From the IMG/VR virus record IMGVR_UViG_3300021425_002620: a stretch of DNA of 64,000 nucleotides. The stretch is one strand, 5' to 3'. How positions within the stretch are numbered: position 1 is the stretch's first letter; every line of letters starts with the position of its first letter. Both the position numbers and the translations under genes were made by a program. Below are positions 1 to 64,000 of this stretch, one piece after another. The notes beneath the pieces are model-generated. The model did no database searches, was not told the origin of the DNA, and was given only the letters and a program-made list of their open reading frames with translations. The DNA is from a virus (lineage: Duplodnaviria; Caudoviricetes).

Positions 1-699
1 ATGCATAATTCGGCAACTATCAATCTAAACATTGTAAATGAAATGGTTAAGAAGGGAGTTAAGCGAGTATTTTATAGTTCAAGTGCTTGCATGTATCCGC
101 AACAATTACAAACAGGTGATGTTGCAGATCCTTCTCTCATCGAAAGTCAAGCATATCCTGCAGATCCAGACAGCGATTACGGTTGGGAAAAATTGTTTAG
201 TGAAAGATTGTATCTAGCATATGCACGTAACTACGGGCTACACGTAAGAATCGCTAGGCTTCATAATATATACGGTCCTGAAGGATCATGGAATAATGGT
301 AAAGAAAAATCTCCAGCAGCACTTTGTCGTAAAGTAGCAGAAAGCGAAAACGGAGAAATTGAAGTATGGGGACCAGGAACACAAAAAAGAACATTTTTGT
401 ATATTGACGAGTGCATAAAAGGCATTGATCGTATTATGAATGGTTCGTATGAGTACCCGTTAAATCTTGGTAGTCAAAGAATGATATCAATCAATGACCT
501 TGCATATATGATTAGCAGTATTGCCAGAAAAAATATTAAAATTAAAAATACAGACGGACCTCTTGGCGTAATGGGCAGAAGAAGCCATAACGGTTTAATT
601 AAAAAGAATATAGGTTGGGCACCTGACGAAGATCTAGAGTATGGATTGAAGAAAACATACGACTGGATATTGGAGCAAGTGCGGAATGCGGCTACCTAA
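1..699 (+). CDS. NAD-dependent nucleotide-sugar epimerase/dehydratase, GDP-mannose 3,5-epimerase-like (5' part lies outside the window)
   Basis: Extended SDR motifs YSSSACMYP, YGWEK (YxxxK), RLHNIYGP, N-terminal Rossmann glycine motif absent because ORF is open at the window edge. Confidence 0.9.
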   Translation: MHNSATINLNIVNEMVKKGVKRVFYSSSACMYPQQLQTGDVADPSLIESQAYPADPDSDYGWEKLFSERLYLAYARNYGLHVRIARLHNIYGPEGSWNNGKEKSPAALCRKVAESENGEIEVWGPGTQKRTFLYIDECIKGIDRIMNGSYEYPLNLGSQRMISINDLAYMISSIARKNIKIKNTDGPLGVMGRRSHNGLIKKNIGWAPDEDLEYGLKKTYDWILEQVRNAAT

Positions 700-1708
700 T
701 ACAGTATCTTTTACACCTTGGTATAATTCAGCAAGTGAAATAGAAGAAAAAGTTTTAAATGATAGAGTAGATATAATTAACTTTTTCTATTTCTACGAAG
801 GCGAACTTCCTAAAATTACACAAAAAGTAGTTGATACAATTAATAGAAAAAATATTACTTGTAATATAGTTCTTGCGTCTCCTATAGACTATCAAAAAAA
901 AGTTGTAAAACAACTTGGTATAAACAAAGAACTATGTAATTTTGAAGAGTGGTTAGACTTTTTTATTTTGTTTGCATATCATAATATGCATCATCATCCT
1001 AATTTTTATACCAATGCTAAAAAGTACCTAAACGATTATGACTATAAGTTTACCATACCATATTCTTGTTTTAATCATAGAGCAAAAGAACACAGAGTTA
1101 AATTAATAGATCAACTAGCAAAAGAAAAAATATTAGATAAAGGTCTTGTGTCGTTTTTAGGTGCAGGAAATCATAACGTAAAATTTGAACATTACAATGG
1201 CAGGGTGTTAAAACTAGGTGATAATTTTGATCAAGATCATCCTTATATTTTTAATAAAAAATACTTTGAAAGTTTTTTACATGTTGCTACAGAATCGTGG
1301 ACTGAAAACTTTTTTCTAACAGAAAAAACTACAATGAGATTATTATTTGGATTACCATTCTTAACTTTAGGCTGTAGACATTTTCATAAAAAATTAGAAG
1401 ACATGGGATTTGTTTTATATGACGAAATTTTTGATTACTCATTTGATAATGAACAATCTTTAGACAAACGTATAAACGGAATAGTTAAAAATATTCGTCA
1501 TGTTCTTAATAACGATGTTAATGATATGTATCAAAAAATTAAACCTGCTCTCGAATGGAATAGAACATTAGCATTAGAATATGTAAAGGGAAAAACAATT
1601 CCAAAATCAGTAAAAAGACAGATGATCTTGTCTTCTGCCAAAACCAATCGAACAGGATTAGATTTTGATCTTTATTCTATGTCATCTTACTTGACAGAAA
1701 CAACATAA
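686..1708 (+). CDS. Putative glycosyltransferase-like protein (GT-B/GT10-like C-terminal half)
   Basis: C-terminal FLHVATES..NFFLTEKT..L..G.PFL motif resembles the ENS...EK donor-binding region of GT10 fucosyltransferases; follows the epimerase. Confidence 0.45.
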   Translation: MRLPNTVSFTPWYNSASEIEEKVLNDRVDIINFFYFYEGELPKITQKVVDTINRKNITCNIVLASPIDYQKKVVKQLGINKELCNFEEWLDFFILFAYHNMHHHPNFYTNAKKYLNDYDYKFTIPYSCFNHRAKEHRVKLIDQLAKEKILDKGLVSFLGAGNHNVKFEHYNGRVLKLGDNFDQDHPYIFNKKYFESFLHVATESWTENFFLTEKTTMRLLFGLPFLTLGCRHFHKKLEDMGFVLYDEIFDYSFDNEQSLDKRINGIVKNIRHVLNNDVNDMYQKIKPALEWNRTLALEYVKGKTIPKSVKRQMILSSAKTNRTGLDFDLYSMSSYLTETT

Positions 1709-1719
1709 GGCTGTATAGT
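1691..1719 (+). promoter_or_regulatory. sigma70-type promoter, probably producing a leaderless mRNA for 1726..3687
   Basis: TTGACA (1691-1696), 17 bp, TATAGT (1714-1719), 6 nt, ATG at 1726. Confidence 0.75.
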
Positions 1720-1725
1720 AATAAG

Positions 1726-3687
1726 ATGTATGATATCTTTTTTATAGGATCAAAAACAGATAACGGCTGGCATGAACTAAGGCAGAGATTTCCTTTTGCT
1801 AAAATTTCTACTGACTTTGAATCAGCACAAAAAACTTCTTTAACAAAGTTTTTATGGATAGTTTGGAATGACGTTAAAATCCTTGATACATTTTCTTTTG
1901 ACTATCAAATAGATGAATGGAGTGAAGAATACACACACTTATTTAAAAATGGTGATGTTTATGATGGAATTTGTTTGCTACACAAGGATTTACACGTTAG
2001 TAAGAAAGAAGTAAAGCATAGATTTTTTGTAAACAAAAAAGAAGTTGATATTGTAGCAAGTATTCCTAGGCCTTATGATAAATTTAGTCCTTCGACCTAT
2101 GATGAATATTTAGAATGTGCAGCAAACAGTACAACAGATATGTTTTGGGCAATCTGGGACGATGTTGATCTTGACTATAATTTAGATTATTATGTTCCTG
2201 CATATGATACGTATCATAAAAAAATTACACATATATTTTTAAATGGCGAAACACAAGACGGTATTTGTCTTTTTAGCAAAACAGAAACAGTTACAAAAAA
2301 AGAATTTGATCATCGTTTTTTTGTAAACAAAAAAGAAGTTGATATTGTAGCAAGTACACCAAAACCCTACCCTGTATATCATATAGATACGTATGAAGAT
2401 TATCAAACAGCATTAGAAAGTTCGCCAACGCAAATGTTTTGGTGCATTTGGAAAAATGTAGAAGTAATCGATCCTACAATATACTCTTTATATTTTAGTT
2501 ACCATAATAGTTATGATAGAAATGAAAATCATGTATGGTCTAATCTGTGTAATGATACAGTAAGTTATCATGGTGGTATAATACTAGCATCAAAAAATAA
2601 ACCTATTTCTAAAAAAGAAATAGAACATAGATTTATTATCAACAGAAAGGAACATGAACAACCTATTAGTCGATATCGCTATCCTAGATATATTATTAGA
2701 AGCTATGACGATTATTTAGAAATAGCAGAAAAAGAAACTAGTCCTTTATTTTGGTGTGTTTGGAATAATGTAGAAATATTAGACGATAGTATATTTGATT
2801 TTTACTATAATCCTACAGATGGCAGATATGATGCTGATAGAGAAATGCATCATGTATACAAACACATATTTAGAAATGAAGAAACTTATCATAACGGAGT
2901 ATTTTTAGCAACAACTAAACATACCATTGGCAAACGAGAGTTTGACCATAAGTATGTTATTACACGTAAAGAGCATGACGAAGTCATTTCAAAATTACGT
3001 CCTTATGATATTGTGTTTATTAGTTATAATGAACCCGATGCTGATGATAATTTTAAAAAATTAAAAGAAAGATTTCCAAGGGCAAAACGTGTACACGGTG
3101 TAACAGGAATACATCAAGCTCACATCGAAGCAGCAAAACTTTGCGATACTGAAATGGTTTGGATTGTTGATGGCGATGCACATATTGTAGAAGATTTTGA
3201 TTTTAGCCATGAAGCAAACACTTATGAAATTGATACTGTACATGTTTGGCAGAGTCAAAACCCAATAAATAATCTTGTTTACGGTTATGGTGGAGTAAAA
3301 CTTTTGCCAAGAGATTTAACTTTAAACATGAACGTAGACACTGCTGATATGACTACTAGTATTAGCGATAAATTTAAGTCAATGCCTGACGTGTCAAACA
3401 TTACAGCATTTAATACTGATGAATTTAGCACTTGGAAAAGTGCATTTAGAGAATGTGTAAAACTAGCATCAAAAACTATTAAAGGACAAATAGATGATGA
3501 AACTGAAAAAAGATTGGAAATCTGGTGTACACAAGGAGACGAAGCTCGCTTTGGAAGGTATGCTATTAGCGGTGCTTGCGCTGGTCGTGACTTTGGGTAT
3601 AACAATAGTGATAAGCCAGATAATTTAAAACTTATAAATAATTTTGAGTGGTTATATGAAAAATTTCGAACAAATTCCGTGGACTGA
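1726..3687 (+). CDS. Glycosyltransferase (GT-A-like) with four upstream degenerate tandem copies of the same domain
   Basis: Five units each starting YD/YP; last unit has YDIVFISY...WIVDGDA (DxD); first four have W-x-D/N at the DxD position and shared K(K/R)E.DHRF...KE motif. Confidence 0.6.
   Translation: MYDIFFIGSKTDNGWHELRQRFPFAKISTDFESAQKTSLTKFLWIVWNDVKILDTFSFDYQIDEWSEEYTHLFKNGDVYDGICLLHKDLHVSKKEVKHRFFVNKKEVDIVASIPRPYDKFSPSTYDEYLECAANSTTDMFWAIWDDVDLDYNLDYYVPAYDTYHKKITHIFLNGETQDGICLFSKTETVTKKEFDHRFFVNKKEVDIVASTPKPYPVYHIDTYEDYQTALESSPTQMFWCIWKNVEVIDPTIYSLYFSYHNSYDRNENHVWSNLCNDTVSYHGGIILASKNKPISKKEIEHRFIINRKEHEQPISRYRYPRYIIRSYDDYLEIAEKETSPLFWCVWNNVEILDDSIFDFYYNPTDGRYDADREMHHVYKHIFRNEETYHNGVFLATTKHTIGKREFDHKYVITRKEHDEVISKLRPYDIVFISYNEPDADDNFKKLKERFPRAKRVHGVTGIHQAHIEAAKLCDTEMVWIVDGDAHIVEDFDFSHEANTYEIDTVHVWQSQNPINNLVYGYGGVKLLPRDLTLNMNVDTADMTTSISDKFKSMPDVSNITAFNTDEFSTWKSAFRECVKLASKTIKGQIDDETEKRLEIWCTQGDEARFGRYAISGACAGRDFGYNNSDKPDNLKLINNFEWLYEKFRTNSVD
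2023..2356 (+). repeat. 40-nt exact direct repeat inside the tandem-domain glycosyltransferase gene
   Basis: ttttttgtaaacaaaaaagaagttgatattgtagcaagta at 2023-2062 and 2317-2356 (encodes FFVNKKEVDIVAS twice). Confidence 0.9.
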
Positions 3688-4642
3688 TATAACCCATTTC
3701 GGCCAAAAAACTCTCCTAAAGAGCCATCTTTTCACAGTTTCGTGGATCACCACAAGATATTGTAATTATTCGTGCAGTTATTGCTGGCCTCACGCAAGAT
3801 CTAGTGTCCCTGACACTAAACCCACAGAATTATACTTAAAGACCATGGATAGTATCAAAGCGCAAGCCCGTGCAAATAACTTTACAGATTTTCATTTTAG
3901 TTTCAGTGGCGGAGAACCTACTGCTAATAAACAGTTTATACCGTTAGTTGAACACTATTGTAGTGACATAGAACCAGCGTATCAAAGCATACACATGACC
4001 ACAAATCTATCACCTGGCCATAAATGGTGGGATAAGTACTTACATATAACGGAAAACTTGCAACGCCGCAGTGTAACAGCAAGTTACCATGCAGAATTTG
4101 CAGACGAACAAAAGTTCGGAGACAAATGTTTACAACTCATGGAAGGAGGTGTTTTTGTTACAATTAATCAAGTTATGGTTCCAGAAATGTTTGAAGATCT
4201 TTATCAAAGGCTTGAACGATTTGCCGCCAGAGGCATTAATGTCACTCTCAAACCACAATCCGACCCTACCGCCTCCTACGTGGTACATGGATATACAGAA
4301 GAACAAATTGCAACAATGCGACGAGGATTCCCACAACACTGGCAAGGAGAAGGAGTTGCACAAGTTGCACTCTACGACAGTAAAGGAAACGAGTACGAAA
4401 TAGACCAAGCAGAACGATTTAATGCGTTCGGGTTTAATAAATTTAAAGGATGGTCTTGTAATGCAGGCTATCAAGGAATAATTATCAGAGATACTGAAGT
4501 TAGGCGAAGTCATAGTTGTCATGATGACATACTAGGAACAATCACAGACGGTTTTGAAATTTTTAAAAAACCAACCGAGTGTGTTACTCCTAGTTGTATG
4601 AGTAGTGCCGATAGTAAATTACCAAAGTGGAAAAACCTTTGA
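3656..4642 (+). CDS. Radical SAM protein with C-terminal SPASM/twitch-like Cys cluster
   Basis: CNYSCSYC, SGGEP, C-terminal WSCNAG...SHSC...CVTPSC; ATG at 3656 preferred over TTG at 3644. Confidence 0.9.
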   Translation: MKNFEQIPWTDITHFGQKTLLKSHLFTVSWITTRYCNYSCSYCWPHARSSVPDTKPTELYLKTMDSIKAQARANNFTDFHFSFSGGEPTANKQFIPLVEHYCSDIEPAYQSIHMTTNLSPGHKWWDKYLHITENLQRRSVTASYHAEFADEQKFGDKCLQLMEGGVFVTINQVMVPEMFEDLYQRLERFAARGINVTLKPQSDPTASYVVHGYTEEQIATMRRGFPQHWQGEGVAQVALYDSKGNEYEIDQAERFNAFGFNKFKGWSCNAGYQGIIIRDTEVRRSHSCHDDILGTITDGFEIFKKPTECVTPSCMSSADSKLPKWKNL

Positions 4643-5235
4643 AAGTTGATATAGAAGATGTATTATTTTGGATGGACGCTATTCGTAATAGTGACGATCG
4701 TTATCGTACACTTGAAAGTTTTTGGAAAGGACAAGTACATAGTAAAGTTTGGCTAATTGAACAGATGCAAGAATATAAAGTTCAAGGTAGTGTTGCTATC
4801 TATGGAGGTTGGAACGGTGTACTTGCAAGTTTGTTGTTTAATAGCGACCTATGTATACCAGAAATTGAAAGTATAGATATAGATCCTGTATGTAAAAAGA
4901 TTGCAGAAACTGTTAATATGCAACAACATATGCAAGGAAGATTTACTGCTACAACAGCAGATATGTGCGAGTACACTGCAGATACAGATATTGCTATAAA
5001 CACTAGTTGCGAACATTTAACACAAGAGCAATATGAAAAATGGTTGAGTAATATTCAACCTGGTACTAAGGTAGTATTACAAAGCAACAATTATTTTGAG
5101 CTAGACGAACATGTAAGATGTGCAAAAAATATGGAAGAATTTGTAAAACAATCAAAAGTATATGTTGCATATGTTGGAGAATTTAAAACACCAAACTATA
5201 CTAGATATATGATTATAGGTCATAAGTTTCGTTAG
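4639..5235 (+). CDS. Class I SAM-dependent methyltransferase-like protein
   Basis: VAIYGGWNG glycine loop, ESIDID acidic motif II, INTSCEH; TTG at 4639 overlaps the upstream TGA. Confidence 0.7.
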   Translation: MKVDIEDVLFWMDAIRNSDDRYRTLESFWKGQVHSKVWLIEQMQEYKVQGSVAIYGGWNGVLASLLFNSDLCIPEIESIDIDPVCKKIAETVNMQQHMQGRFTATTADMCEYTADTDIAINTSCEHLTQEQYEKWLSNIQPGTKVVLQSNNYFELDEHVRCAKNMEEFVKQSKVYVAYVGEFKTPNYTRYMIIGHKFR

Positions 5236-6271
5236 TAATTACAGTATGTATTTTATAATCTAATTCTTGATTAAATTCTAATAGATGATATGTTTTAGTA
5301 TTTGCATGATACCCTATTACTTTTAGTAAATGATTGTGTATAATAGGTCTTCCTAATATATATTCTTTTAAGTATAATTCTTTAACTACAGTTCCGTGTA
5401 CATTAATTTTTAAAATAGGACAATTAGTTGTTCCAACAGGTATGAATACAGCATGTGTATTATATCGTATACCTGATTTAAATTGGTACTTGTTATCAAA
5501 TTCAAGTCCTATATCAAAGTTAGTAGACTGTTTGGTTGTAGTATCAAATATTAATCCCCAATTACCATTGTATGGAGCTGCTATAATTTTGTCATGTATC
5601 AAAACACCGCAATTATATTTTTTAGCAAAATCTTTGCACTGAGTTTTGTACACTTTCATTTCTTTTGTTTCGGTATTAAACTCTATAACTTCATTTAGAC
5701 CTGCGGTTTCTCCAAATGGTAATGCGTACAATGTATTACCTACAACAATAATGTCACTATACTTTTGCGTTATAGAATTATTGATTCCTGCTATTGGGTA
5801 ACTGTTAATTTTTTTGCCGTCAAATTCTAATAATAAATTATAATTAGAATCGTTACTGTATGGCATACTCCAGTAACTACCGTTACAATAAACAGTACCT
5901 ATATGTAAGTTTGTCCCTTGTATAGGCATTTTAATAAATTCAACATCATTGTTAAGACATAATGCAAATTTGCTACCAAAGCTAAATGCTGTTTCATTAT
6001 TAGATGCTAGACTATAATATTGACTACTGTCTGTGTCTATGCTGTAATATTTAGGTTTGTAGTTTTTAATTTGTATAACAGAATTATGTGTAACTAACCA
6101 TATATCGTTTTTAACAACTTTGCATACATTTATTTTGCTTATTTTATCTAATGCTATATTTCTATTTTTATTTAAAATTTTAAATTTAGGCTTGTCTGCA
6201 AGTATTGAAACCAAGTCGTTCTTGTATTGACAGGCAATCGAATCTAAGTAATTTGGCTCTATATGCGGCAT
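5213..6271 (-). CDS. Putative beta-propeller repeat protein
   Basis: Four or more ~45-aa repeats ending in hydrophobic-x-P-(Y/F/V)-G/S (YWSMPYS, LYALPFG, IIAAPYN, AVFIPVG); ATG at 6271 chosen because of upstream TAAATA box. Confidence 0.5.
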   Translation of the reverse strand: MPHIEPNYLDSIACQYKNDLVSILADKPKFKILNKNRNIALDKISKINVCKVVKNDIWLVTHNSVIQIKNYKPKYYSIDTDSSQYYSLASNNETAFSFGSKFALCLNNDVEFIKMPIQGTNLHIGTVYCNGSYWSMPYSNDSNYNLLLEFDGKKINSYPIAGINNSITQKYSDIIVVGNTLYALPFGETAGLNEVIEFNTETKEMKVYKTQCKDFAKKYNCGVLIHDKIIAAPYNGNWGLIFDTTTKQSTNFDIGLEFDNKYQFKSGIRYNTHAVFIPVGTTNCPILKINVHGTVVKELYLKEYILGRPIIHNHLLKVIGYHANTKTYHLLEFNQELDYKIHTVITNETYDL

Positions 6272-6276
6272 AAGTA

Positions 6277-6283
6277 TATTTAA
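6277..6283 (-). promoter_or_regulatory. T4-type late promoter box, leaderless arrangement
   Basis: TTAAATA then 5 nt (tactt) then ATG at 6271. Confidence 0.6.
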
Positions 6284-6323
6284 CAACTGTTATTATACAA
6301 AATAGAAGATATGAAAACTTAAC

Positions 6324-7391
6324 ATGTTTACGTTTAATCAACTAGAAAACATACATTTAGAAATTACAAATCGGTGTCAAGCAAGCTGTCCTATGTGCAG
6401 CAGAAATGTTCACGGCGGTTTAGAAAACCCCTTAATTAAAAATCAAGACTGGACAGTAGCAGACTTTAAAAATATTTTAAATAATGAAGTATTACATCAA
6501 CTAAAAGGATTTTATTTTTGTGGAAACTTTGGTGATCCAATTATTAACAACGATCTAATAGAAATGTGTCAATACAGCACAGATATTAATCCTAATTTAT
6601 ATATTAGAATACATACTAACGGCGGCGCAAGAAATACCGACTGGTGGAAAAGATTAGCAAAAGCGTTACCGCCAGCGCATAATGTTATTTTTGCAATTGA
6701 CGGATTAGCAGACACACATAGTTTATATCGAGTTGGGACTAATTTTCATAAAGTTTTAGAAAATGCAAAGGCATTTATTAGTGCAGGCGGAACAGCTGAA
6801 TGGGCGTTTATTAAATTTAAGCACAATGAACATCAACTAGAAGAAGCAGAAGCATTGGCAAAAACACACGGCTTTGCTAGATTTACATATAAAGATAGTG
6901 CAAGATTTGTTGCTACTAAAGAGTTTCCGGTATATGATGCAAAAGGCAACATAACACGTTATTTAGAACCCCCTACTGGAAGTAAAATTAATCTGATTAC
7001 TCAAGATGTAATTGATAATTATAAAGATATAGTGGACGCTAGTGAAATAGATTGTTACGTAAAACAAACAAAAGAAATTTACATAGATGCATATAAAAAA
7101 ATTATGCCTTGTTGTTTTTTAGCAAGTATTCCTTACAACTATGCTGCTGATAATGACACTACTAAATCTATTAGAATTGAAATTGAACAACAATATTTTA
7201 AACTAATAAAAGATTTAGGAAATACAAGTGCATTAGAAAATAGTATAAAATCAGTAATAAATTCTGTTGCTTGGCAAACAGTATGGCAAAAATATTGGGG
7301 CACAGAAAAATTAATTACATGTGCAAGGACATGTGGAGTTAATAAACTTAGTAAGCCTAAAGATCAGTTTATTGAGCATACCGAACTATAA
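6324..7391 (+). CDS. Radical SAM/SPASM-domain protein
   Basis: CQASCPMC, GNFGDP, C-terminal CY...MPCCFL...CARTC. Confidence 0.9.
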   Translation: MFTFNQLENIHLEITNRCQASCPMCSRNVHGGLENPLIKNQDWTVADFKNILNNEVLHQLKGFYFCGNFGDPIINNDLIEMCQYSTDINPNLYIRIHTNGGARNTDWWKRLAKALPPAHNVIFAIDGLADTHSLYRVGTNFHKVLENAKAFISAGGTAEWAFIKFKHNEHQLEEAEALAKTHGFARFTYKDSARFVATKEFPVYDAKGNITRYLEPPTGSKINLITQDVIDNYKDIVDASEIDCYVKQTKEIYIDAYKKIMPCCFLASIPYNYAADNDTTKSIRIEIEQQYFKLIKDLGNTSALENSIKSVINSVAWQTVWQKYWGTEKLITCARTCGVNKLSKPKDQFIEHTEL

Positions 7392-7402
7392 AAAGGAAAA
7401 TA

Positions 7403-8794
7403 ATGTCTGACTTAAAAAAATATCAGTCTGAAATTGCAAAAGTAAGCGGTACCGATACGTTTTGTGTACTACCGTGGATACATTTTGCTACTAGACCTAA
7501 TGGTGATATGCGTTTATGTTGTAGTTCAAATGCAAGCGGCGCCGGAGGAGATCATACAATTGGTCTTGTTAAAATGGAAGACGGAAAACCAGCAAACTTT
7601 GGTAGAGAAACTCCGATGGAGGCATGGAATAACGAATATATGAAAAGTGTGCGTAGAACTATGCTGAATGGTGAAATTCCGGCTAGTTGTACAAAATGCT
7701 TTGAGGAAGAAAGTCAAGGTATTGTAAGCAAACGTATTTGGGAAACAGGTACATGGCATCGAGACGAAGATGCAGGAGTTGATATTCCCGAACTTATTCG
7801 TCAAACTAAAGAAGACGGTACTGTACCAGAAAATTTAAAATATTTAGATTTAAGATTAGGACATACATGCAATATTAAGTGTGTAATGTGCAGTCCTCAT
7901 GATAGTAGTAAGTGGGTTGCAGATCATAAAAAACTTATTCCTGTTTTACAAGACCCAGAAGTTAAAAGACAAATGCAATGGGAACGTAAAGACTTTAATA
8001 ATAAATGGCACGAAAAAGATTCATTTTGGGAAGAAATAAATGCACAAATTCCTAATCTAAGACAAGTATATTTTGCAGGCGGTGAGCCTTTAATGATTCG
8101 TGAACACAAACAGTTTATTGAAGAAATAGTACGTCAAGGATATCAAGACAAAATACTGTTACGATATAACTCGAACGGATTGTTAGTAGATGAAGATTTA
8201 ATTGAACTATGGAGTAAATTTAAGAAAGTTAAATTTGCTGTAAGCATGGATGCTAGTCATGAACGTGATGAATACATTCGTTATCCTACCGACTGGACAA
8301 CAGTTGAACGCACACTACATATGTTAGACAATACACCTGACAATATACAAACTAGCCTAGCAACTGCTATACAAATCTTTAACGTAAAACACTTGCCAGA
8401 CTTTATGAAGTGGAAATTAGAAAGCGGGTTTAAGAAATTAAACACAGGCACAGTACCAGGCGGCGTACAAATGGGCGGCGGTCTAGTCAATATGCATTTA
8501 TTATACATTCCTACGTTTTTAAGCATTCAAATTCTACCTAAAGAAGATAAGCAGGAAGTTAAAGAACGCTTTATGGACTTTAAAGACTGGCTGTGGAAAA
8601 ACTATAGACAGGATGATGATTATTGGAAACATAATCCTTACGGATGGAAGCGTTGGGAAGCAGTTATTAATCATATGAACGCACAAGACAATAGTCATTT
8701 ACTTTCTGGCTTTAAGGAGTATACAAATAAATTAGATGCAATCCGCGGACTTAGTGCAGCAAAAATATTCCCCGAGTTAGCACATTTATTATGA
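7403..8794 (+). CDS. Radical SAM protein with N-terminal SPASM/twitch-like domain
   Basis: N-terminal FCVLPW...RLCC...CTKC followed by CNIKCVMC and AGGEP. Confidence 0.9.
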   Translation: MSDLKKYQSEIAKVSGTDTFCVLPWIHFATRPNGDMRLCCSSNASGAGGDHTIGLVKMEDGKPANFGRETPMEAWNNEYMKSVRRTMLNGEIPASCTKCFEEESQGIVSKRIWETGTWHRDEDAGVDIPELIRQTKEDGTVPENLKYLDLRLGHTCNIKCVMCSPHDSSKWVADHKKLIPVLQDPEVKRQMQWERKDFNNKWHEKDSFWEEINAQIPNLRQVYFAGGEPLMIREHKQFIEEIVRQGYQDKILLRYNSNGLLVDEDLIELWSKFKKVKFAVSMDASHERDEYIRYPTDWTTVERTLHMLDNTPDNIQTSLATAIQIFNVKHLPDFMKWKLESGFKKLNTGTVPGGVQMGGGLVNMHLLYIPTFLSIQILPKEDKQEVKERFMDFKDWLWKNYRQDDDYWKHNPYGWKRWEAVINHMNAQDNSHLLSGFKEYTNKLDAIRGLSAAKIFPELAHLL

Positions 8795-9771
8795 TTAAAG
8801 AAATTAGAAATAATCAAGACCCTAAAATGATACGTATTGAATACATGCCGGGAAACTTGTGCAATCATAAATGTCATTATTGTTTTCCAGGAAGTAACGA
8901 AGGTGATGCTCCTTGGCCAGATGTAGAATTAGTAAAAACAAATTTAAGTCACTTATTAAGGCATTATGAAAGTCAAGGTAAAACTAAAAGTAATCTTTAT
9001 ATTGTCGGAGGCGAACCTACTCTATGGAAGGGATTAGAAGATCTTTGCAAACATTTAAAAGATAATCATGATATTATTATAGAAATAAGCACAAACGGAA
9101 CACGCAAAATAAATTGGTGGAAAGAAAATGCTAGTAACTTTGATCATGTAACAGTAAGTGTACATAGAGAGTATGCTAACGTTGAACATTTAATAAATGT
9201 GTGTGATACTTTGTATGAAGCAGGAACATTCTTAAACGCTGATGTGTTAATGGATCCTGATGCATTTAATGTATGTACACAGATAGTAAAAGATTTACAT
9301 AATAGCAAGCATAATTGGCCCATAGTAGCAAAGGTTGTGCATTTTAACGGTGCTCATAGATATACAGATTTACAGTTAAGTTATTTTGATGAAACAATTA
9401 AGCGATATCCTAGCATAGAATGGTACACATCAACAACCAAAAAACCACTTACTAAAATAGATATAGTCAAAGATAATGACGAAATAATAACAGTTGACAA
9501 CGACAGCTGGATTACAAGGAATAAATTAAATTATTTTTCTGGATGGGAATGTAGTTTAGGATTAGATATTTTAAAAATTTTTCCTAATGGCAGAATAACT
9601 GGAAATTGTCAGCAAAAACTATACGAAGACTATAATTTATATCAAAGTGATTTTGTTAAAAAATTTAATCCTAAAATTTCTCCTGTAATTTGTACAAAAT
9701 ATATATGCGGGTGTAACGGAGAAATATCTGCAAATAAAAGAAAGTTAGAAGATATTAATAAAATCAATTAA
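8791..9771 (+). CDS. Radical SAM protein with C-terminal twitch-like domain
   Basis: CNHKCHYC, VGGEP, WECSLG...GNC...CTKYICGC. Confidence 0.9.
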   Translation: MIKEIRNNQDPKMIRIEYMPGNLCNHKCHYCFPGSNEGDAPWPDVELVKTNLSHLLRHYESQGKTKSNLYIVGGEPTLWKGLEDLCKHLKDNHDIIIEISTNGTRKINWWKENASNFDHVTVSVHREYANVEHLINVCDTLYEAGTFLNADVLMDPDAFNVCTQIVKDLHNSKHNWPIVAKVVHFNGAHRYTDLQLSYFDETIKRYPSIEWYTSTTKKPLTKIDIVKDNDEIITVDNDSWITRNKLNYFSGWECSLGLDILKIFPNGRITGNCQQKLYEDYNLYQSDFVKKFNPKISPVICTKYICGCNGEISANKRKLEDINKIN

Positions 9772-10806
9772 GTCTTTTGCTTTTGGCACACACATTCCAC
9801 AACCGCATCTATCATTTGGACAAATAATAGGACCGCTTGCTACAGCAGTTTTAGCATACTCTAATATTTTATCAGGCTGTGTTAAACTGCCCAATGGTCC
9901 ACGCTTGCCTCCGTGCAATGCTTGACAAGTTTGATGATGATAAACTAATTTTAGATGTTGATCAATATGCATAAAATAATGATTTACTGAACAATGCCAA
10001 CCTTTAAAATGATTATCGACATGTGTTATTGGAATCCATTTGTTGTCAACTTTCCCCTCCATGCATCTTCCTCCACAACACCCTCGACCAACTGCTGACC
10101 CTTCGTTAGTAGATTTTACAGGTTTAGGTTGGCCAATATAATCAAAAAACCATTCTTGTTGTTCTTCGCTATAACTGTGACTAGTTCTACGCATTGAACC
10201 GTCAGTATCTATAAACCATCCGCTGCGTTCTATTGCGCCATCACCTATTGGTATTGGTTTATGTTTTACACCTAAGTCTTTTAACATGTAACATATACCC
10301 TGTACTTCTTCAAAGTAATCAACATGCATCATTACATTAACTTGTAGCCAAATTCCTGACTCGTGTAATCGTTTGATATTTTCTATCACGTGTGCTTTAG
10401 ATTTGGCGTTACCTTCTGCATGATAACTAACAGTCAATCCTTGGAAAAGATCTAAAATTTCTTTAGTACGTTTTGGATTCCACACGCCGTTAGTTGTTAA
10501 ACCTAAACTAAATGTAGGCTCGTTATCTTTAATGTGTCTTGCTAATTTCCAAAGTGCAGGATTAGCAGTAGGCTCACCACCTGTAAAATCAATATTTACA
10601 TTTTGATTAGCAGTGTTGTATATTTTAGTATATTCTTTGATAAATTCAAAAGTTTCAAATAGTTCTTCGTAAGAATGATAAGGACTATATGTATCGTGCC
10701 TAGAGATCTCACAGTATGTACAATCATAATTACATCGTCTGCCGGTGTCCCAGGTTACCATCATTTTTTCAGGATTAGGTAAATTAATTGCAGTTGTTTT
10801 TATCAT
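9745..10806 (-). CDS. Radical SAM protein with C-terminal Cys-rich domain
   Basis: CNYDCTYC, TGGEP, GCCGGRC and WHC...TC...CPNDRCGCGMC. Confidence 0.9.
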   Translation of the reverse strand: MIKTTAINLPNPEKMMVTWDTGRRCNYDCTYCEISRHDTYSPYHSYEELFETFEFIKEYTKIYNTANQNVNIDFTGGEPTANPALWKLARHIKDNEPTFSLGLTTNGVWNPKRTKEILDLFQGLTVSYHAEGNAKSKAHVIENIKRLHESGIWLQVNVMMHVDYFEEVQGICYMLKDLGVKHKPIPIGDGAIERSGWFIDTDGSMRRTSHSYSEEQQEWFFDYIGQPKPVKSTNEGSAVGRGCCGGRCMEGKVDNKWIPITHVDNHFKGWHCSVNHYFMHIDQHLKLVYHHQTCQALHGGKRGPLGSLTQPDKILEYAKTAVASGPIICPNDRCGCGMCVPKAKDLIDFINIF

Positions 10807-11708
10807 TCTTTTACCTTAGTTAAAGGAATGTCGGCAGCACATGTACACCATTTGCGTGTACAAATAATAGGATCTTTTGGAACTTCAAAACTACCATTGT
10901 AAATATTACCTAAACTGCCGCCTACGCGACATGTAGCACGATGTACTTCTCCGTCCCAATTTATCATTAAACTTTCAAGACCTGCATTACAGCGCCATCC
11001 TTCGAACTGATTTTTATGTTCTTTGATAATATCATTAGCATGTATTAAGTGTTTGTTGTCAATTACACAGTTTTCTTTAGCAGTTGACTTTTGTTCTAGT
11101 ATCCATTTTAAATCATCTGCACTATATTTCAAATCGTCAAACCAATCACGATTATCTGCATCTGTCCAACGAATACGTCTTACTACATAAGGAATACTAT
11201 GGCTGTCAAATAACGTAGCTGCGTCCTTTACTTTTTTCATGTATTTGTGATGAGCCATTAGATTAATTTGAAAAGGTATGTTATAACCATCGTGTGTTTC
11301 GTTAAGATGTGCAAAATCTAAAATATTGTATAGTACGCGATCCCAATGATTGTCAAAATGTAAACTAAACACATAGTGATTGACTGGTAATCTTAAATAC
11401 AATTTATTAGGAAGTGTTCCGTTAGTTGTAATGTTAATCCAGTCCAAACGCTGACTAGCATGATTAACAATTTCTTCAATTTGAGGATGTACACAAGGTT
11501 CACCGCCTGTAAAACTCAACCGTATAGGTTTGCCTATTTCAGCTAATGCATCTATAGTGTTTAGCATTACTTTAACGTTAGTATGTGGACTAAAATTATC
11601 GTGTATTTCAGCAGGACAGTAACTACAATCTAAATTGCATCTTTTACCAATATTCCATTCTACTTTAATAGAGTCTTGATGCGGCCATCTTGAAGTTACA
11701 TTATACAT
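10803..11708 (-). CDS. Radical SAM protein with C-terminal twitch-like domain
   Basis: CNLDCSYC, TGGEP, WRCNAG...ATC...CTRKWCTC; ATG at 11708 overlapping upstream stop. Confidence 0.9.
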   Translation of the reverse strand: MYNVTSRWPHQDSIKVEWNIGKRCNLDCSYCPAEIHDNFSPHTNVKVMLNTIDALAEIGKPIRLSFTGGEPCVHPQIEEIVNHASQRLDWINITTNGTLPNKLYLRLPVNHYVFSLHFDNHWDRVLYNILDFAHLNETHDGYNIPFQINLMAHHKYMKKVKDAATLFDSHSIPYVVRRIRWTDADNRDWFDDLKYSADDLKWILEQKSTAKENCVIDNKHLIHANDIIKEHKNQFEGWRCNAGLESLMINWDGEVHRATCRVGGSLGNIYNGSFEVPKDPIICTRKWCTCAADIPLTKVKE

Positions 11709-12972
11709 AAGGAGTAAACTCTGGATTTGTAGAAAGAAAGTCTTGGTCTCTAGTAACATCGAGTCTACGATTAAATTCTATACAATCTTTCCAATGTGTA
11801 TTATACATACACTTTGCTTGTAAAAAATTAATATTATCTTGTATTTGTTGTAGTGTTACAGTTTTTAATAAATCATGTTGTTGTACTAGAGGATAGTTTA
11901 ACACCTCGGTTTTCATTTGCTCTAAACGTTTTACTATTTGCTTCTTTAATGCAGGCGGCAATACTTGCGCCGATAATGACATAGGATAGTTAACACGATG
12001 CGAATAAAACACAATACCCATAGTGTTAATAAAGTAGTCAATTACCCGATCAATCTGCATAATGTTGTTTGCTTGTACAGTAAATGCACCAACTACGCGA
12101 CTTACATTAGGAAAACTTTGAAATACTTTTACATTTTTTTCTACTTCTTCAAACTTGCCATTGCCTCTAATGTACTCATATACATCGTGTATGCCGTCTA
12201 TGCTTACGTTTACAGCAATGCTTTTAAACTTAGGCCAATAGTCGTGTATAGTGCGTCCGCCTTTTATACCTAGTGTAGTGCCGTTTGTAGCATACTTTAG
12301 TTCTATGTTTTTACCATACTCTGCAAGTCTATCTAGTATCTTGTAATGATATGGATCCATCAGAGGCTCACCGCCTGCAAACTCTACACGTCTAAAATAC
12401 GGTAAAAGTTTTTCAAAACTTGACCACCAATTATCACTATTGTCAAATGGTCCAATATATTGTCCTGGTTTGTTTACTAGTGCATCTACTGTAGGAATAA
12501 GGTAGTTGTTTTCTTTTTTATAAAACTCTGTAACTTGGTCCCAGTCTTTCCAGCTAGTACTATCTAGTGGGTTACACATACGACATTTTAAATTACACAA
12601 GTTGTTTAGTTTAATTTCCATTGTAGGAAGCTCAAAAGGCATGCTGTAATCGTCGTCTAAAGCGTCTAATGCATCAGGGTATAAGTTGACCCTAGCTTCT
12701 GGTATTACCCCTGCTGTATGACGCTGTCGTAAGCTCTGTACACCCTGATCTTCGAGGTCAAAGCACGGTTTACATACATCTGGACGCTCGTCATTTAGTA
12801 CTTGACGGCGTACTTCGCGCATAGCATCGCCATTCCAAACTTCTTCTAAACTCTCGTTTTGAATCCAGCCAATAGGTTGGCTACGGCAACAAACTTTAAT
12901 TGCACCATCTTCTCGTGTTGCTAATCCAGTAAATGGATGCATACAAAATGTACAACTATTTGACTTTGCCAA
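11701..12972 (-). CDS. Radical SAM protein with N-terminal SPASM/twitch-like domain (paralog of 7403..8794)
   Basis: FCMHPF...KVCC...CKPC then CNLKCRMC and AGGEP. Confidence 0.9.
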   Translation of the reverse strand: MAKSNSCTFCMHPFTGLATREDGAIKVCCRSQPIGWIQNESLEEVWNGDAMREVRRQVLNDERPDVCKPCFDLEDQGVQSLRQRHTAGVIPEARVNLYPDALDALDDDYSMPFELPTMEIKLNNLCNLKCRMCNPLDSTSWKDWDQVTEFYKKENNYLIPTVDALVNKPGQYIGPFDNSDNWWSSFEKLLPYFRRVEFAGGEPLMDPYHYKILDRLAEYGKNIELKYATNGTTLGIKGGRTIHDYWPKFKSIAVNVSIDGIHDVYEYIRGNGKFEEVEKNVKVFQSFPNVSRVVGAFTVQANNIMQIDRVIDYFINTMGIVFYSHRVNYPMSLSAQVLPPALKKQIVKRLEQMKTEVLNYPLVQQHDLLKTVTLQQIQDNINFLQAKCMYNTHWKDCIEFNRRLDVTRDQDFLSTNPEFTPYV

Positions 12973-13633
12973 AAGCCCACTCCCTTTCTAGACACCAAAA
13001 GCATTTCCCGCATATTGGAACAGAATCACCCGGTGTATATGTTTTATAATTCAAACCTTCAAATTCTCCTTCGCAACTACGAGTAATATCTAATAAGTCT
13101 AGAATATCGTGTTTGTAATATTGTTTGATAATCCAGTCTTTCTTAGTATACACGAAAGGGTGACAAATGTCAATACCGTCGTGAATAAAATGTGGCTCAA
13201 TATGTCCTTCATCTCGTTCTTTTACTCTACCTTCAAACTTAACATCTGGATTTAAATTTACTCCACCGTACAATGCATTTAACTTATACTTGTGTGCAAT
13301 GTATTCGTTATGTGATCGCAATATAATTCTGTTACCTGGCTTCATTTTGCCATACTCATCTTGTATAAGATATTCAGTTGGCTCTTCTAGTTCTGGCGGC
13401 ACTAAATTTTTATGATGATAAAAGCAGTTGTCAAAGTTTTCTTTAAACCAAGCAACAACATTTTCAGAAATATGCTCTGCCCAAGGGCGAGTTTTCCACA
13501 TTCTTATCTGTGTATTAAAATGTATGTCAGCATTAGTTTGTGAACAAATTAAAAATGCAAGAAGGGCACTATCTGCGCCACCGCTAAGACTAATACCTAT
13601 ACGGTTCCACTCCTGGTTCAGATACAAGTTCAT
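12956..13633 (-). CDS. QueC-like PP-loop ATPase (7-cyano-7-deazaguanine synthase superfamily)
   Basis: SLSGGADS PP-loop at the N-terminus; C-terminal TRSC...CGKCFWC zinc motif. Confidence 0.7.
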   Translation of the reverse strand: MNLYLNQEWNRIGISLSGGADSALLAFLICSQTNADIHFNTQIRMWKTRPWAEHISENVVAWFKENFDNCFYHHKNLVPPELEEPTEYLIQDEYGKMKPGNRIILRSHNEYIAHKYKLNALYGGVNLNPDVKFEGRVKERDEGHIEPHFIHDGIDICHPFVYTKKDWIIKQYYKHDILDLLDITRSCEGEFEGLNYKTYTPGDSVPICGKCFWCLEREWAFGKVK

Positions 13634-13638
13634 GCAAA

Positions 13639-13645
13639 TATTTAT
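13639..13645 (-). promoter_or_regulatory. T4-type late promoter box, leaderless arrangement
   Basis: ATAAATA then 5 nt (tttgc) then ATG at 13633. Confidence 0.65.
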
Positions 13646-13688
13646 GTACTAAATATTACATTATACACATTATTGGCAAAGGGCTAGT

Positions 13689-14351
13689 ATGCTACAAACA
13701 TTACCATATACAGTTGATTTAAAACTTCTTAAAGAGGCACAGTGTTCCATTCCTTCTGTAGATTCTAAACTAACAATTAATCAGCCAACAGGTAATTTTT
13801 TCTATGACCCTTGGGAGATTAAAGAAGAATTTAAAGGCACAGTTTGGGAGAAAATATTAAGTACATTACCTTTAGATCTTGGCGAAGCAAGAATTATTGT
13901 ACTTGGTAACGGAACAACTTATATGTCGCATACTGATATAGATGATAGATATCATCTAAGTCTTAAAGGACAATATTCTTTTTTAATTAGTATAGACGAT
14001 GAAAAAATGTATCCTACAGTTGCAGACGGACAATGGTACGAAATGAATACTGGTCTACGTCATGTAGCAGCAAATTTTGGATCGTATGAAAGAATTCAAC
14101 TTGTTATAAGAAAACTTTTAAATAATCCAACCTTAGAAAATTACACATCTGTAACAATTAAACCAATATGCAAAAATCCTAGATTTGAGTTTGACGATAT
14201 CGTTAGTCCGTGGCTAAACAAAATAAACAAACAACATGTAATGTCAAATTTTAAAATACTAAACGACGGCGTCAGTTTTAATTTAGATTCTAGTTTAGTT
14301 AATAAATTAGATTTTATTCCTACAGATAAATTTAAGGTAATAGTAGAATGA
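13689..14351 (+). CDS. 2OG-Fe(II) oxygenase, Asp/Asn beta-hydroxylase-like
   Basis: HTD...RYHL...WYEMNT.LRHVAAN.G..RIQLV facial triad pattern. Confidence 0.7.
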   Translation: MLQTLPYTVDLKLLKEAQCSIPSVDSKLTINQPTGNFFYDPWEIKEEFKGTVWEKILSTLPLDLGEARIIVLGNGTTYMSHTDIDDRYHLSLKGQYSFLISIDDEKMYPTVADGQWYEMNTGLRHVAANFGSYERIQLVIRKLLNNPTLENYTSVTIKPICKNPRFEFDDIVSPWLNKINKQHVMSNFKILNDGVSFNLDSSLVNKLDFIPTDKFKVIVE

Positions 14352-15892
14352 ACCATGTATTATTCTTTTCGTTAACGGGTAAACGCTGGGAAAGAGCACT
14401 ATGGCCTCATCGCACTGCTACATTTTTACGTATGAATGACTGGGATGCAGAAGTAGTAGACTTTGCATCATTTTGGAAGTTAGAAGAACTACAAGAGCTT
14501 GTACGTAGTCGAGTATCAAATAAAACAGTTATGTTTTGTTTTGGTACTGCTTTTTTAAATCCGTGGAGTCCTTATCTAAATGAATTTATTGCATGGTTAA
14601 AAAACGAGTATCCGTCAATACCTGTTGTTGTAGGAGGTCAAAATGCACTAGTTACACCTGCAGAAAACGTAGATTATTGGGTAGACAGCTACGGCGAAAA
14701 TGCTATACTTGCATTATGCCGACATCTTATTGGAACATTAGGCAGTCCATTAAGAACAGACGGTATGATATTAGATAAAAAAGTAATCAGAGGGTTACGT
14801 CATTATCCGTCTGCGCCATTAGATACATATATTGTAGATTACGAAACTCGTGATTTTATGATGCCATATGAATGTCCGCAAATAGAAACTGCAAGAGGTT
14901 GTATGTTTGATTGCAGTTATTGTAACTTTCCTATAATTGGACAGAAAAAAGATGTAAGTGTAAGTAAAGAAGCATTTAAGGATCAGCTACGCACAGGGTA
15001 CGAAAAATGGGGTATTAAAAACTGGAGAGTAATGGACGAAACATTTAACGATCGTCCTTCAAAATTACAAAAATATGCTGAAGCCGTAGACGAGCTAGGT
15101 TATAATCCTTGGATATGTGGTTTTGCTCGAGGCGACTTAGTTGTTAAACACAAAGATCATTGGGATACGTATATTAGATTAGGATTTCTTGGTCACAGTA
15201 TGGGTATTGAAACATTTAATAGGGATGCAGGTAAACTTGTACGCAAAGGCATGGATCCTGATCAAGTAAAAGAAGGTTTACTAGAATTCCAAGCGTATAC
15301 AGATATACATGCTCCAAAAAGATATCGTGCAAACATACAATTTATTTGCGGCATTCCTGGAGAAACAAAAGAATCGTGGTATGATTCAGTTAACTGGTTA
15401 AACACACATTGGACAAGACAAAGCGCCAGTGCCCATATTTTAGAAATTGGCGACTACGATCTTAGCCTAACAAATCAAAGTAGATTTACTAAACAGTTAA
15501 CAGACAATGGTCTTGTGAAAATAGACGCAAGACAAAACCCCGGATATAATGTATATAAAGACGCAAAAAATAATGTTGTATTCCAGTCTACTACTCCGCG
15601 TGGAGGCGGCGTAGGAAGTACTAGAAACGATATAGTAATTTGGAAACACAACACTATGGACTGGTACGAAGCTGAAGATTTAGTAAAAGAATTCTATTCA
15701 GATAATGGATTTATGGGACTTCGTGGGTGTAATCCGTTTTTATCAGATAGATTATTTGTTCTAACAGAATCAGAACGGTATGAAGACATTTACGATATAA
15801 ACATGTCACAAACAGATACTAACGATCCTAAGTTTAAAACTTTTGTGCAGAACTATATTGATAAAAAACTAAGTTGGGTACCTAACAAATGA
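14348..15892 (+). CDS. Cobalamin (B12)-binding radical SAM protein
   Basis: N-terminal B12-binding-like domain (VVVGG), ETARGCMFDCSYC, DETF, GIET, ICGIPGET typical of class B radical SAM enzymes. Confidence 0.85.
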   Translation: MNHVLFFSLTGKRWERALWPHRTATFLRMNDWDAEVVDFASFWKLEELQELVRSRVSNKTVMFCFGTAFLNPWSPYLNEFIAWLKNEYPSIPVVVGGQNALVTPAENVDYWVDSYGENAILALCRHLIGTLGSPLRTDGMILDKKVIRGLRHYPSAPLDTYIVDYETRDFMMPYECPQIETARGCMFDCSYCNFPIIGQKKDVSVSKEAFKDQLRTGYEKWGIKNWRVMDETFNDRPSKLQKYAEAVDELGYNPWICGFARGDLVVKHKDHWDTYIRLGFLGHSMGIETFNRDAGKLVRKGMDPDQVKEGLLEFQAYTDIHAPKRYRANIQFICGIPGETKESWYDSVNWLNTHWTRQSASAHILEIGDYDLSLTNQSRFTKQLTDNGLVKIDARQNPGYNVYKDAKNNVVFQSTTPRGGGVGSTRNDIVIWKHNTMDWYEAEDLVKEFYSDNGFMGLRGCNPFLSDRLFVLTESERYEDIYDINMSQTDTNDPKFKTFVQNYIDKKLSWVPNK

Positions 15893-16488
15893 TACATAAG
15901 TTAAATTTGAAATATAATGCAGACGAAGCTTTTGAATATTTTAATACACTAAAAACAAACTTTAGTCATTTACATTGGAATTATTTGGAGCATCATAACG
16001 AGCCAACATTTATTGATCCTAAAAATACAATTGATGATATCAATGGCTGGGGACTGCAAACAATATACGATGATCCTACATTCCCCTATCATCCTGACTT
16101 AGATCCACACGACGAAGGTCCTGAGTATTTTAAAGATACTCCAATGGTGTTTGGATTCTTTAAAAGATTAAAAAATTTACTAAAACAACCTTTTCGATCG
16201 TTTTTGATTAGCTATCCTCCTAATCAAAAAATAGGTAAATGGCAGTCTCATTTACCAAAACATGTTACTATTATAATTCCTATTATAACTAATGACAAGG
16301 TTTGTCTGATTAGTAATCAAGAAAATACTCAAACTTTTATTTTAGAAAAAAATAATATCTACTTATTAGATACAACAAAATACCCTGCCGAATTTCAAAA
16401 TAATAGTCAAGAAACAGTAACTATAATGATTGCTAGTGTTCTATTAGAATATAAACAAGAAATATTAGATATGAAGGAATTTATATAA
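15889..16488 (+). CDS. Degenerate cupin/2OG-Fe(II) oxygenase-fold protein
   Basis: Same spacing as neighbouring oxygenases (IIIPIITN...YLLDT...NNS) but HxD and distal His not intact. Confidence 0.45.
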   Translation: MIHKLNLKYNADEAFEYFNTLKTNFSHLHWNYLEHHNEPTFIDPKNTIDDINGWGLQTIYDDPTFPYHPDLDPHDEGPEYFKDTPMVFGFFKRLKNLLKQPFRSFLISYPPNQKIGKWQSHLPKHVTIIIPIITNDKVCLISNQENTQTFILEKNNIYLLDTTKYPAEFQNNSQETVTIMIASVLLEYKQEILDMKEFI

Positions 16489-17075
16489 TGGACAATCCTG
16501 GCTCACTTTACGATAAAAGATTGTTAAATTTAAAAAGTTGTGCGTTTCTAAATGCATACAGACGTATAAATTTAAAAGAAATAATAGAATCATTAAAAGA
16601 TAAACAAGGATCAGATGTTACTACAGATCCAAGTCGTTGGAATTTAGATAATAGCGAATACGGAAAAATTCATACTATTTGGAAGGAAGCTAACTTTAAT
16701 CCTGCTGCTATGAAGTGGACAAATTATTACCCCAAAAAAGATTTCTCTCAAGAATTTGTTGACGATGTTGCATTTTATCTTCGTCTATCTGGTGTTCATC
16801 GTGCATGGATTAGTAGAGTTGATCCCGGATATTACGCTCCGTGGCACTGGGATATTGATGATAACGAAGAAGAATATTTAAAGCACGGTGAAATCAAACG
16901 TTACAGTATTATGTTGGGGGATAAGACACCTGGACACATTTTTATGCTAGGACAGGATTACTTATACGATTGTGCCCAAGGTTCAATATTTCGCTGGCAT
17001 AATCATAACGAATGGCACAGTGGAATCAATGCAGGTATGATTCCAAAATTTATGTTTCACATACTTGGATATTAA
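16488..17075 (+). CDS. 2OG-Fe(II) oxygenase family protein
   Basis: PGYYAPWHWD ... PGHIF ... WHSGINAG. Confidence 0.75.
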   Translation: MDNPGSLYDKRLLNLKSCAFLNAYRRINLKEIIESLKDKQGSDVTTDPSRWNLDNSEYGKIHTIWKEANFNPAAMKWTNYYPKKDFSQEFVDDVAFYLRLSGVHRAWISRVDPGYYAPWHWDIDDNEEEYLKHGEIKRYSIMLGDKTPGHIFMLGQDYLYDCAQGSIFRWHNHNEWHSGINAGMIPKFMFHILGY

Positions 17076-17079
17076 CTTA

Positions 17080-17760
17080 ATGAACACATCTAATTGGAAA
17101 TATTACTACAAAAGAACTGCTATACATGATATAGCATCGTCTAATATGTTATATTCGCCCCTAATGAATTCGGATAAAAACATTTTATGTAAGCACTATT
17201 GTATTGATGAAGATTATCAAGGTGTACAGCCTGGAATGACACAAGAAATAGTTGATTTTTTTTATGAAAGGGAAGTACAATTTTTAGAAAAGCTACAGCA
17301 TTTAAATTGTACGCCTAAACTTTTAGAAATAGATCGAGCTAATAATAAAGTTTTTATAGAATGGAATACAGAGACATTGGCTCAAATAATATTTGATCCA
17401 AGTAGATCAATAGACAACGAACTTCCTAATTGGAAAGATCAATTGTATAGCATTGTAAAAGAACTTAAAGATAGCGGTCATTATAAATTAGCACTCTATC
17501 CGCATTGTTTTTTTATAAACAAAGACGGTGTTTTAAAAACTATTGATTATTACTCAGTTGTACCACATGACGACTATTTTATTGAAAGAAATTTAATTGA
17601 AGGTATGATCGGAGACGAAGGCTCTTATAGATTTGATCGAGTAGAGTTAATTGACGGCATACTCGATCTTAAAGAATTTTTTAATCTTACAATGAAAGTA
17701 CATTTGCCAAAGTATTGGCCTGATTGTCCATTCCCAGATTTTTTTAATAAACTTTATTAA
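17080..17760 (+). CDS. Protein-kinase-like fold protein with altered catalytic motifs
   Basis: YEREVQFL (helix C Glu), PKLLEI, LALYPHCF and TIDY at the positions of the catalytic loop and DFG; ATG at 17080. Confidence 0.5.
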   Translation: MNTSNWKYYYKRTAIHDIASSNMLYSPLMNSDKNILCKHYCIDEDYQGVQPGMTQEIVDFFYEREVQFLEKLQHLNCTPKLLEIDRANNKVFIEWNTETLAQIIFDPSRSIDNELPNWKDQLYSIVKELKDSGHYKLALYPHCFFINKDGVLKTIDYYSVVPHDDYFIERNLIEGMIGDEGSYRFDRVELIDGILDLKEFFNLTMKVHLPKYWPDCPFPDFFNKLY

Positions 17761-18281
17761 TCGTGTAGTGTAATTTGTAGAGTGAGTCTAGGAGTATATC
17801 CAATGTTAGCAGGACCGTGTATACACTCAGGATCGCTCCACTCATATAAATCTCCTGCTCTATAATTTGTTAATATTTTATCATCATAACAAAATATGTG
17901 TCCTGGTTCCCAGTCTTGTAAAAACATAGTATACCTAACAAAGTTTTTTATTTCTGTCAAATGAGGATCTACGTGCATTGCTTGGAATTCACCAGGATAC
18001 AGTTTTACAAACCACCAAAATTTATTTTTTCTTGTTTCAGGCAAATCAGGATATACAAAATTATAATCTTCCATCTCAGGAGAACTTGCATTAAGTTGAT
18101 GAAAGAAAAATTTGTTAGTAGAATAACCTGGTCGTGCAAGTTCTCTAAATTTTTCTAATGTTTCGTTACCAGTCCATCTATCAGGCTGCCACACAGGTGT
18201 ACATTCGCCTTGTTTAGACTCTAATAAACTTATTATATTATTTTCTATAATCCAATTATTATAATTGCCTATGTAATTCAT
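17757..18281 (-). CDS. 2OG-Fe(II) oxygenase family protein
   Basis: PGEFQAMHVD ... WEPGHIF ... IHGPANIG..PRLTLQIT. Confidence 0.75.
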   Translation of the reverse strand: MNYIGNYNNWIIENNIISLLESKQGECTPVWQPDRWTGNETLEKFRELARPGYSTNKFFFHQLNASSPEMEDYNFVYPDLPETRKNKFWWFVKLYPGEFQAMHVDPHLTEIKNFVRYTMFLQDWEPGHIFCYDDKILTNYRAGDLYEWSDPECIHGPANIGYTPRLTLQITLHD

Positions 18282-18283
18282 TT

Positions 18284-18778
18284 TTACCTTTCATATGTAC
18301 TAAAATGGAATGTTAATCTAGTAGTATAACTTATATTACATGCTCCATGAATTTCGTTTGCATTAGGATATTGAAAAATATCTCCTTTTTTATAATTAGT
18401 TAAGACTTCGTCTTTGTATTGAAAAATGTGTCCCGGAACGTAGTCTTGCATAGCAATCCAATATCTTTTGCACTCTTTAAATTCATGAGTGTGCGGATCT
18501 GTGTGCATAGGCATAAAGTTGCCAGGATTCATTTTTATACCCCACCAAATATTATCTAAGTGACTGTCAAATGGTATTGTAATTTCAAAAGGGAACGTGT
18601 GCGGCTCGTAAATGTACCAATATGTGCTAGTTAAATCGTAACCTGCGGAAGTAGCAATTTTAAATTCTTCACTATCTGGATTTGGCCCGCCTCCTGGTCT
18701 GCTAGTCCCATCATTATTGGTCATAAACTCTATGTACTCGTCTTTAATCCAGTCTTTATAGTTGCCGACATAGATCAT
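18284..18778 (-). CDS. 2OG-Fe(II) oxygenase family protein (paralog of 17757..18281)
   Basis: PGNFMPMHTD ... VPGHIF ... IHGACNIS..TRLTF. Confidence 0.75.
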   Translation of the reverse strand: MIYVGNYKDWIKDEYIEFMTNNDGTSRPGGGPNPDSEEFKIATSAGYDLTSTYWYIYEPHTFPFEITIPFDSHLDNIWWGIKMNPGNFMPMHTDPHTHEFKECKRYWIAMQDYVPGHIFQYKDEVLTNYKKGDIFQYPNANEIHGACNISYTTRLTFHFSTYER

Positions 18779-19404
18779 ATTAAGTCCTCAAAATCTAATA
18801 AATCTTCAAATTCAAAATTAGTTATTCCTTCATCAAGACCTGCTCTAATAATTAACACTGTTCGTATCTCTTTTGAATTATTAGTTACTCCGTGATATGT
18901 ATCTCCTCGCATCAAAGTAACGTTATCAGCGGTTACACTTGCAATAGGATTTAACAAAGAATCATCTTTTACCATCGAAATTGTATAGCCGTATAATGGA
19001 GGTTTATTATTTTTTTGGATTATTTTAAAAACGTTGTCGTCTTTAATATCTGCACGATCGAACCAATGAGTAGTTGCATGTTCATAATTTTTAATTGGAA
19101 CATTGATAACAATCTTTTGCGAAATATCGTCATCGCCGTCTAAATGAATTTGAAATTTTGTTTCTGGAGGAATAAACAAAATATTGATATACTGCAACGG
19201 CATTTTTAATCTAGGCATTAACCAATTTTTAAGGACAGGAAAGTCTTCTATGTTTAGTATAGGTCTGCAAAACGAGCCATGACTAGTAGTTAGAGCTTGT
19301 TGTATTTCTGAACTAGTAATTTCTATATTTTTATCGATATAATCTAGTACTTCTTTTTGAATTTCGGGTAGTTCTTCTACTTGTAGTTTTTGATAGTATC
19401 TCAT
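18775..19404 (-). CDS. 2OG-Fe(II)/cupin oxygenase-like protein
   Basis: FQIHLD ... NVPI ... YHGVTN...IRTVLII. Confidence 0.6.
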   Translation of the reverse strand: MRYYQKLQVEELPEIQKEVLDYIDKNIEITSSEIQQALTTSHGSFCRPILNIEDFPVLKNWLMPRLKMPLQYINILFIPPETKFQIHLDGDDDISQKIVINVPIKNYEHATTHWFDRADIKDDNVFKIIQKNNKPPLYGYTISMVKDDSLLNPIASVTADNVTLMRGDTYHGVTNNSKEIRTVLIIRAGLDEGITNFEFEDLLDFEDLI

Positions 19405-20213
19405 TAATAATGTTCCAATTCGCTTACACCTAAAATTTTACGGAACTCATCTGTAAACTCGCCATCTATTCTTAGAGCATAACTTTGTTCCATAATGCGA
19501 TCACCTCCGTGCCAATCTTGATCATTCCACCAAGCAGCTCGAGTATTTAAGTATGTTTTATTCTTAGTTTCAGGATCCCATATATAAAAAGGTTTTTTAG
19601 TATTAGGTCGAATATGTATAAATTCGTTCTTGTGTGGAAAACTTTGATTCATGCCATTTTTAGCATCTAAGTCTCTATGCTCAAATGGAATACCGTCTGC
19701 ATCGCAATGGAAGAAAATAACTCTACCAATATGTTTAAATATTTTTTGGTCAATTAAATTTTCAACCCACTTTACTGTTTTAGGAAAATATTTTGCTTCT
19801 TCAGTTAACGTTCTTTCAGCTGTTCTATCATCCCAACTACCTTCTTCCCATAAAAAATAATAAATGTAAGGATCGTATGCTCCCATAGCCATTTTTAAAA
19901 AACGAGTAAAAATATTACGCTGTTTATAATCACTAAAGTCTTGTGGCATAATTTTTGCCCCAGCTTGTTTGATAGGATCGTCGTCGGATAATTGCTGCCA
20001 TTCTTGTAATGCTTGGTATATAGGCTTCCAGTTGTGAATATAGCTCATGTTTTCAAATGTAAATCCTGGAGTCATCCAAGTTGCTTCTTTTGCATATTCT
20101 CTTGCTAGTGCAAATCCTGTTATAATTTCTGGCTGCAATTTTTCAAATCCGTCCATGTCAATATATTCTTCCATATCAAAATATGGTATTCCGTTAATTC
20201 CTCTATTTGCCAT
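19404..20213 (-). CDS. 2OG-Fe(II)/cupin oxygenase-like protein
   Basis: PFEHRD ... WNDQDWHGG...YALRIDG. Confidence 0.55.
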   Translation of the reverse strand: MANRGINGIPYFDMEEYIDMDGFEKLQPEIITGFALAREYAKEATWMTPGFTFENMSYIHNWKPIYQALQEWQQLSDDDPIKQAGAKIMPQDFSDYKQRNIFTRFLKMAMGAYDPYIYYFLWEEGSWDDRTAERTLTEEAKYFPKTVKWVENLIDQKIFKHIGRVIFFHCDADGIPFEHRDLDAKNGMNQSFPHKNEFIHIRPNTKKPFYIWDPETKNKTYLNTRAAWWNDQDWHGGDRIMEQSYALRIDGEFTDEFRKILGVSELEHY

Positions 20214-21255
20214 AATTATCTATCCATTCTTTTGGTATTGTATCTAGTAGTGGTAGTTTTTTATTAATAGCACCGTCTCTTAATATCACTTGGTGTACTA
20301 ATGGACTCGGCGGCTGTCCTGGTAATATATCTGCAATAGCTTCGGTTTGTATTTCACTTAGATCAAGAGTTGTGGCATCGGGCCATTGTATTATTTTGAG
20401 AGGTAATCCATTTACTTTTACAGAATAATGTGCTCTATTACCATATATATCTTCTTCGTATGACCAGTTATATTTTTTACATATATTTTTTGTTTCTCTT
20501 ACTAAATCTGAAAGATAAATTTGTGGACCGCCCGGTGTTCTACCTATATCAGCACCACATCTAACTCTGTACTGTTGACATATTGAATTACCAAACTCTT
20601 GTATTTCTTTTAAACAATATTCTAATTGAGACATGTCTTCTAGTGTATAACTTACATTTTTTATAATTAGTCCTAATTCTATACAGTTTTTAATGCCTTC
20701 AATTTGTTTTTCTCTAACCTTATGTCCTTGATAGTCTGGATGGTTTAATCCGAATGTCCATGATAAGTTAGGTATTCCTACAAAACTTTCTACATACGAT
20801 CTATTAGACATATTAACACCATTTGTTAATACCATTACTCCTCTAGGTTTTCCAGGCAGAGATTGTATTGATCTTATAATATCAGGTAAGTCCTTTCTAG
20901 TAGTAGGTTCTGCTCCTACGAGTGCAACCGGATAACCGTCATCGGGCCATGATTTAATTTTTTCAAGCAAAGATATTATTGTTGGATCTATTGACAAATT
21001 GTCTGGCATTTGATAGCAATGGGGACATGCTAAATTACATTTGTTAGTAACTTCAACAAAATAACTCTGTAAGGCATGTCTATGATATTTGTAATCCAAA
21101 TAAAACTGTCCATCAGGTTCTATTAGATGTGTTACAGTGCCATGAGTAGGGCATGTTTTTTCTAACCAAATACTACCATTCTTTTCAAATTTAGTAGCAT
21201 GTACATGTCTGTAACAATGTTCACACACTGATAACGTTGATATCTGGTAATCCAT
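20203..21255 (-). CDS. Radical SAM protein with Tes/GDGT-MAS-like N-terminal rubredoxin-type domain
   Basis: TLSVCEHC-x20-CPTHG then VTNKCNLACPHC and VGAEPT. Confidence 0.8.
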   Translation of the reverse strand: MDYQISTLSVCEHCYRHVHATKFEKNGSIWLEKTCPTHGTVTHLIEPDGQFYLDYKYHRHALQSYFVEVTNKCNLACPHCYQMPDNLSIDPTIISLLEKIKSWPDDGYPVALVGAEPTTRKDLPDIIRSIQSLPGKPRGVMVLTNGVNMSNRSYVESFVGIPNLSWTFGLNHPDYQGHKVREKQIEGIKNCIELGLIIKNVSYTLEDMSQLEYCLKEIQEFGNSICQQYRVRCGADIGRTPGGPQIYLSDLVRETKNICKKYNWSYEEDIYGNRAHYSVKVNGLPLKIIQWPDATTLDLSEIQTEAIADILPGQPPSPLVHQVILRDGAINKKLPLLDTIPKEWIDNYGK

Positions 21256-22306
21256 CTTTAGTATATTTCCTCGGTATTGTATCTAATAAAGGTTTTCTTT
21301 CGTTTATAAATCTATCTCTCAATATAACCTGATGTAATAGCGGACTCATAGGTTTATGTGGTATTAAATTAGCCCAACTCTCACTTTGTGTTTCTTCTAA
21401 GTCTATAGTTTTTACGTCACACCATTTTATAAATCTGTGGGTAACTCCATTGATGTATACTGCAAAATGAGTTCTATTAGATATTTCAGGTGCTTCTATC
21501 CAAGTATAACCTTTTTTAATACATAAATCTTTTGCACACTTGACTAAGTCTGACAGATAATATTCTCTATGATCGCCGTCTGGCGTTCTACCAATATCTA
21601 CACCTACTTGTATTCTTGCTTCTTGTGCAATGCCCTTTGAATACCAATCTTGCATTTCGTCTAAAACATAACTTAATTGATCTAAATCGCCTAAGGTGTA
21701 AGTAAGATTTTTAATTCTTAGTCCTAAATCAATACAATTTTTTATACCTGTTTCTTGTTTTTCTCTAATTACACCGCCGTTATAGTCTGGATGGTTAAGT
21801 CCTATAGTCCATGTTAAATTTTTAAATGTAGTAAATTTTTTAGCATAAGCTATTTTTCCAAGATTTATACCATTAGTGACAATCATTAACCATCTTTCTT
21901 TTCTTGGTAATAAATTTATTTTTTCTATAATTGTAGGCAAATCTCGTCTTGTAGTTGGTTCTGCACCTACAAGTGCTACAGCCTTTCCGTCGTCGTCCCA
22001 AGACATTATTTGATTGAGTATCCAACTTACTGTAGGATCTTTAGACAAATTGTCCGGCATTTGGTAGCAGTGAGGACAGTCTAGATTACAACGATTAGTT
22101 ATATCTAACCAATATGAACTAGGATGTCTTTTTTCGTACACTTGTGATTTATAAAATTCTGCATCTATCTCTACAAGAGATTCATGATAACCATGCTCAG
22201 GACATGTTTTGCCTAACCATATTTTGTTTCCTCTTTCAAATTTAGTAGCAAGTACATGTCTATAGCAATGTTCGCACATTGATAAGGTATCTGTTAACTT
22301 TGTCAT
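21221..22306 (-). CDS. Radical SAM protein with Tes/GDGT-MAS-like N-terminal domain (tandem paralog of 20203..21255)
   Basis: TLSMCEHC-x20-CPEHG then ITNRCNLDCPHC and VGAEPT. Confidence 0.8.
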   Translation of the reverse strand: MTKLTDTLSMCEHCYRHVLATKFERGNKIWLGKTCPEHGYHESLVEIDAEFYKSQVYEKRHPSSYWLDITNRCNLDCPHCYQMPDNLSKDPTVSWILNQIMSWDDDGKAVALVGAEPTTRRDLPTIIEKINLLPRKERWLMIVTNGINLGKIAYAKKFTTFKNLTWTIGLNHPDYNGGVIREKQETGIKNCIDLGLRIKNLTYTLGDLDQLSYVLDEMQDWYSKGIAQEARIQVGVDIGRTPDGDHREYYLSDLVKCAKDLCIKKGYTWIEAPEISNRTHFAVYINGVTHRFIKWCDVKTIDLEETQSESWANLIPHKPMSPLLHQVILRDRFINERKPLLDTIPRKYTKDGLPDINVISV

Positions 22307-22334
22307 TAATCTCTCATATTTCAGTTATATAGTA

Positions 22335-22341
22335 TATTTAT
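22335..22341 (-). promoter_or_regulatory. T4-type late promoter box upstream of the Tes-like pair
   Basis: ATAAATA followed by a short leader with GAGAG before ATG at 22306. Confidence 0.5.
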
Positions 22342-22373
22342 TGGATAAATTATAATATAACGGAGAGATTGAT

Positions 22374-23051
22374 TTGTACAATTACTATTACAATGATGTT
22401 CCTGGCATTGGACTTTGTAGAAATAATTTAATATACACAAGTCTTGCAAATAAAGAGTTGACAAAATTTATCCAGTGGTATTTTAACGACGGTGAATATC
22501 ATAAAGGACAAAATCAAGTTGTAGACCCTAAACTAATGCAAGAAAAGTTTGATAGAGAAGTTAAGTACCTATCATTAATGCATACTAATTATCCTGAATT
22601 AGTTCCTAACTTTTACGCAGATGTATCTGAAAGAAAAATTTATTTAGATATTGACGGTAAAGACTTTTGGAATCGTGCAGGATGTTTAACAGAAAATTAT
22701 GATAATGTGTTACCTGATTGGCAAGATCAAATGTTAGAAATAATAAAGGCACACAAAAGTTTAGGACTGCACAAGTATAGTATGCATCCGTCAAGTTATT
22801 TTGTTGTAGACGGAAAGTTAAAGAGTATGAATTACTTTTTTACATATCATGAATCAGAACCATGTGTAAGTATTGCAGATGTAGAAAGTCACATATACAG
22901 TACACGTCAAGATGAAATGCGTAAACATTTAGAAAGTTTAGGCATTGAATGGAATAAACCACAGCCTTGGGAAGTAATGGACAAATTGTGTTGGAATAGT
23001 TTTAGAACAAATTATCCATCAGACTTTATAGAGAAAGCACTTAATGTATAA
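22374..23051 (+). CDS. Protein-kinase-like fold protein (paralog of 17080..17760)
   Basis: FDREVKYL, LPDWQDQM, YSMHPSSY, SMNYFF align with the 17080 protein; TTG start after GGAGAG. Confidence 0.5.
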   Translation: MYNYYYNDVPGIGLCRNNLIYTSLANKELTKFIQWYFNDGEYHKGQNQVVDPKLMQEKFDREVKYLSLMHTNYPELVPNFYADVSERKIYLDIDGKDFWNRAGCLTENYDNVLPDWQDQMLEIIKAHKSLGLHKYSMHPSSYFVVDGKLKSMNYFFTYHESEPCVSIADVESHIYSTRQDEMRKHLESLGIEWNKPQPWEVMDKLCWNSFRTNYPSDFIEKALNV

Positions 23052-23601
23052 AATAATACCTTGGAATAAAGATTTAGATTTAACAAATTTTTACAAAGAA
23101 GCCGAAAAGCGAGGCTTTGAAAATAATGCCTCTCAGCATATGCTAGTAGATTGCTTTCGAAAAGAAACTAAATGGAATACATGGATATTGTACTACAACA
23201 ATGAAGCAGTTGGAAGTGTGGCAGCACATAGTTTTGATGATGTAATGGGTCCTAACACATATCGTGTTGCTGCTAGGACCTGTGTGTTTACAGATAAACT
23301 ACCTTTAGTTAGTTTAAGGACACGCAATCAAATTATTACACATCAACATGCTACATCACAGTTTTTAATACCTGCTTGCTTAGAATGGTTACCACAGGAT
23401 GCTAGAGCATTTATTACGTCTAATGAAAATGAAGCAGGAACACAAAGAATTGTACATCGTATATATGGACCTGCAATGGAAAAAAGCGGACAAATGAAAC
23501 GAGTTAAAGATGTATACTATAGAGGCACTAATCAAACAGTATGGGAAATCTTTCCTGATAAGTTTTTTGAAGAATTAAATAAACATCCTAGATGGAGGTA
23601 A
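23044..23601 (+). CDS. Hypothetical protein, possible GNAT-like fold
   Basis: WILYYNNEAVGSVAAH beta-hairpin pattern resembles GNAT strands; no clear acetyl-CoA loop. Confidence 0.3.
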   Translation: MYKIIPWNKDLDLTNFYKEAEKRGFENNASQHMLVDCFRKETKWNTWILYYNNEAVGSVAAHSFDDVMGPNTYRVAARTCVFTDKLPLVSLRTRNQIITHQHATSQFLIPACLEWLPQDARAFITSNENEAGTQRIVHRIYGPAMEKSGQMKRVKDVYYRGTNQTVWEIFPDKFFEELNKHPRWR

Positions 23602-23604
23602 GTT

Positions 23605-24345
23605 GTGCAAGAGAGTGCAGAAGAATTTTTAAAACAGTTAAAGAACGATTTGCATAGATATATTGATGCATTCAAAGAGAAAACTAGAGATTTTAAAGTA
23701 GGTCATATAGAAGATATTGATAAGTTTTTTGACGAATATTTAGGAAAACTATTTGATAATAAAACCGACCAAAGAATTTTTGATTCTATCAAAACTTTAA
23801 GGTTTCTCGAGCCACATCATGTAGATAACTGTAAAGCAATACTTGATCGTATGAGTTTACTAGAACAACTACCAAAAAATGCTGTAGTAGCAGAAATAGG
23901 TGTTGATAGAGGTCGGTTTGCAGAACGCATATACGAAGTAACACAACCACGAAAGCTACATCTTATTGATATTTTTCAATTTGATTATCAATTAGAATCA
24001 ATAAACAATATACTAGGCAAAAAAGAAAACATAGAGATACATCAAGTAGACTCTGCAGAAGCAGGAAATTTGTTTGATGACGATTATTTTGACTGGATCT
24101 ATATAGATACTGATCATACATATGAAAGAACTAAAGCAGAACTAAATGCATTTGCAAATAAAATTAAACCAGGAGGTTATATATCAGGTCACGACTACTT
24201 TCAAGTTGGTATATCAAACGGGTTTTCATACGGTGTAATGAGTGCAGTACACGAGTTTGTAGTTATTAATGACTGGAAACTATATGCAGTTACACTAGAA
24301 CCTTTAGAAAATCAAAGTTTTGTTATACAAAAGCCAAATAACTAA
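23605..24345 (+). CDS. Class I SAM-dependent methyltransferase (Methyltransf_24-like)
   Basis: VAEIGVDRG, LIDIF, DWIYIDTDHTYE, IKPGGYISGHDY. Confidence 0.85.
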   Translation: MQESAEEFLKQLKNDLHRYIDAFKEKTRDFKVGHIEDIDKFFDEYLGKLFDNKTDQRIFDSIKTLRFLEPHHVDNCKAILDRMSLLEQLPKNAVVAEIGVDRGRFAERIYEVTQPRKLHLIDIFQFDYQLESINNILGKKENIEIHQVDSAEAGNLFDDDYFDWIYIDTDHTYERTKAELNAFANKIKPGGYISGHDYFQVGISNGFSYGVMSAVHEFVVINDWKLYAVTLEPLENQSFVIQKPNN

Positions 24346-25106
24346 ATCTTATAATACTCTAAAGTTTCAATATTATCCCATATCTGCTCGCCCATTGTAT
24401 CGCATGTTCTATTGAACTCGTCGACAAACTTAAACACATTATCAACAGGAAGTGTTTTTAATATGTCTAATCGTGCGTTCCACCATTTTGTTTCTAAAAG
24501 CATTTCTTTTACTTTATCGGGAAATCTATCTCTAATAATTTTATTTACTCCACCTACAATAGTATAAGGTGAAACATCTTTAGTAATTACAGCGTTAGCA
24601 GCAATAACAGCACCGTTGCCAATCGTAACACCTGGCATTACAATAATGTTGTCGCCTAGGTATACATCATTACCTATTATAACAGGGCGACCGTTCATTT
24701 CTTTTACATCTGTTTGACTTCTACTAATGTTTAGCATAGCAAGTTCTTTGTCTGTATAATTACTCTGGTTAGCCATTATAGTATCTGGATTAATACTGAC
24801 GCCTGAAAAGTTATGCATACCAGCAGCAATAGTACAGCGATATCCTATACCACTATGTCTGCCCATAAAAAAGTTATCTCGCATATAACCACCATCTCTA
24901 ATACTAGAATATGCTCCGATAAAGATTGTATTTGGTTCGGAAGTAAAATTAGGACAATCAACCTTACAGCCTTTTTCAAATAAAATATTATTTAAAAATG
25001 AAATATTCTCTGTACGTATTTTATGTTCTTCTGTTGTAGTTATGGTTTGATCTGCAGATAATTTCTTTTGTTTAAAGGATTCTAATTTATCTTCTATACC
25101 TTTCAT
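24342..25106 (-). CDS. Hexapeptide-repeat O-acetyltransferase, CatB/Vat-like
   Basis: VIIGNDVYLG...MPGVTIGNGAVIAANAVITKDV.PYTIVGG and LLETKWWN. Confidence 0.85.
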   Translation of the reverse strand: MKGIEDKLESFKQKKLSADQTITTTEEHKIRTENISFLNNILFEKGCKVDCPNFTSEPNTIFIGAYSSIRDGGYMRDNFFMGRHSGIGYRCTIAAGMHNFSGVSINPDTIMANQSNYTDKELAMLNISRSQTDVKEMNGRPVIIGNDVYLGDNIIVMPGVTIGNGAVIAANAVITKDVSPYTIVGGVNKIIRDRFPDKVKEMLLETKWWNARLDILKTLPVDNVFKFVDEFNRTCDTMGEQIWDNIETLEYYKI

Positions 25107-25111
25107 AAATC

Positions 25112-25139
25112 TATTTATAAAAAAACAGGCAGATAAATA
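25112..25139. promoter_or_regulatory. Back-to-back divergent T4-type late promoters, both leaderless
   Basis: Minus: TATAAATA (25119-25112), 5 nt, ATG 25106; plus: ATAAATA (25133-25139), 5 nt, ATG 25145. Confidence 0.7.
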
Positions 25140-25144
25140 TAATT

Positions 25145-25705
25145 ATGGACTGGACAAAAATTAAAGCAGCTACTATTGATTTAGATGTTGATACAAACCG
25201 ATTAGAAAATGAATTAAAGAATATCCCTAACGATCGATGGGGTTCTTATATTCACCAATCGGGTCATGAATGGAAGAGTATGTTCATTAACAAAAATTCT
25301 ACAGAAGTTTTTAAAGATTTTAAAACTGCTAAAATGATACCCCATAGCGATTGGTATTGGGATGAAACTTTAGACACTCCGTATTTAAAAGAATTAGTAG
25401 AGTCGTTACCTATGAAAAATATTGGCATGATTAGGGCATTTATTTTAAATGGTCCTCTTGTAATGCATACAGATAGTAACGAAACTACTCCAGTTGAATT
25501 AAATTATAATTTAGGTTTAACCATTGCAACTAAAATGGAAGGTCCTATGCAAATGGCCGGCTGTGGACCTATTGAAGGTTATAATGTATTGTTTAATGAT
25601 TCTATAGAGCACGGATTTCCAAACGGTGTTGGCGAGCAAATTAGTTTAAGAATATTTGGAGATTTTGACTACGATAAATTTAAGGTAACACGCATATATG
25701 AATAG
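25145..25705 (+). CDS. 2OG-Fe(II)/cupin oxygenase-like protein
   Basis: LVMHTD ... LFNDSIEHG...ISLRIFG. Confidence 0.6.
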   Translation: MDWTKIKAATIDLDVDTNRLENELKNIPNDRWGSYIHQSGHEWKSMFINKNSTEVFKDFKTAKMIPHSDWYWDETLDTPYLKELVESLPMKNIGMIRAFILNGPLVMHTDSNETTPVELNYNLGLTIATKMEGPMQMAGCGPIEGYNVLFNDSIEHGFPNGVGEQISLRIFGDFDYDKFKVTRIYE

Positions 25706-26153
25706 TATAATTAAAAAATCATCTATTTTAGACTTTACAAAAGAAAGTCTGTTTGTTGTAGAACAAGAGTTTACAAACGAATTTATGGGAATGACCCTTC
25801 AACGTGCAGTAACTAAAAATTTAAAACTTCTAGATATAGAAGAATTATCTCCAATTAGAGAGTACATTTTAAGTTGTATTCCTGGATACGAGTTTATGGG
25901 CAGCTGGGCATCTAAGATTGATCCGGGAGTTGGTGCAGGAGAACACATTCATCCTGATGCTGATGTTTCGGGTACAATATGTCTAAGCATTAATGAAGGA
26001 ATCATATATCACCATGTAGAAAACATTGTAAGGAAGGAAATTTTATATCCTAACGATTTAATATTCTGGCCGTCAAATATTGTACATTCTGTACCAATTA
26101 ACGAAAATGAAAATCCTTGGTATAGTATTAATTTTGATTTAAGGAAAGTTTAA
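25698..26153 (+). CDS. 2OG-Fe(II) oxygenase family protein
   Basis: GEHIHP.ADVSGTI ... LIFWPS.IVHSVP...SINFD. Confidence 0.75.
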   Translation: MNSIIKKSSILDFTKESLFVVEQEFTNEFMGMTLQRAVTKNLKLLDIEELSPIREYILSCIPGYEFMGSWASKIDPGVGAGEHIHPDADVSGTICLSINEGIIYHHVENIVRKEILYPNDLIFWPSNIVHSVPINENENPWYSINFDLRKV

Positions 26154-26599
26154 TGTATCTAGAATATCTTGACTTACCTAAATTATCAGCAAATTTAATA
26201 GAAAACGTATATGAGACAGTCAAAACTAGTAAAAAATATACTAGTCAAGGAAACACAGATGCCGAAAATTATGAACACTTTACAAGTATAGATGCTAGTA
26301 ATGAATTAAAAAAATTTACTCAAAGCATTTTTGATTTTGAACATCTCACCCATATATTTTTTTTAACAGACGATTTACCTATGCATATTGATAATCTTGA
26401 TGTAAGAAGTAAAGCCTATAATTATGTTATCGAGTCCGGCGGCGGAAACACTAACATTTATAATCAAAAAGCAGAACTAATAGAATCTTATGATATTGAT
26501 TTACATCGTTGGCATATATTAGATGTTTCTCAAAACCATAGTGTTTCAATACCTAACCCTCCAAGGATATTAGTTACAGTAACGCCAATAAAAGGTTAA
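26153..26599 (+). CDS. 2OG-Fe(II)/cupin oxygenase-like protein
   Basis: LPMHID...AYNY ... WHILDV.QNHSV...PRIL. Confidence 0.6.
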   Translation: MYLEYLDLPKLSANLIENVYETVKTSKKYTSQGNTDAENYEHFTSIDASNELKKFTQSIFDFEHLTHIFFLTDDLPMHIDNLDVRSKAYNYVIESGGGNTNIYNQKAELIESYDIDLHRWHILDVSQNHSVSIPNPPRILVTVTPIKG

Positions 26600-26602
26600 A
26601 TT

Positions 26603-28129
26603 ATGCATAATAACATAAAAAATATAACAATCGTTGGAGGTGGTACAGCAGGTTGGTTAGCAGCAGCCTGGTTTTCTAAATTTAATAAAAACTTAAAAAT
26701 AACACTGATTGAATCTCCTACTATTCCGCCTATTGGAGTAGGTGAAGCAGTTACTCCGCATGTTGCTATATTTTTTGAAAAACTTGGAATAAATGAAAAA
26801 GACTGGATGAAACATACAGGCGCAGTCTATAAGTATGCTAATAAATTTGTAAACTGGAATACTAACAAAAAAAGCGAATATTCTAGTTTTAATTATCCAT
26901 TAAATAGCTCTGTTTTGTTACGTGATATAGATCACGGATTAAATACTGATGATTTTATTACAAATGATATTAATACTGCTGATACATTTATGCACTTGTT
27001 AGCAACTGGAGAAATAGATAAATTTGACAAGTATTTTCACAGCCAATTCCCTTACATGGAAAATAATGTTGCTCCGTTTGATAACAATGATTATTTACTC
27101 AATAAAAATTATAGCTGGAGTCAGCATATAAACGCAGAACTAGCAGCTGAATATATAAGAGATAATGTTGCTATTCCTAATGGTGTAGAGCATATAAAAG
27201 CTAATGTTGCTAAAATTGTAAAAACTAATCAAGGCATTGACAAACTAATTTTAGATAATGGATCTATTAACCATGCAGATTTTTATATTGATGCTTCTGG
27301 CTTTAAAAGAATTTTAGCATCAGAATTAGAATGGAATTTTAAAGAATACAAAAACCAACCAATTAGATCTGCTTGGGTTTCGCAAACAGATTACAATGAT
27401 ATTGAATCTGAATTAGTTAACTATACACAAAGCATTGCTGAACCATTTGGATGGAGATTTAAAATAGGATTATATCACCGAATGGGTAATGGTTATTCTT
27501 ACAGTCCAGACCATTGTAGTGATGACATAGCTAAAGAATATTTTTTAAATCAATTATCAAATGTAAAAACTACTCCAAGAAAACTATCTTGGACTCCAGG
27601 AAGATTTGAAAATCCACTACAAGGTAATGTTGCAACTATAGGATTAAGTATTGGATTTATAGAAGCATTAGAAGCTACATCGCTTTTAATTATTACAGAA
27701 AGTATTAGAGAATTAAGTGAAGTCTTAAACAACAAAATGACTGTTGAAGAATTTAATAATCATACCAATAGAAAATTTGATATTATTGCTGATTTTATTT
27801 TGGTGCATTATACTTTAAGTGACAGAACCGATACTGAGTTTTGGAAAGATATGCATGAGCTTGGTAAAAAAGAAAATCATGCCGACTTAGTGTATGAATA
27901 TTTTAAAAAGTTAAAGTTTGGCCAAGGTAATGTGTTTCCTGATTTTATGTGGGGGCAAGTTGCACATAGTTGGGGACAAAATTTAGACAAATGGATTTTA
28001 GATTCTAAATATAAAGATTTAATCGATTTAACTAAACTACACTATACTAATAGTAAATGCAAACATGAGATTGTTAGTAGGTCGCGTTTAACAAATTACA
28101 AATGGCTTACTCGATATATCTATAACTAG
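26603..28129 (+). CDS. Tryptophan-halogenase-family flavoprotein
   Basis: IVGGGTAGW, IGVGEA, conserved Lys in GAVYKYANKFVNW, YIDASGF, FIEALEATS; WxWxIP is replaced by WRFKIG. Confidence 0.85.
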   Translation: MHNNIKNITIVGGGTAGWLAAAWFSKFNKNLKITLIESPTIPPIGVGEAVTPHVAIFFEKLGINEKDWMKHTGAVYKYANKFVNWNTNKKSEYSSFNYPLNSSVLLRDIDHGLNTDDFITNDINTADTFMHLLATGEIDKFDKYFHSQFPYMENNVAPFDNNDYLLNKNYSWSQHINAELAAEYIRDNVAIPNGVEHIKANVAKIVKTNQGIDKLILDNGSINHADFYIDASGFKRILASELEWNFKEYKNQPIRSAWVSQTDYNDIESELVNYTQSIAEPFGWRFKIGLYHRMGNGYSYSPDHCSDDIAKEYFLNQLSNVKTTPRKLSWTPGRFENPLQGNVATIGLSIGFIEALEATSLLIITESIRELSEVLNNKMTVEEFNNHTNRKFDIIADFILVHYTLSDRTDTEFWKDMHELGKKENHADLVYEYFKKLKFGQGNVFPDFMWGQVAHSWGQNLDKWILDSKYKDLIDLTKLHYTNSKCKHEIVSRSRLTNYKWLTRYIYN

Positions 28130-28791
28130 ATTGTCTTCCAAGTATTGCCAGTTGCTTGTTCTCGTCTTGCATGGAAAGTCATTGTCTGCATATTAAAGAT
28201 ATCACCTGTTGAAAAACCATTTATAATGCATTCTGCTAAATGAGATGATGCATTTACTGGGTTAAACATTACGTGATGTTTATCTGCATTAACTGTAGTT
28301 ATATCAAACTTGCTTGAGTTATAACCTATAAATACAGGCGGCGGAAACTCTGTCATACCGTACCAGTTAGCAACAGTGCCAACACCTTTGCTTTTAAAGT
28401 CATCTATCATTTCTTGTGGAACTGGACCGCTTCCTGTAACCATGTATCTTACACAACTCATATCTAAGTCGCGCCATTCGTTATGTTCGGATAATATCTC
28501 CCAATGCCTAGGAATAAGTGCTATATAAGTTGGTTGAAACTCTTTGAACTTTGCTATATAATCTATAGCTTCGAACTTAGCACTTATAAGATTTGCTTTT
28601 GCTAGATAAGCAGGAAACGCAGTTACAGTATAATGTGCTATTGTATTTCCTGGAAATACATCTAGAACTCTGTCGTTGCTTGTAAGCCCTATTTCTTTAA
28701 TAGACAATCTTGCTAGTTCTTCTATCTCGTCCCAGCTGTGTGCAACCTTCTTAGGTGCCTTAGTGGTACCTGATGTAAGTAATGTTAGCAT
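28126..28791 (-). CDS. Minimal AMP-binding (ANL superfamily) adenylation protein
   Basis: LLTSGTTKAPK (A3), WYGMTE (A5), STGDIF (A7); lacks the usual N-terminal subdomain and the C-terminal lid. Confidence 0.7.
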   Translation of the reverse strand: MLTLLTSGTTKAPKKVAHSWDEIEELARLSIKEIGLTSNDRVLDVFPGNTIAHYTVTAFPAYLAKANLISAKFEAIDYIAKFKEFQPTYIALIPRHWEILSEHNEWRDLDMSCVRYMVTGSGPVPQEMIDDFKSKGVGTVANWYGMTEFPPPVFIGYNSSKFDITTVNADKHHVMFNPVNASSHLAECIINGFSTGDIFNMQTMTFHARREQATGNTWKTI

Positions 28792-28810
28792 ATTATTGTT
28801 TATCCGTCAC

Positions 28811-28837
28811 AAAAAAAGCCAATAGTTAAATTGGCTT
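28811..28837 (-). terminator. Rho-independent terminator after the fibre gene
   Basis: 8-bp perfect stem aagccaat/attggctt, 6-nt loop, followed on the minus strand by T7. Confidence 0.75.
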
Positions 28838-28852
28838 AATTTTAAGATTGTA

Positions 28853-30016
28853 TTAGTATAAATTGTTCCAAGAAGTGCCATCATACCCTTGGTGCTTTGC
28901 AACATCAGTTACAAACACTATCATGCCTGCAACCGGTGATGTGATAGCTGCGTCTCTTGCAGTAGCATCAGCATATGTACCCGGAGTAACAGGTCCTGGT
29001 GCTACAAACTGGCCAATGTGATCCATTGAAAAAATATTAATACCTGTGCCGCCAGCATTTGTAATAACGTTGAAACTAGATGAAGGATTAGTATCTGCCA
29101 TGTTTGCACTAGAGTCAAAACGTGCAGATGCTACAACTGCATTTAGAGTGCCGTTTAAACCTGTTTTATAACTTGATATTTTCCAGCCACCTATATAATC
29201 ACCTGCTACTAAATCTGTAGGTGTTTCTAAAGAACCTTTTACAGAATTAAAGTCTACATACGAAAATCCACCTAAACTGCCTGTAGATACTGACGTAATT
29301 TGTAATGGTATTCTGTTACTATTGTTTATAAAAATAGGCTCATCGGCTAGACCTGGAGTAATTACATTCGTAACAAGATTGTCTATATCTATTGTATCGC
29401 TAGTAGAGTCAAATATTAATTTAGTTCTATCAGCAGTATACAGTGATCCTGCTAATGAACCATCTGACGAATCAATTATTTTAGCATCTTCTATGGCATT
29501 ATATACATCAGCAATAACTCTACCTGTAGTTCCATTGATAATTTGTGTGCCACCGTCTGCGGTATAGACATCACCAAATGTAGTACCGTCGATACTTATT
29601 GGATAAGTTGCACCTTCTACTAATCCAGTGCCTGCTACAGAGTTATCATCACCAGGAACAAACTTTGTACCGTCCCATTTTAAAACTTGACCAACAGTTG
29701 CAGGAGTTGAAAGGTCTACGTCTGATAGTGCGTCGATGCTTTTGTCGTCTAGTTTTGTAGGATCGCCTGGTACAAATGCAGTATTACCAGCATCGTATAC
29801 TAGTCCTTGTCCGCCTACAGGTGGTGCAAGCACTGTTACGTCTGTTAAATCATTTAGTGCTAGTTCGTTATTTGCAATGTCAACTGCAACACCGCCTGGT
29901 GTTGTTCCATCGCCAACATATAATTTGCTTGTGTCAGTATCCCATACTGGCTCACCAACTTCTGGAGTGTATCCAGTGCGTTGAGCTGTGGTACCTCTTA
30001 ATACTTTTAATGCCAT
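28853..30016 (-). CDS. Virion fibre/structural protein with Mtd-N-like N-terminal domain
   Basis: N-terminal LRGTTAQR..YTP.VGEP.WDTDT.KLYVGDG.T.GG motif typical of phage fibre proteins; LNDLTDV/IDALSDV repeats; G/T/D/S-rich. Confidence 0.65.
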   Translation of the reverse strand: MALKVLRGTTAQRTGYTPEVGEPVWDTDTSKLYVGDGTTPGGVAVDIANNELALNDLTDVTVLAPPVGGQGLVYDAGNTAFVPGDPTKLDDKSIDALSDVDLSTPATVGQVLKWDGTKFVPGDDNSVAGTGLVEGATYPISIDGTTFGDVYTADGGTQIINGTTGRVIADVYNAIEDAKIIDSSDGSLAGSLYTADRTKLIFDSTSDTIDIDNLVTNVITPGLADEPIFINNSNRIPLQITSVSTGSLGGFSYVDFNSVKGSLETPTDLVAGDYIGGWKISSYKTGLNGTLNAVVASARFDSSANMADTNPSSSFNVITNAGGTGINIFSMDHIGQFVAPGPVTPGTYADATARDAAITSPVAGMIVFVTDVAKHQGYDGTSWNNLY

Positions 30017-30059
30017 TTTTAATTAACTCCTGATAACCTTTGACAGTTCTTCTATACTG

Positions 30060-30066
30060 TATTTAT
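30060..30066 (-). promoter_or_regulatory. T4-type late promoter box for the fibre gene
   Basis: ATAAATA in the intergenic gap, followed by leader with AGGAG. Confidence 0.6.
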
Positions 30067-30079
30067 GCCAAACAGGAAA

Positions 30080-30400
30080 TTATTTTCTCTTCTTCATAAA
30101 TTGTCTAGTGCGTTTTTGAACATCGCGTTTTACTTTATCAATATTAACTATAAAGTTAACACCTTTTATAGCGTCTTCGTATTCTTCAAAAAGCTCTTCT
30201 AGTGTTGCTTCTAGTTCGTCAGCACCGCGTTGATCTGAAGTGGCACGTGGGTCTACATCAACAACCCACGTATTACCATCATCAAAATGCACTTCTACTG
30301 CTTTAATATATTGAACAGGTACTACTTCCACGTCAATAGATTCGAGTACTTCTGGCCATTTTTTGATAATATCTTTCGCAAATTTACCTTTATTAGCCAC
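30080..30400 (-). CDS. Hypothetical protein
   Basis: 106-aa ORF in co-oriented gene run, overlaps upstream stop. Confidence 0.7.
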   Translation of the reverse strand: MANKGKFAKDIIKKWPEVLESIDVEVVPVQYIKAVEVHFDDGNTWVVDVDPRATSDQRGADELEATLEELFEEYEDAIKGVNFIVNIDKVKRDVQKRTRQFMKKRK

Positions 30401-30995
30401 CGCTCGCAGTCTTCGCTTTGGCTTTCTTAGTTGGGACCAGCTCTTCGGCCTGCTCTCTTAGGCGCTTTGCTTCTTTAAACATTGCGTCAGCCTGCGAACG
30501 AAATTGAGCAGCAAGATCTTCGTCTGATAGGACACCAGTTGGTGCATCAGTTTCTCCTGTTGATACACTTTGAACACTTGCTTCTGTTGAAGCTGTTTCA
30601 GTAGAGCCACTAGACATAGCTAAATCTGCAACAGTTACACCTTGTTGTTCTGCTACAAGTTGGTTAAGTTCTGCTAGAACAATACTTGATTGCATGTTTG
30701 GTGTTACTTCAATATCAGTAGTAGGAACTTTAGTTAGTTTACCCATTTTATCAAATTGTACTAACATGTTTCTACCATCAGGCAAACGTGTTCTAAACAT
30801 TGCATCAGCAAGTTCTTTTGCATTTTGACCTGTATTGCTTTCAATCAACTGCATTAGTGATTGATGATCGGGTGAGTCTAAAGTATCAGTATAGACTACT
30901 AAGCAATGATCAGGATCATTAGGCACAACTCTATATGCTATTGCACATTTACGTTGACCTTTAACTGATCTTCCTACGTGTTTTAAATCTGCCAT
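30393..30995 (-). CDS. Hypothetical protein
   Basis: 200-aa ORF, GGAA/GGGG RBS, co-oriented. Confidence 0.75.
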   Translation of the reverse strand: MADLKHVGRSVKGQRKCAIAYRVVPNDPDHCLVVYTDTLDSPDHQSLMQLIESNTGQNAKELADAMFRTRLPDGRNMLVQFDKMGKLTKVPTTDIEVTPNMQSSIVLAELNQLVAEQQGVTVADLAMSSGSTETASTEASVQSVSTGETDAPTGVLSDEDLAAQFRSQADAMFKEAKRLREQAEELVPTKKAKAKTASGG

Positions 30996-30997
30996 AA

Positions 30998-31246
30998 TTA
31001 TTCCCCTTGTGGAGCACCTTCACCTTGTGCTTCAGCGGCTGCTGCCTGCTGTTCTGCTACTGCATTTAAAAATGCTTCTAGCTTAGTGTATAGTGTACCA
31101 ACAGTTGTCATTTCGTTTGGTTTAAATGCACCACGCTGACTTGCTACATCAATCACTGATTTCATTGCAGTTAGATCTTGAATAGTAAGATCTGGAGATT
31201 GTTGTGCTTCTGCTTCTGGTGCGGTTTGAGTTTGCTGTTCGCTCAT
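30998..31246 (-). CDS. Hypothetical protein
   Basis: 82-aa ORF with AAGGAG RBS. Confidence 0.75.
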   Translation of the reverse strand: MSEQQTQTAPEAEAQQSPDLTIQDLTAMKSVIDVASQRGAFKPNEMTTVGTLYTKLEAFLNAVAEQQAAAAEAQGEGAPQGE

Positions 31247-31285
31247 ATTAAATTTCTCCTTTGTTAATAATATATATGCGCAGTT

Positions 31286-31292
31286 TATTTAT
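31286..31292 (-). promoter_or_regulatory. T4-type late promoter box
   Basis: ATAAATA overlapping the stop of 31289..31567, leader with AAGGAG. Confidence 0.5.
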
Positions 31293-31567
31293 TTGTACTT
31301 CAAATGTGGACATGCCAACATGAAATAACTTGCTTCTTTTGGTTCTTCAAAACCAATTTTTATTACGTTAGTAATGCTACCGCTTTTTAAGTCGACATCT
31401 TTACTAACATAAAATCTTCCTTTTAAGTTTTCTTTAATCCATCTTGCTAAACTGTGTTCTATGTTGTAGACTGGCTCAACTGTAGTGACTTCGAAATGAG
31501 GCGGACAAAGATCTAATTGCCTCATTTCTAAAAAGTCTAATGGGTTTGGTTCTCGTTTTTTATTCAT
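31289..31567 (-). CDS. Hypothetical protein
   Basis: 92-aa ORF overlapping upstream stop. Confidence 0.7.
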   Translation of the reverse strand: MNKKREPNPLDFLEMRQLDLCPPHFEVTTVEPVYNIEHSLARWIKENLKGRFYVSKDVDLKSGSITNVIKIGFEEPKEASYFMLACPHLKYK

Positions 31568-32879
31568 GCGTTAAATCATAGTGTGCAGTTTGTCCAAATG
31601 GTGCCTGTACGTTTTTATCATGATGACTGTGAATAACAAAAATAGTATCGCAGTAGTCTGGGTCTCCCCAACTATCCCATGCATAGCCGTCTGTGAACAT
31701 AATGAACTTCTTGGGCTGGATATCATTTTCTTTCATGTATTCCCAATTGGCCATAAAGTCAGTGCCGCCACCGCCTTTAATTTCGTACTCCATTAAGTCT
31801 CGACCATCGTCTGAGCTAAAATCATCTTCGTTGTAAACTGCGGTATCAAAACACCAAATTTTAATTTTGTAGTCTTGATATTCTTCCATAATACCTTTAA
31901 CTTCGCCTAAGAAATCTTCAGCTTGTTTGTTGCCAATAGATCCGCTCATATCGATACCAATTGCAATATCAATAGTATCTTGAAAATTTTGTCCTGGAAG
32001 TATTGCACCTGTGTGCCAGCCTTTGCGATTTGGACGAGCAAAACTAAAGTCATGCTTAATTGTGCTTTGGATTTGCATACGAAGTAGCTCACGCCAATTC
32101 ATTTTAGGTTCAGTAAGCTCTTTAATCATACGCATAACACCTGCTGGAGTATTTCCTGCACCAGCAGTTTGTGCCGCACTGATCATGTTTTCTTTGATCT
32201 CATCACGTATCTTTTTTAAATCATCTTTGCTATACTTAGGCTTCTTTTTGCTAACGGCATTACCGTTTCCATCTTTACTGTCTTCGCCTTCGTTGCTTCC
32301 TTCTCCGTCACCTTCGTTCCAGTCAAGGTGTTCGTCGAGCAATTCGCCTAATGCGTTTAACTGTTCTTCGTCATACTTTTCAAAAAGATCTTCATATACT
32401 TCTTCCGAAGTCCAATTTTCATATTTAAAGTCTTGGTAGCACTCTACAATTTTAGGCTTAGTACCAATACGATCACGTACTAGTACATTGTTTACAATAT
32501 AGTCTTGTGCAATGTTAGATAGCATAGCATCTAAGTTACGACCTTGCCAAGTTCTACGTTCTAAGTGATCAAATACACAGTGAAGAATTTCGTGTGCAAT
32601 AACAAACTCAATTTCTTTATTATCCATAGCATTAAAGAATTGAGTATTATAGTATAAGTTACGACCGTCTACTGCGGCAGTAGGACACCAATCATCTGCT
32701 GCCTTAATAGTAAGACGTGTTGCCATATTACCAAAAAATGGGTGACGTAGTAACAAACCTACTCGGGCAATAACAATGCGATCGTATACTTCTACTCGCA
32801 TTTCATCTAGTTGTTCGGGGGTAATATTGGGGTCAGGTTGCCAATTCTTTTTGCCAATTTCTTGTGTACTAGTGCCCAT
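31560..32879 (-). CDS. VWA-domain protein with N-terminal HExxH metallopeptidase-like domain (DUF2201-type)
   Basis: FVIAHEILH zincin motif; acidic Gly-rich linker; MIDAS IDMSGS, GGGGTDF, IMFTDG. Confidence 0.85.
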   Translation of the reverse strand: MGTSTQEIGKKNWQPDPNITPEQLDEMRVEVYDRIVIARVGLLLRHPFFGNMATRLTIKAADDWCPTAAVDGRNLYYNTQFFNAMDNKEIEFVIAHEILHCVFDHLERRTWQGRNLDAMLSNIAQDYIVNNVLVRDRIGTKPKIVECYQDFKYENWTSEEVYEDLFEKYDEEQLNALGELLDEHLDWNEGDGEGSNEGEDSKDGNGNAVSKKKPKYSKDDLKKIRDEIKENMISAAQTAGAGNTPAGVMRMIKELTEPKMNWRELLRMQIQSTIKHDFSFARPNRKGWHTGAILPGQNFQDTIDIAIGIDMSGSIGNKQAEDFLGEVKGIMEEYQDYKIKIWCFDTAVYNEDDFSSDDGRDLMEYEIKGGGGTDFMANWEYMKENDIQPKKFIMFTDGYAWDSWGDPDYCDTIFVIHSHHDKNVQAPFGQTAHYDLTHE

Positions 32880-32912
32880 GTGCTATGTCCTCTTTTCTAA
32901 CTTTATATGTAT

Positions 32913-32940
32913 ATTATACATTATTTACAGAATTTGTCAA
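32913..32940 (-). promoter_or_regulatory. sigma70-type promoter with nested TAAATA box
   Basis: TTGACA (32940-32935), 16 bp, TATAAT (32918-32913); TAAATA at 32927-32922. Confidence 0.7.
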
Positions 32941-32942
32941 CC

Positions 32943-32978
32943 ATAAAAATAAGGGCGAGCTCAAAAGAACCCGCCCTT
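32943..32978 (-). terminator. Rho-independent terminator between the MoxR and VWA genes
   Basis: Minus-strand AAGGGCGGGTTC-TTTT-GAGCTCGCCCTT 12-bp stem (two G-U pairs) followed by ATTTTTAT. Confidence 0.8.
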
Positions 32979-32985
32979 ACCGTTC

Positions 32986-34071
32986 TTAGTTTTGAGCGGC
33001 TTTAATGTACTTTCCATATCGATCGTGGAACTCATCAAAACACTCAATTGCATCTGGATCAATTGGAAGACCGTATTGTGTAAGAGCAAGTTTAATACCC
33101 ATAACTACCAATTCAGTTTCAAAATTATCCATGCTAAAGCGTAAGAAATTGTTGACTTTATCGTCAAAGTTCTTATCTTTCTTAGCTTCTGCTTCTTGCA
33201 GTTCGTAGCAGAGAGACACTGTTAAGGAATACATAGCACTGATTTCTTTAGTATCCATCTCCTTAACCTTACCTGCAAGAATGTCAGTTGGGTTAGGCAT
33301 CTGCGACGCAACTTTACGGTGCGCCATAAACTTGACAGCCAGACCTTCACCAACCGAGCCACTTACTAAATCAGTAAGTGTGTTTTCGTCTAAGTCATCT
33401 TCAAGTAGTTCAGAAACAAACGACCAAGAACGAGGCGTTGCAAAAGAACGTGAAGGTGATTTAGGATCGAAATCGTATAGGTCCTTTTTAGCAAACTGTA
33501 AGTAACCTACAACATCTTTATGAATTTTATTTTCAGTAGCCCACTGGAACCAGTCATCAAAATTAACAGCAAGTTCTAAGTGAACAAAACGATTAGCAAG
33601 CGGAGCAGGCATACGATATGTAACACCCTTGTCGCTCTCACGGTTACCAGCCGCTACAATCATTACATTGTCGGGCAGTTTATACTGACCTACTCGACGA
33701 TTCAAAATCAACTGATACGCTGCCGCTTGTACAGCAGGTGCCGCCGAGTTCATTTCGTCAAAAAATACCACAATATTATCATATTGCGATGCAAACTCTT
33801 CGTCTGGAAGTTCGCTAGGCGCACCCCAAACCATTTTACCAATATTACTATCAAAATAAGGAATACCTTTAATATCGGTAGGTTCCCAAAGAGATAGTCG
33901 AATGTCAATCAAATGACTGTTAGGTAACATATTGGTAATTTGTGAAACAATATCCGACTTACCAATGCCGGGAGGTCCCCAAAGAAAAATAGGACGCTTC
34001 TTGCTAATAGCATGTCGAATGCTTGCTTTTGCGCCGTTAGGACCAACTGTACGTGTTGCTGTAGCTTCCAT
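32986..34071 (-). CDS. MoxR-like AAA+ ATPase
   Basis: Walker A GPPGIGKS, Walker B VFFDE, AAGNR sensor, FATPRSW. Confidence 0.9.
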   Translation of the reverse strand: MEATATRTVGPNGAKASIRHAISKKRPIFLWGPPGIGKSDIVSQITNMLPNSHLIDIRLSLWEPTDIKGIPYFDSNIGKMVWGAPSELPDEEFASQYDNIVVFFDEMNSAAPAVQAAAYQLILNRRVGQYKLPDNVMIVAAGNRESDKGVTYRMPAPLANRFVHLELAVNFDDWFQWATENKIHKDVVGYLQFAKKDLYDFDPKSPSRSFATPRSWSFVSELLEDDLDENTLTDLVSGSVGEGLAVKFMAHRKVASQMPNPTDILAGKVKEMDTKEISAMYSLTVSLCYELQEAEAKKDKNFDDKVNNFLRFSMDNFETELVVMGIKLALTQYGLPIDPDAIECFDEFHDRYGKYIKAAQN

Positions 34072-34119
34072 AGTGTATTCCCTCTTGTGAATCAGTGCTT
34101 AATTTCTAACTATGTATAC

Positions 34120-34147
34120 AGTATAGCATCATTGTATTAGATGTCAA
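34120..34147 (-). promoter_or_regulatory. sigma70-type promoter (extended -10) for the MoxR gene
   Basis: TTGACA (34147-34142), 16 bp ending TGC, TATACT (34125-34120). Confidence 0.7.
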
Positions 34148-34164
34148 CCATTTTTTTAAAAAAA

Positions 34165-34548
34165 TTACAAATTTTTTGATCTAGTCATGGCTTTTGTTAA
34201 GCCGTATTTGCGTAAGTCACCGCTAAAAAGAGTAAGTTCAACAGCCTTCTTTTCGTTGGTTACTATGATACTGCGGTTAGTTAAGTAGTATGGACAATCA
34301 ATGAATTGATCTAAAAAAATAATAACTTGTGTAGTTAAAGGCATATCTTTAGGATATGGTACATCATAAGTTGCAAGTTCAATTTCTAATAAAACATCAT
34401 AACCTTCGTCAGTAAGACGTAAACCACCTGCACCTTTATTTCTAGTATTTTTCCACCAAAGTGGCATGTGTTCCTTTACAGACAACTCAGAAGAACTTTT
34501 ACCTAATTGTTTTAAGAAAATCTTAGTATAGGTTTCTTTCCAGTTCAT
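34165..34548 (-). CDS. Hypothetical protein
   Basis: 127-aa ORF, ATGA overlap. Confidence 0.7.
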   Translation of the reverse strand: MNWKETYTKIFLKQLGKSSSELSVKEHMPLWWKNTRNKGAGGLRLTDEGYDVLLEIELATYDVPYPKDMPLTTQVIIFLDQFIDCPYYLTNRSIIVTNEKKAVELTLFSGDLRKYGLTKAMTRSKNL

Positions 34549-34835
34549 TCTTCTGTTACTACCTCTCCTTGTGTAAGTCTTACTACAAGAAAGTCCTTAC
34601 AGTCGAATAAATCGTTTAATTTTTTTGCAAGATTGTGTGCGTGACCAGGATTAGAAAAACTTGTTTTCTTATACTTTGGTCCAGGATAGTTTGTCAGTGA
34701 ATTTGAACTTTTAAGATTAAAAGGTTTATCTTTGTAGAACACAGCCCAGATAGCATCCGCATCTAGTACTTGTTCTGATCTATAATTCTTTTTGTTAATG
34801 TGCTCTAATAGCACCGTTGGCTTTGGTCTGCTCAT
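34545..34835 (-). CDS. Hypothetical protein
   Basis: 96-aa ORF downstream of a late promoter box. Confidence 0.7.
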   Translation of the reverse strand: MSRPKPTVLLEHINKKNYRSEQVLDADAIWAVFYKDKPFNLKSSNSLTNYPGPKYKKTSFSNPGHAHNLAKKLNDLFDCKDFLVVRLTQGEVVTEE

Positions 34836-34836
34836 A

Positions 34837-34874
34837 ATATACGTAATCCTTTAATTAACTACGTATATATTTAT
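34837..34874 (-). promoter_or_regulatory. Late promoter box overlapping a 9-bp hairpin that encloses the RBS
   Basis: ATAAATA (34874-34868); ATATACGTA (34868-34860) and TACGTATAT (34845-34837) are perfect complements flanking AAGGA. Confidence 0.6.
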
Positions 34875-34899
34875 CTCTTTAAACAGTTATCTACGTGCT

Positions 34900-35172
34900 T
34901 TATAATTTGATCGCAAGTAAAAGTAGAATAGCAATCAGAACAATATTTGTAAAAAAGATACCTATTGCTAGAATAGTATGGTACCATATCCATCTAGTCT
35001 TGTATGCATTTTCAATAGATAAGACTTCAGGATCAACATCGTCTTTCATCATATCGATTACATATTTTGTTTCTTTTACCTCTTCTGGCTCCTTCCAAAA
35101 ATTATACCATGCCATAATAAATTCCGTTTTATTCGTCGCCCCAACTGGAGCCTCCGTCCATTTGGACTTCAA
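34900..35172 (-). CDS. Small membrane protein
   Basis: C-terminal hydrophobic stretch ILAIGIFFTNIVLIAILLLLAI; start uncertain. Confidence 0.6.
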   Translation of the reverse strand: MKSKWTEAPVGATNKTEFIMAWYNFWKEPEEVKETKYVIDMMKDDVDPEVLSIENAYKTRWIWYHTILAIGIFFTNIVLIAILLLLAIKL

Positions 35173-35383
35173 TTATTTCTTCTTGTTTTTCTTTATTTGC
35201 TTGCTTAACAAGCTCTTCAAGTTGTCCGTGTAATCTTGACATTACTATACCAAGAGTAAACGCTAGATTCTTAGCAGTTCCAATTTCTAAACGTATTTCT
35301 TTTTGCCTAGAATTTTCTGCACTTTTTACTTGTTGGATAAACTGTTGTAAAGGTGCAGTGTTAAGATCATCGTTTGTTTGCAC
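35129..35383 (-). CDS. Hypothetical protein
   Basis: 84-aa ORF in co-oriented run. Confidence 0.65.
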   Translation of the reverse strand: MQTNDDLNTAPLQQFIQQVKSAENSRQKEIRLEIGTAKNLAFTLGIVMSRLHGQLEELVKQANKEKQEEIIEVQMDGGSSWGDE

Positions 35384-35834
35384 GGCTTAACTCCTGTCTC
35401 ATTTCAAGTTCGGTATTCATAGGTCCTACAAACTCATAACGATCTAACGTAACTAGTTTAGGACAAAAACTTTTAACCCAACCTTTATCAAATTTAATAA
35501 TATAATAACCTGCACAATACAAACTTTTAGACTTTATACTTTTAGTAAACAGCGGCAGTTTACGTTTTACATCATACATTACGTTATAAGGTGATGTGCT
35601 AGTAGGATAGCCGTATACTTCTTTTTGTATTTCAGGTTTTGCACTTTTATCACGCTCGAAGATTGTTTTTCCGAGCTGCTTTTCTAAATCCTTTTTATTG
35701 TCATAAAATGTAATTGCTTCACCTGTAGACAACATAAAGCGATCGTCGTTCATGGATATTGTACCAACACGTTCTCCGTTGTTTTCAACAATCCAAAATT
35801 TATTTTTTAATATTGTTTTTGCTTTAATACTCAT
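35367..35834 (-). CDS. Hypothetical protein
   Basis: 155-aa ORF, ATGA overlap with rnh. Confidence 0.75.
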   Translation of the reverse strand: MSIKAKTILKNKFWIVENNGERVGTISMNDDRFMLSTGEAITFYDNKKDLEKQLGKTIFERDKSAKPEIQKEVYGYPTSTSPYNVMYDVKRKLPLFTKSIKSKSLYCAGYYIIKFDKGWVKSFCPKLVTLDRYEFVGPMNTELEMRQELSRANKR

Positions 35835-36814
35835 TTAGGATACCTCGCTTGTAAAGGTTGTGCATATTGTGCGGCATTGTCTGCAATACGTTGCATATCC
35901 CACTTAGCACAAAACTTCATTAAACGCATACCAACCTGCGAAATATCTTTAGGTTCAACACTTGAAATAGTACTGTCAATTATTTCTCTAATTTCAGCAG
36001 GTTGTGCTGACAAATCACAAAGAGTAACATTACGAGTGTAGTCGTCTAGCACTCGATGTTCTACACCTTCATGATCAGTCCAACGCTGTAACATCATGTT
36101 ATTCCAATTAAAGCCTTTATTGTCTTTATCTTCAAATGCTTCTATAAGACCAACCTTGTTTTTTGTACCTTTTTTACGTACACCTGGATATGCACTGAAT
36201 ACATTATCACTGGTGTCACCACGCATACATTTTTCAAATAGCATAAATTCAGGATTAGGTGCAGGTTTTACTTCTTTAGTTTTTTTATCTACAACAGGCT
36301 TACCTTTGTCATCAAAGTAGCCTTCGTGTGTAATAGTTGTATTAGATACACCATTATACTGTTTAACATTAGGTGCAATAAGTTGTGCAAAGTCACCATC
36401 GGTACTAATAATAACATGATTGTCATTAGGATGTGCTTGCACCCAACCTGCAATCAAATCATCTGCTTCTAGTTGCGGATGACGCATCATTGTACAGTTA
36501 GTCTTAGAGCCAATAAAGTCTTTAAACTCGTCAAAGATCTCCCAAAACACAGTATCTTCTTCTTGCTGTGCAGGAGTCATTGCATCACGAGTTTCTTGTC
36601 GATTGCGCTTGTATGGCTCATAATAGTCCTTGCGCCAACTACGACCTTCTAAACAAAACACAACATGATCTGCACTAAAGTCAGTCCATGCCTTTTTAAC
36701 ACTGTTTAGTGTGATATGTAGTGCCATACCAACTTTAGTATCAATGTCACCACGTACTACGTGACGAGCTCTAAAGAAAGTATTAGCAGTGTCTACAAGT
36801 ATATATGTACTCAT
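35831..36814 (-). CDS. rnh: T4-type RNase H / 5'-3' exonuclease (FEN-1 family)
   Basis: ILVD, CLEG.SWRK, LEADDLIA, ISTDGDF.QL, GDTSDNV acidic motifs. Confidence 0.9.
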   Translation of the reverse strand: MSTYILVDTANTFFRARHVVRGDIDTKVGMALHITLNSVKKAWTDFSADHVVFCLEGRSWRKDYYEPYKRNRQETRDAMTPAQQEEDTVFWEIFDEFKDFIGSKTNCTMMRHPQLEADDLIAGWVQAHPNDNHVIISTDGDFAQLIAPNVKQYNGVSNTTITHEGYFDDKGKPVVDKKTKEVKPAPNPEFMLFEKCMRGDTSDNVFSAYPGVRKKGTKNKVGLIEAFEDKDNKGFNWNNMMLQRWTDHEGVEHRVLDDYTRNVTLCDLSAQPAEIREIIDSTISSVEPKDISQVGMRLMKFCAKWDMQRIADNAAQYAQPLQARYPK

Positions 36815-36841
36815 TTGTACCTCTTATGTTTAACATAACTT

Positions 36842-36870
36842 ATTATAGTATAAAATTGTATAGATGTCAA
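36842..36870 (-). promoter_or_regulatory. Consensus sigma70-type promoter for rnh
   Basis: TTGACA (36870-36865), 17 bp, TATAAT (36847-36842). Confidence 0.85.
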
Positions 36871-37202
36871 GAAGATCTTTTACCATCAAACACACAAATA
36901 AATTCTAACCAAAATGGACCTTCTTTATTATATACCTTATGGAATGCATTGTCTTCAATAAGTACAATGTCTCCTTCTTTAACATCAAAGATCTCATGGT
37001 TAACTTCCATTTGACCTTGGCCTTTTGTAAATATATAAACTTCTTCTTGTCCAGCGTGTCGATGGCCGTTTGTTTCTTGTCCTGCTCGTAATCTAGTCTT
37101 ACTTAAAACAAGATTGTTTAATAAGGTGTTATCAAATAGTTGATACTGATCGTTATCTTTAACTAATGTTCCACCTATGTCTTCTATAGAATATTTCTTC
37201 AC
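36867..37202 (-). CDS. Cupin domain protein
   Basis: GHRH..QEEVYIF..G.G ... GDIVLI....HKV.N. Confidence 0.85.
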   Translation of the reverse strand: MKKYSIEDIGGTLVKDNDQYQLFDNTLLNNLVLSKTRLRAGQETNGHRHAGQEEVYIFTKGQGQMEVNHEIFDVKEGDIVLIEDNAFHKVYNKEGPFWLEFICVFDGKRSS

Positions 37203-37603
37203 GATACTGAACTTTTGTTTTTATCAATTGGTACAACATTAATATATCCTGCACCTCTGTCGGTATCTAATCCTTCTTCGCCTAGCATATTATAAACAAT
37301 ATCACGGAACCAACGATCTACAATTTCTTCTTCTGCATCGTTTTCAATTCCGTATCCTGCTTCAATTAACTGTGCGATAAAATACTTATTCCAGTCCATT
37401 TCAAAGAATCCGTTTCGAACGTTATCTTCATTTACTTTAACATCAAGTACACTTACCCAAGGCTCTTTGCGTCTTGTAGCATACTCTTTTGGATTCTTCT
37501 TTTTAAGAAGTTCCATTTCTTCTTCTTCAACACGGGCTTTTTCTTCAGCAATTCGCTGTTCTTCTTTATCTAATCCTGTTAGTTTTTTAAAGAACTCTTT
37601 CAT
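37199..37603 (-). CDS. Hypothetical protein
   Basis: 134-aa ORF with GGAGG RBS and ATGA overlaps. Confidence 0.75.
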   Translation of the reverse strand: MKEFFKKLTGLDKEEQRIAEEKARVEEEEMELLKKKNPKEYATRRKEPWVSVLDVKVNEDNVRNGFFEMDWNKYFIAQLIEAGYGIENDAEEEIVDRWFRDIVYNMLGEEGLDTDRGAGYINVVPIDKNKSSVS

Positions 37604-37719
37604 AGTCCTGCCTCCCTAGCTCTTGTTTCTAAAGTATCAACAACACGAGCTTGTTTAGATTTATTTTCTTGTCTTTCGAAGTCATCTGGATCGAAAGCAT
37701 TTTCAAGTCCCCCATGCAT
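37600..37719 (-). CDS. Possible small protein (39 aa) filling the gap after queE
   Basis: MHGGLENAFDPDDFERQENKSKQARVVDTLETRAREAGL; stop forms ATGA overlap with the next gene. Confidence 0.4.
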   Translation of the reverse strand: MHGGLENAFDPDDFERQENKSKQARVVDTLETRAREAGL

Positions 37720-38599
37720 TTCCGAATAAGGAGATGTGGAGTCTCGGGGTAAAACGCCATCCTTTTTCCATGCATAACTCTGCGACTTCTTGGACGTTGA
37801 GATTGTATTCTTCACTACGTCCGCCCAGCGGCATACAGTAGACCGGACATTCAATTCCGGCACTTTTATATTCGTCAACAGCTCTGCCAACTTCTGCAAC
37901 GTCAGTTGCATCAGCGACAACAAACTTAAGATAAATGTCACTACCATTAATGCCGAAATACTCACTAGCAATGTCAGGCTTAATAGCAGTATCCCAAGGT
38001 TCTCCGCTAACTGAAAGTTTTGGGGAACAACTCCAAGTGACTTCAAATCTGTCTTGATTGCTAAGATAATCTTTGAAATCTTCTCGTAACTTTTGAGTAG
38101 TATTTGTTTCAAATGTAACATTTTTCAAATCCTGCATCTTAGGATGCTCAAATAAATCGATGTAGAGTTTTTGCCAACCTAGCAAAGGCTCTCCACCTGT
38201 TAGTATTAAGTGAACATCTTGACCATTGTCCATTGTCCACTTGCCTTCTGGTGTAAGACTAAGTAAGTGTTCAACTACTTCGTCTACAGTTTTATCCATC
38301 ATAAACTTTTTAAATTCAGGATAGATACTTGCATAAGTATCACAACCTGTATGTATGATAGGTAAATCGTCAAACTTTTCAACAGTATTAATTATATTAC
38401 TATCGAGCAAATCTTTTACTTCAGGATTATGTTTGATACCTTGTTTTTGTTTCTCATCACGCATAGGCTCATCACGACCTAAACCAAAGTTCATGCAACG
38501 AAAGTTACAACCAAATGTTCTTAAGAACACACTAGGGACTCCAACAAACTTGCCTTCACCCTGTACACTATAAAATGCTTCTGAATAACGTAACTTCAT
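37703..38599 (-). CDS. queE: 7-carboxy-7-deazaguanine synthase (radical SAM)
   Basis: YSEAFYSVQGEG...PSVFLRTFGCNFRC...CDT, LTGGEP, ETN, SPKL, PRLHI; true start ATG 38599. Confidence 0.9.
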   Translation of the reverse strand: MKLRYSEAFYSVQGEGKFVGVPSVFLRTFGCNFRCMNFGLGRDEPMRDEKQKQGIKHNPEVKDLLDSNIINTVEKFDDLPIIHTGCDTYASIYPEFKKFMMDKTVDEVVEHLLSLTPEGKWTMDNGQDVHLILTGGEPLLGWQKLYIDLFEHPKMQDLKNVTFETNTTQKLREDFKDYLSNQDRFEVTWSCSPKLSVSGEPWDTAIKPDIASEYFGINGSDIYLKFVVADATDVAEVGRAVDEYKSAGIECPVYCMPLGGRSEEYNLNVQEVAELCMEKGWRFTPRLHISLFGNAWGT

Positions 38600-38600
38600 C

Positions 38601-39284
38601 TTAACACGCAAATTCCTGTTGTAATTTAATATTATCCATAAATTCTTTTTTAGTACCTGGATCAATCTTAAATGCACCTTTTAGCACAGTTGTCTGTGTA
38701 AGACTACTATGCGCCATAATACCGCGATTCTCACAACAACCGTGTGTTGCTTGAATGTATACACCTAAGTGATCTGCACCAGTTGCTCGTTGAATTTCAC
38801 GTGCAATATCATTTGCAAGTTCTTCTTGCAGTGTGCCACGTCTAGCACACCATTGTGCAATACGAGTATACTTTGAAAGACCAATTAATTTAGGACCTGC
38901 AATAATACCAATATATGCTACACCTGATACTGGTTGGTGATGATGTGAACACATACTCTTTAGTTCACTTCGAACTACAAGCATACCTTCATAGCGTTCG
39001 TCTGAATCATTTGGAAATGCTGTTGCACTTGGGATAGGGTCATAACGTCCTGCCATAATTTCATTAAAATACATTTTAGCAAGACGTTTTGCTGTACCTT
39101 TTGAATTAGGATCGTTATGTCGATCAATTAGTAATGTATCAAGAACTGTTTCAAATGCTGTTGTTGCTTCTTCAATTAGTTCTTCTTTATCACCTTTTTG
39201 TAGGACTTCTGAAATATTGTCGCCAGCCCAGTAGCGAATTTTTGCGTCTTCGAGACGTGCCTTAATTTGTTTGCTCTTACTCAT
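38601..39284 (-). CDS. folE: GTP cyclohydrolase I
   Basis: SMCSHH, GLSK..R, LQE, ATHGC...RG, T-fold motifs. Confidence 0.95.
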   Translation of the reverse strand: MSKSKQIKARLEDAKIRYWAGDNISEVLQKGDKEELIEEATTAFETVLDTLLIDRHNDPNSKGTAKRLAKMYFNEIMAGRYDPIPSATAFPNDSDERYEGMLVVRSELKSMCSHHHQPVSGVAYIGIIAGPKLIGLSKYTRIAQWCARRGTLQEELANDIAREIQRATGADHLGVYIQATHGCCENRGIMAHSSLTQTTVLKGAFKIDPGTKKEFMDNIKLQQEFAC

Positions 39285-39290
39285 TTTTAT

Positions 39291-39374
39291 CTCCGATGTT
39301 TAGGCAGTGGATTGCCGTGTATACTGCAAGCAATTCATTATATACAGTATACACTTATTTAGGTTTTTTGTCAA
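39291..39374 (-). promoter_or_regulatory. folE/queE promoter with nested TAAATA box and structured leader
   Basis: TTGACA (39374-39369), 17 bp, TATACT (39351-39346); TAAATA 39361-39356; 10-bp inverted repeat 39317-39326/39345-39354; GGCA-ATCCAC-TGCC hairpin 39316-39303 before CGGAG. Confidence 0.75.
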
Positions 39375-39376
39375 CC

Positions 39377-39535
39377 TTAAAGTTGTTTTCTTGCTGCTTT
39401 TTTGCGGGCTTCTTCTTTCTCCCACTTTTGGCGGTTTGTCCATTCAACTTTTTTCTTTTGATATTCTTCTTCGCTTAATGAATGCCAACCAATGCATTTA
39501 CCAGTTGGCGATCTTTTACAGCCACATAAAGCCAT
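39377..39535 (-). CDS. 52-aa CDGSH-like (3Cys-1His) iron-sulfur mini-protein, missing from the ORF track
   Basis: AGGAGA RBS; MALCGCKRSPTGKCIGWH followed by a charged helix. Confidence 0.65.
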   Translation of the reverse strand: MALCGCKRSPTGKCIGWHSLSEEEYQKKKVEWTNRQKWEKEEARKKAARKQL

Positions 39536-39547
39536 GATGTTCTCCTA

Positions 39548-39754
39548 TTAACTAAAATATTTGTCTAGCATTTCTAGACGATCATTGGCCGCAGCCATAG
39601 AATCCAATTCTTTTTGAATTGTTTCAATGATATCAGAATGTTCACCAATACCGACAACTTTTTGCATATACACTTCGATATTAGTTTTGTGCAATTCAAT
39701 CTCCGCCTCTGCGTGTTTCCTTGCTGCTCCGATCATTTGTTCTCTCAAATCCAT
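39548..39754 (-). CDS. Small helical hypothetical protein
   Basis: MDLREQMIGAARKHA...; ATG 39754 with AAGGAAAGGA RBS. Confidence 0.75.
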   Translation of the reverse strand: MDLREQMIGAARKHAEAEIELHKTNIEVYMQKVVGIGEHSDIIETIQKELDSMAAANDRLEMLDKYFS

Positions 39755-39764
39755 TTTCCTTTCC

Positions 39765-40145
39765 TTAGTATTTTTGTTTAGATGGAATGACGCCCCTAAC
39801 GCCGCCTTTCGGATCTTCCATATCTCCATCACGACGGAAGATTAAATGTACATGGGGATACATGCATGTCTGTCCAGCACTTACTCCCATATTTATGCCT
39901 ATATTGTACCCGTCAACGTTGTTATCGGCTTCTATATTTTGTTGACCCATAGCAAGTGCAAATTTAAAACATTTAAGTATTTCGTCTTGTGTTGCTTCTT
40001 TTGGAACTACAAGTGTATGACCTTCTGTTACAGGGTAGATATCTTCATAAACAACAAAGTCACGAGTGTCTAACATAACATTAGTCCAAGGCGCACGACC
40101 TTCTTCTTGGGCTTTATCTAATGTATCAGTAGTCATAATCTGCAT
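39765..40145 (-). CDS. HIT family nucleotide hydrolase
   Basis: DIYPVTEGHTLVVPK, GYNIGIN.G.SAGQT..YPHVHLI. Confidence 0.9.
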   Translation of the reverse strand: MQIMTTDTLDKAQEEGRAPWTNVMLDTRDFVVYEDIYPVTEGHTLVVPKEATQDEILKCFKFALAMGQQNIEADNNVDGYNIGINMGVSAGQTCMYPHVHLIFRRDGDMEDPKGGVRGVIPSKQKY

Positions 40146-40395
40146 CGTCTTCAAAGTCTCCCATTTCAACTTTTGATGCTTCCCATAATTCTAATACAGT
40201 TCTTAGTCCATATTGCATAACGGAAAACTCGTTTAATTCTTCTTGAAATTTTCGAACTTCGTCAATTTGTTCTTTTGATAGATCGTCAATTAAATCAACA
40301 TTATAAAATTCACAAATATATTCTTCACAACTACGAAGGATATCGTCTTCAATATTAGTTTCCCATTTATGAATTCGATCCCAATTAAATGACAT
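40126..40395 (-). CDS. Hypothetical acidic protein
   Basis: 89-aa ORF, TAATG overlap. Confidence 0.65.
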   Translation of the reverse strand: MSFNWDRIHKWETNIEDDILRSCEEYICEFYNVDLIDDLSKEQIDEVRKFQEELNEFSVMQYGLRTVLELWEASKVEMGDFEDDADYDY

Positions 40396-40595
40396 TATTT
40401 TACCTCCAACAACGGTTCAATAGTAGAAGTATCGTGCCAATCATAAATTGATTCATCTTGGTACTGATGTCTTCTACTATGTGTTTCTTTAACAAACATA
40501 CCGTCTCTTTTGCGATAAACAGTATATACTTCTTTTATAATTCCTTCTTTTTCTGCTTGTACAGCATCTTTAAAAGGTCCTTCTTTTTGTGTCAT
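40395..40595 (-). CDS. Hypothetical protein
   Basis: ATG 40595 in ATGA overlap with the PRTase stop. Confidence 0.65.
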   Translation of the reverse strand: MTQKEGPFKDAVQAEKEGIIKEVYTVYRKRDGMFVKETHSRRHQYQDESIYDWHDTSTIEPLLEVK

Positions 40596-41155
40596 TGTCC
40601 TACATTCTCCCATGGATATACAAGCCAAACATCCTCTTCGGCTTTATTTACTTCGTCAACACTATAGTCTATAGTGCCTTTGAATTCGCTTGATAAATTA
40701 TCAGTAAGAACAGCAAAGCGAACATTACGATGCCACACAGTGTCCCATGCACTTGTTTCTTGCGGCAGACAACTACTAGGCCAATCTTCTTTGATCCAAT
40801 TTAATGTTGCACCTGTGTCATTAATATCGTCTACAATAAGAATGTTTTTGCGTTTGTTTAGATCCCATCGGCTTTTATAAATTTCACGTTCTTCTTCGTC
40901 AACGTAACCAAACGCATCATCTGCCATCCAACAGTTAGTTTCACATTCGCTATCATCGTCACGCAAACTAATTTTTAATGCTTCGCAACGTACACCTAAC
41001 ATATGTGATAAAATTGTAGCAGGTACGTTACCACCACGTGTAATACCTACTATATAATCAGGCCGCCAATTATCATTATACATTTGAAGAGCAATATTTA
41101 AACATGCTCGTTCTACATCTTGCCAACTATAATATTTTTTATTCACTTTTTGCAC
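40592..41155 (-). CDS. Type I phosphoribosyltransferase (purine PRTase-like)
   Basis: IVGITRGG and PRPP-binding ILIVDDINDTGAT. Confidence 0.9.
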   Translation of the reverse strand: MQKVNKKYYSWQDVERACLNIALQMYNDNWRPDYIVGITRGGNVPATILSHMLGVRCEALKISLRDDDSECETNCWMADDAFGYVDEEEREIYKSRWDLNKRKNILIVDDINDTGATLNWIKEDWPSSCLPQETSAWDTVWHRNVRFAVLTDNLSSEFKGTIDYSVDEVNKAEEDVWLVYPWENVGQ

Positions 41156-41654
41156 CTCTTGCTAAGTATTCTTCGTTATGTATCCAACGGTATCCTGCAT
41201 CAGTAATGTCTTCTACTTTTGATGCATGTACAAACCGCATAAAACCCCATTCCTTTTGTTTACGTCCCATAAAGAACAAACTCCAACAAGGAATTTCGTT
41301 ACCGTTAGAATCTTTTTGTAATTCTAACCAATGTAAATCATCTGGCTTACGAAAGCGAAAATGTCCAGGACCTCTCCAAACGCTAGTAGAACCTACAACA
41401 ATACCTTCTTTTGAAACAACAGGTACGTGTTCCCAATAACCGCCCTTAATAATAAAAGTAGCATAACTCCAAGGATGATCATGTAGTGTAGGTTCATCAC
41501 TCTTTAAAACTTTATGTAATGTGATATTAAACGGAAAATTTTTTCTATCTTTTAGAAATACATAAAACCTTATTAGATAAGGTTCTGTACTATCGCGTTC
41601 TGTAATTACTCGACGTCTGCCAAGTTTGTCCATAAGTTTAGAAAGGAATGTCAT
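41139..41654 (-). CDS. Cupin-like protein
   Basis: LHDHPW...IIKGGYWE ... HWLEL...WSLFF.G. Confidence 0.6.
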   Translation of the reverse strand: MTFLSKLMDKLGRRRVITERDSTEPYLIRFYVFLKDRKNFPFNITLHKVLKSDEPTLHDHPWSYATFIIKGGYWEHVPVVSKEGIVVGSTSVWRGPGHFRFRKPDDLHWLELQKDSNGNEIPCWSLFFMGRKQKEWGFMRFVHASKVEDITDAGYRWIHNEEYLARGAKSE

Positions 41655-41994
41655 CGTCTAAGCCTCTTTCTTTTTGTTTACCTTTATAGTCTTGTAATAC
41701 CATATCATACACGCTTTTAAAATTGCGCCATACTTTTTCTAGTGCTGGATACTCATTACACATATCTTCAACTTGATCTGGATTAATATTTTTAGTAGTA
41801 TTGATACTAAAAGTATAATCGGATGATCCAGTCCACAAACCATCGTCAATGATAAATGAACTATCAAATGATTTATCATCAACAGTGGTAATAGTAATAT
41901 TACTTAAATCAATATCGTCAGATGTAATATCAATAGCAGTACTTACAACACTGTCACCCATATCAAGCCATATATCTTTGTTGGATTTGCTCAT
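41638..41994 (-). CDS. Hypothetical acidic protein
   Basis: 118-aa ORF in co-oriented run. Confidence 0.65.
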   Translation of the reverse strand: MSKSNKDIWLDMGDSVVSTAIDITSDDIDLSNITITTVDDKSFDSSFIIDDGLWTGSSDYTFSINTTKNINPDQVEDMCNEYPALEKVWRNFKSVYDMVLQDYKGKQKERGLDDDIPF

Positions 41995-43018
41995 ACAATG
42001 CCTTTCCGCTAAAAAATTCTTTGTTTAAAAGAGTACGTTGCTTATCCAAACTTACAAGATAATCATCATAGTTTTCTATATAGTCTCTAATTTTATTAAC
42101 AATCTCACCTCGATATTGTCTATAAGAGTTCCAATCTTCTGTCCACTTACTTGGATATTTAAATTCCGGTAATGCCATTTCACCGTAGCTCAATCTATCA
42201 GGTACTACAGGAATAGCATCTACTAGTGCGCCTTCGTACCAACTAATACCAAGTGTTTCTTGTAAGTTAGCACTAAAAACTATTTTTGCTTCGCCTAATA
42301 GATTGTGATATTCGTTTTTAGTAAGTTCACGTTCTTGACAAACTACAAATTCGTAGTCAGGTAATTGTTCTGCTAGATCACGAAAAATATCTACTTGCTT
42401 CTCAGGTGCGATGCGATGCGGAAAGAGTATAAGATTTCGCTTGTCCATGCCTTTGTATTGATCTAAACTATTGCGTAGATACTCCATAGGCCATCCTACA
42501 CGATGTGTTTTATCGTCATCGATGTCTAAACTTTCTGCAAACAAGTCTATATGAAAGTCTGTAGCATAAAAGTTATCGTCATAGCACTCATACATACTTT
42601 GTTCAGCATGACGTACCCAAGGTTTATCACCTATTAGTCTACCTAAAAAATCATGAGGATCATAACTGCCAGCATGCCATAGACCGCCCACTCCAATGTC
42701 AACGCCCAGTAGCTCAGCCATGTAGCGAAGTTGGATAACAGTCGGGTTCCATGCATCTGTATATAGGAAATAATCTCCATCTTTAATTTGTCCTTTGCAA
42801 AACATTTCGCCTATAGTTTCTAATTGTTTAGACTTATAAACATTTGTACCGCCGAAGTTAAGAAAAGCCCCAGGTGTTGTAGCCTGAGGCGTTTCTCCAC
42901 CACTGATGACAGTTACATCTTCATTCGTAGCTCGTTGCAATTGACGTGGAAGATGTTCTTTCCACTGTTTTGTGTAACGTGTGTCAACTGCTTCAATGTC
43001 TACAATGTAAATAGTCAT
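41963..43018 (-). CDS. GT-B fold glycosyltransferase (GT4-like)
   Basis: ILFPHRIAPEKQ (RxxxEK) and NLQETLGISWYEGA...PVVP donor-binding motif; LWHAG in N-terminal lobe. Confidence 0.75.
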   Translation of the reverse strand: MTIYIVDIEAVDTRYTKQWKEHLPRQLQRATNEDVTVISGGETPQATTPGAFLNFGGTNVYKSKQLETIGEMFCKGQIKDGDYFLYTDAWNPTVIQLRYMAELLGVDIGVGGLWHAGSYDPHDFLGRLIGDKPWVRHAEQSMYECYDDNFYATDFHIDLFAESLDIDDDKTHRVGWPMEYLRNSLDQYKGMDKRNLILFPHRIAPEKQVDIFRDLAEQLPDYEFVVCQERELTKNEYHNLLGEAKIVFSANLQETLGISWYEGALVDAIPVVPDRLSYGEMALPEFKYPSKWTEDWNSYRQYRGEIVNKIRDYIENYDDYLVSLDKQRTLLNKEFFSGKALYEQIQQRYMA

Positions 43019-43224
43019 TAGTTTCTCCGTGAATTTATATTCCTACCAGCATTACGTGCTTTAGCACGTAAGTAGTTTTGGTGTTTTTGATACGCCTGCC
43101 AAACAGGTGCATCTTTCTTATAAAGGTCTGCTTCATTGAAGACCTTACCTTCAAAGCGACAGTAGTCGCGAAACTTGTCCAAGTCGTCAAATACCTTATT
43201 GACAGGAGGGAAGTTATTAGCCAT
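43018..43224 (-). CDS. Hypothetical protein
   Basis: 68-aa ORF, TAATG overlap with the glycosyltransferase. Confidence 0.65.
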   Translation of the reverse strand: MANNFPPVNKVFDDLDKFRDYCRFEGKVFNEADLYKKDAPVWQAYQKHQNYLRAKARNAGRNINSRRN

Positions 43225-43238
43225 TTTGAATTTCTCAC

Positions 43239-43691
43239 TTATGCCTTTGGATAAAAAATGGAACAGCCGTTTTCGTTGTCTTCAGCGACACTAATCTCTA
43301 CAAATCGGCCGGGGTACTTTGTAGAAATCTCTTGATACAAGTCATCTGCAATCATCTCACACGACTTGTGATTTAACTCTAGTACGCCTTCGACGTCATA
43401 GAGTCGTTGCATCCAGCGTTTAAACTGAATGAATTCAATATCGCGATCGTTATGAAATACTTCAATACGAACACGAAAGTGAAAGATATGACGATGCGGG
43501 ATACCAAGGAATGATACATCATCCCAATCGCCAGTTGCTAGTTTAGGATCAGTGTCAGCACCTGGGTACATATGTACACCTTCTTTGCTAAAGGTTACCC
43601 AAATACTACGTTCTGCGTTTTTCATTATGTCTTTCATACTTTCTTCTTTTAATCTACGACCCATATAGTTGTGATAGGATTCACGTTGCAT
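43239..43691 (-). CDS. QueD-like T-fold protein with LxxxHRHxF motif (DpdL-type)
   Basis: F..EG.H.YP...FLGIPHRHIFH.RV...DIEF...K...SCEMIA...ISVAEDNENG mirrors QueD layout with HRH for HGH and no active-site Cys before it. Confidence 0.7.
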   Translation of the reverse strand: MQRESYHNYMGRRLKEESMKDIMKNAERSIWVTFSKEGVHMYPGADTDPKLATGDWDDVSFLGIPHRHIFHFRVRIEVFHNDRDIEFIQFKRWMQRLYDVEGVLELNHKSCEMIADDLYQEISTKYPGRFVEISVAEDNENGCSIFYPKA

Positions 43692-43698
43692 TGTTTAT

Positions 43699-43727
43699 AG
43701 TATACTTTCATTTAATAACTTTGTCAA
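43699..43727 (-). promoter_or_regulatory. sigma70-type promoter, probably leaderless, inside the 3' end of the upstream gene
   Basis: TTGACA (43727-43722), 17 bp, TATACT (43704-43699), 7 nt, ATG 43691. Confidence 0.75.
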
Positions 43728-44241
43728 GGCCATATTTCGTCCAATCTGTGAATTTTTCTCTATCCATTAGATCGTGCAAACTATGACACCAAACACCTGG
43801 GTTAGTTGCCTTAAAGTCTACATCGTCAATTTTGACCATTGCGTTGTAATTCCACAGTTTTGTGTAAGGCAATGGAACACGGATTTGTGGAATAAAGTTA
43901 TCTCGTTCGTTAAAACCACCGTCATGAAAAGTATCACAAGCATCAAGTGGAATATCAAGTGTACAAAGAACGTCTTTGTCTAGGAAGTAATAGATCATTT
44001 CTTCCCACTTCTTGTAATAATCGTATTCACTTTTATTTGATGCCTTAGGATTAAAACTGTGATTAGCACCAAAGAAGATGTGTTCACACTGTTCTTTTTC
44101 GTACCAAAATTCAATTTCATCTACAGGTTGTACATCTGTAACAAACAATGTACGCATACCGTAAGCAGGAGTCTTTTCAACTTCTATACCAGTAAAGAAG
44201 ATGATATTATCTGCTTCGCCTGTTTCGTAATCTCTTTTCAT
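43708..44241 (-). CDS. Hypothetical protein within the deazaguanine cluster
   Basis: 177-aa ORF with conserved-looking G.EVE.TPA.G..TLFV, HIFFGANHSF, NPGVWCH. Confidence 0.75.
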   Translation of the reverse strand: MKRDYETGEADNIIFFTGIEVEKTPAYGMRTLFVTDVQPVDEIEFWYEKEQCEHIFFGANHSFNPKASNKSEYDYYKKWEEMIYYFLDKDVLCTLDIPLDACDTFHDGGFNERDNFIPQIRVPLPYTKLWNYNAMVKIDDVDFKATNPGVWCHSLHDLMDREKFTDWTKYGLDKVIK

Positions 44242-44242
44242 A

Positions 44243-44518
44243 TCACACCTTATCGTGCATGTCAGGATTTGCTTTTAATTGTTCTATTTGATCTAAAATA
44301 GATTCTTTATGTTTTTGATAGATAGGAATATGTCTAGGGTCAGCAGCTTCTCTTGCACCACTTAACACTTTTTCACATTCTTCAAGAGCATCATTCAAAC
44401 TATCCATGCGTATTTCATACGGTGATCTTTCTTCCTGCATTGGAGGAATTTTACTAAACTGATATTCTTTATATGTATCAGCATCTGAATGATATTTTCG
44501 ATTTTTAAAATCACTCAT
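44243..44518 (-). CDS. Hypothetical protein
   Basis: 91-aa ORF, TAATG overlap. Confidence 0.65.
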   Translation of the reverse strand: MSDFKNRKYHSDADTYKEYQFSKIPPMQEERSPYEIRMDSLNDALEECEKVLSGAREAADPRHIPIYQKHKESILDQIEQLKANPDMHDKV

Positions 44519-44721
44519 TATCTTAACTCCTTTAGTTCACTTTCTAGCCTATGTATTTCATCTTTAAACCAAAGTTTTTTAGTTTTTAAGCGATTAATTT
44601 CTGAATCGCTTGCAAACTTATTATACAACTCTTTTACTTCGTCGTCAAGTTTTCTATGCTTTTGATAAAGCTCTTGTAGATAGTTTGCCAATTTATTGTG
44701 TTTCTCCGTAAAGTTGCTCAT
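44518..44721 (-). CDS. DUF465/YdcH-like small coiled-coil protein
   Basis: KHRKLDDEV...LKTKKLWFKDEI pattern. Confidence 0.65.
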   Translation of the reverse strand: MSNFTEKHNKLANYLQELYQKHRKLDDEVKELYNKFASDSEINRLKTKKLWFKDEIHRLESELKELR

Positions 44722-46252
44722 CTTCTAATACCTCTAGATTGTGTTCTTCTTCTTCGGTAAAGGTTCCATCTTCGTGTTCATCAGTTTCAGGCTCTGATAC
44801 TTCAAACAAAGCATTAAACTGTGTACTTGCATTAACAGTCTTTTTACCTACAGCACCCCTTGTACCGGGTATAGCCATCCAAAATTTGCTATATTGATCA
44901 ATAAGTGCTAGGGCTTCTTCTTTGTTGTCAATAGCAAATATTTCTTCCACAACATCTCTAAATAAAACCCGGTCAAAGCGTTCTTGGACAAGCATTGCTG
45001 GAATGACTCCATTGTCGTATTGTCTATTTGCTTCTTGTACTGCATTTACATGACTCCATACGTTATGACCCATTTGGATCGCATAAGAAAAACTATCCCA
45101 TGATGTTTTTCCTTCTTTACCAATTTTATTTAAGTCTCCTGGAGCATAAGTGCAAACGTCCGATACTTTGAGTTCGGCAGTGAGAGGACTGTCTTCAAAG
45201 TTTTTAAATATCCCATCTGATATAACAGCATCTCTAAAGAGACGGTTGTCTGTAGCATATTTTTTATCGTCAACACTCGGCACCATTCGATATGTCCATT
45301 TCGACCTATCCTCAGTTTCGTTTTGTATGTATATCTGTCCATTTGCGGTTGCGAGAAAAGGACTAGCACAATCAAAAGTAATAGTAAAGTTTTCATTATA
45401 ATTTTTTCGTACTGCACGTTGAATATCAGTAAGCAAACATGCCCACTCTAATTTACTTGTACCCAAGAAGTGCATAACATCATGTATGCCTTTTTGCAAC
45501 AAGTTATCAAAATGTAACGTAACAATGCGTTTAAGAACTAGATGTACATCGCACATGTTCTGTCCACCCATTGCCCAGCCATTAAAGTGATTGTCTGGAT
45601 ATTTTGCAGGATCGCAGTAATCTTTCATTTGTTCATACCAGTCATCTGCTTCTGCATGGTTTTCGCCTTGTAAAACATTTAAGAATTTACAAGCACCAGT
45701 TCTATGCTTCATCCAGTAATCATTATTAATACGTGTACCTTCTACAGCTTCTTGATAAGTGGTAATGCCAGTTGCTTCTTGTCCTGCAGGAGATCTACAA
45801 ACCCAAGCAGGAATATCAAGCACCATACCATAGTCCATGTATGCATCCATCCAGCGTAAAACTTGATCTCTCTTTTTTGCTGCTTTAGGACAGTTAGGAT
45901 TTTTCCAATCACCTTCCCAAACACCCTTACCAATCTGGAAACCACCTGAGTCTCCTAGTATCCAAGAGTTTTGTCTATCTCTATTACGCACCATATCTTC
46001 TTTGGGTGCGTGTTTGTTAATATCAAGTTCTGCATGTCCTGCAGAATACAATGTCCATTGATACTGGAATTGTCCTTCTTGCGTATTTAGATAGTTTAGA
46101 CTTTCAACACCATTTGTAAAGTTGCTAGGAATACGTGACTTATCTACATATTCGTCATAACGCTGTTTACCCACATAAGTTGCATAAAAGCCACTTAGTG
46201 CTGGTAAAAATCTAGCGTAATCATTTTGTGTTGCAGTTAAGTCTTTATTCAT
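44693..46252 (-). CDS. dpdA: TGT/DpdA-family deazaguanine transglycosylase
   Basis: DSGGFQ (TGT catalytic Asp motif), LDIP, GWAMGG, HFLG, TFDCASP (second catalytic Asp), GHN; Zn-binding cysteines absent as in DNA-acting DpdA. Confidence 0.75.
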   Translation of the reverse strand: MNKDLTATQNDYARFLPALSGFYATYVGKQRYDEYVDKSRIPSNFTNGVESLNYLNTQEGQFQYQWTLYSAGHAELDINKHAPKEDMVRNRDRQNSWILGDSGGFQIGKGVWEGDWKNPNCPKAAKKRDQVLRWMDAYMDYGMVLDIPAWVCRSPAGQEATGITTYQEAVEGTRINNDYWMKHRTGACKFLNVLQGENHAEADDWYEQMKDYCDPAKYPDNHFNGWAMGGQNMCDVHLVLKRIVTLHFDNLLQKGIHDVMHFLGTSKLEWACLLTDIQRAVRKNYNENFTITFDCASPFLATANGQIYIQNETEDRSKWTYRMVPSVDDKKYATDNRLFRDAVISDGIFKNFEDSPLTAELKVSDVCTYAPGDLNKIGKEGKTSWDSFSYAIQMGHNVWSHVNAVQEANRQYDNGVIPAMLVQERFDRVLFRDVVEEIFAIDNKEEALALIDQYSKFWMAIPGTRGAVGKKTVNASTQFNALFEVSEPETDEHEDGTFTEEEEHNLEVLEDEQLYGETQ

Positions 46253-46335
46253 TTATTAATTTCCGATACTGCTATTATATAAAAGCCAATTATAATAACG
46301 GCTAATATGCTAATTGCTGTTGCAACTTCGCCCAT
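46249..46335 (-). CDS. 28-aa single-pass membrane peptide, missing from the ORF track
   Basis: MGEVATAISILAVIIIGFYIIAVSEINK; fills the gap exactly and ends in ATGA overlap with dpdA. Confidence 0.6.
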   Translation of the reverse strand: MGEVATAISILAVIIIGFYIIAVSEINK

Positions 46336-46336
46336 A

Positions 46337-47059
46337 TTACTTACTCTGCGCTGGCAGGATATAGTCATACTTGGCCATACCGCTGTCTACACTAATCATC
46401 ATAGCACCTTGATCTGAAATACTCATAGTTAAATCGCCGTCTAACCCTAAGATTGCTTGTACTTGTGCAACTGGCCAACTCCAAGTATGTTGTAATGTAC
46501 CTTCAACGCCGTGTTGGAAAACAAATTCGCCTGCGTGTGTACTTGCATCACCAAAGCTGAATACTAAACTATTATCTTTAGTTGTTACATTAAATGTTGG
46601 CTCTTCTGAATGTGCCGCACTCATAAGTTTCATACGTCCAATACTAGCCATAGTTGGTGACACTGTAACATTCCATTGAGCACCTTTGAATTTAACAGTT
46701 TTTAATTTTTCATCAATAATTGCTTTGTTCATAAAGCGATAATCGTTTTGAAAGTCGCCTGCTGCGTTCTCAAAGTGAATGTGTGTTGGTACAACTTCGC
46801 CATTACGCTCTGCTGTAACAACTTCAATCTTTGCATTATCTTTGTATTCAGGATTTTTTAAATGTAATGCTAGTTTGTCTAAGTTAGGCATACCAAATGT
46901 AGCATTAGCAATAGTATGACTTGATGTAGCACTTAAAATTACACTGCGATCTTCTGCCATTGAGTCAATTTGAGTACCTTCGTCGTTAGATACTTTTACT
47001 AATGATAGGAAGCCTAGTGCGTGAGTATGTGCTACTACGTCTTGTAATATGTCTTTCAT
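46337..47059 (-). CDS. Probable DNA polymerase sliding clamp (gp45/PCNA-like)
   Basis: 240 aa, alternating alpha/beta pattern, D.DRSV and C-terminal KYDYILPA like clamp C-termini, close to polB. Confidence 0.55.
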   Translation of the reverse strand: MKDILQDVVAHTHALGFLSLVKVSNDEGTQIDSMAEDRSVILSATSSHTIANATFGMPNLDKLALHLKNPEYKDNAKIEVVTAERNGEVVPTHIHFENAAGDFQNDYRFMNKAIIDEKLKTVKFKGAQWNVTVSPTMASIGRMKLMSAAHSEEPTFNVTTKDNSLVFSFGDASTHAGEFVFQHGVEGTLQHTWSWPVAQVQAILGLDGDLTMSISDQGAMMISVDSGMAKYDYILPAQSK

Positions 47060-47826
47060 GATATAGTTTCTCCATTGAATAAGTTAATTATATTACTATT
47101 TTCTTCGTTTGTCAAGAACTTTTCTACTGTGTATTTAGGTTTAAAGCCTAAGGCCTTTAACTTTTCTGTATCGGCACATGTAAAGTTTCTCTCTCCTGGG
47201 GTATTTAGACGCACTGGAAGATCCGGTGCAAGGTCTTGGATTCGATGCGGAATCCCCGTTCCAATATCGATTGTACCTTTCAAGTAAGTTGCCTTAATTA
47301 AAAGTTCAACAGCATCTAATACATCTTGTAGATGAATAAAATCTCTGTAATGTTTGGTTGTATATTCTAGTGTACCGTCACGCAATCTCTTAAAAAACAT
47401 GTTATCTCTAGGACAGTTATCACTGTATACTGTATGAAATCTCATACCTAATGTATTAGGATAACGTTCTGCAAGTTCTTCTAAACAATACTTAGATGCC
47501 GCATAAGGATTTAAGTCAGGTTCGTATGCACTAGAACTACTAGCATACAATATACGTGTATCTTCGTAGGCTTCAAATAGTCTACGACTTGCTTCTATAT
47601 TATTCATCCAATATGATGCAGGATCTTTTAAACTTTCTCTTACTCCGCTTTTGCCTGCAAGATGGATTACAAGATCTATCTTTTTAGGCCAAGCAGTGTA
47701 GTGTAACAAATCACAGTCTGGACCATCTTTAATATCAATACCAAATACATTATGATTTGCTCTTAGCAATCTAAATTCTAAAGCACTTCCAATAAAGCCT
47801 TTGTGTCCTGTTAATAATATGTTCAT
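47056..47826 (-). CDS. NAD-dependent nucleotide-sugar epimerase/dehydratase
   Basis: ILLTGHKGFIG, IHLAG, YASSSS, YAASK, RFHTVY, RDFIH. Confidence 0.9.
   Translation of the reverse strand: MNILLTGHKGFIGSALEFRLLRANHNVFGIDIKDGPDCDLLHYTAWPKKIDLVIHLAGKSGVRESLKDPASYWMNNIEASRRLFEAYEDTRILYASSSSAYEPDLNPYAASKYCLEELAERYPNTLGMRFHTVYSDNCPRDNMFFKRLRDGTLEYTTKHYRDFIHLQDVLDAVELLIKATYLKGTIDIGTGIPHRIQDLAPDLPVRLNTPGERNFTCADTEKLKALGFKPKYTVEKFLTNEENSNIINLFNGETIS
47087..47115 (-). promoter_or_regulatory. Consensus sigma70-type promoter for the clamp-dpdA segment, inside the epimerase 3' end
   Basis: TTGACA (47115-47110), 17 bp, TATAAT (47092-47087), GGAG RBS. Confidence 0.8.
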
Positions 47827-48530
47827 ATTATATTCTTAAGTATATCCCATGTATCTTTATAATCTTTTACATGAAATAACTCGCCGCCTTTCTCTTTTAC
47901 AACTCTTGACAATGTATAATCATTGCCGTTTTCGTCCATTCTATCTCCAAAGAAGTAAATTTTTGCATCTTCATCGCTAAAATGGCTTATAATTTGTGCT
48001 TTATCTTTACCACGTTGGATAATGTCAATTCCTGTTTCACCACCAACTCTACATTCAATTTGAGGAAATAAATCATTAATAGCATTAGCAATTCGAATAC
48101 GTTCTTGATTTTCTCTATCCCATTTTACATATTCAGCTCTTTGATCTAAATTTGCATTTCTGCCAACTACACTAAAATTACAAAGTCCTGTTCTGTGTTC
48201 AAAGTGTAAGCCTGTTCTTAACGGGAATTTGCTTTCAGTTAATAGAAAAGATAGTGCTTCGTGTACAACTTCTGGCAATACCCAATTACTTTTGTAAATA
48301 TTATTATTACCTTGCCAAACATCATTACCTAAACAGTTATAAACTGTATGACAAGAATTATATATTTCAGGTGTTAGTTGTTCTACTGTTTTTTCTTTGT
48401 CACTTCCAGTAACCAAGTATACTAAATTATGTCGACAAAAAGGTAAAAAATATGAATAGAATCTTTCATCTATACGTTGTCTACTTGGTGTAAGTGTACC
48501 ATCTACATCAAATATAAAATACTGTTTCAT
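47823..48530 (-). CDS. HAD-superfamily phosphomannomutase (eukaryotic PMM-type)
   Basis: FDVDGTLTPSRQ, VTGSD, FEHR.G..NFS..GR, GG..GIDI...G.DK, FFGD.M..NGND. Confidence 0.85.
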   Translation of the reverse strand: MKQYFIFDVDGTLTPSRQRIDERFYSYFLPFCRHNLVYLVTGSDKEKTVEQLTPEIYNSCHTVYNCLGNDVWQGNNNIYKSNWVLPEVVHEALSFLLTESKFPLRTGLHFEHRTGLCNFSVVGRNANLDQRAEYVKWDRENQERIRIANAINDLFPQIECRVGGETGIDIIQRGKDKAQIISHFSDEDAKIYFFGDRMDENGNDYTLSRVVKEKGGELFHVKDYKDTWDILKNII

Positions 48531-48943
48531 TTTGTTTCTCTCTTTGTTACACGTGATCTTAAATCGCTTGAACTAAAACGATGATCTCTTTTATTAAAAA
48601 ACAATTCAATATCTCTTTGTCGGCATATATCCTTGCCTGTAAAATCCATATCTCTGTATTCCTCTCCTAGTATTCGTATATCAATATGATACATTTGTAG
48701 TATGTCTTCTAGGTCTTGTTCAGTGCCATATGGAATAATTTCATCTACGTATCCAACTGCTTTTAGTTGTGTATAACGTTCTACAATAGTTTGTATTGGA
48801 GGATTTTTTGACGGTCTATCTACACTAGGATCCATTTGCAATCCTACCATTAAATAGTCACATTGATCTTTTGCGTCACGCAACATTTGTACATGTCCTG
48901 CGTGTAGTAAATCAAAAGTTGAACAAGTAAACCCTACTTTCAT
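48527..48943 (-). CDS. Cytidylyltransferase family protein (TagD/RfaE-II-like)
   Basis: TFDLLHAGH HIGH motif, ER...L.AV.YVD, LGEEY, R.H.FSSS. Confidence 0.9.
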   Translation of the reverse strand: MKVGFTCSTFDLLHAGHVQMLRDAKDQCDYLMVGLQMDPSVDRPSKNPPIQTIVERYTQLKAVGYVDEIIPYGTEQDLEDILQMYHIDIRILGEEYRDMDFTGKDICRQRDIELFFNKRDHRFSSSDLRSRVTKRETK

Positions 48944-49056
48944 TAGTCGTCCTCTTCGTCTTCCCTATTTCTAATAGCTTCTATTATATCCATAAGCGAT
49001 TGTAGCTCGTCAGCATCTCGAACAGTATCAAGTTCTAACTCAATCTTTATTTTCAT
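48943..49056 (-). CDS. 37-aa acidic small protein, missing from the ORF track
   Basis: MKIKIELELDTVRDADELQSLMDIIEAIRNREDEEDD; GGAG RBS, TAATG overlap with the next gene. Confidence 0.65.
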   Translation of the reverse strand: MKIKIELELDTVRDADELQSLMDIIEAIRNREDEEDD

Positions 49057-49057
49057 A

Positions 49058-51730
49058 TCAATCTCCAAAGTCAAACAAACTACTAAATGTGTTGTGTTGT
49101 TTAGTATCTTCTAGATCATAATTCAACACACCAATCAAATTATCAAGTTTGTTATCAATAATTGTTTCTGCCATTGCTGCATCATCAAATGGCAATTCTT
49201 TAAACCACTCAGGTAATCTTAGCTCATCTGTTGGATAAGCAACACTTGTATAACCTAAGGGATTCTGTTTTAATTTACAAACAATAACTTTCATACCGTC
49301 AACGATTTCTTGTGAGTATTTGTCACCGTTCATACGTTTTAGTGTATTCCAATTAATGCTTGCCCGCACGTGGCCCGGCATATTTGCCTTGCCTTGTTTT
49401 TGTTCAAGACGCTGATAGTGTCCAATCTTGTTTGCACGTTTAGGCGAACCTTTTTCCCAACCTGGCATCTCTTGAAACTCTTTACGGAACTGTGTAATAC
49501 GTTCTAGTACTTCAGATTCTTCTGCATCTGTAAGCACCATTAAAAGTACTTCGCTTAAAAACTTTTGCATAAACACAGGAGTGTCTGACCTACGTAAGTC
49601 TAAGCCCATTGCCTTTACTTTACCAGGCTTACCGTCTTGATCTGTTCTAAAACCTTCATTGTCAACTACTAGTGCCGCATATCGCTTCTTAGTAATATAA
49701 AGACCACTCTGAGCAACAATTTCTCTACCTGCCGCAATAACGTCACTTCTGCTCTTTGGACAATGAAATGCTTGCAACATAAACTTTTCAAATGTTGTAT
49801 TTGCTTGTTCACAAACTTGATCATATAGTGCAATACATTTTTCAGTATTCCATTCAAGTTTACCAGTTCCTACGTCTTCCTGTAGTACAGGCCATGCACT
49901 AAAGTAAACAGAGTCAGTGTCGCCATATATTACTGCTTTACCGGTATGATCGTAATCACCTGTAATTACATTGTTAACTTCAGCACTCATATGTTTAACA
50001 ATTTGTCTACCAGTTAGTGTAGTTGACTGACCAATACGTTTATCGAAAAATCTACAGCCCGGATTCAAAATAGCACCATACAAGCTGTTCAAGTTAATCT
50101 TTTTAACTAACTGTCGCTTGTCCCAGTATTCTATTTCTGCATCAAGATTTGCGTCTTTTGCTTTTTTAAGTTTCTTTTGTAGTTCTTTACGTTCTGCGTA
50201 CCAGCGTTTAAGAATACCCGGAATAACACCTTCAAACTCTGTAGTAAAGATTGTACCATTTGCACTAAGCATCCAAGGCATCTGACTGTCAAATATAAGT
50301 TGATAAATCTCTGCACCACTTAGTACATCTGATCTACCATCCTCCCAATCAACAGTTAGCGCAACATCTTTACGTTGCTCCATTACTGCTTCATATTCTT
50401 CAGTTGAAAATCGTCCTTCCCAACTACCTGCGAAGCTCTTCTTCTTAAGAGTCATATCTTCGTGTACACGAGATTCAGTTATTTCAGGACGTATTTGTCC
50501 AACAATAGTTTCCGGTGCCATATTTAAAGCACGAATCACTGAAGGATATAGTGAGTTTAAGTCCATTGAACCAATCCACTTGTGCAGTCCTTTTTTTGGA
50601 AATGCAACATATGCTCCAGCAGCCTGTGTATTTTCTGTGTCGTCACGTTTGGGGCGATTAGGAACCTGTAGTCCTCTGTTATGTGCTTCGTTAATAATAC
50701 CTTGCTCTGTAACGGCAACAGCACCCATTGTTGTTTGAAGCATCACAGTATTTTCGTGTGCAATACTGTTACTAAGATCAATAAATCGTAGTTTCTTGTC
50801 TAGTTTGTCCAGTAGTGCAGTATCCTGAATGTTATATTCAATAAACTTACGGAAGTCGTTGTTATATAACTGATCCAGCGTACCTTCATATGGCACTTTG
50901 TTTTCGCCTACTTCAATCTCACCAATCGCATCTAATCGATATGAGTGACGTTCTTCATATGTATACTTACGATACAGTTCTAATGAGTCTAAGTGTACAC
51001 GACCTACTAAATCAAATGTAACTGCTTGCTTCCCATATTTTTCGTATTCACGCTTCTTAGGCAGTTGTCCCCATAGGCAAAACCGCCTTGTGTCATCTTT
51101 ACTGAGTACACGACTAGTTCTGTTTACAGTATACGGAATATCATAACCTTCACTGTTCCAACCACTTAGTATGTCAGCATCTTCAATTAGCGTTAAGAAG
51201 GTATCAATCATATCACCTTCACGTTCAAACAACATTACATTATCAATGCCTTCTAATTCTTTTTGTGCCTGATCCATAGTTAGTGTTTTAGGAGGAACAG
51301 CAAGACACACCATTGTTTCTAACCACTGCAAATACACAGAGATAGATGTAATTGGCATAAAAGGATCGCTTGGATCAGCAAAGCCACGCTCTGGATCAAA
51401 GTCAGTCTCAATATCGAAAAATGCAATATTTAGTTTAGGTGCATCTTGGTTAAGATAGTTTTCACTAAGACATTGAAAAAGTGGATTGATGTCGCTTTCG
51501 AATAAGTTCTTGCCTTTGTTAATAGCAACTTCTTTTCGAAAGTCTTTTGTGTTTTTACAAACAATACGTGATAGAGGATCTCCGTAAATACTTTTGTATT
51601 TGCCTCGAGGATCTTCGTAATAAAATGTATATTTGGCAGGATATTCTGTAAAGTGTCTTTTGCCATCGCGTCTTTCTACAACACGAATAATATCCTGATC
51701 GCGATCGAACATCGCATCTACGTATGGCAT
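49058..51730 (-). CDS. DNA polymerase family B (T4 gp43-like)
   Basis: ExoI FFDIETD, ExoII GWNS..YD, motif A DLNSLYPS, motif B KINLNSLYG, motif C YGDTDS. Confidence 0.97.
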   Translation of the reverse strand: MPYVDAMFDRDQDIIRVVERRDGKRHFTEYPAKYTFYYEDPRGKYKSIYGDPLSRIVCKNTKDFRKEVAINKGKNLFESDINPLFQCLSENYLNQDAPKLNIAFFDIETDFDPERGFADPSDPFMPITSISVYLQWLETMVCLAVPPKTLTMDQAQKELEGIDNVMLFEREGDMIDTFLTLIEDADILSGWNSEGYDIPYTVNRTSRVLSKDDTRRFCLWGQLPKKREYEKYGKQAVTFDLVGRVHLDSLELYRKYTYEERHSYRLDAIGEIEVGENKVPYEGTLDQLYNNDFRKFIEYNIQDTALLDKLDKKLRFIDLSNSIAHENTVMLQTTMGAVAVTEQGIINEAHNRGLQVPNRPKRDDTENTQAAGAYVAFPKKGLHKWIGSMDLNSLYPSVIRALNMAPETIVGQIRPEITESRVHEDMTLKKKSFAGSWEGRFSTEEYEAVMEQRKDVALTVDWEDGRSDVLSGAEIYQLIFDSQMPWMLSANGTIFTTEFEGVIPGILKRWYAERKELQKKLKKAKDANLDAEIEYWDKRQLVKKINLNSLYGAILNPGCRFFDKRIGQSTTLTGRQIVKHMSAEVNNVITGDYDHTGKAVIYGDTDSVYFSAWPVLQEDVGTGKLEWNTEKCIALYDQVCEQANTTFEKFMLQAFHCPKSRSDVIAAGREIVAQSGLYITKKRYAALVVDNEGFRTDQDGKPGKVKAMGLDLRRSDTPVFMQKFLSEVLLMVLTDAEESEVLERITQFRKEFQEMPGWEKGSPKRANKIGHYQRLEQKQGKANMPGHVRASINWNTLKRMNGDKYSQEIVDGMKVIVCKLKQNPLGYTSVAYPTDELRLPEWFKELPFDDAAMAETIIDNKLDNLIGVLNYDLEDTKQHNTFSSLFDFGD

Positions 51731-51738
51731 CTAATTTT

Positions 51739-51810
51739 CTCCTCGTTGCTTGTGGCCAACTTAACCTTCATTCTTGCTCGACAATCGTCTTTGAGCGTAA
51801 TAATATTTAT
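51739..51810 (-). promoter_or_regulatory. Late-type box and structured leader of the DNA polymerase gene
   Basis: ATAAATA 51810-51804; GCTC-AAA-GAC-GATT-GTC-GAGC hairpin 51796-51776; GTTG-N8-CAAC stem abutting GAGGAG. Confidence 0.5.
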
Positions 51811-52091
51811 TACCACCATTTCATAGCAACACCAAATCCGAGTACGTTAACAAATATAAACCAACCTGTTAACATCATTGGCCATGCTAGTTTGCGTCTG
51901 TAATATCCTAGTACTCCAAAAACACTACCTATAAAAAAGCCTGGATAAACTATACGCATATCAGGCGCATCTGCGGTAAGTGCTAATGAAGCACTGGCGG
52001 CTACTGTAAAAACAAAACTTAATAGTTCGTATCCAAATGCTATACGATCAGTCCGATAACTGTCGGCCCAAAACTCGTATATTTTTCTCAC
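51810..52091 (-). CDS. Small multi-pass membrane protein
   Basis: Three hydrophobic segments; GTGA overlap. Confidence 0.75.
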   Translation of the reverse strand: MRKIYEFWADSYRTDRIAFGYELLSFVFTVAASASLALTADAPDMRIVYPGFFIGSVFGVLGYYRRKLAWPMMLTGWFIFVNVLGFGVAMKWW

Positions 52092-52348
52092 TTGTCATAG
52101 CCTAATGTAGTAATAAGTGTTTCTAGATCGTCATATGCATCTGCATGACTTTCCCAATCACGTTTTTGTGCAATTTTAATTGCTTTATTAATTAGAGATG
52201 GTTTAATGTCCATTTCTTCTGCAACTGCTTTTACAGTTTCTTTTAATCCTGTATTAAGATCTTCAATCTCTTGTAATACAGTAACACCTTCTCTTACTAG
52301 TCTTTCTAATTTTTGCTTTTCGTCAGCACCGTAGGTACGAGATCCCAT
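52088..52348 (-). CDS. Small dsDNA-binding protein, T4 DsbA/GapR-like
   Basis: L.RLV.E...EIEDL...LKE.V......I.P..I.K.I helical pattern; own strong promoter. Confidence 0.5.
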   Translation of the reverse strand: MGSRTYGADEKQKLERLVREGVTVLQEIEDLNTGLKETVKAVAEEMDIKPSLINKAIKIAQKRDWESHADAYDDLETLITTLGYDK

Positions 52349-52375
52349 AGTATTCTCCTGTTAATGTTATTATAT

Positions 52376-52404
52376 ATTATAGTATCTGATTAGATTAGTG
52401 TCAA
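52376..52404 (-). promoter_or_regulatory. Consensus sigma70-type promoter
   Basis: TTGACA (52404-52399), 17 bp, TATAAT (52381-52376), AGGAG RBS. Confidence 0.85.
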
Positions 52405-52407
52405 CCG

Positions 52408-53040
52408 TTAAATGACTTTTATGTTATCAAAGGCACGATGCCAGCCAAAATGCTGTGCTTTGTAGTCTGATTGATCGTCGGAAGATAGTTTTTCCCATTC
52501 TGCTCGTCTTGCATTAAGCTCGTGAGCACCTTTATACCAGTTGGTATTTTCAATGATATGTTCAAGTTGTTCTTTTGCCTTATTTGCTTCTTCAAGTGTA
52601 TCAAAGTCTTGTTCAATGTGTATAACTTCCATTACAATGCCATGATCGATATAATCTAAACTAAAATCTATACCGTATTTAGGCTTTACTGCTAGTAACT
52701 TCTGTAATATTGGACGTTTAAATACTGCATCTTCTAATTGTTTTCTTGCTTCTCCTGCAAAAGCAAATCTTTGCAACAACATACAATGATCAAGAACTGG
52801 ACCTACTTCTGCATCTTCTTTATCAATATACCAAGGTATAACTGGTGCTACATGATACTGTATATCGTAATTTAGTTTGATACCTTGTGCTTCGTAGTAT
52901 GCACGTTCTAGAGGTGCAGGAACTTCATAGCCGTCTTTATCAAAATCTTTAAGGCTATATGTATCTATAAAATGTTGGGGTATAGGGTTGGTAAGTAAAA
53001 GTGACTCATTAAAACTGGCGTTTTGTTTAATAAGTTGCAA
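52408..53040 (-). CDS. Hypothetical protein
   Basis: 210-aa ORF, TTG start after AAGGAAG. Confidence 0.75.
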   Translation of the reverse strand: MQLIKQNASFNESLLLTNPIPQHFIDTYSLKDFDKDGYEVPAPLERAYYEAQGIKLNYDIQYHVAPVIPWYIDKEDAEVGPVLDHCMLLQRFAFAGEARKQLEDAVFKRPILQKLLAVKPKYGIDFSLDYIDHGIVMEVIHIEQDFDTLEEANKAKEQLEHIIENTNWYKGAHELNARRAEWEKLSSDDQSDYKAQHFGWHRAFDNIKVI

Positions 53041-53054
53041 TATTGCACTTCCTT

Positions 53055-53969
53055 TTATTTTTTTGCATCTAAGAGTCTGTATAGTTCATCTTTGATAGAC
53101 TCGTATGGTTGTCCTTTATGCTTTACTTTACCTGCTTTAGCATCTTTTTTCTTATCTTTGTGTGCGCCCATTGCACCACTTTTACGTAAGTCAGTCATAT
53201 ACTGAGCATTTGGATCGCGTGGTTTTAGACTTGGAACTTTTTTACCTTCTACAAGTGTTTCTATAATACCTTCAAGGTATGCTACTCTTGCTTCTAGTGC
53301 TTCTAATTTACCTTTGCCTGCTGCTGGATCAGTGAGTGTAAATTTACGACCGTTAACAGCAATAATTTGATCTCTACTAATGGCAAATGTTGCACCATTT
53401 AGTTCTAACTGTATTACATTTTTACCGTTAGTATCAAGATTCTTTAACATTTTAACTGCTGGTGCAGTACGTCTTTGACCTTTTTTATTAACATACGTAA
53501 TATCATCGCCTGCTTTTAGTGTGTAACCTTCGTCACTTGTAGGCATAGCACTTGGTTGTGCTTGTGCTGGTTGTTGTGCTGGTTGTTGTGCTGTTGGTTT
53601 TTTATCTTTGCCTTTAATTAAATCTTTAATTTGATCAACATCTGATTTTGGCTTCTTACCGTCAACTTGTGTATTAAGAGCATCTAGTTTGTTGTAGTTT
53701 TTAAAACCGTGCTTTAGTGCATCTAATGGTGTTGCTTCGTTAGTTTTTACACCAGCAAGGGCAGCAAAGTCACTTACACTATAATCTCTATCCATTTTCA
53801 ACGAACCTTCTGTAACTTCAGCATTCTCACGTAAGTAATCTTTGGTTGGTTCAACTGTTCCGGATGCCACCGAACCACCTTGTGCTACTTGCTGTAATTT
53901 TGCTAAATCTTCTCTTGGATCTGTTGGATCCAATTCAAAAAGTTTTTGCTGAAGTCTATGAAAGTCCAT
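53055..53969 (-). CDS. Putative virion-internal protein
   Basis: Modular, low-complexity QQPA repeats (12-nt unit x2.6 at 53563-53593), xxE-G/A junctions, basic C-terminal module. Confidence 0.55.
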   Translation of the reverse strand: MDFHRLQQKLFELDPTDPREDLAKLQQVAQGGSVASGTVEPTKDYLRENAEVTEGSLKMDRDYSVSDFAALAGVKTNEATPLDALKHGFKNYNKLDALNTQVDGKKPKSDVDQIKDLIKGKDKKPTAQQPAQQPAQAQPSAMPTSDEGYTLKAGDDITYVNKKGQRRTAPAVKMLKNLDTNGKNVIQLELNGATFAISRDQIIAVNGRKFTLTDPAAGKGKLEALEARVAYLEGIIETLVEGKKVPSLKPRDPNAQYMTDLRKSGAMGAHKDKKKDAKAGKVKHKGQPYESIKDELYRLLDAKK

Positions 53970-53973
53970 TAAC

Positions 53974-54465
53974 TTAGTTTCCGCCTTTGTTTGGACTTAT
54001 ATTTTTTGCTTTAATATTTTTTGCTGAAATCTTCTTTGTAGTAACTGCTTGTTCAGTTGCTTTTTTCTCAGCTAGTTTAGCATGTAAAGTATCTTTATAT
54101 TCTGATTCAGTCTTGCGAAGTTTCTTTTTACCACGCTTGCCACTTGCTTTTGCAGCATGTACCGCCTTACGATGTGCATCAGATTTAAATTTTCCTTCTG
54201 CAACTTCTTCACCTAGCTCACCTGTTGCTTCTTCGTAGTCTAGATGATGATATACACTGCCGATATAATCTGCTGACTTAGTAATTTTTGATTGAACCCA
54301 ACCTTCTAAGCCTTGTTCTTCGGATACACCTTTAAGCATGTCATGTAGTTTGATTGCATATTTTGCAATTTTATAAAGGTCTGAACGAGCCATTTGTACT
54401 TCGTGATCACGCTCTGCACGATCAGCTAGTTCGCCTAAACCTTCTTGTATTTCTGTTTTGTTCAT
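53974..54465 (-). CDS. Putative virion-internal protein
   Basis: MNKTEIQE-G N-terminus, VAE-G junction, Lys-rich tail. Confidence 0.55.
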   Translation of the reverse strand: MNKTEIQEGLGELADRAERDHEVQMARSDLYKIAKYAIKLHDMLKGVSEEQGLEGWVQSKITKSADYIGSVYHHLDYEEATGELGEEVAEGKFKSDAHRKAVHAAKASGKRGKKKLRKTESEYKDTLHAKLAEKKATEQAVTTKKISAKNIKAKNISPNKGGN

Positions 54466-54489
54466 TTATAATCTCCGGATCTTATATAC

Positions 54490-54496
54490 TATTTAT
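54490..54496 (-). promoter_or_regulatory. T4-type late promoter box
   Basis: ATAAATA over the upstream stop, leader with GGAG. Confidence 0.55.
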
Positions 54497-54828
54497 CTTT
54501 TGATAGGTTTGCCGCCCATGATATTATTTTTAACATCTAATGCATTTTTAGCAGTACCATCTGTATTTTTAACTTGTGGTGCTTTCGGCGCTCCGTATTT
54601 GCCCTTCTTTGTAGATTTAGCATGTGCATATGTTGGATTAACAACTGCGGCTATATTACCTGATGATGTTGCTCCTGCTGTTGCATCTTCTTTAACGTCT
54701 TCTGCATTACAATTACAGTGAGGACAGTCTGGTGGACATTTACAATCTTCTCTTTTTACGTCTGCTCCACAACATTTATCTGAACAATGTGTATCTCTTT
54801 TTTGTTCTAGTAATTCGCTTATTTTCAT
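54493..54828 (-). CDS. Putative virion-internal protein with Cys-rich segment
   Basis: MKISELLE-Q N-terminus, HCSDKCC...CKCPPDCPHCNC, VKE-DATAG junction. Confidence 0.6.
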   Translation of the reverse strand: MKISELLEQKRDTHCSDKCCGADVKREDCKCPPDCPHCNCNAEDVKEDATAGATSSGNIAAVVNPTYAHAKSTKKGKYGAPKAPQVKNTDGTAKNALDVKNNIMGGKPIKR

Positions 54829-54837
54829 TTTTCTTTC

Positions 54838-55074
54838 CTATCTCACAAATTGCTGTATTAGAAACATACAACTTAACATAAGTCCTAACAAACTAACTTG
54901 TAGTATAGAAAGACCTATAATAAGTTTTCCTTGTACATCTGCCCAATACTTTCCTTCTGTATTAATCCATTCCTTTTGTTCTTCCGGTGTGCAATCTCTA
55001 GGCTGCCAGATCATTCCAGGTTGTCTACCTGCTGTTTCATAAGGTGTGTAAAATTTCATTTCTGTTTGCTTCAT
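54838..55074 (-). CDS. Small membrane protein
   Basis: C-terminal hydrophobic helix. Confidence 0.65.
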   Translation of the reverse strand: MKQTEMKFYTPYETAGRQPGMIWQPRDCTPEEQKEWINTEGKYWADVQGKLIIGLSILQVSLLGLMLSCMFLIQQFVR

Positions 55075-55238
55075 TTTAAGTATTCTTTATAAGTTTTCCA
55101 ATAGTTTTGGCGTTCATTTGTGCTTGCTCGTCGAGCTTCATGTTCTTTAAGTTTTTTAATATAGTGACTTATATCTGTGTTATCTCTTGGATAAAGTTCT
55201 ACTATTTTTTCTTCCGTCCCGACTTCATATTTGCGCAC
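55071..55238 (-). CDS. Possible 55-aa protein, missing from the ORF track
   Basis: GTG/TTG start; ...ELYPRDNTDISHYIKKLKEHEARRASTNERQNYWKTYKEYLK; stop forms ATGA overlap with next gene and fills a 130-bp gap. Confidence 0.45.
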   Translation of the reverse strand: MRKYEVGTEEKIVELYPRDNTDISHYIKKLKEHEARRASTNERQNYWKTYKEYLK

Positions 55239-56773
55239 CAATGATACATCCTCGCTTTCTCACCTGAGTATTTTTTTGCTTTCTTACGTAAACTAGTTAC
55301 CGATCCTTTACAACTTGCACCAGCCTTTTTGACTCTACCAGGACGACTTTTGCCTTTTTTCTTTCCGTCAGCAAAATTTTCTGCAAGTTCAGCAACTTCA
55401 TCTGGCACTTCGAACTGCCATACAGTTGCTTTACTGTTCTGTGCCATCATTGCAGTAAGTCTTGTGTTACCACCTACAAGTTCTTTGTATCCGTCACTGT
55501 AAACAGCAACGATAGGCATTTCAACATCGCCACTTTTTAATTGTGCTAATGCTCTTGCTTGTTTGTTTTTATCTAAACTTTTAAATGAGTTAGGGTCTGC
55601 TGCATCTGTGTTATTAATATCTTTAGCACTTTTAATAGTTACTGCTTTGCCCTTCTTAGCAAGTTTAATCCATTCTTTTTTACCAAGTTTCTTAAACTCT
55701 GGATAGCGAGTTGCTTCTTCCCATTCTACATCAAACTTTGGTTTTACAAATTTTATACTGTTAGTAATATTTTCTTCTAGCCAACTTTCGTCTAACATAT
55801 CTTCTAATACAGCATCTGCCATGTGTACACGAGCATACTCTGCACCTGTTAAACGCAGTGCATCATATCTATGATGTCCGTTTACAATGCGTCCTTTTCG
55901 ATCAATTTGTAAAGGTGCATAATCGTCGTTTAAAACTTTTACTAACTGTCTGCCTAGTTTATGCCATTGACGTTCGCTTTGTACACTTTTTAATTTGTCT
56001 AATTTAATTTTTCCAAGAGGCCCGAACTTTTTAATTTGAGGAGGTGCTTCTCCACCTGTAGGTTTGTCATCAAAGTGTGCGTCTTTATAACCTTGTGCAT
56101 CTTGTACATCATATCCTATGCGTTTTAGTTGTTTCATAAGATACTTCATTTCTTTTTCACCAGCATATGGCGCAACCATTATATCTGGTTCATCAACATT
56201 ACCACCAGCTGGCACTGATTTTAAATTAGCCATATTAGTACCTAATTTAACAAAATCATATGCTGTATCTGATTTTGTTATGAAAGTATTGCTAGGATTT
56301 GGTATTAAAGAACCTTCGTTTGATACACTATCTATTGCTTTAGGACCGTCTGGATGTTTAGGATTTAAGACAACAGTTTCGCCATTCATTAGTTCTGAAA
56401 TGTTTGCTGCTTTACCTAAACTATCTAAAAGTCTATGTAATTTGTCTTTAGGATCGTAATTGCCGCTTTCGTAACCTTTTTTGCCACGAACTTCTACACG
56501 ATTCTTTCCTTTTTCTTTTATATGTAAAATATCGTAATCGTCCGTGCGTTCAAATTTTATAGCAACACTTTCAGTAAGTCCTAAATTAAACATAACGTTA
56601 GTTGACTTACCTTTGATTTTTTTGCTTAGTGTAGGAGGCCTTCCATCTTTGTCAACTTTGTTTCCAAACTTTGCAGCCTGTTTTTTGATCTCACCGGGAC
56701 CAACATCAGCAGTTTGATTTTGTTTAGTTATACGGCCAACGCCTGCTGCTTCTTTAATGTCGTCCCATCTCAT
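55202..56773 (-). CDS. Modular protein with two ParB/Srx-like domains, putative virion-internal polyprotein
   Basis: PLQIDRKGRIVNGHHRYDAL and PIVAVY...LVGGNTRLTAM; modules separated by LTE-S, LEE-N, LAE-N; MRWDDIKE-A N-terminus. Confidence 0.65.
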   Translation of the reverse strand: MRWDDIKEAAGVGRITKQNQTADVGPGEIKKQAAKFGNKVDKDGRPPTLSKKIKGKSTNVMFNLGLTESVAIKFERTDDYDILHIKEKGKNRVEVRGKKGYESGNYDPKDKLHRLLDSLGKAANISELMNGETVVLNPKHPDGPKAIDSVSNEGSLIPNPSNTFITKSDTAYDFVKLGTNMANLKSVPAGGNVDEPDIMVAPYAGEKEMKYLMKQLKRIGYDVQDAQGYKDAHFDDKPTGGEAPPQIKKFGPLGKIKLDKLKSVQSERQWHKLGRQLVKVLNDDYAPLQIDRKGRIVNGHHRYDALRLTGAEYARVHMADAVLEDMLDESWLEENITNSIKFVKPKFDVEWEEATRYPEFKKLGKKEWIKLAKKGKAVTIKSAKDINNTDAADPNSFKSLDKNKQARALAQLKSGDVEMPIVAVYSDGYKELVGGNTRLTAMMAQNSKATVWQFEVPDEVAELAENFADGKKKGKSRPGRVKKAGASCKGSVTSLRKKAKKYSGEKARMYHWCANMKSGRKKK

Positions 56774-56991
56774 TTTTTACGACTCCTAAGTCCGGGTGGA
56801 TATTCTTGGCCCTTCCAGTAAGGTCTACTAAACCAAAGTTTAAACCAATCTTCGTCACCTGGACGTAAATTCTTTTCTCTTTCTATACGTTGCTTTTCAG
56901 TACCTGTAACAGATATATTTTCTTGATAAGGAGTATATCCTTTAAACTCGTTAACACCTGCTAGTTTTTTAATGTACTCAAGCTCGTCCAT
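56770..56991 (-). CDS. Hypothetical protein
   Basis: 73-aa ORF with ATGA/TAATG overlaps; IKKLAGVNE motif. Confidence 0.7.
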   Translation of the reverse strand: MDELEYIKKLAGVNEFKGYTPYQENISVTGTEKQRIEREKNLRPGDEDWFKLWFSRPYWKGQEYPPGLRSRKK

Positions 56992-57929
56992 TATTTTTTA
57001 GCCATTTTAGTTGCTGTTGCATACATTACTGCTTCTGCATCTTTGCCATAACGCTTTTTAAAATCGCTTTTGTTTTTCTTCATGCCTTTAACATATTTTT
57101 CTTTATCTTTTTCTTCACCTTTAGAAAGTTCACGTTCAATAATTGCTAGTGCTTGTTTTATATCTTCTTTTGTTACAATATAACGTTTGCCTTTAGCTTT
57201 AATTTCTTTACCTGCAATATACTTTAGTAGTGCTGATAATTTTTCTACATCTTCTTCTCTGTTGACGTAGTCTTGAATCATATCTTTAATGTAGTTAATT
57301 AAACTACCTTTGTCTAGTATTAAGTCACCTTCTTCAACAGGTTCTACATCTTTTACACCCATGCCTTTGCGTACAGCATCATACATAGTTTGTGCTAGTT
57401 TCTTATCTGGTACACCTTGTGCAAATGTTTCTAATTCACCCGCAGCAGCCGCTGCTCTCATTTTGCTTGCACTCATGCCACTTACATCATCAGCATCTGG
57501 ATCACGTTCACCAGCACTTAGTACATTGATACTATCAAACTTAAACGGAACATTACCACTTTTATCAGGTTGACCGTTGTATGTATCAAATAATTTTTGG
57601 AATCCTGCTACACGATCACTTCCTGCTATAAAAATAACATCAGTATATCCTAAACCTTGTAACATTTCTAATGCTTGTACAGGTGTGCGTACACTTTCAT
57701 GACCAATGTTTATACCAGGAAAGAATTGTTTAGCAAACTTTAACTTCGTTGCAAAGTCTAGTGGATCTGTCTTAGGCTTTTGTGTTTGACTTAAGAATAG
57801 ATAATGATCGCCATCTTGCTTCTTGATAGCGTCTACTAATTTAGCATGACCTATTGTAGGTGGATTTAATCTACCAAATGCTAATACTGCTTGTTTTTTA
57901 GGTGCTTCGTATAACTCTCTTAATAACAT
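56991..57929 (-). CDS. HIGH-superfamily nucleotidyltransferase (phage cytidyltransferase/NMNAT-like)
   Basis: AFGRLNPPTIGH, IAGSDR, SAG.RD.D....GMSASKMR; start ATG 57929 (MLLRELYE-A). Confidence 0.85.
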   Translation of the reverse strand: MLLRELYEAPKKQAVLAFGRLNPPTIGHAKLVDAIKKQDGDHYLFLSQTQKPKTDPLDFATKLKFAKQFFPGINIGHESVRTPVQALEMLQGLGYTDVIFIAGSDRVAGFQKLFDTYNGQPDKSGNVPFKFDSINVLSAGERDPDADDVSGMSASKMRAAAAAGELETFAQGVPDKKLAQTMYDAVRKGMGVKDVEPVEEGDLILDKGSLINYIKDMIQDYVNREEDVEKLSALLKYIAGKEIKAKGKRYIVTKEDIKQALAIIERELSKGEEKDKEKYVKGMKKNKSDFKKRYGKDAEAVMYATATKMAKK

Positions 57930-57933
57930 TATC

Positions 57934-59034
57934 TTAATTAGGCTGCCAACGTGTTCTAGGTACAAGTTTAGTTTTGCTACCTAGTGCAACATATCCTTCA
58001 CCGCCTTTTTCTCCTCCTGTTGATGCTTTAACATCTGCATCAGCATTATCTAATTGATCTATAATACTATCTTTAGCAGTCATAACCTGCTTTATAAGAT
58101 CAAACATTTCTGGTAATGCTTTTGGATTAGCATCATTCATTGCTGCTAATTTTGCCTGTTGTCCTTGACTTACTTTACTAGTTTTTAACCAATCAAAAAA
58201 CCCTGTAGCAATCTTATCTAACTGCTGCGTACGAGTCATATGGTTCATATACGTATAAATTATTTGAGCTGGATTACTTAAACCTTGTGTACCTGCTAAA
58301 AATTGATCTATATCAGTTGCATACTTTTTAGCCTTTGCTCTTACAGCATCAACAACTTTAGTGTCTACATTTGGTTGATGTGTAACATATGTTTGTCCTA
58401 ATACTACTGCATCTTTTGAATTAAGTTCTGAAACATTTTCTATAGGGGTTCCTGATTTACTACCCCACTCTTCATACTTTTGATGTACTACTAAGCCTAC
58501 CTTAGACCCTGCTATACGCTTTCCTAAATCACTTGAAGGATCTACAGTATACTTTACTTTATTAGGTGTAAATTCTAAACCGTCGTTGCTTGATACAAAT
58601 GATTTACGTGGACTGTATAGTAAGTCACCGTATACGTAACCTCTAAAGTTAGGTGGTGTTGAATTTTTCATTACATCAAAAATTTCAGCCATTTCTTGAC
58701 CAAACTCTTTACGCCATGGTTCTTCTTCTACACCTTTACCTGAATTTTGAATAAAACGTGATAAATCCTGTGACGATGTTGATTTGTTTTTGCCCCAACC
58801 GTTTTTACCTACAAGTACAAATGTACCATCAGGTTCACGTCCCCAATAAATTGTTGGATTGCCGTCCCACTTAATAGCAACATCTCCGCTGTCGCTACCT
58901 AGTTTTTCTAGTATGTCTGCTGCTTCTAAAGCACCTTTAGATCCTTTAACAAATACCAAATCCTCAAGATGCTGATATTCGCGCCCAACTTTTGCTGCTT
59001 CGGTTAGAACGTGACGGAATTCAGCAAAGCGCAT
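57934..59034 (-). CDS. RNA-ligase-like covalent nucleotidyltransferase fold protein
   Basis: Motif I IKWDG, motif III YGDLL, motif IV EGYV, motif V KLV; MRFAEF..VLTE-A N-terminus. Confidence 0.6.
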   Translation of the reverse strand: MRFAEFRHVLTEAAKVGREYQHLEDLVFVKGSKGALEAADILEKLGSDSGDVAIKWDGNPTIYWGREPDGTFVLVGKNGWGKNKSTSSQDLSRFIQNSGKGVEEEPWRKEFGQEMAEIFDVMKNSTPPNFRGYVYGDLLYSPRKSFVSSNDGLEFTPNKVKYTVDPSSDLGKRIAGSKVGLVVHQKYEEWGSKSGTPIENVSELNSKDAVVLGQTYVTHQPNVDTKVVDAVRAKAKKYATDIDQFLAGTQGLSNPAQIIYTYMNHMTRTQQLDKIATGFFDWLKTSKVSQGQQAKLAAMNDANPKALPEMFDLIKQVMTAKDSIIDQLDNADADVKASTGGEKGGEGYVALGSKTKLVPRTRWQPN

Positions 59035-59369
59035 TAGTACTCTCCTGACTCTAGTTTTGGCATTTCCTCGTCATAAAGTTTTTCAATGATAGCATCTTCA
59101 TCTTCTTTTGTAAAGACACTTTGCGGATTGGCTGCGACATTAAATTTAGCACAATAATCTTTAATTGCACTTTTTATCATAGGTCTTGTGTTTGCTACAA
59201 AGTTACAATCATTGCCTTTAATGCTTTCGTCTTGCATTTTAACCATACAAGGGTAATAAGACTTGCGATAAAAATTAGGATCGTTTTTCATAAAGACCAT
59301 TAGGTCGTCAGTAACACTAAATGGTAATTCTTTTTCAAACTTTTTGCTAGTAAATTCATCTATACGCAT
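59034..59369 (-). CDS. Hypothetical protein, putative virion-internal
   Basis: True start ATG 59369 (MRIDEF...), directly after upstream stop. Confidence 0.7.
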   Translation of the reverse strand: MRIDEFTSKKFEKELPFSVTDDLMVFMKNDPNFYRKSYYPCMVKMQDESIKGNDCNFVANTRPMIKSAIKDYCAKFNVAANPQSVFTKEDEDAIIEKLYDEEMPKLESGEY

Positions 59370-59370
59370 A

Positions 59371-59940
59371 TTACCACTTCCTACATGACCAGTATCTTGC
59401 TTTTGTTCTTGGACCTGGATTATCACAGTTGTGTCTAGCACGGAATGAACGTCTACGTGCTGGGTTAGACTTTTTAATCTTCATGTTAGGATCGCCAAAG
59501 TTTACTTTTTTTACATTCTTAGTCTTTGGATCTCTAACATATACTTTAAATTTTTTAACATCTCCACGCATAGGTTTACCAAGTTTAACTTTACGTCCTT
59601 GATATTCTGCTTCGTCCATTTCGTCGTCATCATTGTACCACATTACACCATATTCTTCAAAGAAATCATCTCCGTCATATGTTTCTTCAATAATTTCTTC
59701 ATCAAGGTCTGTACTAATTTCTATATCAAAATCGTCAAATCCATTTTCAAACATATAGTTTGCTAGTCTTTCAGCATATTCTTCTGCTTCATCTTCTGAA
59801 AGCTCTCTCGCTAACGGTATTTGATAGGCGCTTGCACCTTGATCTGTTTCAAGTAATTCGTTACCTGGAAAGATAGATTCGTCTAAGTTTTCAGTTATGC
59901 TATCGTCTTTTTCAAATATTACTCTTACAAAATGTTCCAT
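59371..59940 (-). CDS. Acidic-N/basic-C two-part protein, putative virion-internal
   Basis: Very acidic first 110 aa, then DE-AEYQGRKV...VNFGDPNM...RRSFRARHNC...ARYWSC..W. Confidence 0.7.
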   Translation of the reverse strand: MEHFVRVIFEKDDSITENLDESIFPGNELLETDQGASAYQIPLARELSEDEAEEYAERLANYMFENGFDDFDIEISTDLDEEIIEETYDGDDFFEEYGVMWYNDDDEMDEAEYQGRKVKLGKPMRGDVKKFKVYVRDPKTKNVKKVNFGDPNMKIKKSNPARRRSFRARHNCDNPGPRTKARYWSCRKW

Positions 59941-59949
59941 GATATTTCC

Positions 59950-60738
59950 TTATAAGCCTTGGAGTTGTGTTACTAAATCATTTAGTGCATCTGATATACT
60001 TTGTGGATCTGTTTCGTCACCAATAGTTACGCTAAGGGTTGAAAAATCAACACCACTGCCGCCGCCACCTAGTAGTCCTGTATTATCTGTTAGTTCGCTT
60101 ATGTCTGTTGGTACTGTAGGCGCTGTATATTCAAATGTAAATACACCTGTAGTATTATCATATGATAAACTTGCACCAGCATCGGAAGTATCTGTTACAC
60201 TAAGATCAGTTAGTGCAATGCCACCTCCTGCACCAGTTTGATCTGCTACCCACTGGTAATCTGCCCCAGTCCAACTTAGTATTTGACCGCTAGTTGCAGT
60301 GCTTGTATTTAAGAGACTATTTACACTAGAATCTCCATAACTAGCAGCATCAGGATCAACATTTACAAATGAACCACTTGCATTATCAAACGCAAGTATT
60401 TGCCCGTCGCTTACACTAGTAATGTTTACATCTGCTAAATCTTCTAATTGACTAGGAACACTTGGAGCACCTGTTAAGTCTGCATATAGTCCACTAAACA
60501 ATGTAGGTCTATTAAGTAAATTATTATAATCGCCATTAAATGTATTTGCTGTAAGAGCATATACAGAAAGGTCTGGTTTGTTTGTTAGGCTGTTGTAGTC
60601 ACCATCAAAGGATTGAAGGCCACCTAGATTAACATAGACTTCATCAAAATTATCATTTACTTTACTAAATGCTGTGCGGAGACTTTCACCGTCGCCTGCA
60701 TAGTCTGTTGATCCTATATTAATTATTTTTTGTGCCAT
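59950..60738 (-). CDS. Baseplate/fibre structural protein with gp9/gp10-like N-terminus
   Basis: INIGS....GDGESLRTAF.KVNDNFDEVY resembles T4 gp9/gp10 N-termini; three F(D/N/S)G.Y..L...P repeats. Confidence 0.7.
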   Translation of the reverse strand: MAQKIINIGSTDYAGDGESLRTAFSKVNDNFDEVYVNLGGLQSFDGDYNSLTNKPDLSVYALTANTFNGDYNNLLNRPTLFSGLYADLTGAPSVPSQLEDLADVNITSVSDGQILAFDNASGSFVNVDPDAASYGDSSVNSLLNTSTATSGQILSWTGADYQWVADQTGAGGGIALTDLSVTDTSDAGASLSYDNTTGVFTFEYTAPTVPTDISELTDNTGLLGGGGSGVDFSTLSVTIGDETDPQSISDALNDLVTQLQGL

Positions 60739-60749
60739 TCTTTACGTCC

Positions 60750-61172
60750 TTAATAGTTCAACATTATACTGTCAACTGTTCCGTTTGTCCAGTTTCCTAG
60801 TATTGCTCTAACCCAAACATAGTTTCCTACAAAATTATAGTTAGCATTTATATTACTACTAGAATACGAAAGATCAGTTAATGTAATACTTTCTCCTACC
60901 GATATAGCACCTGTTGTATCAACAGTTCCTTGTACACTTGTATTGGTTTGTAATGTAATATCAAACCAATCTCCTTCTGAAGGATCAACTTCTAATGACC
61001 CTTGCATCTTTATCTCTCCAGAAAATCCGTTTAAATTAATTTGGACAGTATGAAATCCGTCTGCACGGCCATAATATCCGTCAGCTTTAAACTTATCTCC
61101 AGTGTATGATTGTACTGTGCTATCATCTGGATGTGTTTGTGTTGGTACTATTGTTTTACTATTATTCGGCAT
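60750..61172 (-). CDS. Hypothetical beta-rich protein, probably structural
   Basis: ATG 61172 5 nt after ATAAATA; beta-strand rich composition. Confidence 0.65.
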   Translation of the reverse strand: MPNNSKTIVPTQTHPDDSTVQSYTGDKFKADGYYGRADGFHTVQINLNGFSGEIKMQGSLEVDPSEGDWFDITLQTNTSVQGTVDTTGAISVGESITLTDLSYSSSNINANYNFVGNYVWVRAILGNWTNGTVDSIMLNY

Positions 61173-61176
61173 ACTA

Positions 61177-61845
61177 TTATTTATCAATATCTTGCTTACA
61201 TACTAATTTATCTATTCGCCGAATAGAAGGTGCAATCATTAATTTTATAAGATTTAAAACACGTTCGTCACGAGCATAAAAATAATAATTTGCACAGTGT
61301 AGAGATTCACGAATTGCATCTCTACATACAACACCCATTTTTACTTTATCTTCGTTTTTATCTAACCAAGTGTTAAATCCAGGATCAACATTATAGTCTC
61401 CAAATGTAATTTTATAGTCATAACCAGTATGTTCGTCAACTATAATTGTATTTGGCACAACATGTTTAACAAGTTCTTTAGGCGGCGCCGAAAAACTTAT
61501 AGGATCAGAAATTTTAGTTGCAAATAATAATAACCAAGATTTGTCATTGCTGTATACATGTACACTAGGGTGCTCGATCCTTATTTTATAATCAACATTT
61601 GTATTTTTAAGTTCGTGATATATTGCAACACATTCATAAAATATATGAGGTTCTATAGTAAACTGACGGTAGCCGGTAGATCTAACTAACGGCATACCTT
61701 TTTCTGATCTATGATAAAGTTCGTCTAATACTTCTTTAGCATAATTAAAATTTTTATCTCTAAAAATTGTTGCTAGAGAGTTACGAAAAACAAATTTGTA
61801 AAGATATTTGTTATAGAACAGTTTATTTGATTCAGATTGTAACAA
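61177..61845 (-). CDS. Hypothetical protein
   Basis: 222-aa ORF overlapping the clpA stop. Confidence 0.7.
   Translation of the reverse strand: MLQSESNKLFYNKYLYKFVFRNSLATIFRDKNFNYAKEVLDELYHRSEKGMPLVRSTGYRQFTIEPHIFYECVAIYHELKNTNVDYKIRIEHPSVHVYSNDKSWLLLFATKISDPISFSAPPKELVKHVVPNTIIVDEHTGYDYKITFGDYNVDPGFNTWLDKNEDKVKMGVVCRDAIRESLHCANYYFYARDERVLNLIKLMIAPSIRRIDKLVCKQDIDK
61178..61184 (-). promoter_or_regulatory. T4-type late promoter box, leaderless arrangement
   Basis: ATAAATA then 5 nt (atagt) then ATG at 61172. Confidence 0.65.
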
Positions 61846-64000
61846 GGGATTCCTCTACACACTCTAGTAATAGACTGTCAGAATCCTCTGTAGTTGTAAC
61901 AGTTACAGTTCCGCCATTTTTCAAATTACCAAACAGTAGTTCTTTTGATAGCGGTCTTTTAATTTCGTTATCAATAACACGCTGTAAAGGTCTTGCACCC
62001 ATTTTAGGATCAAATCCTTTGTCTACTAAGTAGTCGAGTGCTTCATCTGAAACTTTAATATTAACTCCTTTGTCTGTAACCATTTTTCTAAGTTCGACAA
62101 GAAACTTACCAACAATTTTAAGCATAACTTCTTTGTTCAACTTACCAAATGTAATTACACCATCTAGTCTATTTCGAAATTCTGGACTGAAGAACTTTTT
62201 AAGTTCAGTATCTTCGTAGTCTTTTTCAACTTCTTCGTTAAAGCCAATAGCATTTTTGTCTGCATCTTTGGCTCCAAGATTAGTTGTAAGAATCAAAATA
62301 GCATTTCTTGCATCAGCTTCTTTACCATTTGATCCTGTAACTTTACCATTGTCCATAATTTGTAGCAAAATTTGAGAAACATCTGGATGTGCTTTTTCAA
62401 TCTCATCTAATAGCAATACACAATTAGGACTTTCTTGTAATTTTGTAATTAACTGGCCTGCATTGTCTTCAAAACCTACATAACCCGGAGGCGAACCAAT
62501 TAATTTAGCAACTGAATGCTTTTCTTGATATTCACTCATATCAAATCGAACTAATTTAACACCTAGTTGAGTTGATAGTTGCTTTGCAGTTTCTGTTTTA
62601 CCTACACCTGTTGGACCCATAAATACAAATGAACCTACAGGCTTGTCATCAGGTTTCAAACCTGCTTGTGCAACTAGAATTTTATCAACAATATTATCAA
62701 TTGCTTCATCTTGACCGTACACTTCTGCTTTAAGATTTACTTCAAGATTAGCAAGTCCTGAAGTTTCTTTTTCAGCAATGTTTTCAACAGGCATATTAAT
62801 CATTTTAGCCAGTTCGAACTGTACTTCTTCTTCAGTTACTAACTTTTCAACTTCGGGGTCTTTTAGTTTAAATCTTGCACATGCAACATCAATAAGGTCA
62901 ATTGCTTTATCTGGTAACTTTTTATCACTTTGATATTTAATTGATAGTTTGACTGCCGCTTCGATTGCTTGTTCGGTAATACCGGTGCTATGAAATTCTT
63001 CGTAATACTTTTTAATACCACGTAAGATGTCTTTAGTTACTTCCGGAGTTGGCTCGTCGACAGTTACACGTTGGAATCTACGCATCAATGCACGATCCTT
63101 TTCAAAAGTTTTGCGATATTCTTCCCAAGTTGTACTTGCTACAACTTTAATATCACCTTTTGATAGTGCAGGTTTTAGCATATTTGCTAAATCATTTGTT
63201 TTGTCGCCACCACCGGCTCCGGCACCGTTCATCATGTGTGCTTCATCAATGAACATTACAGTCTTGCCTTTTTTCTGTAATGCTTTAATGACAAGTTTTA
63301 AACGTTCTTCAAAATCACCTCTATACTTTGAACCTGCAAGCATTGCGCCGATGTCAAGATTGTATACTTCGTACTCTTGTAGGAACGGAGGAACATTATC
63401 ATTAACAATATTATAAGCAAGGCCTTCAGCAATAGCAGTTTTACCAACACCAGGATCGCCTACAAGGATAACATTGTTTTTATTACGGCGTCCTAATGCC
63501 AAGGCAATACTTTCTAATTCTTCAGCACGACCAATAATTGGATCAATCTTATCTTTATTTGCTTCTTCGTTTAAGTTAGTTGTAAATGCACGTAGAGCTT
63601 TTTGCATTGCTCCAGACATTTCTTCGTCTTCAATTTCGTTTTCAACTTCTGAACTAATATATTCACTAAATGTTTCTTTTGAAACACCTGCCTTTTCAAT
63701 CCAGTAAGTTGCAATAGATTTTTTCTCGTTAAGAACACTTAGAAAAACATCACTTAGTTCTATGTTATTTCTTCCAATAAACAAAACTTGTGTAAAGGCC
63801 CTGTTTAAAACACGCTCAACTGTTTGTGTTTTTTTAGGTTTCCATTTTTTAATCTCAGGATCCATTTTAATATCATCGCACTGAGTTTTTAGATAATTTT
63901 CAAGATTGCTTTTAATAAAAACAGGATCTGCACCATACCCTTTAATAATAGTTTCAAAAGATGAATGACACATTAGAGCAAACACAAGATGCTCTAGTGT
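61832..64000 (-). CDS. clpA: ClpA/ClpB-family Hsp100 ATPase (start lies beyond the window)
   Basis: Two AAA+ modules GDPGVGKT/FIDE and GPTGVGKT/LLDE, RFDMSEY, GARPL; frame stays open to base 64000 (TLEHLVFAL, Clp N-domain); no long ClpB middle domain. Confidence 0.9.
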   Translation of the reverse strand, partial: TLEHLVFALMCHSSFETIIKGYGADPVFIKSNLENYLKTQCDDIKMDPEIKKWKPKKTQTVERVLNRAFTQVLFIGRNNIELSDVFLSVLNEKKSIATYWIEKAGVSKETFSEYISSEVENEIEDEEMSGAMQKALRAFTTNLNEEANKDKIDPIIGRAEELESIALALGRRNKNNVILVGDPGVGKTAIAEGLAYNIVNDNVPPFLQEYEVYNLDIGAMLAGSKYRGDFEERLKLVIKALQKKGKTVMFIDEAHMMNGAGAGGGDKTNDLANMLKPALSKGDIKVVASTTWEEYRKTFEKDRALMRRFQRVTVDEPTPEVTKDILRGIKKYYEEFHSTGITEQAIEAAVKLSIKYQSDKKLPDKAIDLIDVACARFKLKDPEVEKLVTEEEVQFELAKMINMPVENIAEKETSGLANLEVNLKAEVYGQDEAIDNIVDKILVAQAGLKPDDKPVGSFVFMGPTGVGKTETAKQLSTQLGVKLVRFDMSEYQEKHSVAKLIGSPPGYVGFEDNAGQLITKLQESPNCVLLLDEIEKAHPDVSQILLQIMDNGKVTGSNGKEADARNAILILTTNLGAKDADKNAIGFNEEVEKDYEDTELKKFFSPEFRNRLDGVITFGKLNKEVMLKIVGKFLVELRKMVTDKGVNIKVSDEALDYLVDKGFDPKMGARPLQRVIDNEIKRPLSKELLFGNLKNGGTVTVTTTEDSDSLLLECVEESLVTI

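Follow-up and report, generated by a model that had tools for sequence, protein, structure and literature searches.

Marine T4-like cyanophages and pelagiphages carry hypervariable islands in which LPS-type genes and 2OG-Fe(II) oxygenases abound. Virus-encoded glycosylation is known from chlorovirus capsid glycans, mimivirus fibril glycans and mycobacteriophage virions, and RiPP maturation clusters (e.g., those of proteusins) combine several radical SAM (rSAM) enzymes with an Fe/2OG hydroxylase. The island described here, from an uncultured marine jumbo phage, overlaps with each of these systems. Like the cyanophage and pelagiphage islands, it is a variable locus in a marine genome of myovirus type and encodes sugar enzymes and numerous small oxygenases of the 2OG/AspH-like kind; to our knowledge, those islands have not been reported with 10–15 rSAM genes, nor has a conserved syntenic core like the present one been described. 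Virus-encoded glycosylation likewise relies on a cytoplasmic sugar-nucleotide and transferase set without an exporter, there for virion proteins. However, those systems use recognizable glycosyltransferases and sugar-nucleotide enzymes, whereas the phage island has one certain sugar-nucleotide enzyme and most of its genes are radical or oxidative. Proteusin-type clusters share the rSAM mix including a class-B type, the hydroxylases and the methyltransferases, but their defining feature was looked for and not found: neither a precursor peptide nor an RRE, protease or exporter is present in the island.

Single proteins (numbered as in Table 1) also have informative relatives. The rSAM enzymes o08 and o12, 28% identical to each other, exceed the cut-off of NCBIfam NF033640 (N_Twi_rSAM; 170 bits) and share its Cys-rich N-terminal twitch followed by the rSAM core. 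This family has no assigned reaction, and here it occurs in a phage whose island has eight more rSAM enzymes, all of different types. For o32, the best match with a solved structure is the viral protein VirX1, a cyanophage flavin-dependent halogenase (PDB 6qgm; 1.3e-55, residues 5–416), which likewise has no assigned natural substrate. Unlike VirX1, o32 is set inside a large enzyme island and has a degenerate WxWxIP motif (WRFKIG); GxGxxG is present. Both o23 and o24 resemble Tes/GDGT-MAS and TrsS in carrying the PF23545 zinc ribbon (~1e-13) ahead of the rSAM core, but the NCBIfam matches are sub-threshold (70–74 bits, far under the equivalog cut-offs of 450–490) and the proteins have ~350 aa compared with 441–486 profile positions in the TrsS/Tes models.

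The window is the whole 64,000-nt stretch of viral DNA that was analysed (IMG/VR record IMGVR_UViG_3300021425_002620). Its positions 1–28791 belong to a genuine biosynthetic/tailoring island, with 33 consecutive ORFs in the window ORF list that are tightly packed (99.2% coding, largest intergenic gap 67 nt) in 10 strand blocks. The initial annotation had counted about 33 consecutive ORFs and 10 rSAM enzymes, and exactly ten ORFs (o04, o07, o08, o09, o10, o11, o12, o15, o23, and o24) lie above the Pfam cut-off, all with an intact CxxxCxxC. The island further encodes a GDP-mannose 3,5-epimerase, two acyltransferases (one hexapeptide, one GNAT), a methyltransferase, a VirX1-like halogenase, AspH-like/2OG oxygenases and two kinase-fold proteins, together with a PP-loop ATPase that resembles QueC and an adenylating enzyme that is truncated. 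Pfam and PDB matches to o01, o28, o32, and o33 bear out the sugar epimerase, O-acetyltransferase, halogenase homolog and adenylation fragment of the initial annotation, and the two proposed kinase folds agree with the o18/o25 family profile, which matches protein kinases, TTK among them, at 1.9e-7.

Table 1. Features of the tailoring island and of its fibre-side boundary, with positions in the window.
Feature	Assignment	Position	Strand	Basis
o01	GDP-mannose 3,5-epimerase; 5' end cut by window	1..699	+	Pfam Epimerase 9.7e-27
o02	Glycosyltransferase-like by motif only	686..1708	+	No Pfam, PHROG or PDB match
o03	N-terminal repeats and C-terminal domain (residues 424-653)	1726..3687	+	
o04	Radical SAM, shared module	3644..4642	+	Pfam 1.4e-11
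o05	Methyltransferase-like (weak), shared module	4627..5235	+	No Pfam match
o06	No function called	5213..6286	-	No relatives found among Pfam, PHROG and related contigs
o07	Radical SAM, shared module	6324..7391	+	Pfam 3.9e-08
o08	Radical SAM, N-terminal twitch domain, shared module	7403..8794	+	NCBIfam NF033640, 403 bits
o09	Radical SAM, paralogue of o04, o10, o11	8791..9771	+	Pfam 2.8e-13
o10	Radical SAM	9745..10806	-	Pfam 1.1e-14
o11	Radical SAM	10803..11759	-	Pfam 1.4e-12
o12	Radical SAM, N-terminal twitch domain	11701..12972	-	NF033640, 332 bits
o13	PP-loop ATPase, QueC-like	12956..13633	-	Pfam QueC 0.0026 (below threshold); PHROG QueC-like 7.2e-08
o14	AspH-like oxygenase	13689..14351	+	Pfam Asp_Arg_Hydrox 2.8e-4; HTD...H motif
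o15	Radical SAM, cobalamin-binding (class B) type	14348..15892	+	Pfam 2.5e-15
o16	Possible cupin	15889..16488	+	Sub-threshold FdtA match (0.013) and HPD...H motif only
o17	Small HxD...H cupin-like, family with o19 and o20	16488..17075	+	hhalign 98% to o19, o20
o18	Kinase-fold, catalytic residues non-canonical	17065..17760	+	Profile against protein kinases
o19	Small cupin-like	17757..18281	-	o17/o19/o20 family
o20	Small cupin-like	18284..18778	-	o17/o19/o20 family
o21	HLD...H motif	18775..19404	-	Motif only; n=7 relatives
o22	AspH-like 2OG/Fe(II) oxygenase	19404..20213	-	Predicted structure, pLDDT 89
o23	Zinc-ribbon radical SAM, Tes/TrsS-like N-terminus	20203..21255	-	Pfam Zn_ribbon_HMPTM 1.4e-13 and Radical_SAM
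o24	Radical SAM, tandem paralogue of o23	21221..22306	-	54% identity to o23
o25	Kinase-fold, o18 paralogue	22374..23051	+	hhalign 99.6%
o26	GNAT-fold acyltransferase	23044..23601	+	Model pLDDT 93; Foldseek probability 1.0; VIA Z 13.5
o27	Class I methyltransferase	23605..24345	+	Pfam Methyltransf_24 3.5e-14
o28	Hexapeptide-repeat acyltransferase	24342..25106	-	Pfam Hexapep 1.5e-09
o29	AspH-like (weak)	25145..25705	+	Pfam Asp_Arg_Hydrox 0.038, most of length; HTD...H motif
o30	2OG-Fe(II) oxygenase	25698..26153	+	Pfam 2OG-FeII_Oxy_5 (30.1 bits, cut-off 27); PHROG 81 at 5.3e-11
o31	HID...H motif	26153..26599	+	Only a motif; hhalign similarity to o29 is weak (26%)
o32	Flavin-dependent halogenase, VirX1-like	26603..28129	+	Pfam Trp_halogenase 1.6e-90
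o33	Truncated adenylate-forming enzyme	28126..28791	-	Pfam AMP-binding 1.2e-16
Hairpin	Terminator-like, between fibre gene and o33	28816..28837	-	
o34	Fibre protein next to the island, outside its enzyme set	28853..30016	-	Pfam Mtd_N 2.6e-10

The description of the locus as enzymes throughout also holds. Pfam scans of the 33 ORFs revealed no NRPS/PKS, and prediction together with Pfam scans found no transporter, exporter or transmembrane segment in any of the 33 proteins. Neither a scaffold nor a precursor gene lies within 1–28791, and at 99.2% coding density a precursor ORF would have no space. Every one of the 33 proteins is predicted to be soluble, in keeping with a product that is made, or attached, in the cytoplasm. 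A near-identical contig (98.8%) carries the island at least 7.6 kb further left, where it holds an 11th rSAM enzyme, and hence position 1 is not the island boundary. In total, the island exceeds 29 kb and consists of soluble tailoring enzymes only, with 10 to 11 rSAM enzymes. It adjoins a replication gene block, and the same DNA was found again in at least ten metagenomes of marine or wetland origin.

The island is conserved throughout the phage lineage, yet hypervariable locally. The gene order of its core (7.4–23.6 kb; o26-o25/o24-o23-o22-(o21)-o20-o19/o18-o17/o15-o14/o13-o12-o11/o09-o08, slashes separating blocks) is kept in ~45 uncultured viral (IMG/VR) contigs at 40–93% amino-acid identity and also on one 285-kb contig, and related phages have 8–15 rSAM genes apiece. 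Linkage in related phages is thus strongly conserved, rather than scattered and pseudogenized. On the far side of the fibre gene, at a distance of two kb, lies a gene for a DUF2201 protein; a phage in which this gene is 99% identical carries here a different set drawn from the same families of enzymes. Among 24 anchored loci, nine have the core, nine an alternative arrangement and six neither.

At the left end, the full-length copy of o01 in another locus (L204; 328 aa) matches PDB 2c59 with an E of 2.4e-86, and the 425-aa protein upstream of it has a 105-aa block in common with o02 (E 1e-6). The two glycosyltransferase-like calls of the initial annotation (o02, o03) could not be confirmed: both are based on motifs only (YNE and DGD for the GT-A-like o03, whose atlas neighbours are <0.9), and PDB searches gave no match for either. 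The gene o03 contains a DNA repeat with a spacing of 294 nt, and its C-terminal domain (o03C) occurs as a stand-alone ~230-aa protein in predatory bacteria of the Bdellovibrio type, the Bdellovibrionota. There, o03C, o04, o05, o07, and o08 co-occur as a small module common to dozens of genomes. HMMs matched o03C at 21 bacterial loci (best 1.7e-66), o04 in 49, o05 in 24 and o07 in 50; o04 homologues are 45–54% identical across Bdellovibrionota loci, o08 homologues ~45%, and N-twitch rSAM homologues are found overwhelmingly in this group. The uncharacterized Bdellovibrionota islands resemble the phage locus in the module (33–53% identity) and in their arrays of 3–10 rSAM paralogues. In contrast to the phage loci, they often have GT2 glycosyltransferases (18 of 62 bacterial loci and no phage locus with an ad hoc GT2 model), and they lack the phage-only core (o16–o22, o25, and o26 absent).

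In three of five annotated bacterial contexts, the module lies in loci rich in glycosyltransferases or sugar enzymes: one has five GT2 genes, a GNAT and Glyco_transf_7C, another a carbamoyltransferase, an NAD epimerase and Nucleotid_trans, and the third three GT2 genes and PMT_2. A further context has no sugar enzyme among its annotations. One Bdellovibrionales chromosome has the module by itself, adjoining the ribosomal-protein/SecY/Adk operon, which suggests that a virion glycan would be only one of several possible targets.

The phage-only core contains no enzyme with a substrate-informative relative. Among the core proteins without a named family, o22 is the most conserved (927 protein clusters, all unnamed); it has invariant H179, D181, and H235, AspH-named neighbours in AlphaFold DB and a model that compares with 7v4m at VIA Z 11.6 and with AspH at 11.2. 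About ten 2OG/cupin proteins had been proposed; o22 (model) and o30 (Pfam, PHROG) have tool support and o14 scores just under the Pfam cut-off (21.2 versus 22.6 bits), whereas o17, o19, and o20 share the invariant H, D, and H of HxD...H and o16, o21, o29, and o31 show motifs or sub-threshold matches only. The call of o13 as a QueC-like ATPase is a weaker one, with a sub-threshold Pfam match and the PHROG match, but its SGGxDS loop and C...CxxC motif are invariant; its profile found ThiI and asparagine synthetase at ~0.005. The class-B enzyme o15 has sub-threshold NCBIfam matches to PhpK, HpnJ, HpnR, and lipid B12-rSAM families. In o18, the HRD and DFG aspartates are not conserved in an alignment read by eye, and none of the 2358 protein clusters of the o25 family is named. 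One of the two suggested methyltransferases, o27, was recovered; o05 was not, its profile matching solely thermospermine synthase at 0.083. In the right-hand cassette, o33 covers AMP-binding profile positions 169–330 of 384 (motifs A3–A7 only, read by eye), and copies in relatives are 58–69% identical. As had been noted, the island ends at a fibre gene, o34, a homologue of which carries PTL_trimer.

We tentatively favor a product based on sugar and built in the cytoplasm. The pathway might start from a sugar or nucleotide-sugar of primary metabolism, which might then be rebuilt there by radical C-H chemistry. Four parts make up the island. The nucleotide-sugar supply end has the epimerase, which would yield GDP-L-galactose or GDP-L-gulose, and two putative transferase-like proteins, and the Bdellovibrionota-shared module is expanded by the rSAM paralogues o09–o12. 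The phage-only core adds the class-B rSAM and two Tes-like rSAMs, the GNAT, the QueC-like PP-loop ATPase, AspH-like 2OG oxygenases, two kinase-fold proteins of atypical kind and small cupin-like proteins, and the variable right-hand cassette a methyltransferase, the hexapeptide acyltransferase, oxygenases, the VirX1-like halogenase and the truncated adenylating enzyme. Hydroxylation, acylation and methylation, possibly also phosphorylation, amidation and halogenation, may follow the radical step before the product is either released or placed on a macromolecule of the virion or of the infected-cell surface. Several observations run against a sugar: tryptophan-type halogenases, AspH-like hydroxylases and SPASM/twitch rSAM enzymes are just as characteristic of peptide tailoring, the two transferase-like calls are unconfirmed, the GT2 model detected glycosyltransferases in only a minority of the bacterial loci and in no phage locus, the module can stand alone, and the island of one relative ends without epimerase or transferase, which marks the sugar-supply end as accessory. 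The initial annotation had named virion surface proteins, or a glycan on them, as the substrate. Its carbohydrate part is consistent with o01 and the sugar-rich module contexts, but the virion part is not supported: no finding connects the enzymes with virion proteins, a hairpin splits fibre gene from island, and the bacterial module can be solitary. Neither are the late-type promoters, since TATAAATA was seen 3 times versus 11.9 expected and sigma-70-like sites 86 times versus 91.

A free small molecule derived from a primary metabolite (of nucleoside-antibiotic, aminoglycoside or cofactor-like type) and acting on host or competitors during infection is a rather unlikely alternative. Such pathways consist almost exclusively of tailoring enzymes and need no scaffold synthase, and aminoglycoside and nucleoside pathways repeatedly use GNATs, enzymes with a kinase fold and rSAM enzymes of the twitch and class-B types. 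The QueC-like ATPase would fit as well, the closest structure to o22, tied with AspH, is the nucleoside-antibiotic beta-hydroxylase 7v4m, and a minimal module alone in a core-genome setting is expected of a self-contained metabolite pathway. However, exporter and self-resistance transporter are absent, Pfam scans found no aminotransferase or cyclase typical of such pathways, and rapid gene-set swapping between near-identical phages is more typical of surface-variation loci. We consider it unlikely that the island tailors, in a RiPP-like manner, a phage protein encoded outside it, such as the adjacent fibre or a different structural protein. On this reading the modifiers would be the rSAM-SPASM/twitch enzymes, the halogenase, the AspH-like beta-hydroxylases, the GNAT and the kinase-fold proteins, families as in proteusin- or ranthipeptide-type maturation; the AspH-family fold of o22, the solubility of all island proteins and a fast-evolving fibre gene that always adjoins the island in related loci agree with this. 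The many NCBIfam matches to peptide maturases, however, are far below cut-offs and limited to the cluster-binding N-terminus, Pfam scans of the island detected neither an RRE domain nor a leader peptidase or exporter, and a precursor gene is absent and has no space. Furthermore, the hairpin lies between fibre gene and island, fibre and core diverge separately (43% identity for the fibre versus 76–90% for the core), and the bacterial module is rarely beside a fibre-like gene (4 of ~78 loci).

Hypermodification of phage DNA (or RNA), e.g., by a 7-deazapurine or sugar-type base that shields from host nucleases, is very improbable. The QueC-like ATPase, weak QueE, MoaA and viperin-like N-termini among the rSAM enzymes, the adjoining replication block and a QueD-like PTPS gene next to the island in one relative point in this direction, but the QueE-like matches are generic and a thymidylate-synthase-type hydroxymethylase was sought and not found. 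In four related records, whose 22–44% completeness means that absence is not proof, TGT/DpdA was not found and PTPS occurs in only one. At least 10 rSAM enzymes and ten oxygenases also exceed any known DNA-modification pathway.

The left part of the window is occupied by an island of 33 consecutive ORFs (o01-o33) arranged in ten blocks of alternating strand. Every island ORF of at least 148 aa is enzyme-like or carries enzyme-like invariant residues, and no credible transmembrane segment is predicted in any of the 33 proteins. As proposed in the initial annotation, NRPS/PKS, transporter and precursor genes are absent from the island. No RiPP precursor peptide gene was found in or beside it (99.2% coding, widest gap 67 nt), and Pfam and PHROG scans of the island detected no RRE domain, leader peptidase or exporter as further RiPP features. 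Likewise, the 33 ORFs include no membrane protein and no Pfam family typical of an O-antigen or capsule locus (initiating lipid-carrier transferase, flippase/polymerase or ABC exporter). On the right, the island ends at a fibre gene (o34) with an Mtd_N domain, and a terminator-like hairpin and T-run immediately follow the stop codon of this gene, before o33. On the left, a contig that is 98.8% identical over the first part of the window reaches 7.6 kb further and encodes an 11th radical SAM (rSAM) enzyme and a 425-aa distant relative of o02, besides several unknowns and one glycine-rich protein. Hence, the start of the island lies outside the window. The glycine-rich protein (395 aa) was considered as a fibre relative and rejected, as it has no relation to the fibre. 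The coordinates of the features discussed here are collected in the table.

Coordinates of features in the window and in the loci compared
Feature	Sequence	Coordinates	Strand
Island (o01-o33)	window	1-28791	
Segment 98.8% identical to the contig extending left	window	1-5610	
o03, repeat-containing ORF	window	1726-3687	
o18, kinase-fold protein	window	17065-17760	
o25, kinase-fold protein	window	22374-23051	
o33, adenylate-forming enzyme piece	window	28126-28791	
Terminator-like hairpin and T-run	window	28816-28837	-
o34, fibre gene	window	28853-30016	-
MoxR-type AAA ATPase/DUF2201 VWA-metallopeptidase pair	window	31560-34071	
Cytidylyltransferase-like gene and PHROG 455 neighbour	window	56991-59034	
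Alternative island of sister phage (IMG sample 3300040808)	L205	1-13942	
Gene for fibre-like protein with Peptidase_S74 domain, Bdellovibrio sp. HCB2-146	L201	17278-21377	
QueD-like PTPS gene of larger related viral record	G004 contig	19717-20238	

The ten rSAM enzymes counted in the initial annotation all match Pfam Radical_SAM (PF04055; 34-57 bits, gathering cut-off 29.5), and each contains one CxxxCxxC cluster motif. Two of them, o08 (403 bits) and o12 (332 bits), have an N-terminal twitch domain and belong to NCBIfam NF033640 (N_Twi_rSAM), whose whole-protein cut-off is 170 bits; both cover model positions 2-397 of 398. A four-member paralogue set comprises o04, o09, o10 and o11, while o15 is a cobalamin-type enzyme and o23 and o24 form a tandem pair with a PF23545 zinc ribbon and 54% mutual identity. 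The remaining enzyme, o07, stands apart from all these groups.

About ten cupin or 2OG oxygenase proteins had been proposed, and the candidates proved uneven. A Pfam match makes o30 a solid 2OG-Fe(II) oxygenase. Equally solid is o22, an AspH-like 2OG oxygenase by its invariant HxD...H motif and a DSBH fold predicted with high confidence, and the cupin-like o17, o19 and o20 form one family with an invariant triad. Iron-binding residues are invariant in two oxygenase families. While o14 is borderline, o16, o21, o29 and o31 show motif or sub-threshold matches only, and profile-profile comparison of the ten cupin candidates linked only o17, o19 and o20, the remaining pairs scoring at most 26% probability. 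Twenty unknown ORFs have almost no match in PHROGs, and among 46 family members of island unknowns Pfam returned only PF05118, in three members.

On its profile match, o01 is the sole certain nucleotide-sugar enzyme of the island, a GDP-mannose 3,5-epimerase (2.4e-86 to PDB 2c59 over residues 6-325, versus 8e-21 for the next family). The two glycosyltransferase-like proteins, o02 and o03, could not be verified as such (GT-A/GT2, GT10) and are candidates at most: Pfam and PDB gave no match, their atlas neighbours with glycosyltransferase families score only 0.82-0.87, and the motifs were read by eye. The N-terminal repeats of o03 are an 80-nt DNA repeat at 294-nt spacing, by eye about four protein units of about 98 aa, and precede a C-terminal domain (o03C) that in Bdellovibrionota is a free protein of about 230 aa. 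Further assignments are a probable flavin-dependent halogenase (o32; PF04820 at 1.6e-90, closest solved relative cyanophage VirX1), a hexapeptide acyltransferase (o28) and a GNAT acyltransferase (o26, fold predicted with high confidence). In o32, GxGxxG is present as GGGTAG, WxWxIP is degenerate (WRFKIG) and the catalytic Lys is apparently conserved, by eye. Of the two methyltransferases proposed earlier, o27 holds, and the second, o05, could not be verified and lacks a useful PDB profile match; PDB profile searches from sequence gave nothing useful for o22, o26 and o03C either. The ORF next to the fibre, o33, encodes 221 aa of an adenylate-forming enzyme; this conserved piece contains motifs A3-A7 only. 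Relatives of this piece (215-223 aa, 58-69% identity) adjoin the fibre gene in both window-type and alternative island types.

The family profile of o18 and o25 matches protein kinases (TTK, 1.9e-7). Its invariant residues, read by eye, appear to lack the HRD and DFG Asp and include Lys K141 of o18. By eye, K141 sits in the stretch where the catalytic HRD Asp is expected. The family, whose members may be pseudokinases or carry out a different chemistry, is highly abundant in metagenomic data (2358 clusters).

The window comes from an uncultured jumbo phage, since it encodes a jumbo-type polymerase, relatives lie on contigs of 285 and 370 kb and 158-kb fragments are rated 44% complete by CheckV. 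The polymerase, a family-B enzyme in the right half (30-64 kb), shares 46-50% identity with those of jumbo phages Phosso, Atu_ph07 and Vibrio phage 2.275.O. This half has every gene on the minus strand and also encodes an exonuclease, a cytidylyltransferase, an ATP-dependent protease and a MoxR-type ATPase whose partner is a DUF2201 VWA-metallopeptidase. A DNA search found no similarity between the window and cultured phages, and a homologue search found no o23 relative encoded by any cultured phage. Nearly unchanged copies of the island DNA occur in 10 or more metagenomes from seawater, marine or wetland sources, and no RNA run was listed.

A search with o23 recovered 40 viral loci, and mapping all window proteins onto these and further viral loci revealed that about 45 contigs have a syntenic core in common (40-93% identity), with the order o26-o25 / o24-o23-o22-(o21)-o20-o19 / o18-o17 / o15-o14 / o13-o12-o11-(o10) / o09-o08. 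The genes of these relatives are linked and intact, the opposite of the scattered and pseudogenised genes that would have spoken against the initial annotation. Both island edges (o01-o07 and o27-o33) are variable. Four larger related records contain 8, 15, 10 and 15 rSAM genes, mostly clustered, in one record in two clusters. The position of the locus beside the fibre gene is kept and its content turns over. In a sister phage whose DUF2201 protein is 99% identical, the same site holds a different island, with four PF05118 hydroxylases, a different 405-aa halogenase, other rSAMs and the same truncated adenylating enzyme. Among 24 DUF2201-anchored loci with enough sequence, nine have the core, nine the alternative arrangement and six neither. 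For DUF2201 by itself, 479 viral contig stretches contain a relative, so that the gene serves well as an anchor for these phages. The o22 and o25 core families comprise 927 and 2358 protein clusters in aquatic metagenomes, none of them named.

Scanning genomes with a profile of the N-twitch rSAM yielded 78 loci. The great majority belong to Bdellovibrionota, among them Mb-scale chromosomes and a RefSeq Bdellovibrio. Homologues of o04 (45-54% identity), o05 (about 33%), o07 (about 35%) and o08 (about 45%) co-occur in dozens of bacterial loci, together with a stand-alone o03C homologue of about 230 aa and often 3-10 further rSAM paralogues. Phage loci lack GT2-type genes (a crude GT2 model detects them in 18 of 62 bacterial loci but in none from phages), whereas the Bdellovibrionota islands lack the phage-only core (o16-o22, o25, o26), which occurs in bacterial loci only on one short bacterial-binned contig, probably a misbinned phage. 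The five bacterial contexts annotated range from five GT2 genes with a GNAT, a Glyco_transf_7C and a Peptidase_S74 fibre, through a marine gammaproteobacterial locus with a carbamoyltransferase, an NAD epimerase, a Nucleotid_trans and a GFO_IDH_MocA-rSAM fusion, to a set of ten rSAM genes with GT2 genes and PMT_2 on its flanks, a locus without recognisable sugar enzyme and a four-gene module alone beside a ribosomal-protein/SecY/Adk operon. Judged from gene content, the carbohydrate association of the bacterial module is real but partial. This last, minimal module, on a Bdellovibrionales chromosome (L135), consists of two rSAM genes, an o03C-like gene and an N-twitch rSAM. It has the ribosomal-protein/SecY/Adk operon on one side and metabolic genes unrelated to it on the other, with a Hen1/Pnkp RNA-repair pair nearby. 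The rSAM/GT2 island of Bdellovibrio sp. HCB2-146 is adjoined by the gene for a fibre-like protein of 1959 aa that carries a Peptidase_S74 chaperone domain. Fibre adjacency as a general rule in bacteria was rejected, as it holds for only 4 of about 78 loci.

We tentatively favor a carbohydrate-based product, which we regard as possible but short of an even chance, because the linked genes are all enzymatic and all soluble, the rSAM CxxxCxxC motifs are intact, two oxygenase families keep their iron residues and one nucleotide-sugar enzyme is certain. Among the reactions known for twitch and class-B rSAM enzymes are the oxidation, epimerisation, deoxygenation and C-methylation of sugars. The pathway would start from a primary sugar or nucleotide-sugar and rework it in the cytoplasm by radical chemistry; hydroxylation, acylation and methylation of the intermediate would follow, possibly with phosphorylation, amidation, halogenation or adenylation-dependent coupling. 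As the island lacks a flippase and an exporter, its product would be joined to a target within the cell, for example virion proteins, be passed to host machinery or remain soluble. Alternatively, a free nucleoside- or aminoglycoside-like metabolite could be made. The stand-alone bacterial module and the predicted 7v4m-like fold of o22 are in line with this rather unlikely reading, but the missing exporter and the serotype-like gene turnover argue against it. Tailoring of a phage structural protein is a further alternative, and the fibre gene adjoins the island; however, the lack of a precursor gene, the hairpin after the fibre gene and the evolution of the fibre independently of the core make this unlikely.

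Hypermodification of nucleic acid is very improbable, since TGT/DpdA and hydroxymethylase are both absent in four partial relatives. Of the 7-deazaguanine DNA-modification system (FolE-QueD-QueE-QueC-DpdA), DpdA/TGT (PF01702) was found neither in these records (22-44% complete) nor in the window ORFs scanned. The PP-loop ATPase o13 has QueC-like features (QueC 17.7 bits versus a cut-off of 22), QueE-type matches of the island rSAMs are generic, and PTPS (QueD-like) occurs in one of the four records, which are partial. There it lies a few kb from the rSAM island; searching the other three records gave no such gene. Returning to the carbohydrate reading, a bolder and quite doubtful version is that jumbo phages and predatory Bdellovibrionota have in common an rSAM pathway building a hypermodified sugar decoration, the phage version being a serotype-like virion or fibre coat, a phage 'O-antigen'. 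The phage pathway would then have been expanded by oxygenases, kinase-fold proteins, halogenase and acyltransferases, and whole gene sets would be swapped between near-identical phages; both the phages and the bacteria must contact and breach Gram-negative prey.

The initial annotation took the target to be a phage-made macromolecule, most plausibly virion surface proteins or a glycan on them. A cytoplasmic, phage-directed pathway still fits and a glycan is compatible with it, but the late-promoter argument was dropped, because the T4-type late promoter TATAAATA is under-represented (3 observed versus 11.9 expected) and sigma-70-like sites occur at chance. Full-text literature searches turned up no account of an island of this kind. 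Its enzyme superfamilies are known, as are variable islands rich in 2OG oxygenases in marine myoviruses. What is unusual is how many rSAMs there are, that they stand among oxygen-dependent oxygenases, and that one module is common to phage and predatory bacteria. Scattered auxiliary enzymes are known phage cargo, and a syntenic block of 10-15 rSAMs and about ten oxygenases, carried by widespread marine jumbo phages, far exceeds prior descriptions. The Bdellovibrionota module offers a route to the chemistry in a culturable organism. A surface decoration would give phage-host recognition and phage diversity a further, new level, and a metabolite would represent a new class of virus-made natural product.

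The island also differs from the rest of the window in composition and layout. Its G+C content is about 0.30-0.36 (window 1-30000) versus about 0.34-0.40 in 30000-64000, and transcription outside it is one-directional while the island changes strand ten times. Outside the island, the cytidylyltransferase-like gene and its PHROG 455 neighbour could represent further nucleotide-activated sugar or polyol metabolism.

Follow-up and report, generated by a model that had tools for sequence, protein, structure and literature searches.

Many genes in the 64,000-nucleotide stretch of phage DNA analysed here (the window) probably start at the very position where their promoter should begin RNA synthesis, giving messages that have neither a leader nor a ribosome-binding site. 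We estimate a probability of roughly 0.78 that these are leaderless mRNAs made from T4-type late promoters and from sigma70-type promoters. This reading draws on what the sequences show, namely a conserved motif with a defined geometry, present in excess genome-wide and associated with late genes, together with a gp55 homologue in a relative; the position of transcription start and leaderless translation itself we infer from the sequence. The initial annotation of the window had proposed the core of it, namely that a T4-type late box sets the A of the ATG at +1 and so yields leaderless transcripts, and this prediction fits every computational test applied.

The window belongs to an uncultured marine jumbo phage of ~350 kb, a distant relative of T4. 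In the mechanism that we propose, late genes would be read from minimal promoters consisting of a single 8-bp box with the consensus GATAAATA, the putative counterpart of T4's TATAAATA, recognised by a gp55-type phage sigma factor. The box lies exactly 5 nt (sometimes 4) before the ATG in about one third of the exact-box late units. RNA synthesis should then start with the A of that ATG, and the resulting mRNA, without a 5' leader and without a Shine-Dalgarno (SD) sequence, would presumably be bound directly by 70S ribosomes at its 5'-terminal AUG. Fewer early or middle genes would follow the same design from canonical TTGACA-N17-TAnnnT promoters.

All eight sites named in the initial annotation are present at their coordinates, six of them on the minus strand. 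TAAATA-N5-ATG occurs with the A of the ATG at 6271(-), 13633(-), 25106(-), 25145(+) and 61172(-), and TAAACA-N5-ATG with the A at 28791(-); the remaining two, at 1726 and 43691, belong to the sigma70-type class. The late-type elements, and a terminator beside one of them, are as follows.

25132-25147, plus strand: late box GATAAATA (25132-25139), followed after 5 nt by the ATG of gene 25145-25705 (186 aa, no assigned function), whose mRNA is predicted to be leaderless.
25104-25119, minus strand: late box TATAAATA (25112-25119), 5-nt spacer and ATG 25106 of gene 24342-25106, a hexapeptide-repeat acyltransferase.
13631-13646, minus strand: late box CATAAATA, followed after 5 nt by ATG 13633 of gene 12956-13633, a QueC-like PP-loop protein with an SGGxDS motif from residue 17.
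6269-6284, minus strand: weaker box GTTAAATA, followed after 5 nt by ATG 6271 of gene 5213-6271 (352 aa, no assigned function), divergent from gene 6324-7391.
28789-28804, minus strand: variant box GATAAACA, followed after 5 nt by ATG 28791 of gene 28126-28791, a short AMP-binding-family protein.
28811-28837, minus strand: intrinsic terminator of the upstream unit, with an 8-bp stem and a T run.
61170-61185, minus strand: late box GATAAATA, followed after 5 nt by ATG 61172 of gene 60750-61172, a virion-protein family member that heads fibre-like gene 59950-60738; the element overlaps the stop of gene 61177-61845.

Because the T4 late box occupies -13 to -6 (PMC1524935), a geometry that the initial annotation gave correctly, a 5-nt spacer places the A of the ATG at +1. 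The claimed lack of SD sequences also holds, with no SD core between -18 and -4, the interval scored, at any of the eight sites; the N5 sites have no room for one. No downstream in-frame start with an SD was found within the first 40 codons of the eight genes, and an upstream alternative start is absent at six of them. At 6271 and 61172 a TTG lies five codons upstream, within the box and without an SD.

Box and spacing are retained in orthologues at 40-70% amino acid identity, and the five spacer letters vary. At 61172, GATAAATA-N5-ATG is invariant in 13 relatives (39-52% identity) that carry seven different spacer sequences. In the 13633 family, whose members are 67-76% identical, an exact TAAATA lies 4 or 5 nt before the ATG in 11 of 13 orthologous loci inspected, locus L116 has the variant TAAGTA-N5-ATG, and divergent box pairs occupy intergenic regions of 27-40 nt in most of the loci. 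The orthologues of 25106 in L081-L084 keep TAAATA-N5-ATG. Those of 25145 in L082-L084 (56-62% identity) keep CATAAATA-N5-ATG with different spacer letters, and the L081 orthologue has an SD in place of the N5 box. TAAATA-N4/5-ATG stands in the same place in the 28791 orthologues of L081-L084, and the tail-tube gene shows box and spacing conserved in 14 contigs at 55-58% identity. The site at 6271 is the least certain, since no orthologue carrying the N-terminus was found.

The sigma70-type sites are, as judged from their sequences, an independent promoter type that converges on the same placement of the ATG.

1691-1728, plus strand: TTGACA-N17-TATAGT-N6-ATG, with ATG 1726 of gene 1726-3687 (653 aa, no assigned function) at the predicted +1.
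43689-43727, minus strand: TTGACA-N17-TATACT-N7-ATG before gene 43239-43691 (150 aa), whose ATG is predicted to lie at or next to +1.
39336-39374, minus strand: a third match, TTGACA-N17-TATACT-N7-ATG, opening an 11-codon mini-ORF before the SD-led gene 38601-39284.

Since the last match opens only this mini-ORF, an ATG at +1 is not always a gene start. The sigma70-type pattern, defined as TTGACA-N16-18-TAnnnT with an ATG 6-7 nt past the -10 hexamer, yields three matches in the window, all with N17, versus 0.08 expected, a count reached by 0 of 100 shuffles. The sites at 1726 and 43691 both possess a perfect -35 hexamer at 17-nt spacing, a feature absent from the initial annotation. Orthologues of gene 1726-3687 (46-47% identity) have TAGACA-N17-TATAAT-N6-ATG in one related contig (G1) and TTGACA-N17-TATAAT-N7-ATG in another (G2), so that the geometry is kept and the letters differ. 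The 43691 promoter is retained in ~30 relatives, including three with unrelated upstream sequence, with 6-9 nt between the -10 hexamer and the ATG. In the exceptions, L078 and L072, the ATG is too near the -10 hexamer for +1, and a conserved in-frame Met10 could be the start instead.

This scatter bears on the alternative in which the box is a promoter but RNA synthesis starts a few bases off the A of the ATG, giving leaders of 1-5 nt or the use of a later start codon. Start-site choice varies by ~1 nt, spacers of 4 and 6 occur beside 5, and both the 6-9-nt spacers of the sigma70-type relatives and the two exceptions are in keeping with it. We nevertheless regard it as unlikely. The N5 spacing is sharp to a single nucleotide within a bimodal spacer distribution, and the peak is restricted to ATG, TAAATA-N5-GTG/TTG giving none; these properties fit selection for a 5'-terminal AUG. 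Nor is there an SD-bearing later start in the codons searched, and protein conservation at the N-termini extends to the very first codon. AUG preference, exact spacing and an unstructured 5' end are what is expected of leaderless mRNAs, whose translation is roughly halved by each extra leader base (PMC8459731). The first 50 nt have a mean MFE of -3.4, versus -4.9 at other gene starts (p = 5e-4) and -6.6 at internal ATGs (p = 8e-9), a difference due in part to lower G+C (0.32 vs 0.35). Unfolding energy differs significantly only from that at internal ATGs.

Yet less likely, in our judgement, is that TAAATA at -11 to -6 acts on longer transcripts, either as an A/U-rich translation signal (an S1-binding enhancer or SD substitute) or as an RNA-processing site. 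Its 5-nt distance does resemble SD-to-start spacing, and 61172, 1726 and 43691 sit within same-strand gene strings, where read-through transcripts must exist as well. An SD-like signal would, however, tolerate several spacings, not one, and the ATG takes the same position behind a second, unrelated type of promoter. The surroundings of the box also speak against it. The 25106 and 25145 units diverge from start codons just 38 nt apart, and the region between them (25107-25144) leaves no room for another promoter. There is likewise none directly behind terminators, as at 28791 and at the terminase gene in G1 and G2. The terminator upstream of 28791 ends 6 nt before the box at 28804, so that ~20 nt are left for the separate promoter that gene 28126-28791 requires; a hairpin and T run accompany its orthologues too. 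The late-type promoter would fit such very small spaces, namely the 38-nt divergent region, ~20 nt behind a terminator and the stop-codon region of a preceding gene, because no -35 element is needed.

The same extended box is moreover found 15-40 nt upstream of SD-bearing late genes. The initial annotation had noted that the box elsewhere precedes normal leaders with an SD, and three such cases bear this out.

54490-54497, minus strand: GATAAATA box of a leadered late unit, separated from the ATG of gene 53974-54465 by 24 nt that contain a GGAG SD.
34868-34875, minus strand: leadered GATAAATA box of gene 34545-34835, which has an SD and whose ATG follows at 32 nt.
13648-13655, plus strand: leadered CTAAATA box of gene 13689-14351, which has an SD and whose ATG follows at 33 nt; its orthologue in G2 has TAAATA-N5-ATG instead.

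Leaderless and leadered boxes share the extended consensus GATAAATA. In the two box classes, G at -2 reaches 50% and 39% versus a background of 9%, and A at -1 reaches 50% and 69% versus 15%; the box set shows no conservation upstream of box position -2. The five positions after the box are low in G+C in both classes, and an A+T-rich segment downstream of the box is a requirement of T4-type late promoters (PMC2988020). As a promoter, the box fits the T4 late consensus, and a gp55 homologue is found in a relative. G2 encodes this homologue (phrog_234, E = 8.6e-23; by BLAST, E = 1.5e-5 to T4 gp55 and E = 1e-10 to HTVC008M), and the DNA polymerase of this relative is 90% identical to that of the window phage. 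The incomplete contig G1 gave no gp55 match. The initial annotation further suggested that such messages could be favoured when host translation is stressed and might point to a host tolerant of leaderless mRNA. For these ideas the analysis gave indirect hints only: the alphaproteobacterial host of HTVC008M, and the presence in relatives of IF-1, bS21 and a permuted tmRNA.

In G1 and G2 the genes behind an N5 box encode the terminase large subunit, the tail tube, virion proteins and tail fibres. Late boxes in the window precede the virion-protein family gene and the fibre-like gene, and also serve an enzyme island. The initial annotation had placed its sites at the heads of the island's transcription units, a description that must be narrowed: the promoters at 61172, 1726 and 43691 are internal ones, each overlapping the end of the gene before it, and two of the three, 61172 and 43691, fall beyond the island. 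The phage has strong SD cores at ~45-49% of its genes, a clear sign that its host initiates translation from SDs too.

Spacers were counted in the window, in the related contigs G1 and G2 (275 and 200 kb), in HTVC008M and in T4. The raw number of TAAATA-N5-ATG copies in the window is not above chance (5 versus 2.6 +/- 1.5 expected from dinucleotide shuffles, 13 of 100 of which reach 5), as a coincidence of an A+T-rich genome with first-ATG bias in ORF calling would have it. Each of the five, however, opens an ORF of 140-352 aa as its first ATG. When the ATG had to be the first of an ORF of at least 60 aa, the window gave 5 at spacer k=5 and zero at every other k in 0-14; the counts in G1 were 12 for k=5 and 4 for k=4, and those in G2 were 6 for k=5 and 2 each for k=4 and k=6. 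In all three, k=6-14 is nearly empty and SD-bearing starts form a hump from k=15 up, and the same bimodal distribution, a sharp 5-nt peak and a broad SD-bearing hump from 15 nt, is seen in G1, G2 and HTVC008M. In T4, k=4-6 is empty and the hump, at k=21-29, stands alone. The genome-wide excess of the 5-nt spacer foreseen in the initial annotation is thus present in the two related contigs, absent from T4, and not apparent in the window's raw count against shuffles. Pooling the window with the two contigs yields 35 at spacer 5 versus a mean of 11 elsewhere (Poisson 6e-9), and a backwards-pattern control is flat. In an unbiased scan of 6-mers by offset, TAAATA at spacer 5 ranks top in the window, in G1 and in HTVC008M, ahead of all SD hexamers; only SD words rank in T4 and Atu_ph07. 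Coincidence is very improbable, being contradicted by the pooled excess beside its flat control, by the strict counts and the 6-mer scan, by T4, which has no N5 first-ATG starts at similar G+C with the same caller, by spacing that is invariant in orthologues at 40-60% identity, and by the 7 of 7 HTVC008M matches in the inspected region that are independently annotated starts.

Late transcription in T4 employs the gp55 sigma, gp33, the gp45 clamp and TATAAATA promoters. The window phage resembles it in the 8-bp A+T-rich box with the same core, the lack of a -35 element, the A+T-rich downstream segment, the position of the box before virion genes and the gp55 homologue in its lineage. It differs in its consensus (GATAAATA versus TATAAATA) and in that ~1/3 of its exact-box units abut the ATG, whereas in T4 no first-ATG start lies 4-6 nt behind a box and spacers are 21-29 nt with an SD.

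The layout recurs in the cultured Pelagibacter (SAR11) phage HTVC008M, a pelagimyophage of 147 kb that infects an alphaproteobacterium. It is a distant relative, since with 28% identity in DNA polymerase it stands as far from the window phage as T4 does. TAAATA-N5-ATG stands there at 10 first-ATG starts. The matches are annotated starts, including those for the tape measure, DNA end protector, head closure and baseplate tail-tube cap, and a 26-nt divergent pair and terminator-then-box cases are found as in the window. We found no description of this layout in the literature, and one study reported that late promoters of pelagimyophages could not be predicted (PMC7029224). Leaderless late messages might be a deliberate strategy across abundant marine T4-like phages (the jumbo clade and pelagimyophages), a generalisation that we consider conceivable but doubtful. 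About a third or more of the late units would in that case bypass SD-dependent 30S initiation, and a coupling to phage-encoded translation genes (IF-1, bS21, tmRNA) might steer ribosomes, late in infection, to AUG-first phage mRNAs.

Most transcripts of the Thermus phages YS40 and Lalka27a are leaderless (bioRxiv 10.64898/2026.04.20.719267). These too use a phage-specific late promoter, with the A or G of the start codon as the 5' end, but theirs has a TAGGGT -10 element, a C at -25 and another specificity factor, and leaderless mRNAs are common in their Thermus host. They are leaderless by RNA mapping, the window phage by prediction only. Among alphaproteobacteria, 375 leaderless mRNAs are reported in Caulobacter crescentus and 171 in Sinorhizobium meliloti, with a strong preference for AUG and a zero-length leader (PMC4117421, PMC8459731). 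The window phage shares their lack of an SD and unstructured 5' end and, as predicted, their 5'-terminal AUG; those, however, are host genes with housekeeping promoters. The phages phiKZ and AR9, with mapped starts, also have large genomes and phage-specific promoter classes, but no leaderless transcripts were found in phiKZ, UTRs in AR9 span 26-491 nt, and both use their own multisubunit RNA polymerases and no gp55-type sigma.

All eight starts that the initial annotation had read as leaderless, each named here by the A of its ATG in plus-strand numbering, are found in the sequence as described, six of them on the minus strand.

Promoter elements at the eight start sites
25145, plus strand: late box, GATAAATA
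25106, minus strand: late box, TATAAATA
13633, minus strand: late box, CATAAATA
6271, minus strand: late box, GTTAAATA
61172, minus strand: late box, GATAAATA
28791, minus strand: late box variant, GATAAACA
1726, plus strand: sigma70-type promoter, TTGACA-N17-TATAGT-N6-ATG
43691, minus strand: sigma70-type promoter, TTGACA-N17-TATACT-N7-ATG

The hexamers at 1726 and 43691 are present but had been described too narrowly as -10 elements, being parts of complete promoters that include TTGACA-N17. The Shine-Dalgarno (SD) core is absent before all eight ATGs, as had been claimed for the late-type sites, and none of the eight has an in-frame downstream start with an SD in its first 40 codons; at six of the eight there is also no alternative start upstream. 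Protein motifs fall where expected from these starts: in the 13633 protein the PP-loop SGGxDS begins at residue 17, and in the 28791 protein TSGTT, an adenylation motif, begins at residue 6. For gene 5213-6271, the orthologue search returned a C-terminal fragment only. A sigma70 reading of 25114-25143 (TTTATA-18-TATAAT, from a promoter scan) was rejected, as its start would be intragenic and relatives do not have the pattern. The TAA of the box is not a mere upstream stop codon, since no gene lies upstream of the divergent and post-terminator sites and, in relatives of the 61172 gene, the upstream gene ends at other positions.

The excess of a 5-nt spacer between TAAATA and ATG that the leaderless reading had anticipated is seen genome-wide in two long relatives compared whole, G1 (275 kb, DNA polymerase 92% identical to that of the window) and G2 (200 kb, 90%), but not in the raw count for the window, where five copies stand against an expectation of 2.6 and a count of five is reached in 13 of 100 shuffles, a difference that is not significant. 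All five window copies nevertheless coincide with the first ATG of a long ORF, and the other spacers from 0 to 14 give no such case. In G1 and G2 the strict distribution is bimodal with a peak at k=5, k being the spacer length, and the genes of its second hump carry an SD.

Strict spacer counts (ATG required to be the first in an ORF of 60 aa or more)
Window: k=5, 5; k=4, 0; k=6, 0; rest of k=0-14 empty
G1: k=5, 12; k=4, 4; k=6, 0; near-empty at k=6-14, broad hump from k=15
G2: k=5, 6; k=4, 2; k=6, 2; near-empty at k=6-14, broad hump from k=15
T4: k=5, 0; k=4, 0; k=6, 0; hump only, at k=21-29

The few raw k=5 matches of T4 lie inside uvsW, mobB, or at non-start positions. Raw counts pooled over the window, G1 and G2 total 35 at k=5, where other spacers average 11 (Poisson 6e-9), and the same counts with the backwards pattern as control are flat. 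When every 6-mer at every offset before first-ATG starts was tallied without bias, TAAATA at spacer 5 came top in the window, in G1 and in the cultured Pelagibacter phage HTVC008M (NC_020484), ahead of any SD hexamer, and is the strongest positional signal before gene starts in these three; the same tally in T4 and Atu_ph07 returned SD words only. The empty zone at k=6-14 is predicted by a transcription start about 6 nt past the box, because leaders of 1-9 nt would be too long for leaderless initiation and too short for an SD.

The boxes themselves resemble T4 late promoters. Those 4-5 nt from an ATG (n=36) and those 15-40 nt before SD-bearing starts (n=64) have in common an extended consensus that is missing from other TAAATA copies (n=479): G at position -2 occurs in 50% and 39% of the two sets against 9% of the remainder, and A at position -1 in 50% and 69% against 15%. 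Further upstream of the box there is no conservation, and the downstream segment is A+T-rich; these features agree with the published description of T4 late promoters (PMC2988020), in which the box lies at -13 to -6 (PMC1524935). G2 encodes, at 104618-105439 on its minus strand, a gp55-family sigma factor (phrog_234, E = 8.6e-23) with direct similarity to gp55 of T4 (E = 1.5e-5) and of HTVC008M (E = 1e-10), and the genes with a 4-5-nt spacer in G1 and G2 include those for the terminase large subunit, tail tube, virion structural and tail-fibre-like proteins.

Comparison of orthologous loci reveals that the distance from box to ATG is retained while the intervening letters change. Relatives at 56-67% amino acid identity retain the 38-nt divergent region that separates 25106 from 25145, with both boxes 5 nt from their ATGs and different spacer letters; at one locus (L081) the 25145 orthologue lies within an operon and has an SD instead. 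Before the 61172 gene, GATAAATA-N5-ATG is invariant in 13 relatives (39-52% identity) with seven spacer sequences, and the same element is kept before the tail-tube gene in 14 contigs (55-58% identity). A metagenome search with the G1 tail-tube protein for contigs beginning at the ATG found none and yielded further orthologues. Among the 13 inspected loci orthologous to 13633, an exact TAAATA box precedes the ATG by 4 or 5 nt in 11 (67-76% identity), and one, L116, has the variant TAAGTA-N5-ATG; most stand in back-to-back divergent pairs with gaps of 27-40 nt. Upstream of the 28791 gene lies an intrinsic terminator (28837-28816 plus a T run, minus strand), and four relatives have the same terminator followed by TAAATA-N4/5-ATG, so that TAAACA in the window is a one-base variant of the box. 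Judged from sequence, leadered and leaderless formats interconvert between close relatives: gene 13689-14351 (plus strand) is SD-leadered in the window with its box 33 nt upstream, and its G2 orthologue, around 163254 (plus strand), has TAAATA-N5-ATG.

The sigma70-type layout is likewise retained. Three matches occur in the window against 0.08 expected, far above chance. G1 and G2 share the 1726 layout in different letters. Approximately 30 relatives share the one before 43691, with 6-9 nt between the -10 hexamer and the ATG; in three of these relatives the upstream sequence is unrelated, indicating that TTGACA is more than the 3' coding end of the neighbouring gene. The exceptions are L078 and L072, in which the first ATG is too near the -10 hexamer. 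An in-frame Met at codon 10 is kept in all relatives of gene 43239-43691 (minus strand), and L078 and L072 may start there. In the third match, a perfect TTGACA-N17-TATACT at 39336-39374 (minus strand), the predicted +1 falls on the ATG of a mini-ORF of 11 codons preceding the SD-led gene 38601-39284 (minus strand), so an ATG at +1 need not be a gene start. Within 39285-39374 (minus strand) an 8-bp inverted repeat, GTATACTG / CAGTATAC, links the -10 region to the mini-ORF; for this element a leaderless leader peptide is one possible role, a hairpin specific to read-through another.

The best-supported reading of these sequences is that T4-type late promoters, together with a few host-type ones, are sited so that the mRNA would begin with AUG; the core of the leaderless interpretation finds support in comparative evidence. 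In Caulobacter, leaderless translation requires AUG and an unstructured 5' end and is lost about two-fold per extra leader base (PMC8459731). The spacer peak is found for ATG only, and at k=5 it is one nucleotide wide. Over their first 50 nt, predicted leaderless genes show less structure than either other gene starts (p = 5e-4) or internal ATGs (p = 8e-9), in part through lower G+C. As the late promoter consists of just one 8-bp box, there is room for it between terminator and ATG, in a 38-nt divergent gap, or over a preceding stop; with a -10-like box as the whole promoter, compaction would let transcription units fit gaps of 26-40 nt. Divergent late-box pairs with gaps of this length, both flanking genes being predicted leaderless, occur at 25107-25144 in the window, around 3000 in L116-L126, and at 18917-18942 in HTVC008M. 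Two polymerases would hardly fit a 38-nt gap at once, so such pairs may compete.

T4, KVP40 and the cyanophages Syn9, S-PM2 and P-SSM2 lack the k=5 peak or show it only weakly, as do Vibrio phage 2.275.O, Atu_ph07, Phosso and Turkey3, which are jumbo relatives; the layout is therefore not general to T4-like phages or to phages of Alphaproteobacteria. HTVC008M has a strong peak with 10 strict cases at k=5, and in the region inspected seven of seven matches coincide with starts annotated independently (tape measure, DNA end protector, head closure, baseplate tail-tube cap, oxygenase, CsgF-like protein, cyclase). ATGs predicted to be leaderless in this phage include those at 6280, 7562, 11972, 16007 (minus strand), 18916 (minus strand), 18943 and 19456. 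Across its whole genome the leadered hump at k=15-40 is weak next to the k=5 peak, and its recognisable late boxes may be mostly of the leaderless kind. Its polymerase is 28% identical to that of the window phage, and that of T4 27%; HTVC008M being as distant as T4, the layout is either old and patchy or convergent. A hint at a host tolerant of leaderless mRNA is that the HTVC008M host is an alphaproteobacterium, and leaderless mRNAs are frequent and efficiently translated in Alphaproteobacteria (PMC4117421). A purely host-driven layout is nevertheless argued against by Atu_ph07, a jumbo relative that infects an alphaproteobacterium and lacks it, and by the strong SD cores of 45-49% of the window phage's genes.

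Late promoters of the T4 type have been described before, as have leaderless phage mRNAs. Leaderless transcripts from phage-specific late promoters are documented in the Thermus phages YS40 and Lalka27a, whereas here they are predicted from sequence, and phiKZ and AR9 have none. Our literature search turned up no account of a T4-type late box abutting a start codon. The layout serves core virion genes (terminase, tail tube), occurs also in phages of the ocean's most abundant bacteria, and would account for a pelagimyophage study in which late promoters could not be predicted (PMC7029224). Across marine phage contigs, of which there are thousands, it offers a simple rule for correcting both start codons and operon maps, and since HTVC008M and its host Ca. 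Pelagibacter ubique HTCC1062 are both cultured, the prediction is open to direct test.

The 64 kb window has a G+C content of 34.8% and tightly packed phage genes, with an island of tailoring enzymes at 1-28800 (radical SAM/SPASM proteins, a tryptophan-halogenase family protein, a hexapeptide acyltransferase and a short AMP-binding-family protein) and replication and virion genes elsewhere. The AMP-binding-family protein (221 aa; gene 28126-28791, minus strand) matches only profile positions 169-330 and starts 5 residues ahead of its TSGTT motif; this short form is kept in four relatives and so is not a fragment. The family-B DNA polymerase (49058-51730, minus strand) shares 42-50% identity with the enzymes of the jumbo phages Phosso, Atu_ph07, Vibrio phage 2.275.O and Rak2-like coliphages, and 88-94% with those of hundreds of IMG/VR contigs. 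The related contigs G1 and G3 encode homologues of IF-1 (E = 1.6e-23) and bS21 (E = 7e-19), both above the Pfam cut-off, at 170674-170862 and 181826-181981 in G1 (L137, L135) and in G3 (L138, L136); in vitro stimulation of leaderless translation by IF-1 has been reported (PMC9031893). A G1 tRNA with a CAT anticodon was rejected as an initiator boosting leaderless translation, as its 1-72 end is paired and it resembles tRNA-Ile2. G1 also has ten tRNAs and a permuted two-piece tmRNA with a tag ending AIAA (tmRNA and tRNA loci L096 10771-11164, L098 4553-4629 and L094 17737-19245). CheckV-type completeness and the 346,714-bp metagenome contig Ga0222715_10000004 (L164) place the genome near 350 kb; that contig carries the G1 tail-tube gene at 100% identity and is probably a near-complete genome of this G1-type relative.

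Follow-up and report, generated by a model that had tools for sequence, protein, structure and literature searches.

A candidate deazaguanine glycosyltransferase in the predicted DpdL-type DNA modification cluster of a marine jumbo phage

Might a phage attach a sugar to the 7-deazaguanine in its own DNA? The question is raised by a 64,000-nt stretch of caudoviral DNA (IMG/VR record IMGVR_UViG_3300021425_002620; hereafter the window), in which an initial annotation had listed, in one orientation, genes for replication, 7-deazaguanine synthesis, sugar-nucleotide metabolism and a glycosyltransferase (GT), and had proposed that the sugar genes make an NDP-sugar that the GT attaches to deazaguanine or to a second modified base. 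The gene list is borne out by profile, fold and motif support, with every module gene from polB to QueE on the minus strand (Table 1), and strong comparative genomics partly supports the interpretation. The literature that we searched describes no glycosylated 7-deazaguanine in DNA, in agreement with the annotation. Our preferred reading, to which we assign a probability of roughly 0.55 on the basis of sequence comparison, is a QueC-less, DpdL-type 7-deazaguanine DNA modification system with a dedicated GT4 glycosyltransferase that would act on the deazaguanine.

Table 1. Features of the window module, listed from the upstream to the downstream boundary. Fractions give occurrence among loci of the window's clade.
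Feature	Position	Strand	Evidence
Family B DNA polymerase (polB), upstream module boundary	49058..51730	-	PF00136 3.6e-38; PF03104 2.2e-18
HIGH-type nucleotidyltransferase, RfaE-domain-II/TagD-like	48527..48943	-	PF01467 4.1e-14; phrog_7878 4.6e-35
Eukaryotic-type phosphomannomutase/HAD-IIB (PMM)	47823..48530	-	PF03332 1e-23; phrog_29277 3.3e-86
Short SDR nucleotide-sugar epimerase/dehydratase	47056..47826	-	PF01370 1e-24; phrog_540 1e-44
Probable gp45-like sliding clamp	46337..47059	-	Atlas features 0.95-0.96 to sliding-clamp/gp45 clusters
DpdA-like DNA guanine transglycosylase, TGT fold, long C-terminal extension	44693..46252	-	AF2 fold and motifs
67-aa small conserved ORF	44518..44721	-	37/60; DUF465 match on a relative
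177-aa conserved protein	43708..44241	-	59/60
DpdL, QueD paralogue, proposed CDG decarboxylase	43239..43691	-	LGIPHRHIF
68-aa small basic ORF, between dpdL and GT	43018..43224	-	50/60
GT4-fold (GT-B, retaining-type) glycosyltransferase, candidate deazaguanine glycosyltransferase	41963..43018	-	AF2 fold and motifs
Cupin-like 171-aa protein (HDHPW), accessory	41139..41654	-	phrog_4786 1.2e-33; 42/58
Purine (xanthine/guanine-type) PRTase	40592..41155	-	PF00156 5.1e-14; NF006613 5.8e-14; 57/58
HIT-family nucleotide hydrolase/transferase, accessory	39765..40169	-	PF01230 2.9e-9; 45/58
52-aa Cys-rich ORF (C-G-C-x7-C-I-G-W-H), upstream of folE	39377..39535	-	Translation only
GTP cyclohydrolase I (FolE)	38601..39284	-	PF01227 2e-37; 47/48
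QueE (CDG synthase)	37703..38599 (ORF 37703-38677)	-	phrog_2076 1.4e-50; 48/48
Small cupin, weak mannose-6-P-isomerase likeness	36867..37202	-	PF07883 5.5e-10; PF01050 0.0024
RNaseH/FEN 5'-3' exonuclease, downstream module boundary	35831..36814	-	PF02739 2.3e-19

A replication module related to that of phage PA5oct

The module is best explained as serving the replication of a jumbo phage, akin to Pseudomonas phage PA5oct, that abounds in marine and estuarine waters. Its polB is 49-52% identical to those of PA5oct and Phosso, clamp homologues occupy the same position in both phages (the Phosso copy is annotated as a clamp; the window ORF has no Pfam match), and the RNaseH/FEN exonuclease holds the same position in PA5oct. 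The gene order, shared by 80 related IMG/VR loci, is not due to chance.

The 177-aa protein, for which Pfam, PHROG and NCBIfam gave no match, has a homologue immediately upstream of dpdA in ACP17 (E 5e-10). The gene initially called a cupin does encode a cupin-like protein of 171 aa, but its sole match is a PHROG named 'cysteine dioxygenase', and the clusters of PA5oct, ACP17 and Phosso hold no homologue. The short Cys-rich ORF had been listed as an Fe-S mini-protein, a putative assignment.

A predicted QueC-less pathway to 7-deazaguanine

Phage deazaguanine systems carry a transglycosylase of the TGT superfamily (DpdA), and fold and motif evidence points to one here. All top 50 PDB fold matches of the DpdA-like protein (AF2 model, pLDDT 87.8) are tRNA-guanine transglycosylases; within D101-S-G-G-F-Q106, G103 is nearly invariant and the other five residues fully so, as is D294 (FDCAS). 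The protein occurs in 60/60 clade loci and is 36% identical to EST35_0316 of PA5oct. It has no match in Pfam (including PF01702) or NCBIfam, and published DpdA3 likewise lacks PF01702.

The gene first described as encoding a QueD-like HRH protein is indeed a QueD paralogue, but its identity is corrected to DpdL, a proposed CDG decarboxylase yielding 7-deazaguanine with the signature LxxxHRHxF (PMC10516641). Its LGIPHRHIF fits this signature, which is kept in 66 of 66 distinct homologues examined; the protein is 51-65% identical to those of Phosso, PA5oct and ACP17 and is present in all 60 clade loci. A Pfam scan of the window ORFs downstream of position 28000 gave no QueC, and none was found in three complete related genomes (PA5oct, ACP17, Phosso). 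Bearing LxxxHRHxF instead of CxxxHGH, and lacking QueC, the locus appears to belong to the QueC-less DpdL branch, a pathway type that predicts unsubstituted 7-deazaguanine. Canonical QueD (CxxxHGH or PF01242-like) was not found in the window or in a 72%-complete relative, G001; PA5oct, ACP17 and Phosso do encode QueD, and PA5oct has two QueD genes away from the cluster. QueE likely starts at M27 (38599), adjoining the folE stop, and the second and third cysteines of its CX3C-X50-C cluster motif are separated by a 50-residue insert.

A divergent GT4-fold glycosyltransferase

The GT has no Pfam match at E 0.01, and so none to the GT4 models PF00534 and PF13439; two distant family members give only faint PF00534 matches. 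Foldseek nevertheless aligned its AF2 model (pLDDT 96.5) with retaining GT-B enzymes of family GT4, among them BshA, MshA, glycogen synthase and PimA, with TM 0.6-0.7 to BshA, MshA, GlgM and PimA. Within an EX7E motif, E254 is nearly invariant and E262, eight residues on, invariant; R202 and K207 are nearly invariant. We take these four to be donor-site residues, as in other GT4 enzymes. By predicted structure and motifs, the protein is a GT4 member of divergent sequence.

No specific likeness to the T4-type alpha- or beta-glucosyltransferases was seen beyond the GT-B fold, and the 50 best fold matches, whether PDB or viral, name no T4 enzyme, some viral entries being nameless. A shared hydroxymethylpyrimidine acceptor made by a ThyA-like enzyme was ruled out because no ThyA-family (thymidylate-synthase) gene was found in ACP17 or in the clade contigs, which are incomplete.

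Linkage of the glycosyltransferase to DpdL across phages

The GT gene adjoins DpdL or lies within ~2 kb of it in at least 11 phage lineages, and does so in 60/60 loci of the window's marine clade. The arrangement holds in PA5oct-like Pseudomonas jumbo phages, with DpdA, GT and DpdL adjacent in PA5oct, and the order is DpdA-GT-DpdL-QueE in ACP17, DpdL-GT in Phosso, GT-DpdA-DpdL-QueE in Xanthomonas phage X1 and DpdA-DpdL-GT in cyanophage BUCT-ZZ01. Four unrelated metagenomic phages repeat the pairing: in L097, L099 and L101 the end of DpdL touches or overruns the beginning of GT, and DpdL lies 1.3 kb upstream of GT in L102. Members of the GT subfamily lie almost exclusively in loci that carry DpdL. 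DpdL also occurs without them, the GT being absent genome-wide from the DpdL phages phiST, RHph_I1_18, Ahp1 and Bakedbeans; of these, phiST alone has proven plain dDG (PMC10516641). PA5oct DNA, for its part, carries a modified G; it withstands cutting at restriction sites that contain G, and END nucleases that sense hypermodification attack it (PMC12191111). Together, these comparisons support a functional tie between the GT and the deazaguanine genes, and its pairing with them in at least 10 other lineages points to a DNA deazaguanine bearing a sugar, chemically undescribed so far.

It is conceivable, though unlikely in our view, that the DNA holds only plain dDG or dCDG, as in phiST, and that the GT and sugar genes were collected in the early/replication region while acting elsewhere, be it on the envelope of the host, on a protein of the virion or on some other small molecule. 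A pathway of the DpdL type has been published as yielding dDG without a GT (PMC10516641), the sugar cassette varies and can be dispensed with, and small molecules, lipids and glycans are the usual substrates of GT4 enzymes. Distant GT relatives, moreover, accompany GlmS and a deacetylase in the absence of deazaguanine genes, as in PhiXhv-15. Abutting or overlapping DpdL-GT pairs nevertheless recur in phages of differing polymerase, size and morphotype, and thus are not chance co-locations; the near-restriction of the GT subfamily to DpdL loci, against the freer distribution of DpdL, argues in the same direction. Furthermore, ACP17 dpdL and dpdA alone were reported to give no dDG in E. coli, and thus do not suffice for it.

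The same abutting or overlapping genes would also suit a GT that acts before insertion, on an intermediate or free base (a pterin that the PTPS-like DpdL forms from H2NTP, CDG or 7-deazaguanine), with DpdA then inserting a glycosylated base or with the glycoside, for example that of a pterin, remaining soluble. Some TGT enzymes do take bulky bases such as queuine. GT4-type enzymes also glycosylate free 7-deazapurines in huimycin and dapiramicin (preprint 10.64898/2026.04.15.718813), and a tetrahydrobiopterin glucosyltransferase is among the fold matches of the GT (rank 37). That match, however, is no better than hundreds of others to GT4 enzymes, and a soluble pterin glycoside would not account for why DpdA and QueE are always present; we regard action off the DNA as rather improbable.

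An accessory sugar-nucleotide cassette

Three genes between polB and the clamp make up the window's sugar cassette. The first appears to encode a sugar- or polyol-phosphate adenylyl- or cytidylyltransferase: phrog_7878 is named 'heptose 1-phosphate adenylyltransferase', and the NCBIfam matches to RfaE domain II and TagD (TIGR02199, 5e-19; TIGR01518, 1e-16) both fall below cut-off, at 68.5 bits against 181.5 for RfaE domain II. The best NCBIfam match of the SDR protein is ADP-glyceromanno-heptose 6-epimerase, likewise at 51 against a cut-off of 275. No kinase or SIS isomerase was found, a PMM-type mutase and a cupin standing in their places. The small cupin at the downstream end of the module has homologues between polB and the nucleotidyltransferase in five loci (L006, L024, L030, L034, L039).

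Sugar genes fill this one variable slot in 46 of 51 clade loci, in 10 combinations, and are missing from the other five; none are at the clusters of the cultured relatives inspected (PA5oct, ACP17, Phosso, X1). L099 carries a different set, RmlC-like and UDP-GlcNAc 2-epimerase-like, beside its FolE-DpdL-GT-QueE cluster. Because the cassette varies within the clade and is missing from the cultured relatives' clusters, it is judged from gene content to be accessory rather than core, and at most an accessory donor supply.

Proposed pathway

In our preferred reading, that of a glycosylated deazaguanine, FolE would convert GTP to H2NTP, QueD from the host or from elsewhere in the phage genome would yield CPH4, QueE would form CDG, and DpdL, through chemistry proposed in the literature, would turn CDG into 7-deazaguanine or a close derivative. 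The TGT-fold DpdA would exchange guanine in phage DNA for the deazaguanine after replication, and the GT4 enzyme would transfer a sugar from an NDP-sugar to it, either once the base is in DNA or while it is still free. In the window clade, the variable cassette (nucleotidyltransferase, accompanied or not by mutase, epimerase and cupin) may supply or diversify the donor, apparently a manno- or heptose-type sugar activated with ADP or CDP.

Less readily explained is the acceptor. Position C7 of unsubstituted 7-deazaguanine bears neither a hydroxyl nor an exocyclic amine, and hence offers no obvious O or N handle; a GT4 enzyme would therefore have to use N2, O6 or a carbon, modifications for which the searched literature offers no precedent in DNA. 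A hydroxyl might come from the cupin-like protein, but 16 of 58 clade loci lack it, as do the clusters of PA5oct, ACP17 and Phosso.

The purine PRTase may return excised guanine to GMP and on to GTP for FolE. It could alternatively make a deazapurine nucleotide, to be processed by HIT and other proteins and incorporated by the phage polymerase, with DpdA and GT secondary; in the toyocamycin pathway, a PRTase acts on preQ0. This nucleotide-level route draws support from the retention of the PRTase in 57/58 loci of the window clade and in the clusters of PA5oct, BUCT-ZZ01 and L103. The enzyme is missing, however, from the ACP17, Phosso and X1 clusters and was not found in the whole ACP17 and Phosso genomes, and all phages with deazaguanine DNA studied so far encode DpdA, which is held to act post-replication. 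Salvage of excised guanine is the simpler account, and we consider nucleotide-level incorporation very improbable.

Comparison with known systems

The closest chemically defined parallel is Cellulophaga phage phiST (Cui et al. 2023, PMC10516641), which likewise combines FolE and QueE with an LxxxHRHxF DpdL, lacks QueC, places its cluster beside the polymerase and encodes a very divergent TGT-fold DpdA (DpdA3), found by profile and fold methods only. It differs in having no GT homologue genome-wide and no PRTase or sugar genes in its annotated cluster; moreover, the window lacks QueD, its DpdL is only ~31% identical to the phiST protein, and its DpdA, like that of PA5oct, falls in a subgroup of 500-550 aa.

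PA5oct (Wroclawvirus) offers a syntenic polB-clamp-DpdA-GT-DpdL-PRTase-QueE-RNaseH arrangement, with proteins 36-60% identical to those of the window. Unlike the window, it lacks a sugar cassette between polB and clamp, a homing endonuclease interrupts its polB, and both of its QueD genes lie elsewhere in the genome. Its modification is known from restriction resistance alone, and the preprint describing it (PMC12191111) is silent on the adjacent GT.

Sugars on 7-deazaguanine-derived bases are otherwise known, outside DNA, from mannosyl- and galactosyl-queuosine in tRNA, where the acceptor is the cyclopentenediol, and from huimycin and dapiramicin, where it is the free deazapurine base; the huimycin GT, HuiG, falls in GT4-type Pfam families.

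In a final parallel, T-even phages also encode a GT-B enzyme in a replication and nucleotide-metabolism region. The T4 acceptor, hmC, is made at the nucleotide level, whereas that of the window would be a purine analogue introduced by base exchange; the window GT is GT4-like, with no specific T4 match, and ACP17 lacks a ThyA-family hydroxymethylase. Yet just as T-even enzymes glucosylate hmC, the window GT would decorate a non-canonical base, and in both groups the identity of the sugar appears to differ among relatives.

Gene content of the module

We propose, with a probability of about 0.5, that the window phage and its relatives replace guanine in DNA with a glycosylated 7-deazaguanine through a paired DpdL (a QueD paralogue) and GT4-fold glycosyltransferase (GT) acting with a DpdA-like enzyme, and that a swappable cassette varies the sugar between close relatives. 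Every gene of the stretch runs in a single direction on the minus strand, and profile searches bore out the initial annotation for polB, the nucleotidyltransferase, the phosphomannomutase, the epimerase, the phosphoribosyltransferase (PRTase), the HIT protein, folE and queE. The QueE-like enzyme more likely starts at M27 (38599), adjoining the folE stop. Upstream of folE, a 52-aa ORF (window 39377-39535) translates as C-G-C-x7-C-I-G-W-H followed by a very basic tail.

Genes of the module in the window, with the basis of each assignment
Feature	Position	Strand	Basis
polB	49058-51730	-	profile search
Cytidylyltransferase-like HIGH nucleotidyltransferase	48527-48943	-	profile search
Eukaryotic-type phosphomannomutase, HAD-IIB class	47823-48530	-	profile search
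Short SDR epimerase	47056-47826	-	profile search
Probable gp45-like sliding clamp, 240 aa	46337-47059	-	Atlas features 0.95-0.96; Phosso homologue annotated clamp
DpdA-like protein, 519 aa	44693-46252	-	fold model and motifs
DpdL, 150 aa	43239-43691	-	LGIPHRHIF signature
Glycosyltransferase (GT), 351 aa	41963-43018	-	fold model and motifs
Purine-type phosphoribosyltransferase (PRTase)	40592-41155	-	profile search
HIT protein	39765-40169	-	profile search
GTP cyclohydrolase I (FolE)	38601-39284	-	profile search
QueE-like radical SAM enzyme	37703-38677	-	profile search
FEN/RNaseH, closes module	35831-36814	-	profile search

Fold and motif assignments

Neither Pfam nor NCBIfam returned a hit for the GT, the DpdA-like protein, DpdL or a 177-aa protein. 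The DpdA-like protein likewise had no PHROG or PDB-sequence match, with nothing useful from either a single-sequence or a profile search of the PDB, and PF01702 fails to detect it, as is also the case for the published DpdA3. Its AlphaFold model (pLDDT 87.8) nevertheless bore out the earlier call of a dpdA-like transglycosylase, the 50 best PDB matches all being tRNA-guanine transglycosylase (TGT). The protein carries the motifs GDSGGFQ and FDCAS; across 44 homologues D101, S102, G104, Q106 and D294 never vary, and G103 hardly does. Fold matches and invariant motif residues together therefore place the modelled protein in the TGT superfamily as a DpdA-like enzyme.

The protein initially described as QueD-like does contain the HRH motif, and its signature, LGIPHRHIF, identifies it as DpdL and not as a canonical QueD. 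DpdL is the proposed decarboxylase that turns CDG into 7-deazaguanine, with the CxxxHGH of QueD replaced by LxxxHRHxF (Cui et al. 2023, PMC10516641), a signature kept in all 66 distinct DpdL homologues that we collected. Two other phages carry DpdL in different settings. In Vibrio phage Bakedbeans, DpdL forms the C-terminal third of the 383-aa gp176 (L107 5254-6405), whose N-terminal ~270 aa might be a clue to a partner activity; in Rhizobium phage RHph_I1_18 (L008 8408-9232), which lacks the GT, a macro-domain ('Appr-1-p processing') protein follows DpdL and may represent a different elaboration of the DpdL branch. In the window, the 177-aa protein lies between dpdA and dpdL (43708-44241). 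It recurs in 59 of 60 loci of the window clade, and in the Acidovorax T4-like phage ACP17 a homologue lies immediately upstream of dpdA. The protein could thus belong to the modification machinery as an additional component; its best score in an Atlas search was only 0.75.

A single-sequence search of the PDB with the GT returned nothing useful, and its fold model (pLDDT 96.5) upheld the GT-B assignment. Among experimental and predicted structures it most resembles GT4 enzymes of the retaining type (BshA, MshA, glycogen synthase, GlgM, PimA and PglA), and neither the T4 alpha- nor beta-glucosyltransferase was among the named top fold matches. The GT keeps an EX7E motif (E254, E262) and an R202/K207 pair, which we take to be the NDP-sugar site of GT4 enzymes. 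Service to a hydroxymethylpyrimidine is not supported, as ACP17 is without a ThyA-family gene and none was found in the incomplete clade contigs. That the acceptor is instead a free base or a pterin strikes us as distinctly unlikely. The GT and DpdA are both acidic, and isoelectric point does not separate a DNA-binding from a small-molecule enzyme. A predicted GT-DpdL complex scored 0.00, which speaks neither for nor against binding.

Linkage of the GT to DpdL

In the window clade, 80 IMG/VR loci whose GTs are 69-89% identical share the order polB - [sugar slot] - clamp - DpdA - (h67) - h177 - DpdL - (h68) - GT - (h118) - (cupin) - PRTase - (HIT) - h94 - FolE - QueE - h134 - RNaseH, where h-numbers denote proteins by length and parentheses mark genes not in every locus. 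Counting only loci with covered flanks, DpdA and DpdL were each present in 60 of 60, PRTase in 57 of 58, QueE in 48 of 48 and FolE in 47 of 48. The pairing recurs in cultured phages: PA5oct-like phages (DpdA-GT-DpdL, then PRTase and QueE), ACP17 (DpdA-GT-DpdL-QueE), Sinorhizobium phage Phosso (DpdL-GT-x-FolE...QueE), Xanthomonas phage X1 (FolE...GT-DpdA-DpdL-QueE) and cyanophage BUCT-ZZ01 (QueE-XGPRT-x-QueD-FolE-x-DpdA-DpdL-GT, the GT being recognized by HMM only, E 5.5e-42); in BUDD and Burkholderia BCSR5, GT and DpdL lie 1.5-2.8 kb apart.

Of six remote members of the GT family (28-38% identity to the window GT), five lay on contigs long enough to judge. In three of these (L097, L099, L101) the end of dpdL touches or runs into the beginning of the GT gene, and DpdL lies 1.3 kb upstream in a fourth (L102). 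Because these contigs span such different phages, among them one of ~52 kb that encodes ParB, terminase and portal proteins and another with a family A polymerase, the GT-DpdL pairing crosses very different phage types. The fifth, L103, shows no DpdL in 7 kb; its stretch 845-6333 holds, beside the GT, a second, Pfam-recognisable GT4 together with PRTase, NUDIX, ATP-grasp (PurT/PurK-like) and AIR-synthase-like proteins, and it may be a more elaborate variant involving a disaccharide or an amide. DpdA at L099, L101 and L102 is unproven: when hhalign set a window-type DpdA profile against the GT neighbours (365, 310 and 378 aa, respectively), only the L099 neighbour aligned a 'FDSGAF' stretch to DSGGFQ. 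PhiXhv-type Xanthomonas phages carry a GT relative (27% identity, partial match) with GlmS and an LmbE-type deacetylase, a different context, and the deazaguanine link therefore holds for the GT subfamily and not for the whole family.

Genome-wide profile searches found DpdL without the GT in Cellulophaga phage phiST, RHph_I1_18, Ahp1 and Bakedbeans, and plain dDG, the unadorned 7-deazaguanine nucleoside, has been measured in phiST (PMC10516641). The DpdL-GT association thus runs one way, the pattern expected if the GT acts downstream of DpdL. We consider it unlikely that the DNA holds plain dDG while the GT acts on something other than DNA; such a reading agrees with the published DpdL-type pathway, which gives dDG rather than preQ0, and it has to be set beside the one-way association and the outcome in E. 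coli, where ACP17 dpdL plus dpdA yielded no dDG. A glycosylated product, if true, would account for that failure.

A variable sugar cassette

Of the genes whose co-occurrence with dpdA the initial annotation put forward as a check, the GT lies near it in every clade locus with covered flanks; the sugar genes are variable. At least one of nucleotidyltransferase, mutase, epimerase and a small cupin weakly resembling mannose-6-P isomerase occupies the polB-clamp slot in 46 of 51 clade loci, in ten combinations, and polB directly adjoins the clamp in three. The window's own small cupin stands apart from the cassette, at 36867-37202. Nucleotidyltransferase and epimerase most resemble HldE domain II and HldD of ADP-heptose synthesis, with scores far below equivalog cut-offs; phrog_7878 also supports the HldE-type likeness. 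No cassette genes occur in the clusters of PA5oct, ACP17, Phosso or X1, and L099 has RmlC-like and UDP-GlcNAc 2-epimerase-like proteins beside its cluster, a pair unlike the clade's. Given this variable make-up and its absence from the clusters of cultured relatives, the cassette has the look of an auxiliary set of donor genes that is swapped rapidly, which fits sugar diversification; that it serves the GT is inferred. For the other cupin, encoded between the GT and the PRTase, a general role as obligatory hydroxylase partner that makes the acceptor for the GT was rejected, since this cupin is missing in 16 of 58 clade loci and in the PA5oct, ACP17 and Phosso clusters.

A QueC-less pathway and its proposed product

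QueC was absent among the window ORFs scanned with Pfam, which lie beyond position 28000, and from the complete PA5oct, ACP17 and Phosso genomes; the window pathway is thus of the QueC-less DpdL type. Canonical QueD was absent from the 64-kb window and was not seen in G001, a 256-kb, 72%-complete relative, and is present elsewhere in the genomes of PA5oct, ACP17 and Phosso. In the window clade, QueD or its product CPH4 would come either from an unsampled part of the genome or from the host. The window QueE (37703-38599) reads CX3C at its radical-SAM motif, then a 50-residue insert, then C (CDT); the insert is 37-39 residues in PA5oct, X1 and BUCT-ZZ01 and 7 in phiST, and the canonical CX3CX2C is kept in ACP17 and Phosso. 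The Burkholderia QueE variant, CX14CX2C, has its insert between the first and second cysteines, whereas that of the window lies between the second and third.

Taken whole, the mechanism, to which we give slightly better than even odds, would begin with CDG made by FolE, QueE and a QueD encoded elsewhere. From CDG, DpdL would make 7-deazaguanine or a closely related base, DpdA would exchange guanine in DNA for this base, the GT4 enzyme would add a sugar to the deazaguanine, either on DNA or as the free base, and the PRTase would recycle the released guanine. We see only a slim chance of a nucleotide-level route through the PRTase.

Distribution and significance

Megablast of the 14-kb region found no match among GenBank phages. 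At the protein level and in synteny, the window is related to the Pseudomonas jumbo phage PA5oct and to Phosso (polB 49-52%, clamp 32-37% and RNaseH 45-50% identical). An identical GT protein is present on contigs of up to 253 kb, the GT has >8000 close homologues in metagenomes, and the stretch or part of it occurs in runs from at least 17 studies, the metagenomes being of seawater, marine and estuary origin, with two from wetlands. Elsewhere, the window encodes a 387-aa protein (28853-30016) that has an Mtd_N domain (2.6e-10), named for the N-terminal part of the major tropism determinant of a Bordetella phage, and may be a receptor-binding protein or a diversity-generating retroelement target; a MoxR/AAA ATPase adjoining a DUF2201 metallopeptidase-like protein with a VWA-like domain (31560-34071); and a full-length ClpB/Hsp104-like chaperone with two AAA domains (61832-63985).

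END nucleases, which recognise hypermodified DNA, restrict PA5oct, and a modified G in GA or GG was inferred by the authors; the GT adjoining the PA5oct gene goes undiscussed in that preprint (PMC12191111), and 'glycosyl' is absent from the main text of Cui et al. (PMC10516641). The GT adjoins dpdL in ACP17 as well. If true, our proposal would identify PA5oct's modified G, the base sensed by END nucleases, and the modification would be widespread: its carriers would include the abundant jumbo phages of the marine clade, T4-like cyanophages, phages that infect Acidovorax, Xanthomonas or Sinorhizobium, and the PA5oct-like Pseudomonas phages, which are of interest for therapy. The proposal matters for phage therapy, in which PA5oct-like phages meet modification-dependent defences, for the bias of sequencing against jumbo phages from the sea and for enzymes that could glycosylate DNA site-specifically, and cultured carriers exist in PA5oct, ACP17, X1, BUCT-ZZ01 and Phosso.

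A non-exhaustive literature search found no glycosylated deazaguanine in phage DNA. To our knowledge, none of the eight 7-deazaguanine derivatives known in phage DNA bears a sugar, and every DNA base so far known to be glycosylated is a pyrimidine. The separate components (modification of DNA with deazaguanines, GT4 enzymes and the proposed DpdL) are all of known kinds; the conserved DpdL-GT pairing and its implied product appear undescribed. If true, the product would be, as far as we know, the first sugar-bearing purine analogue in any DNA, a C-glycosylated nucleobase should the sugar sit at C7 or C8, and a new chemical class of DNA hypermodification.
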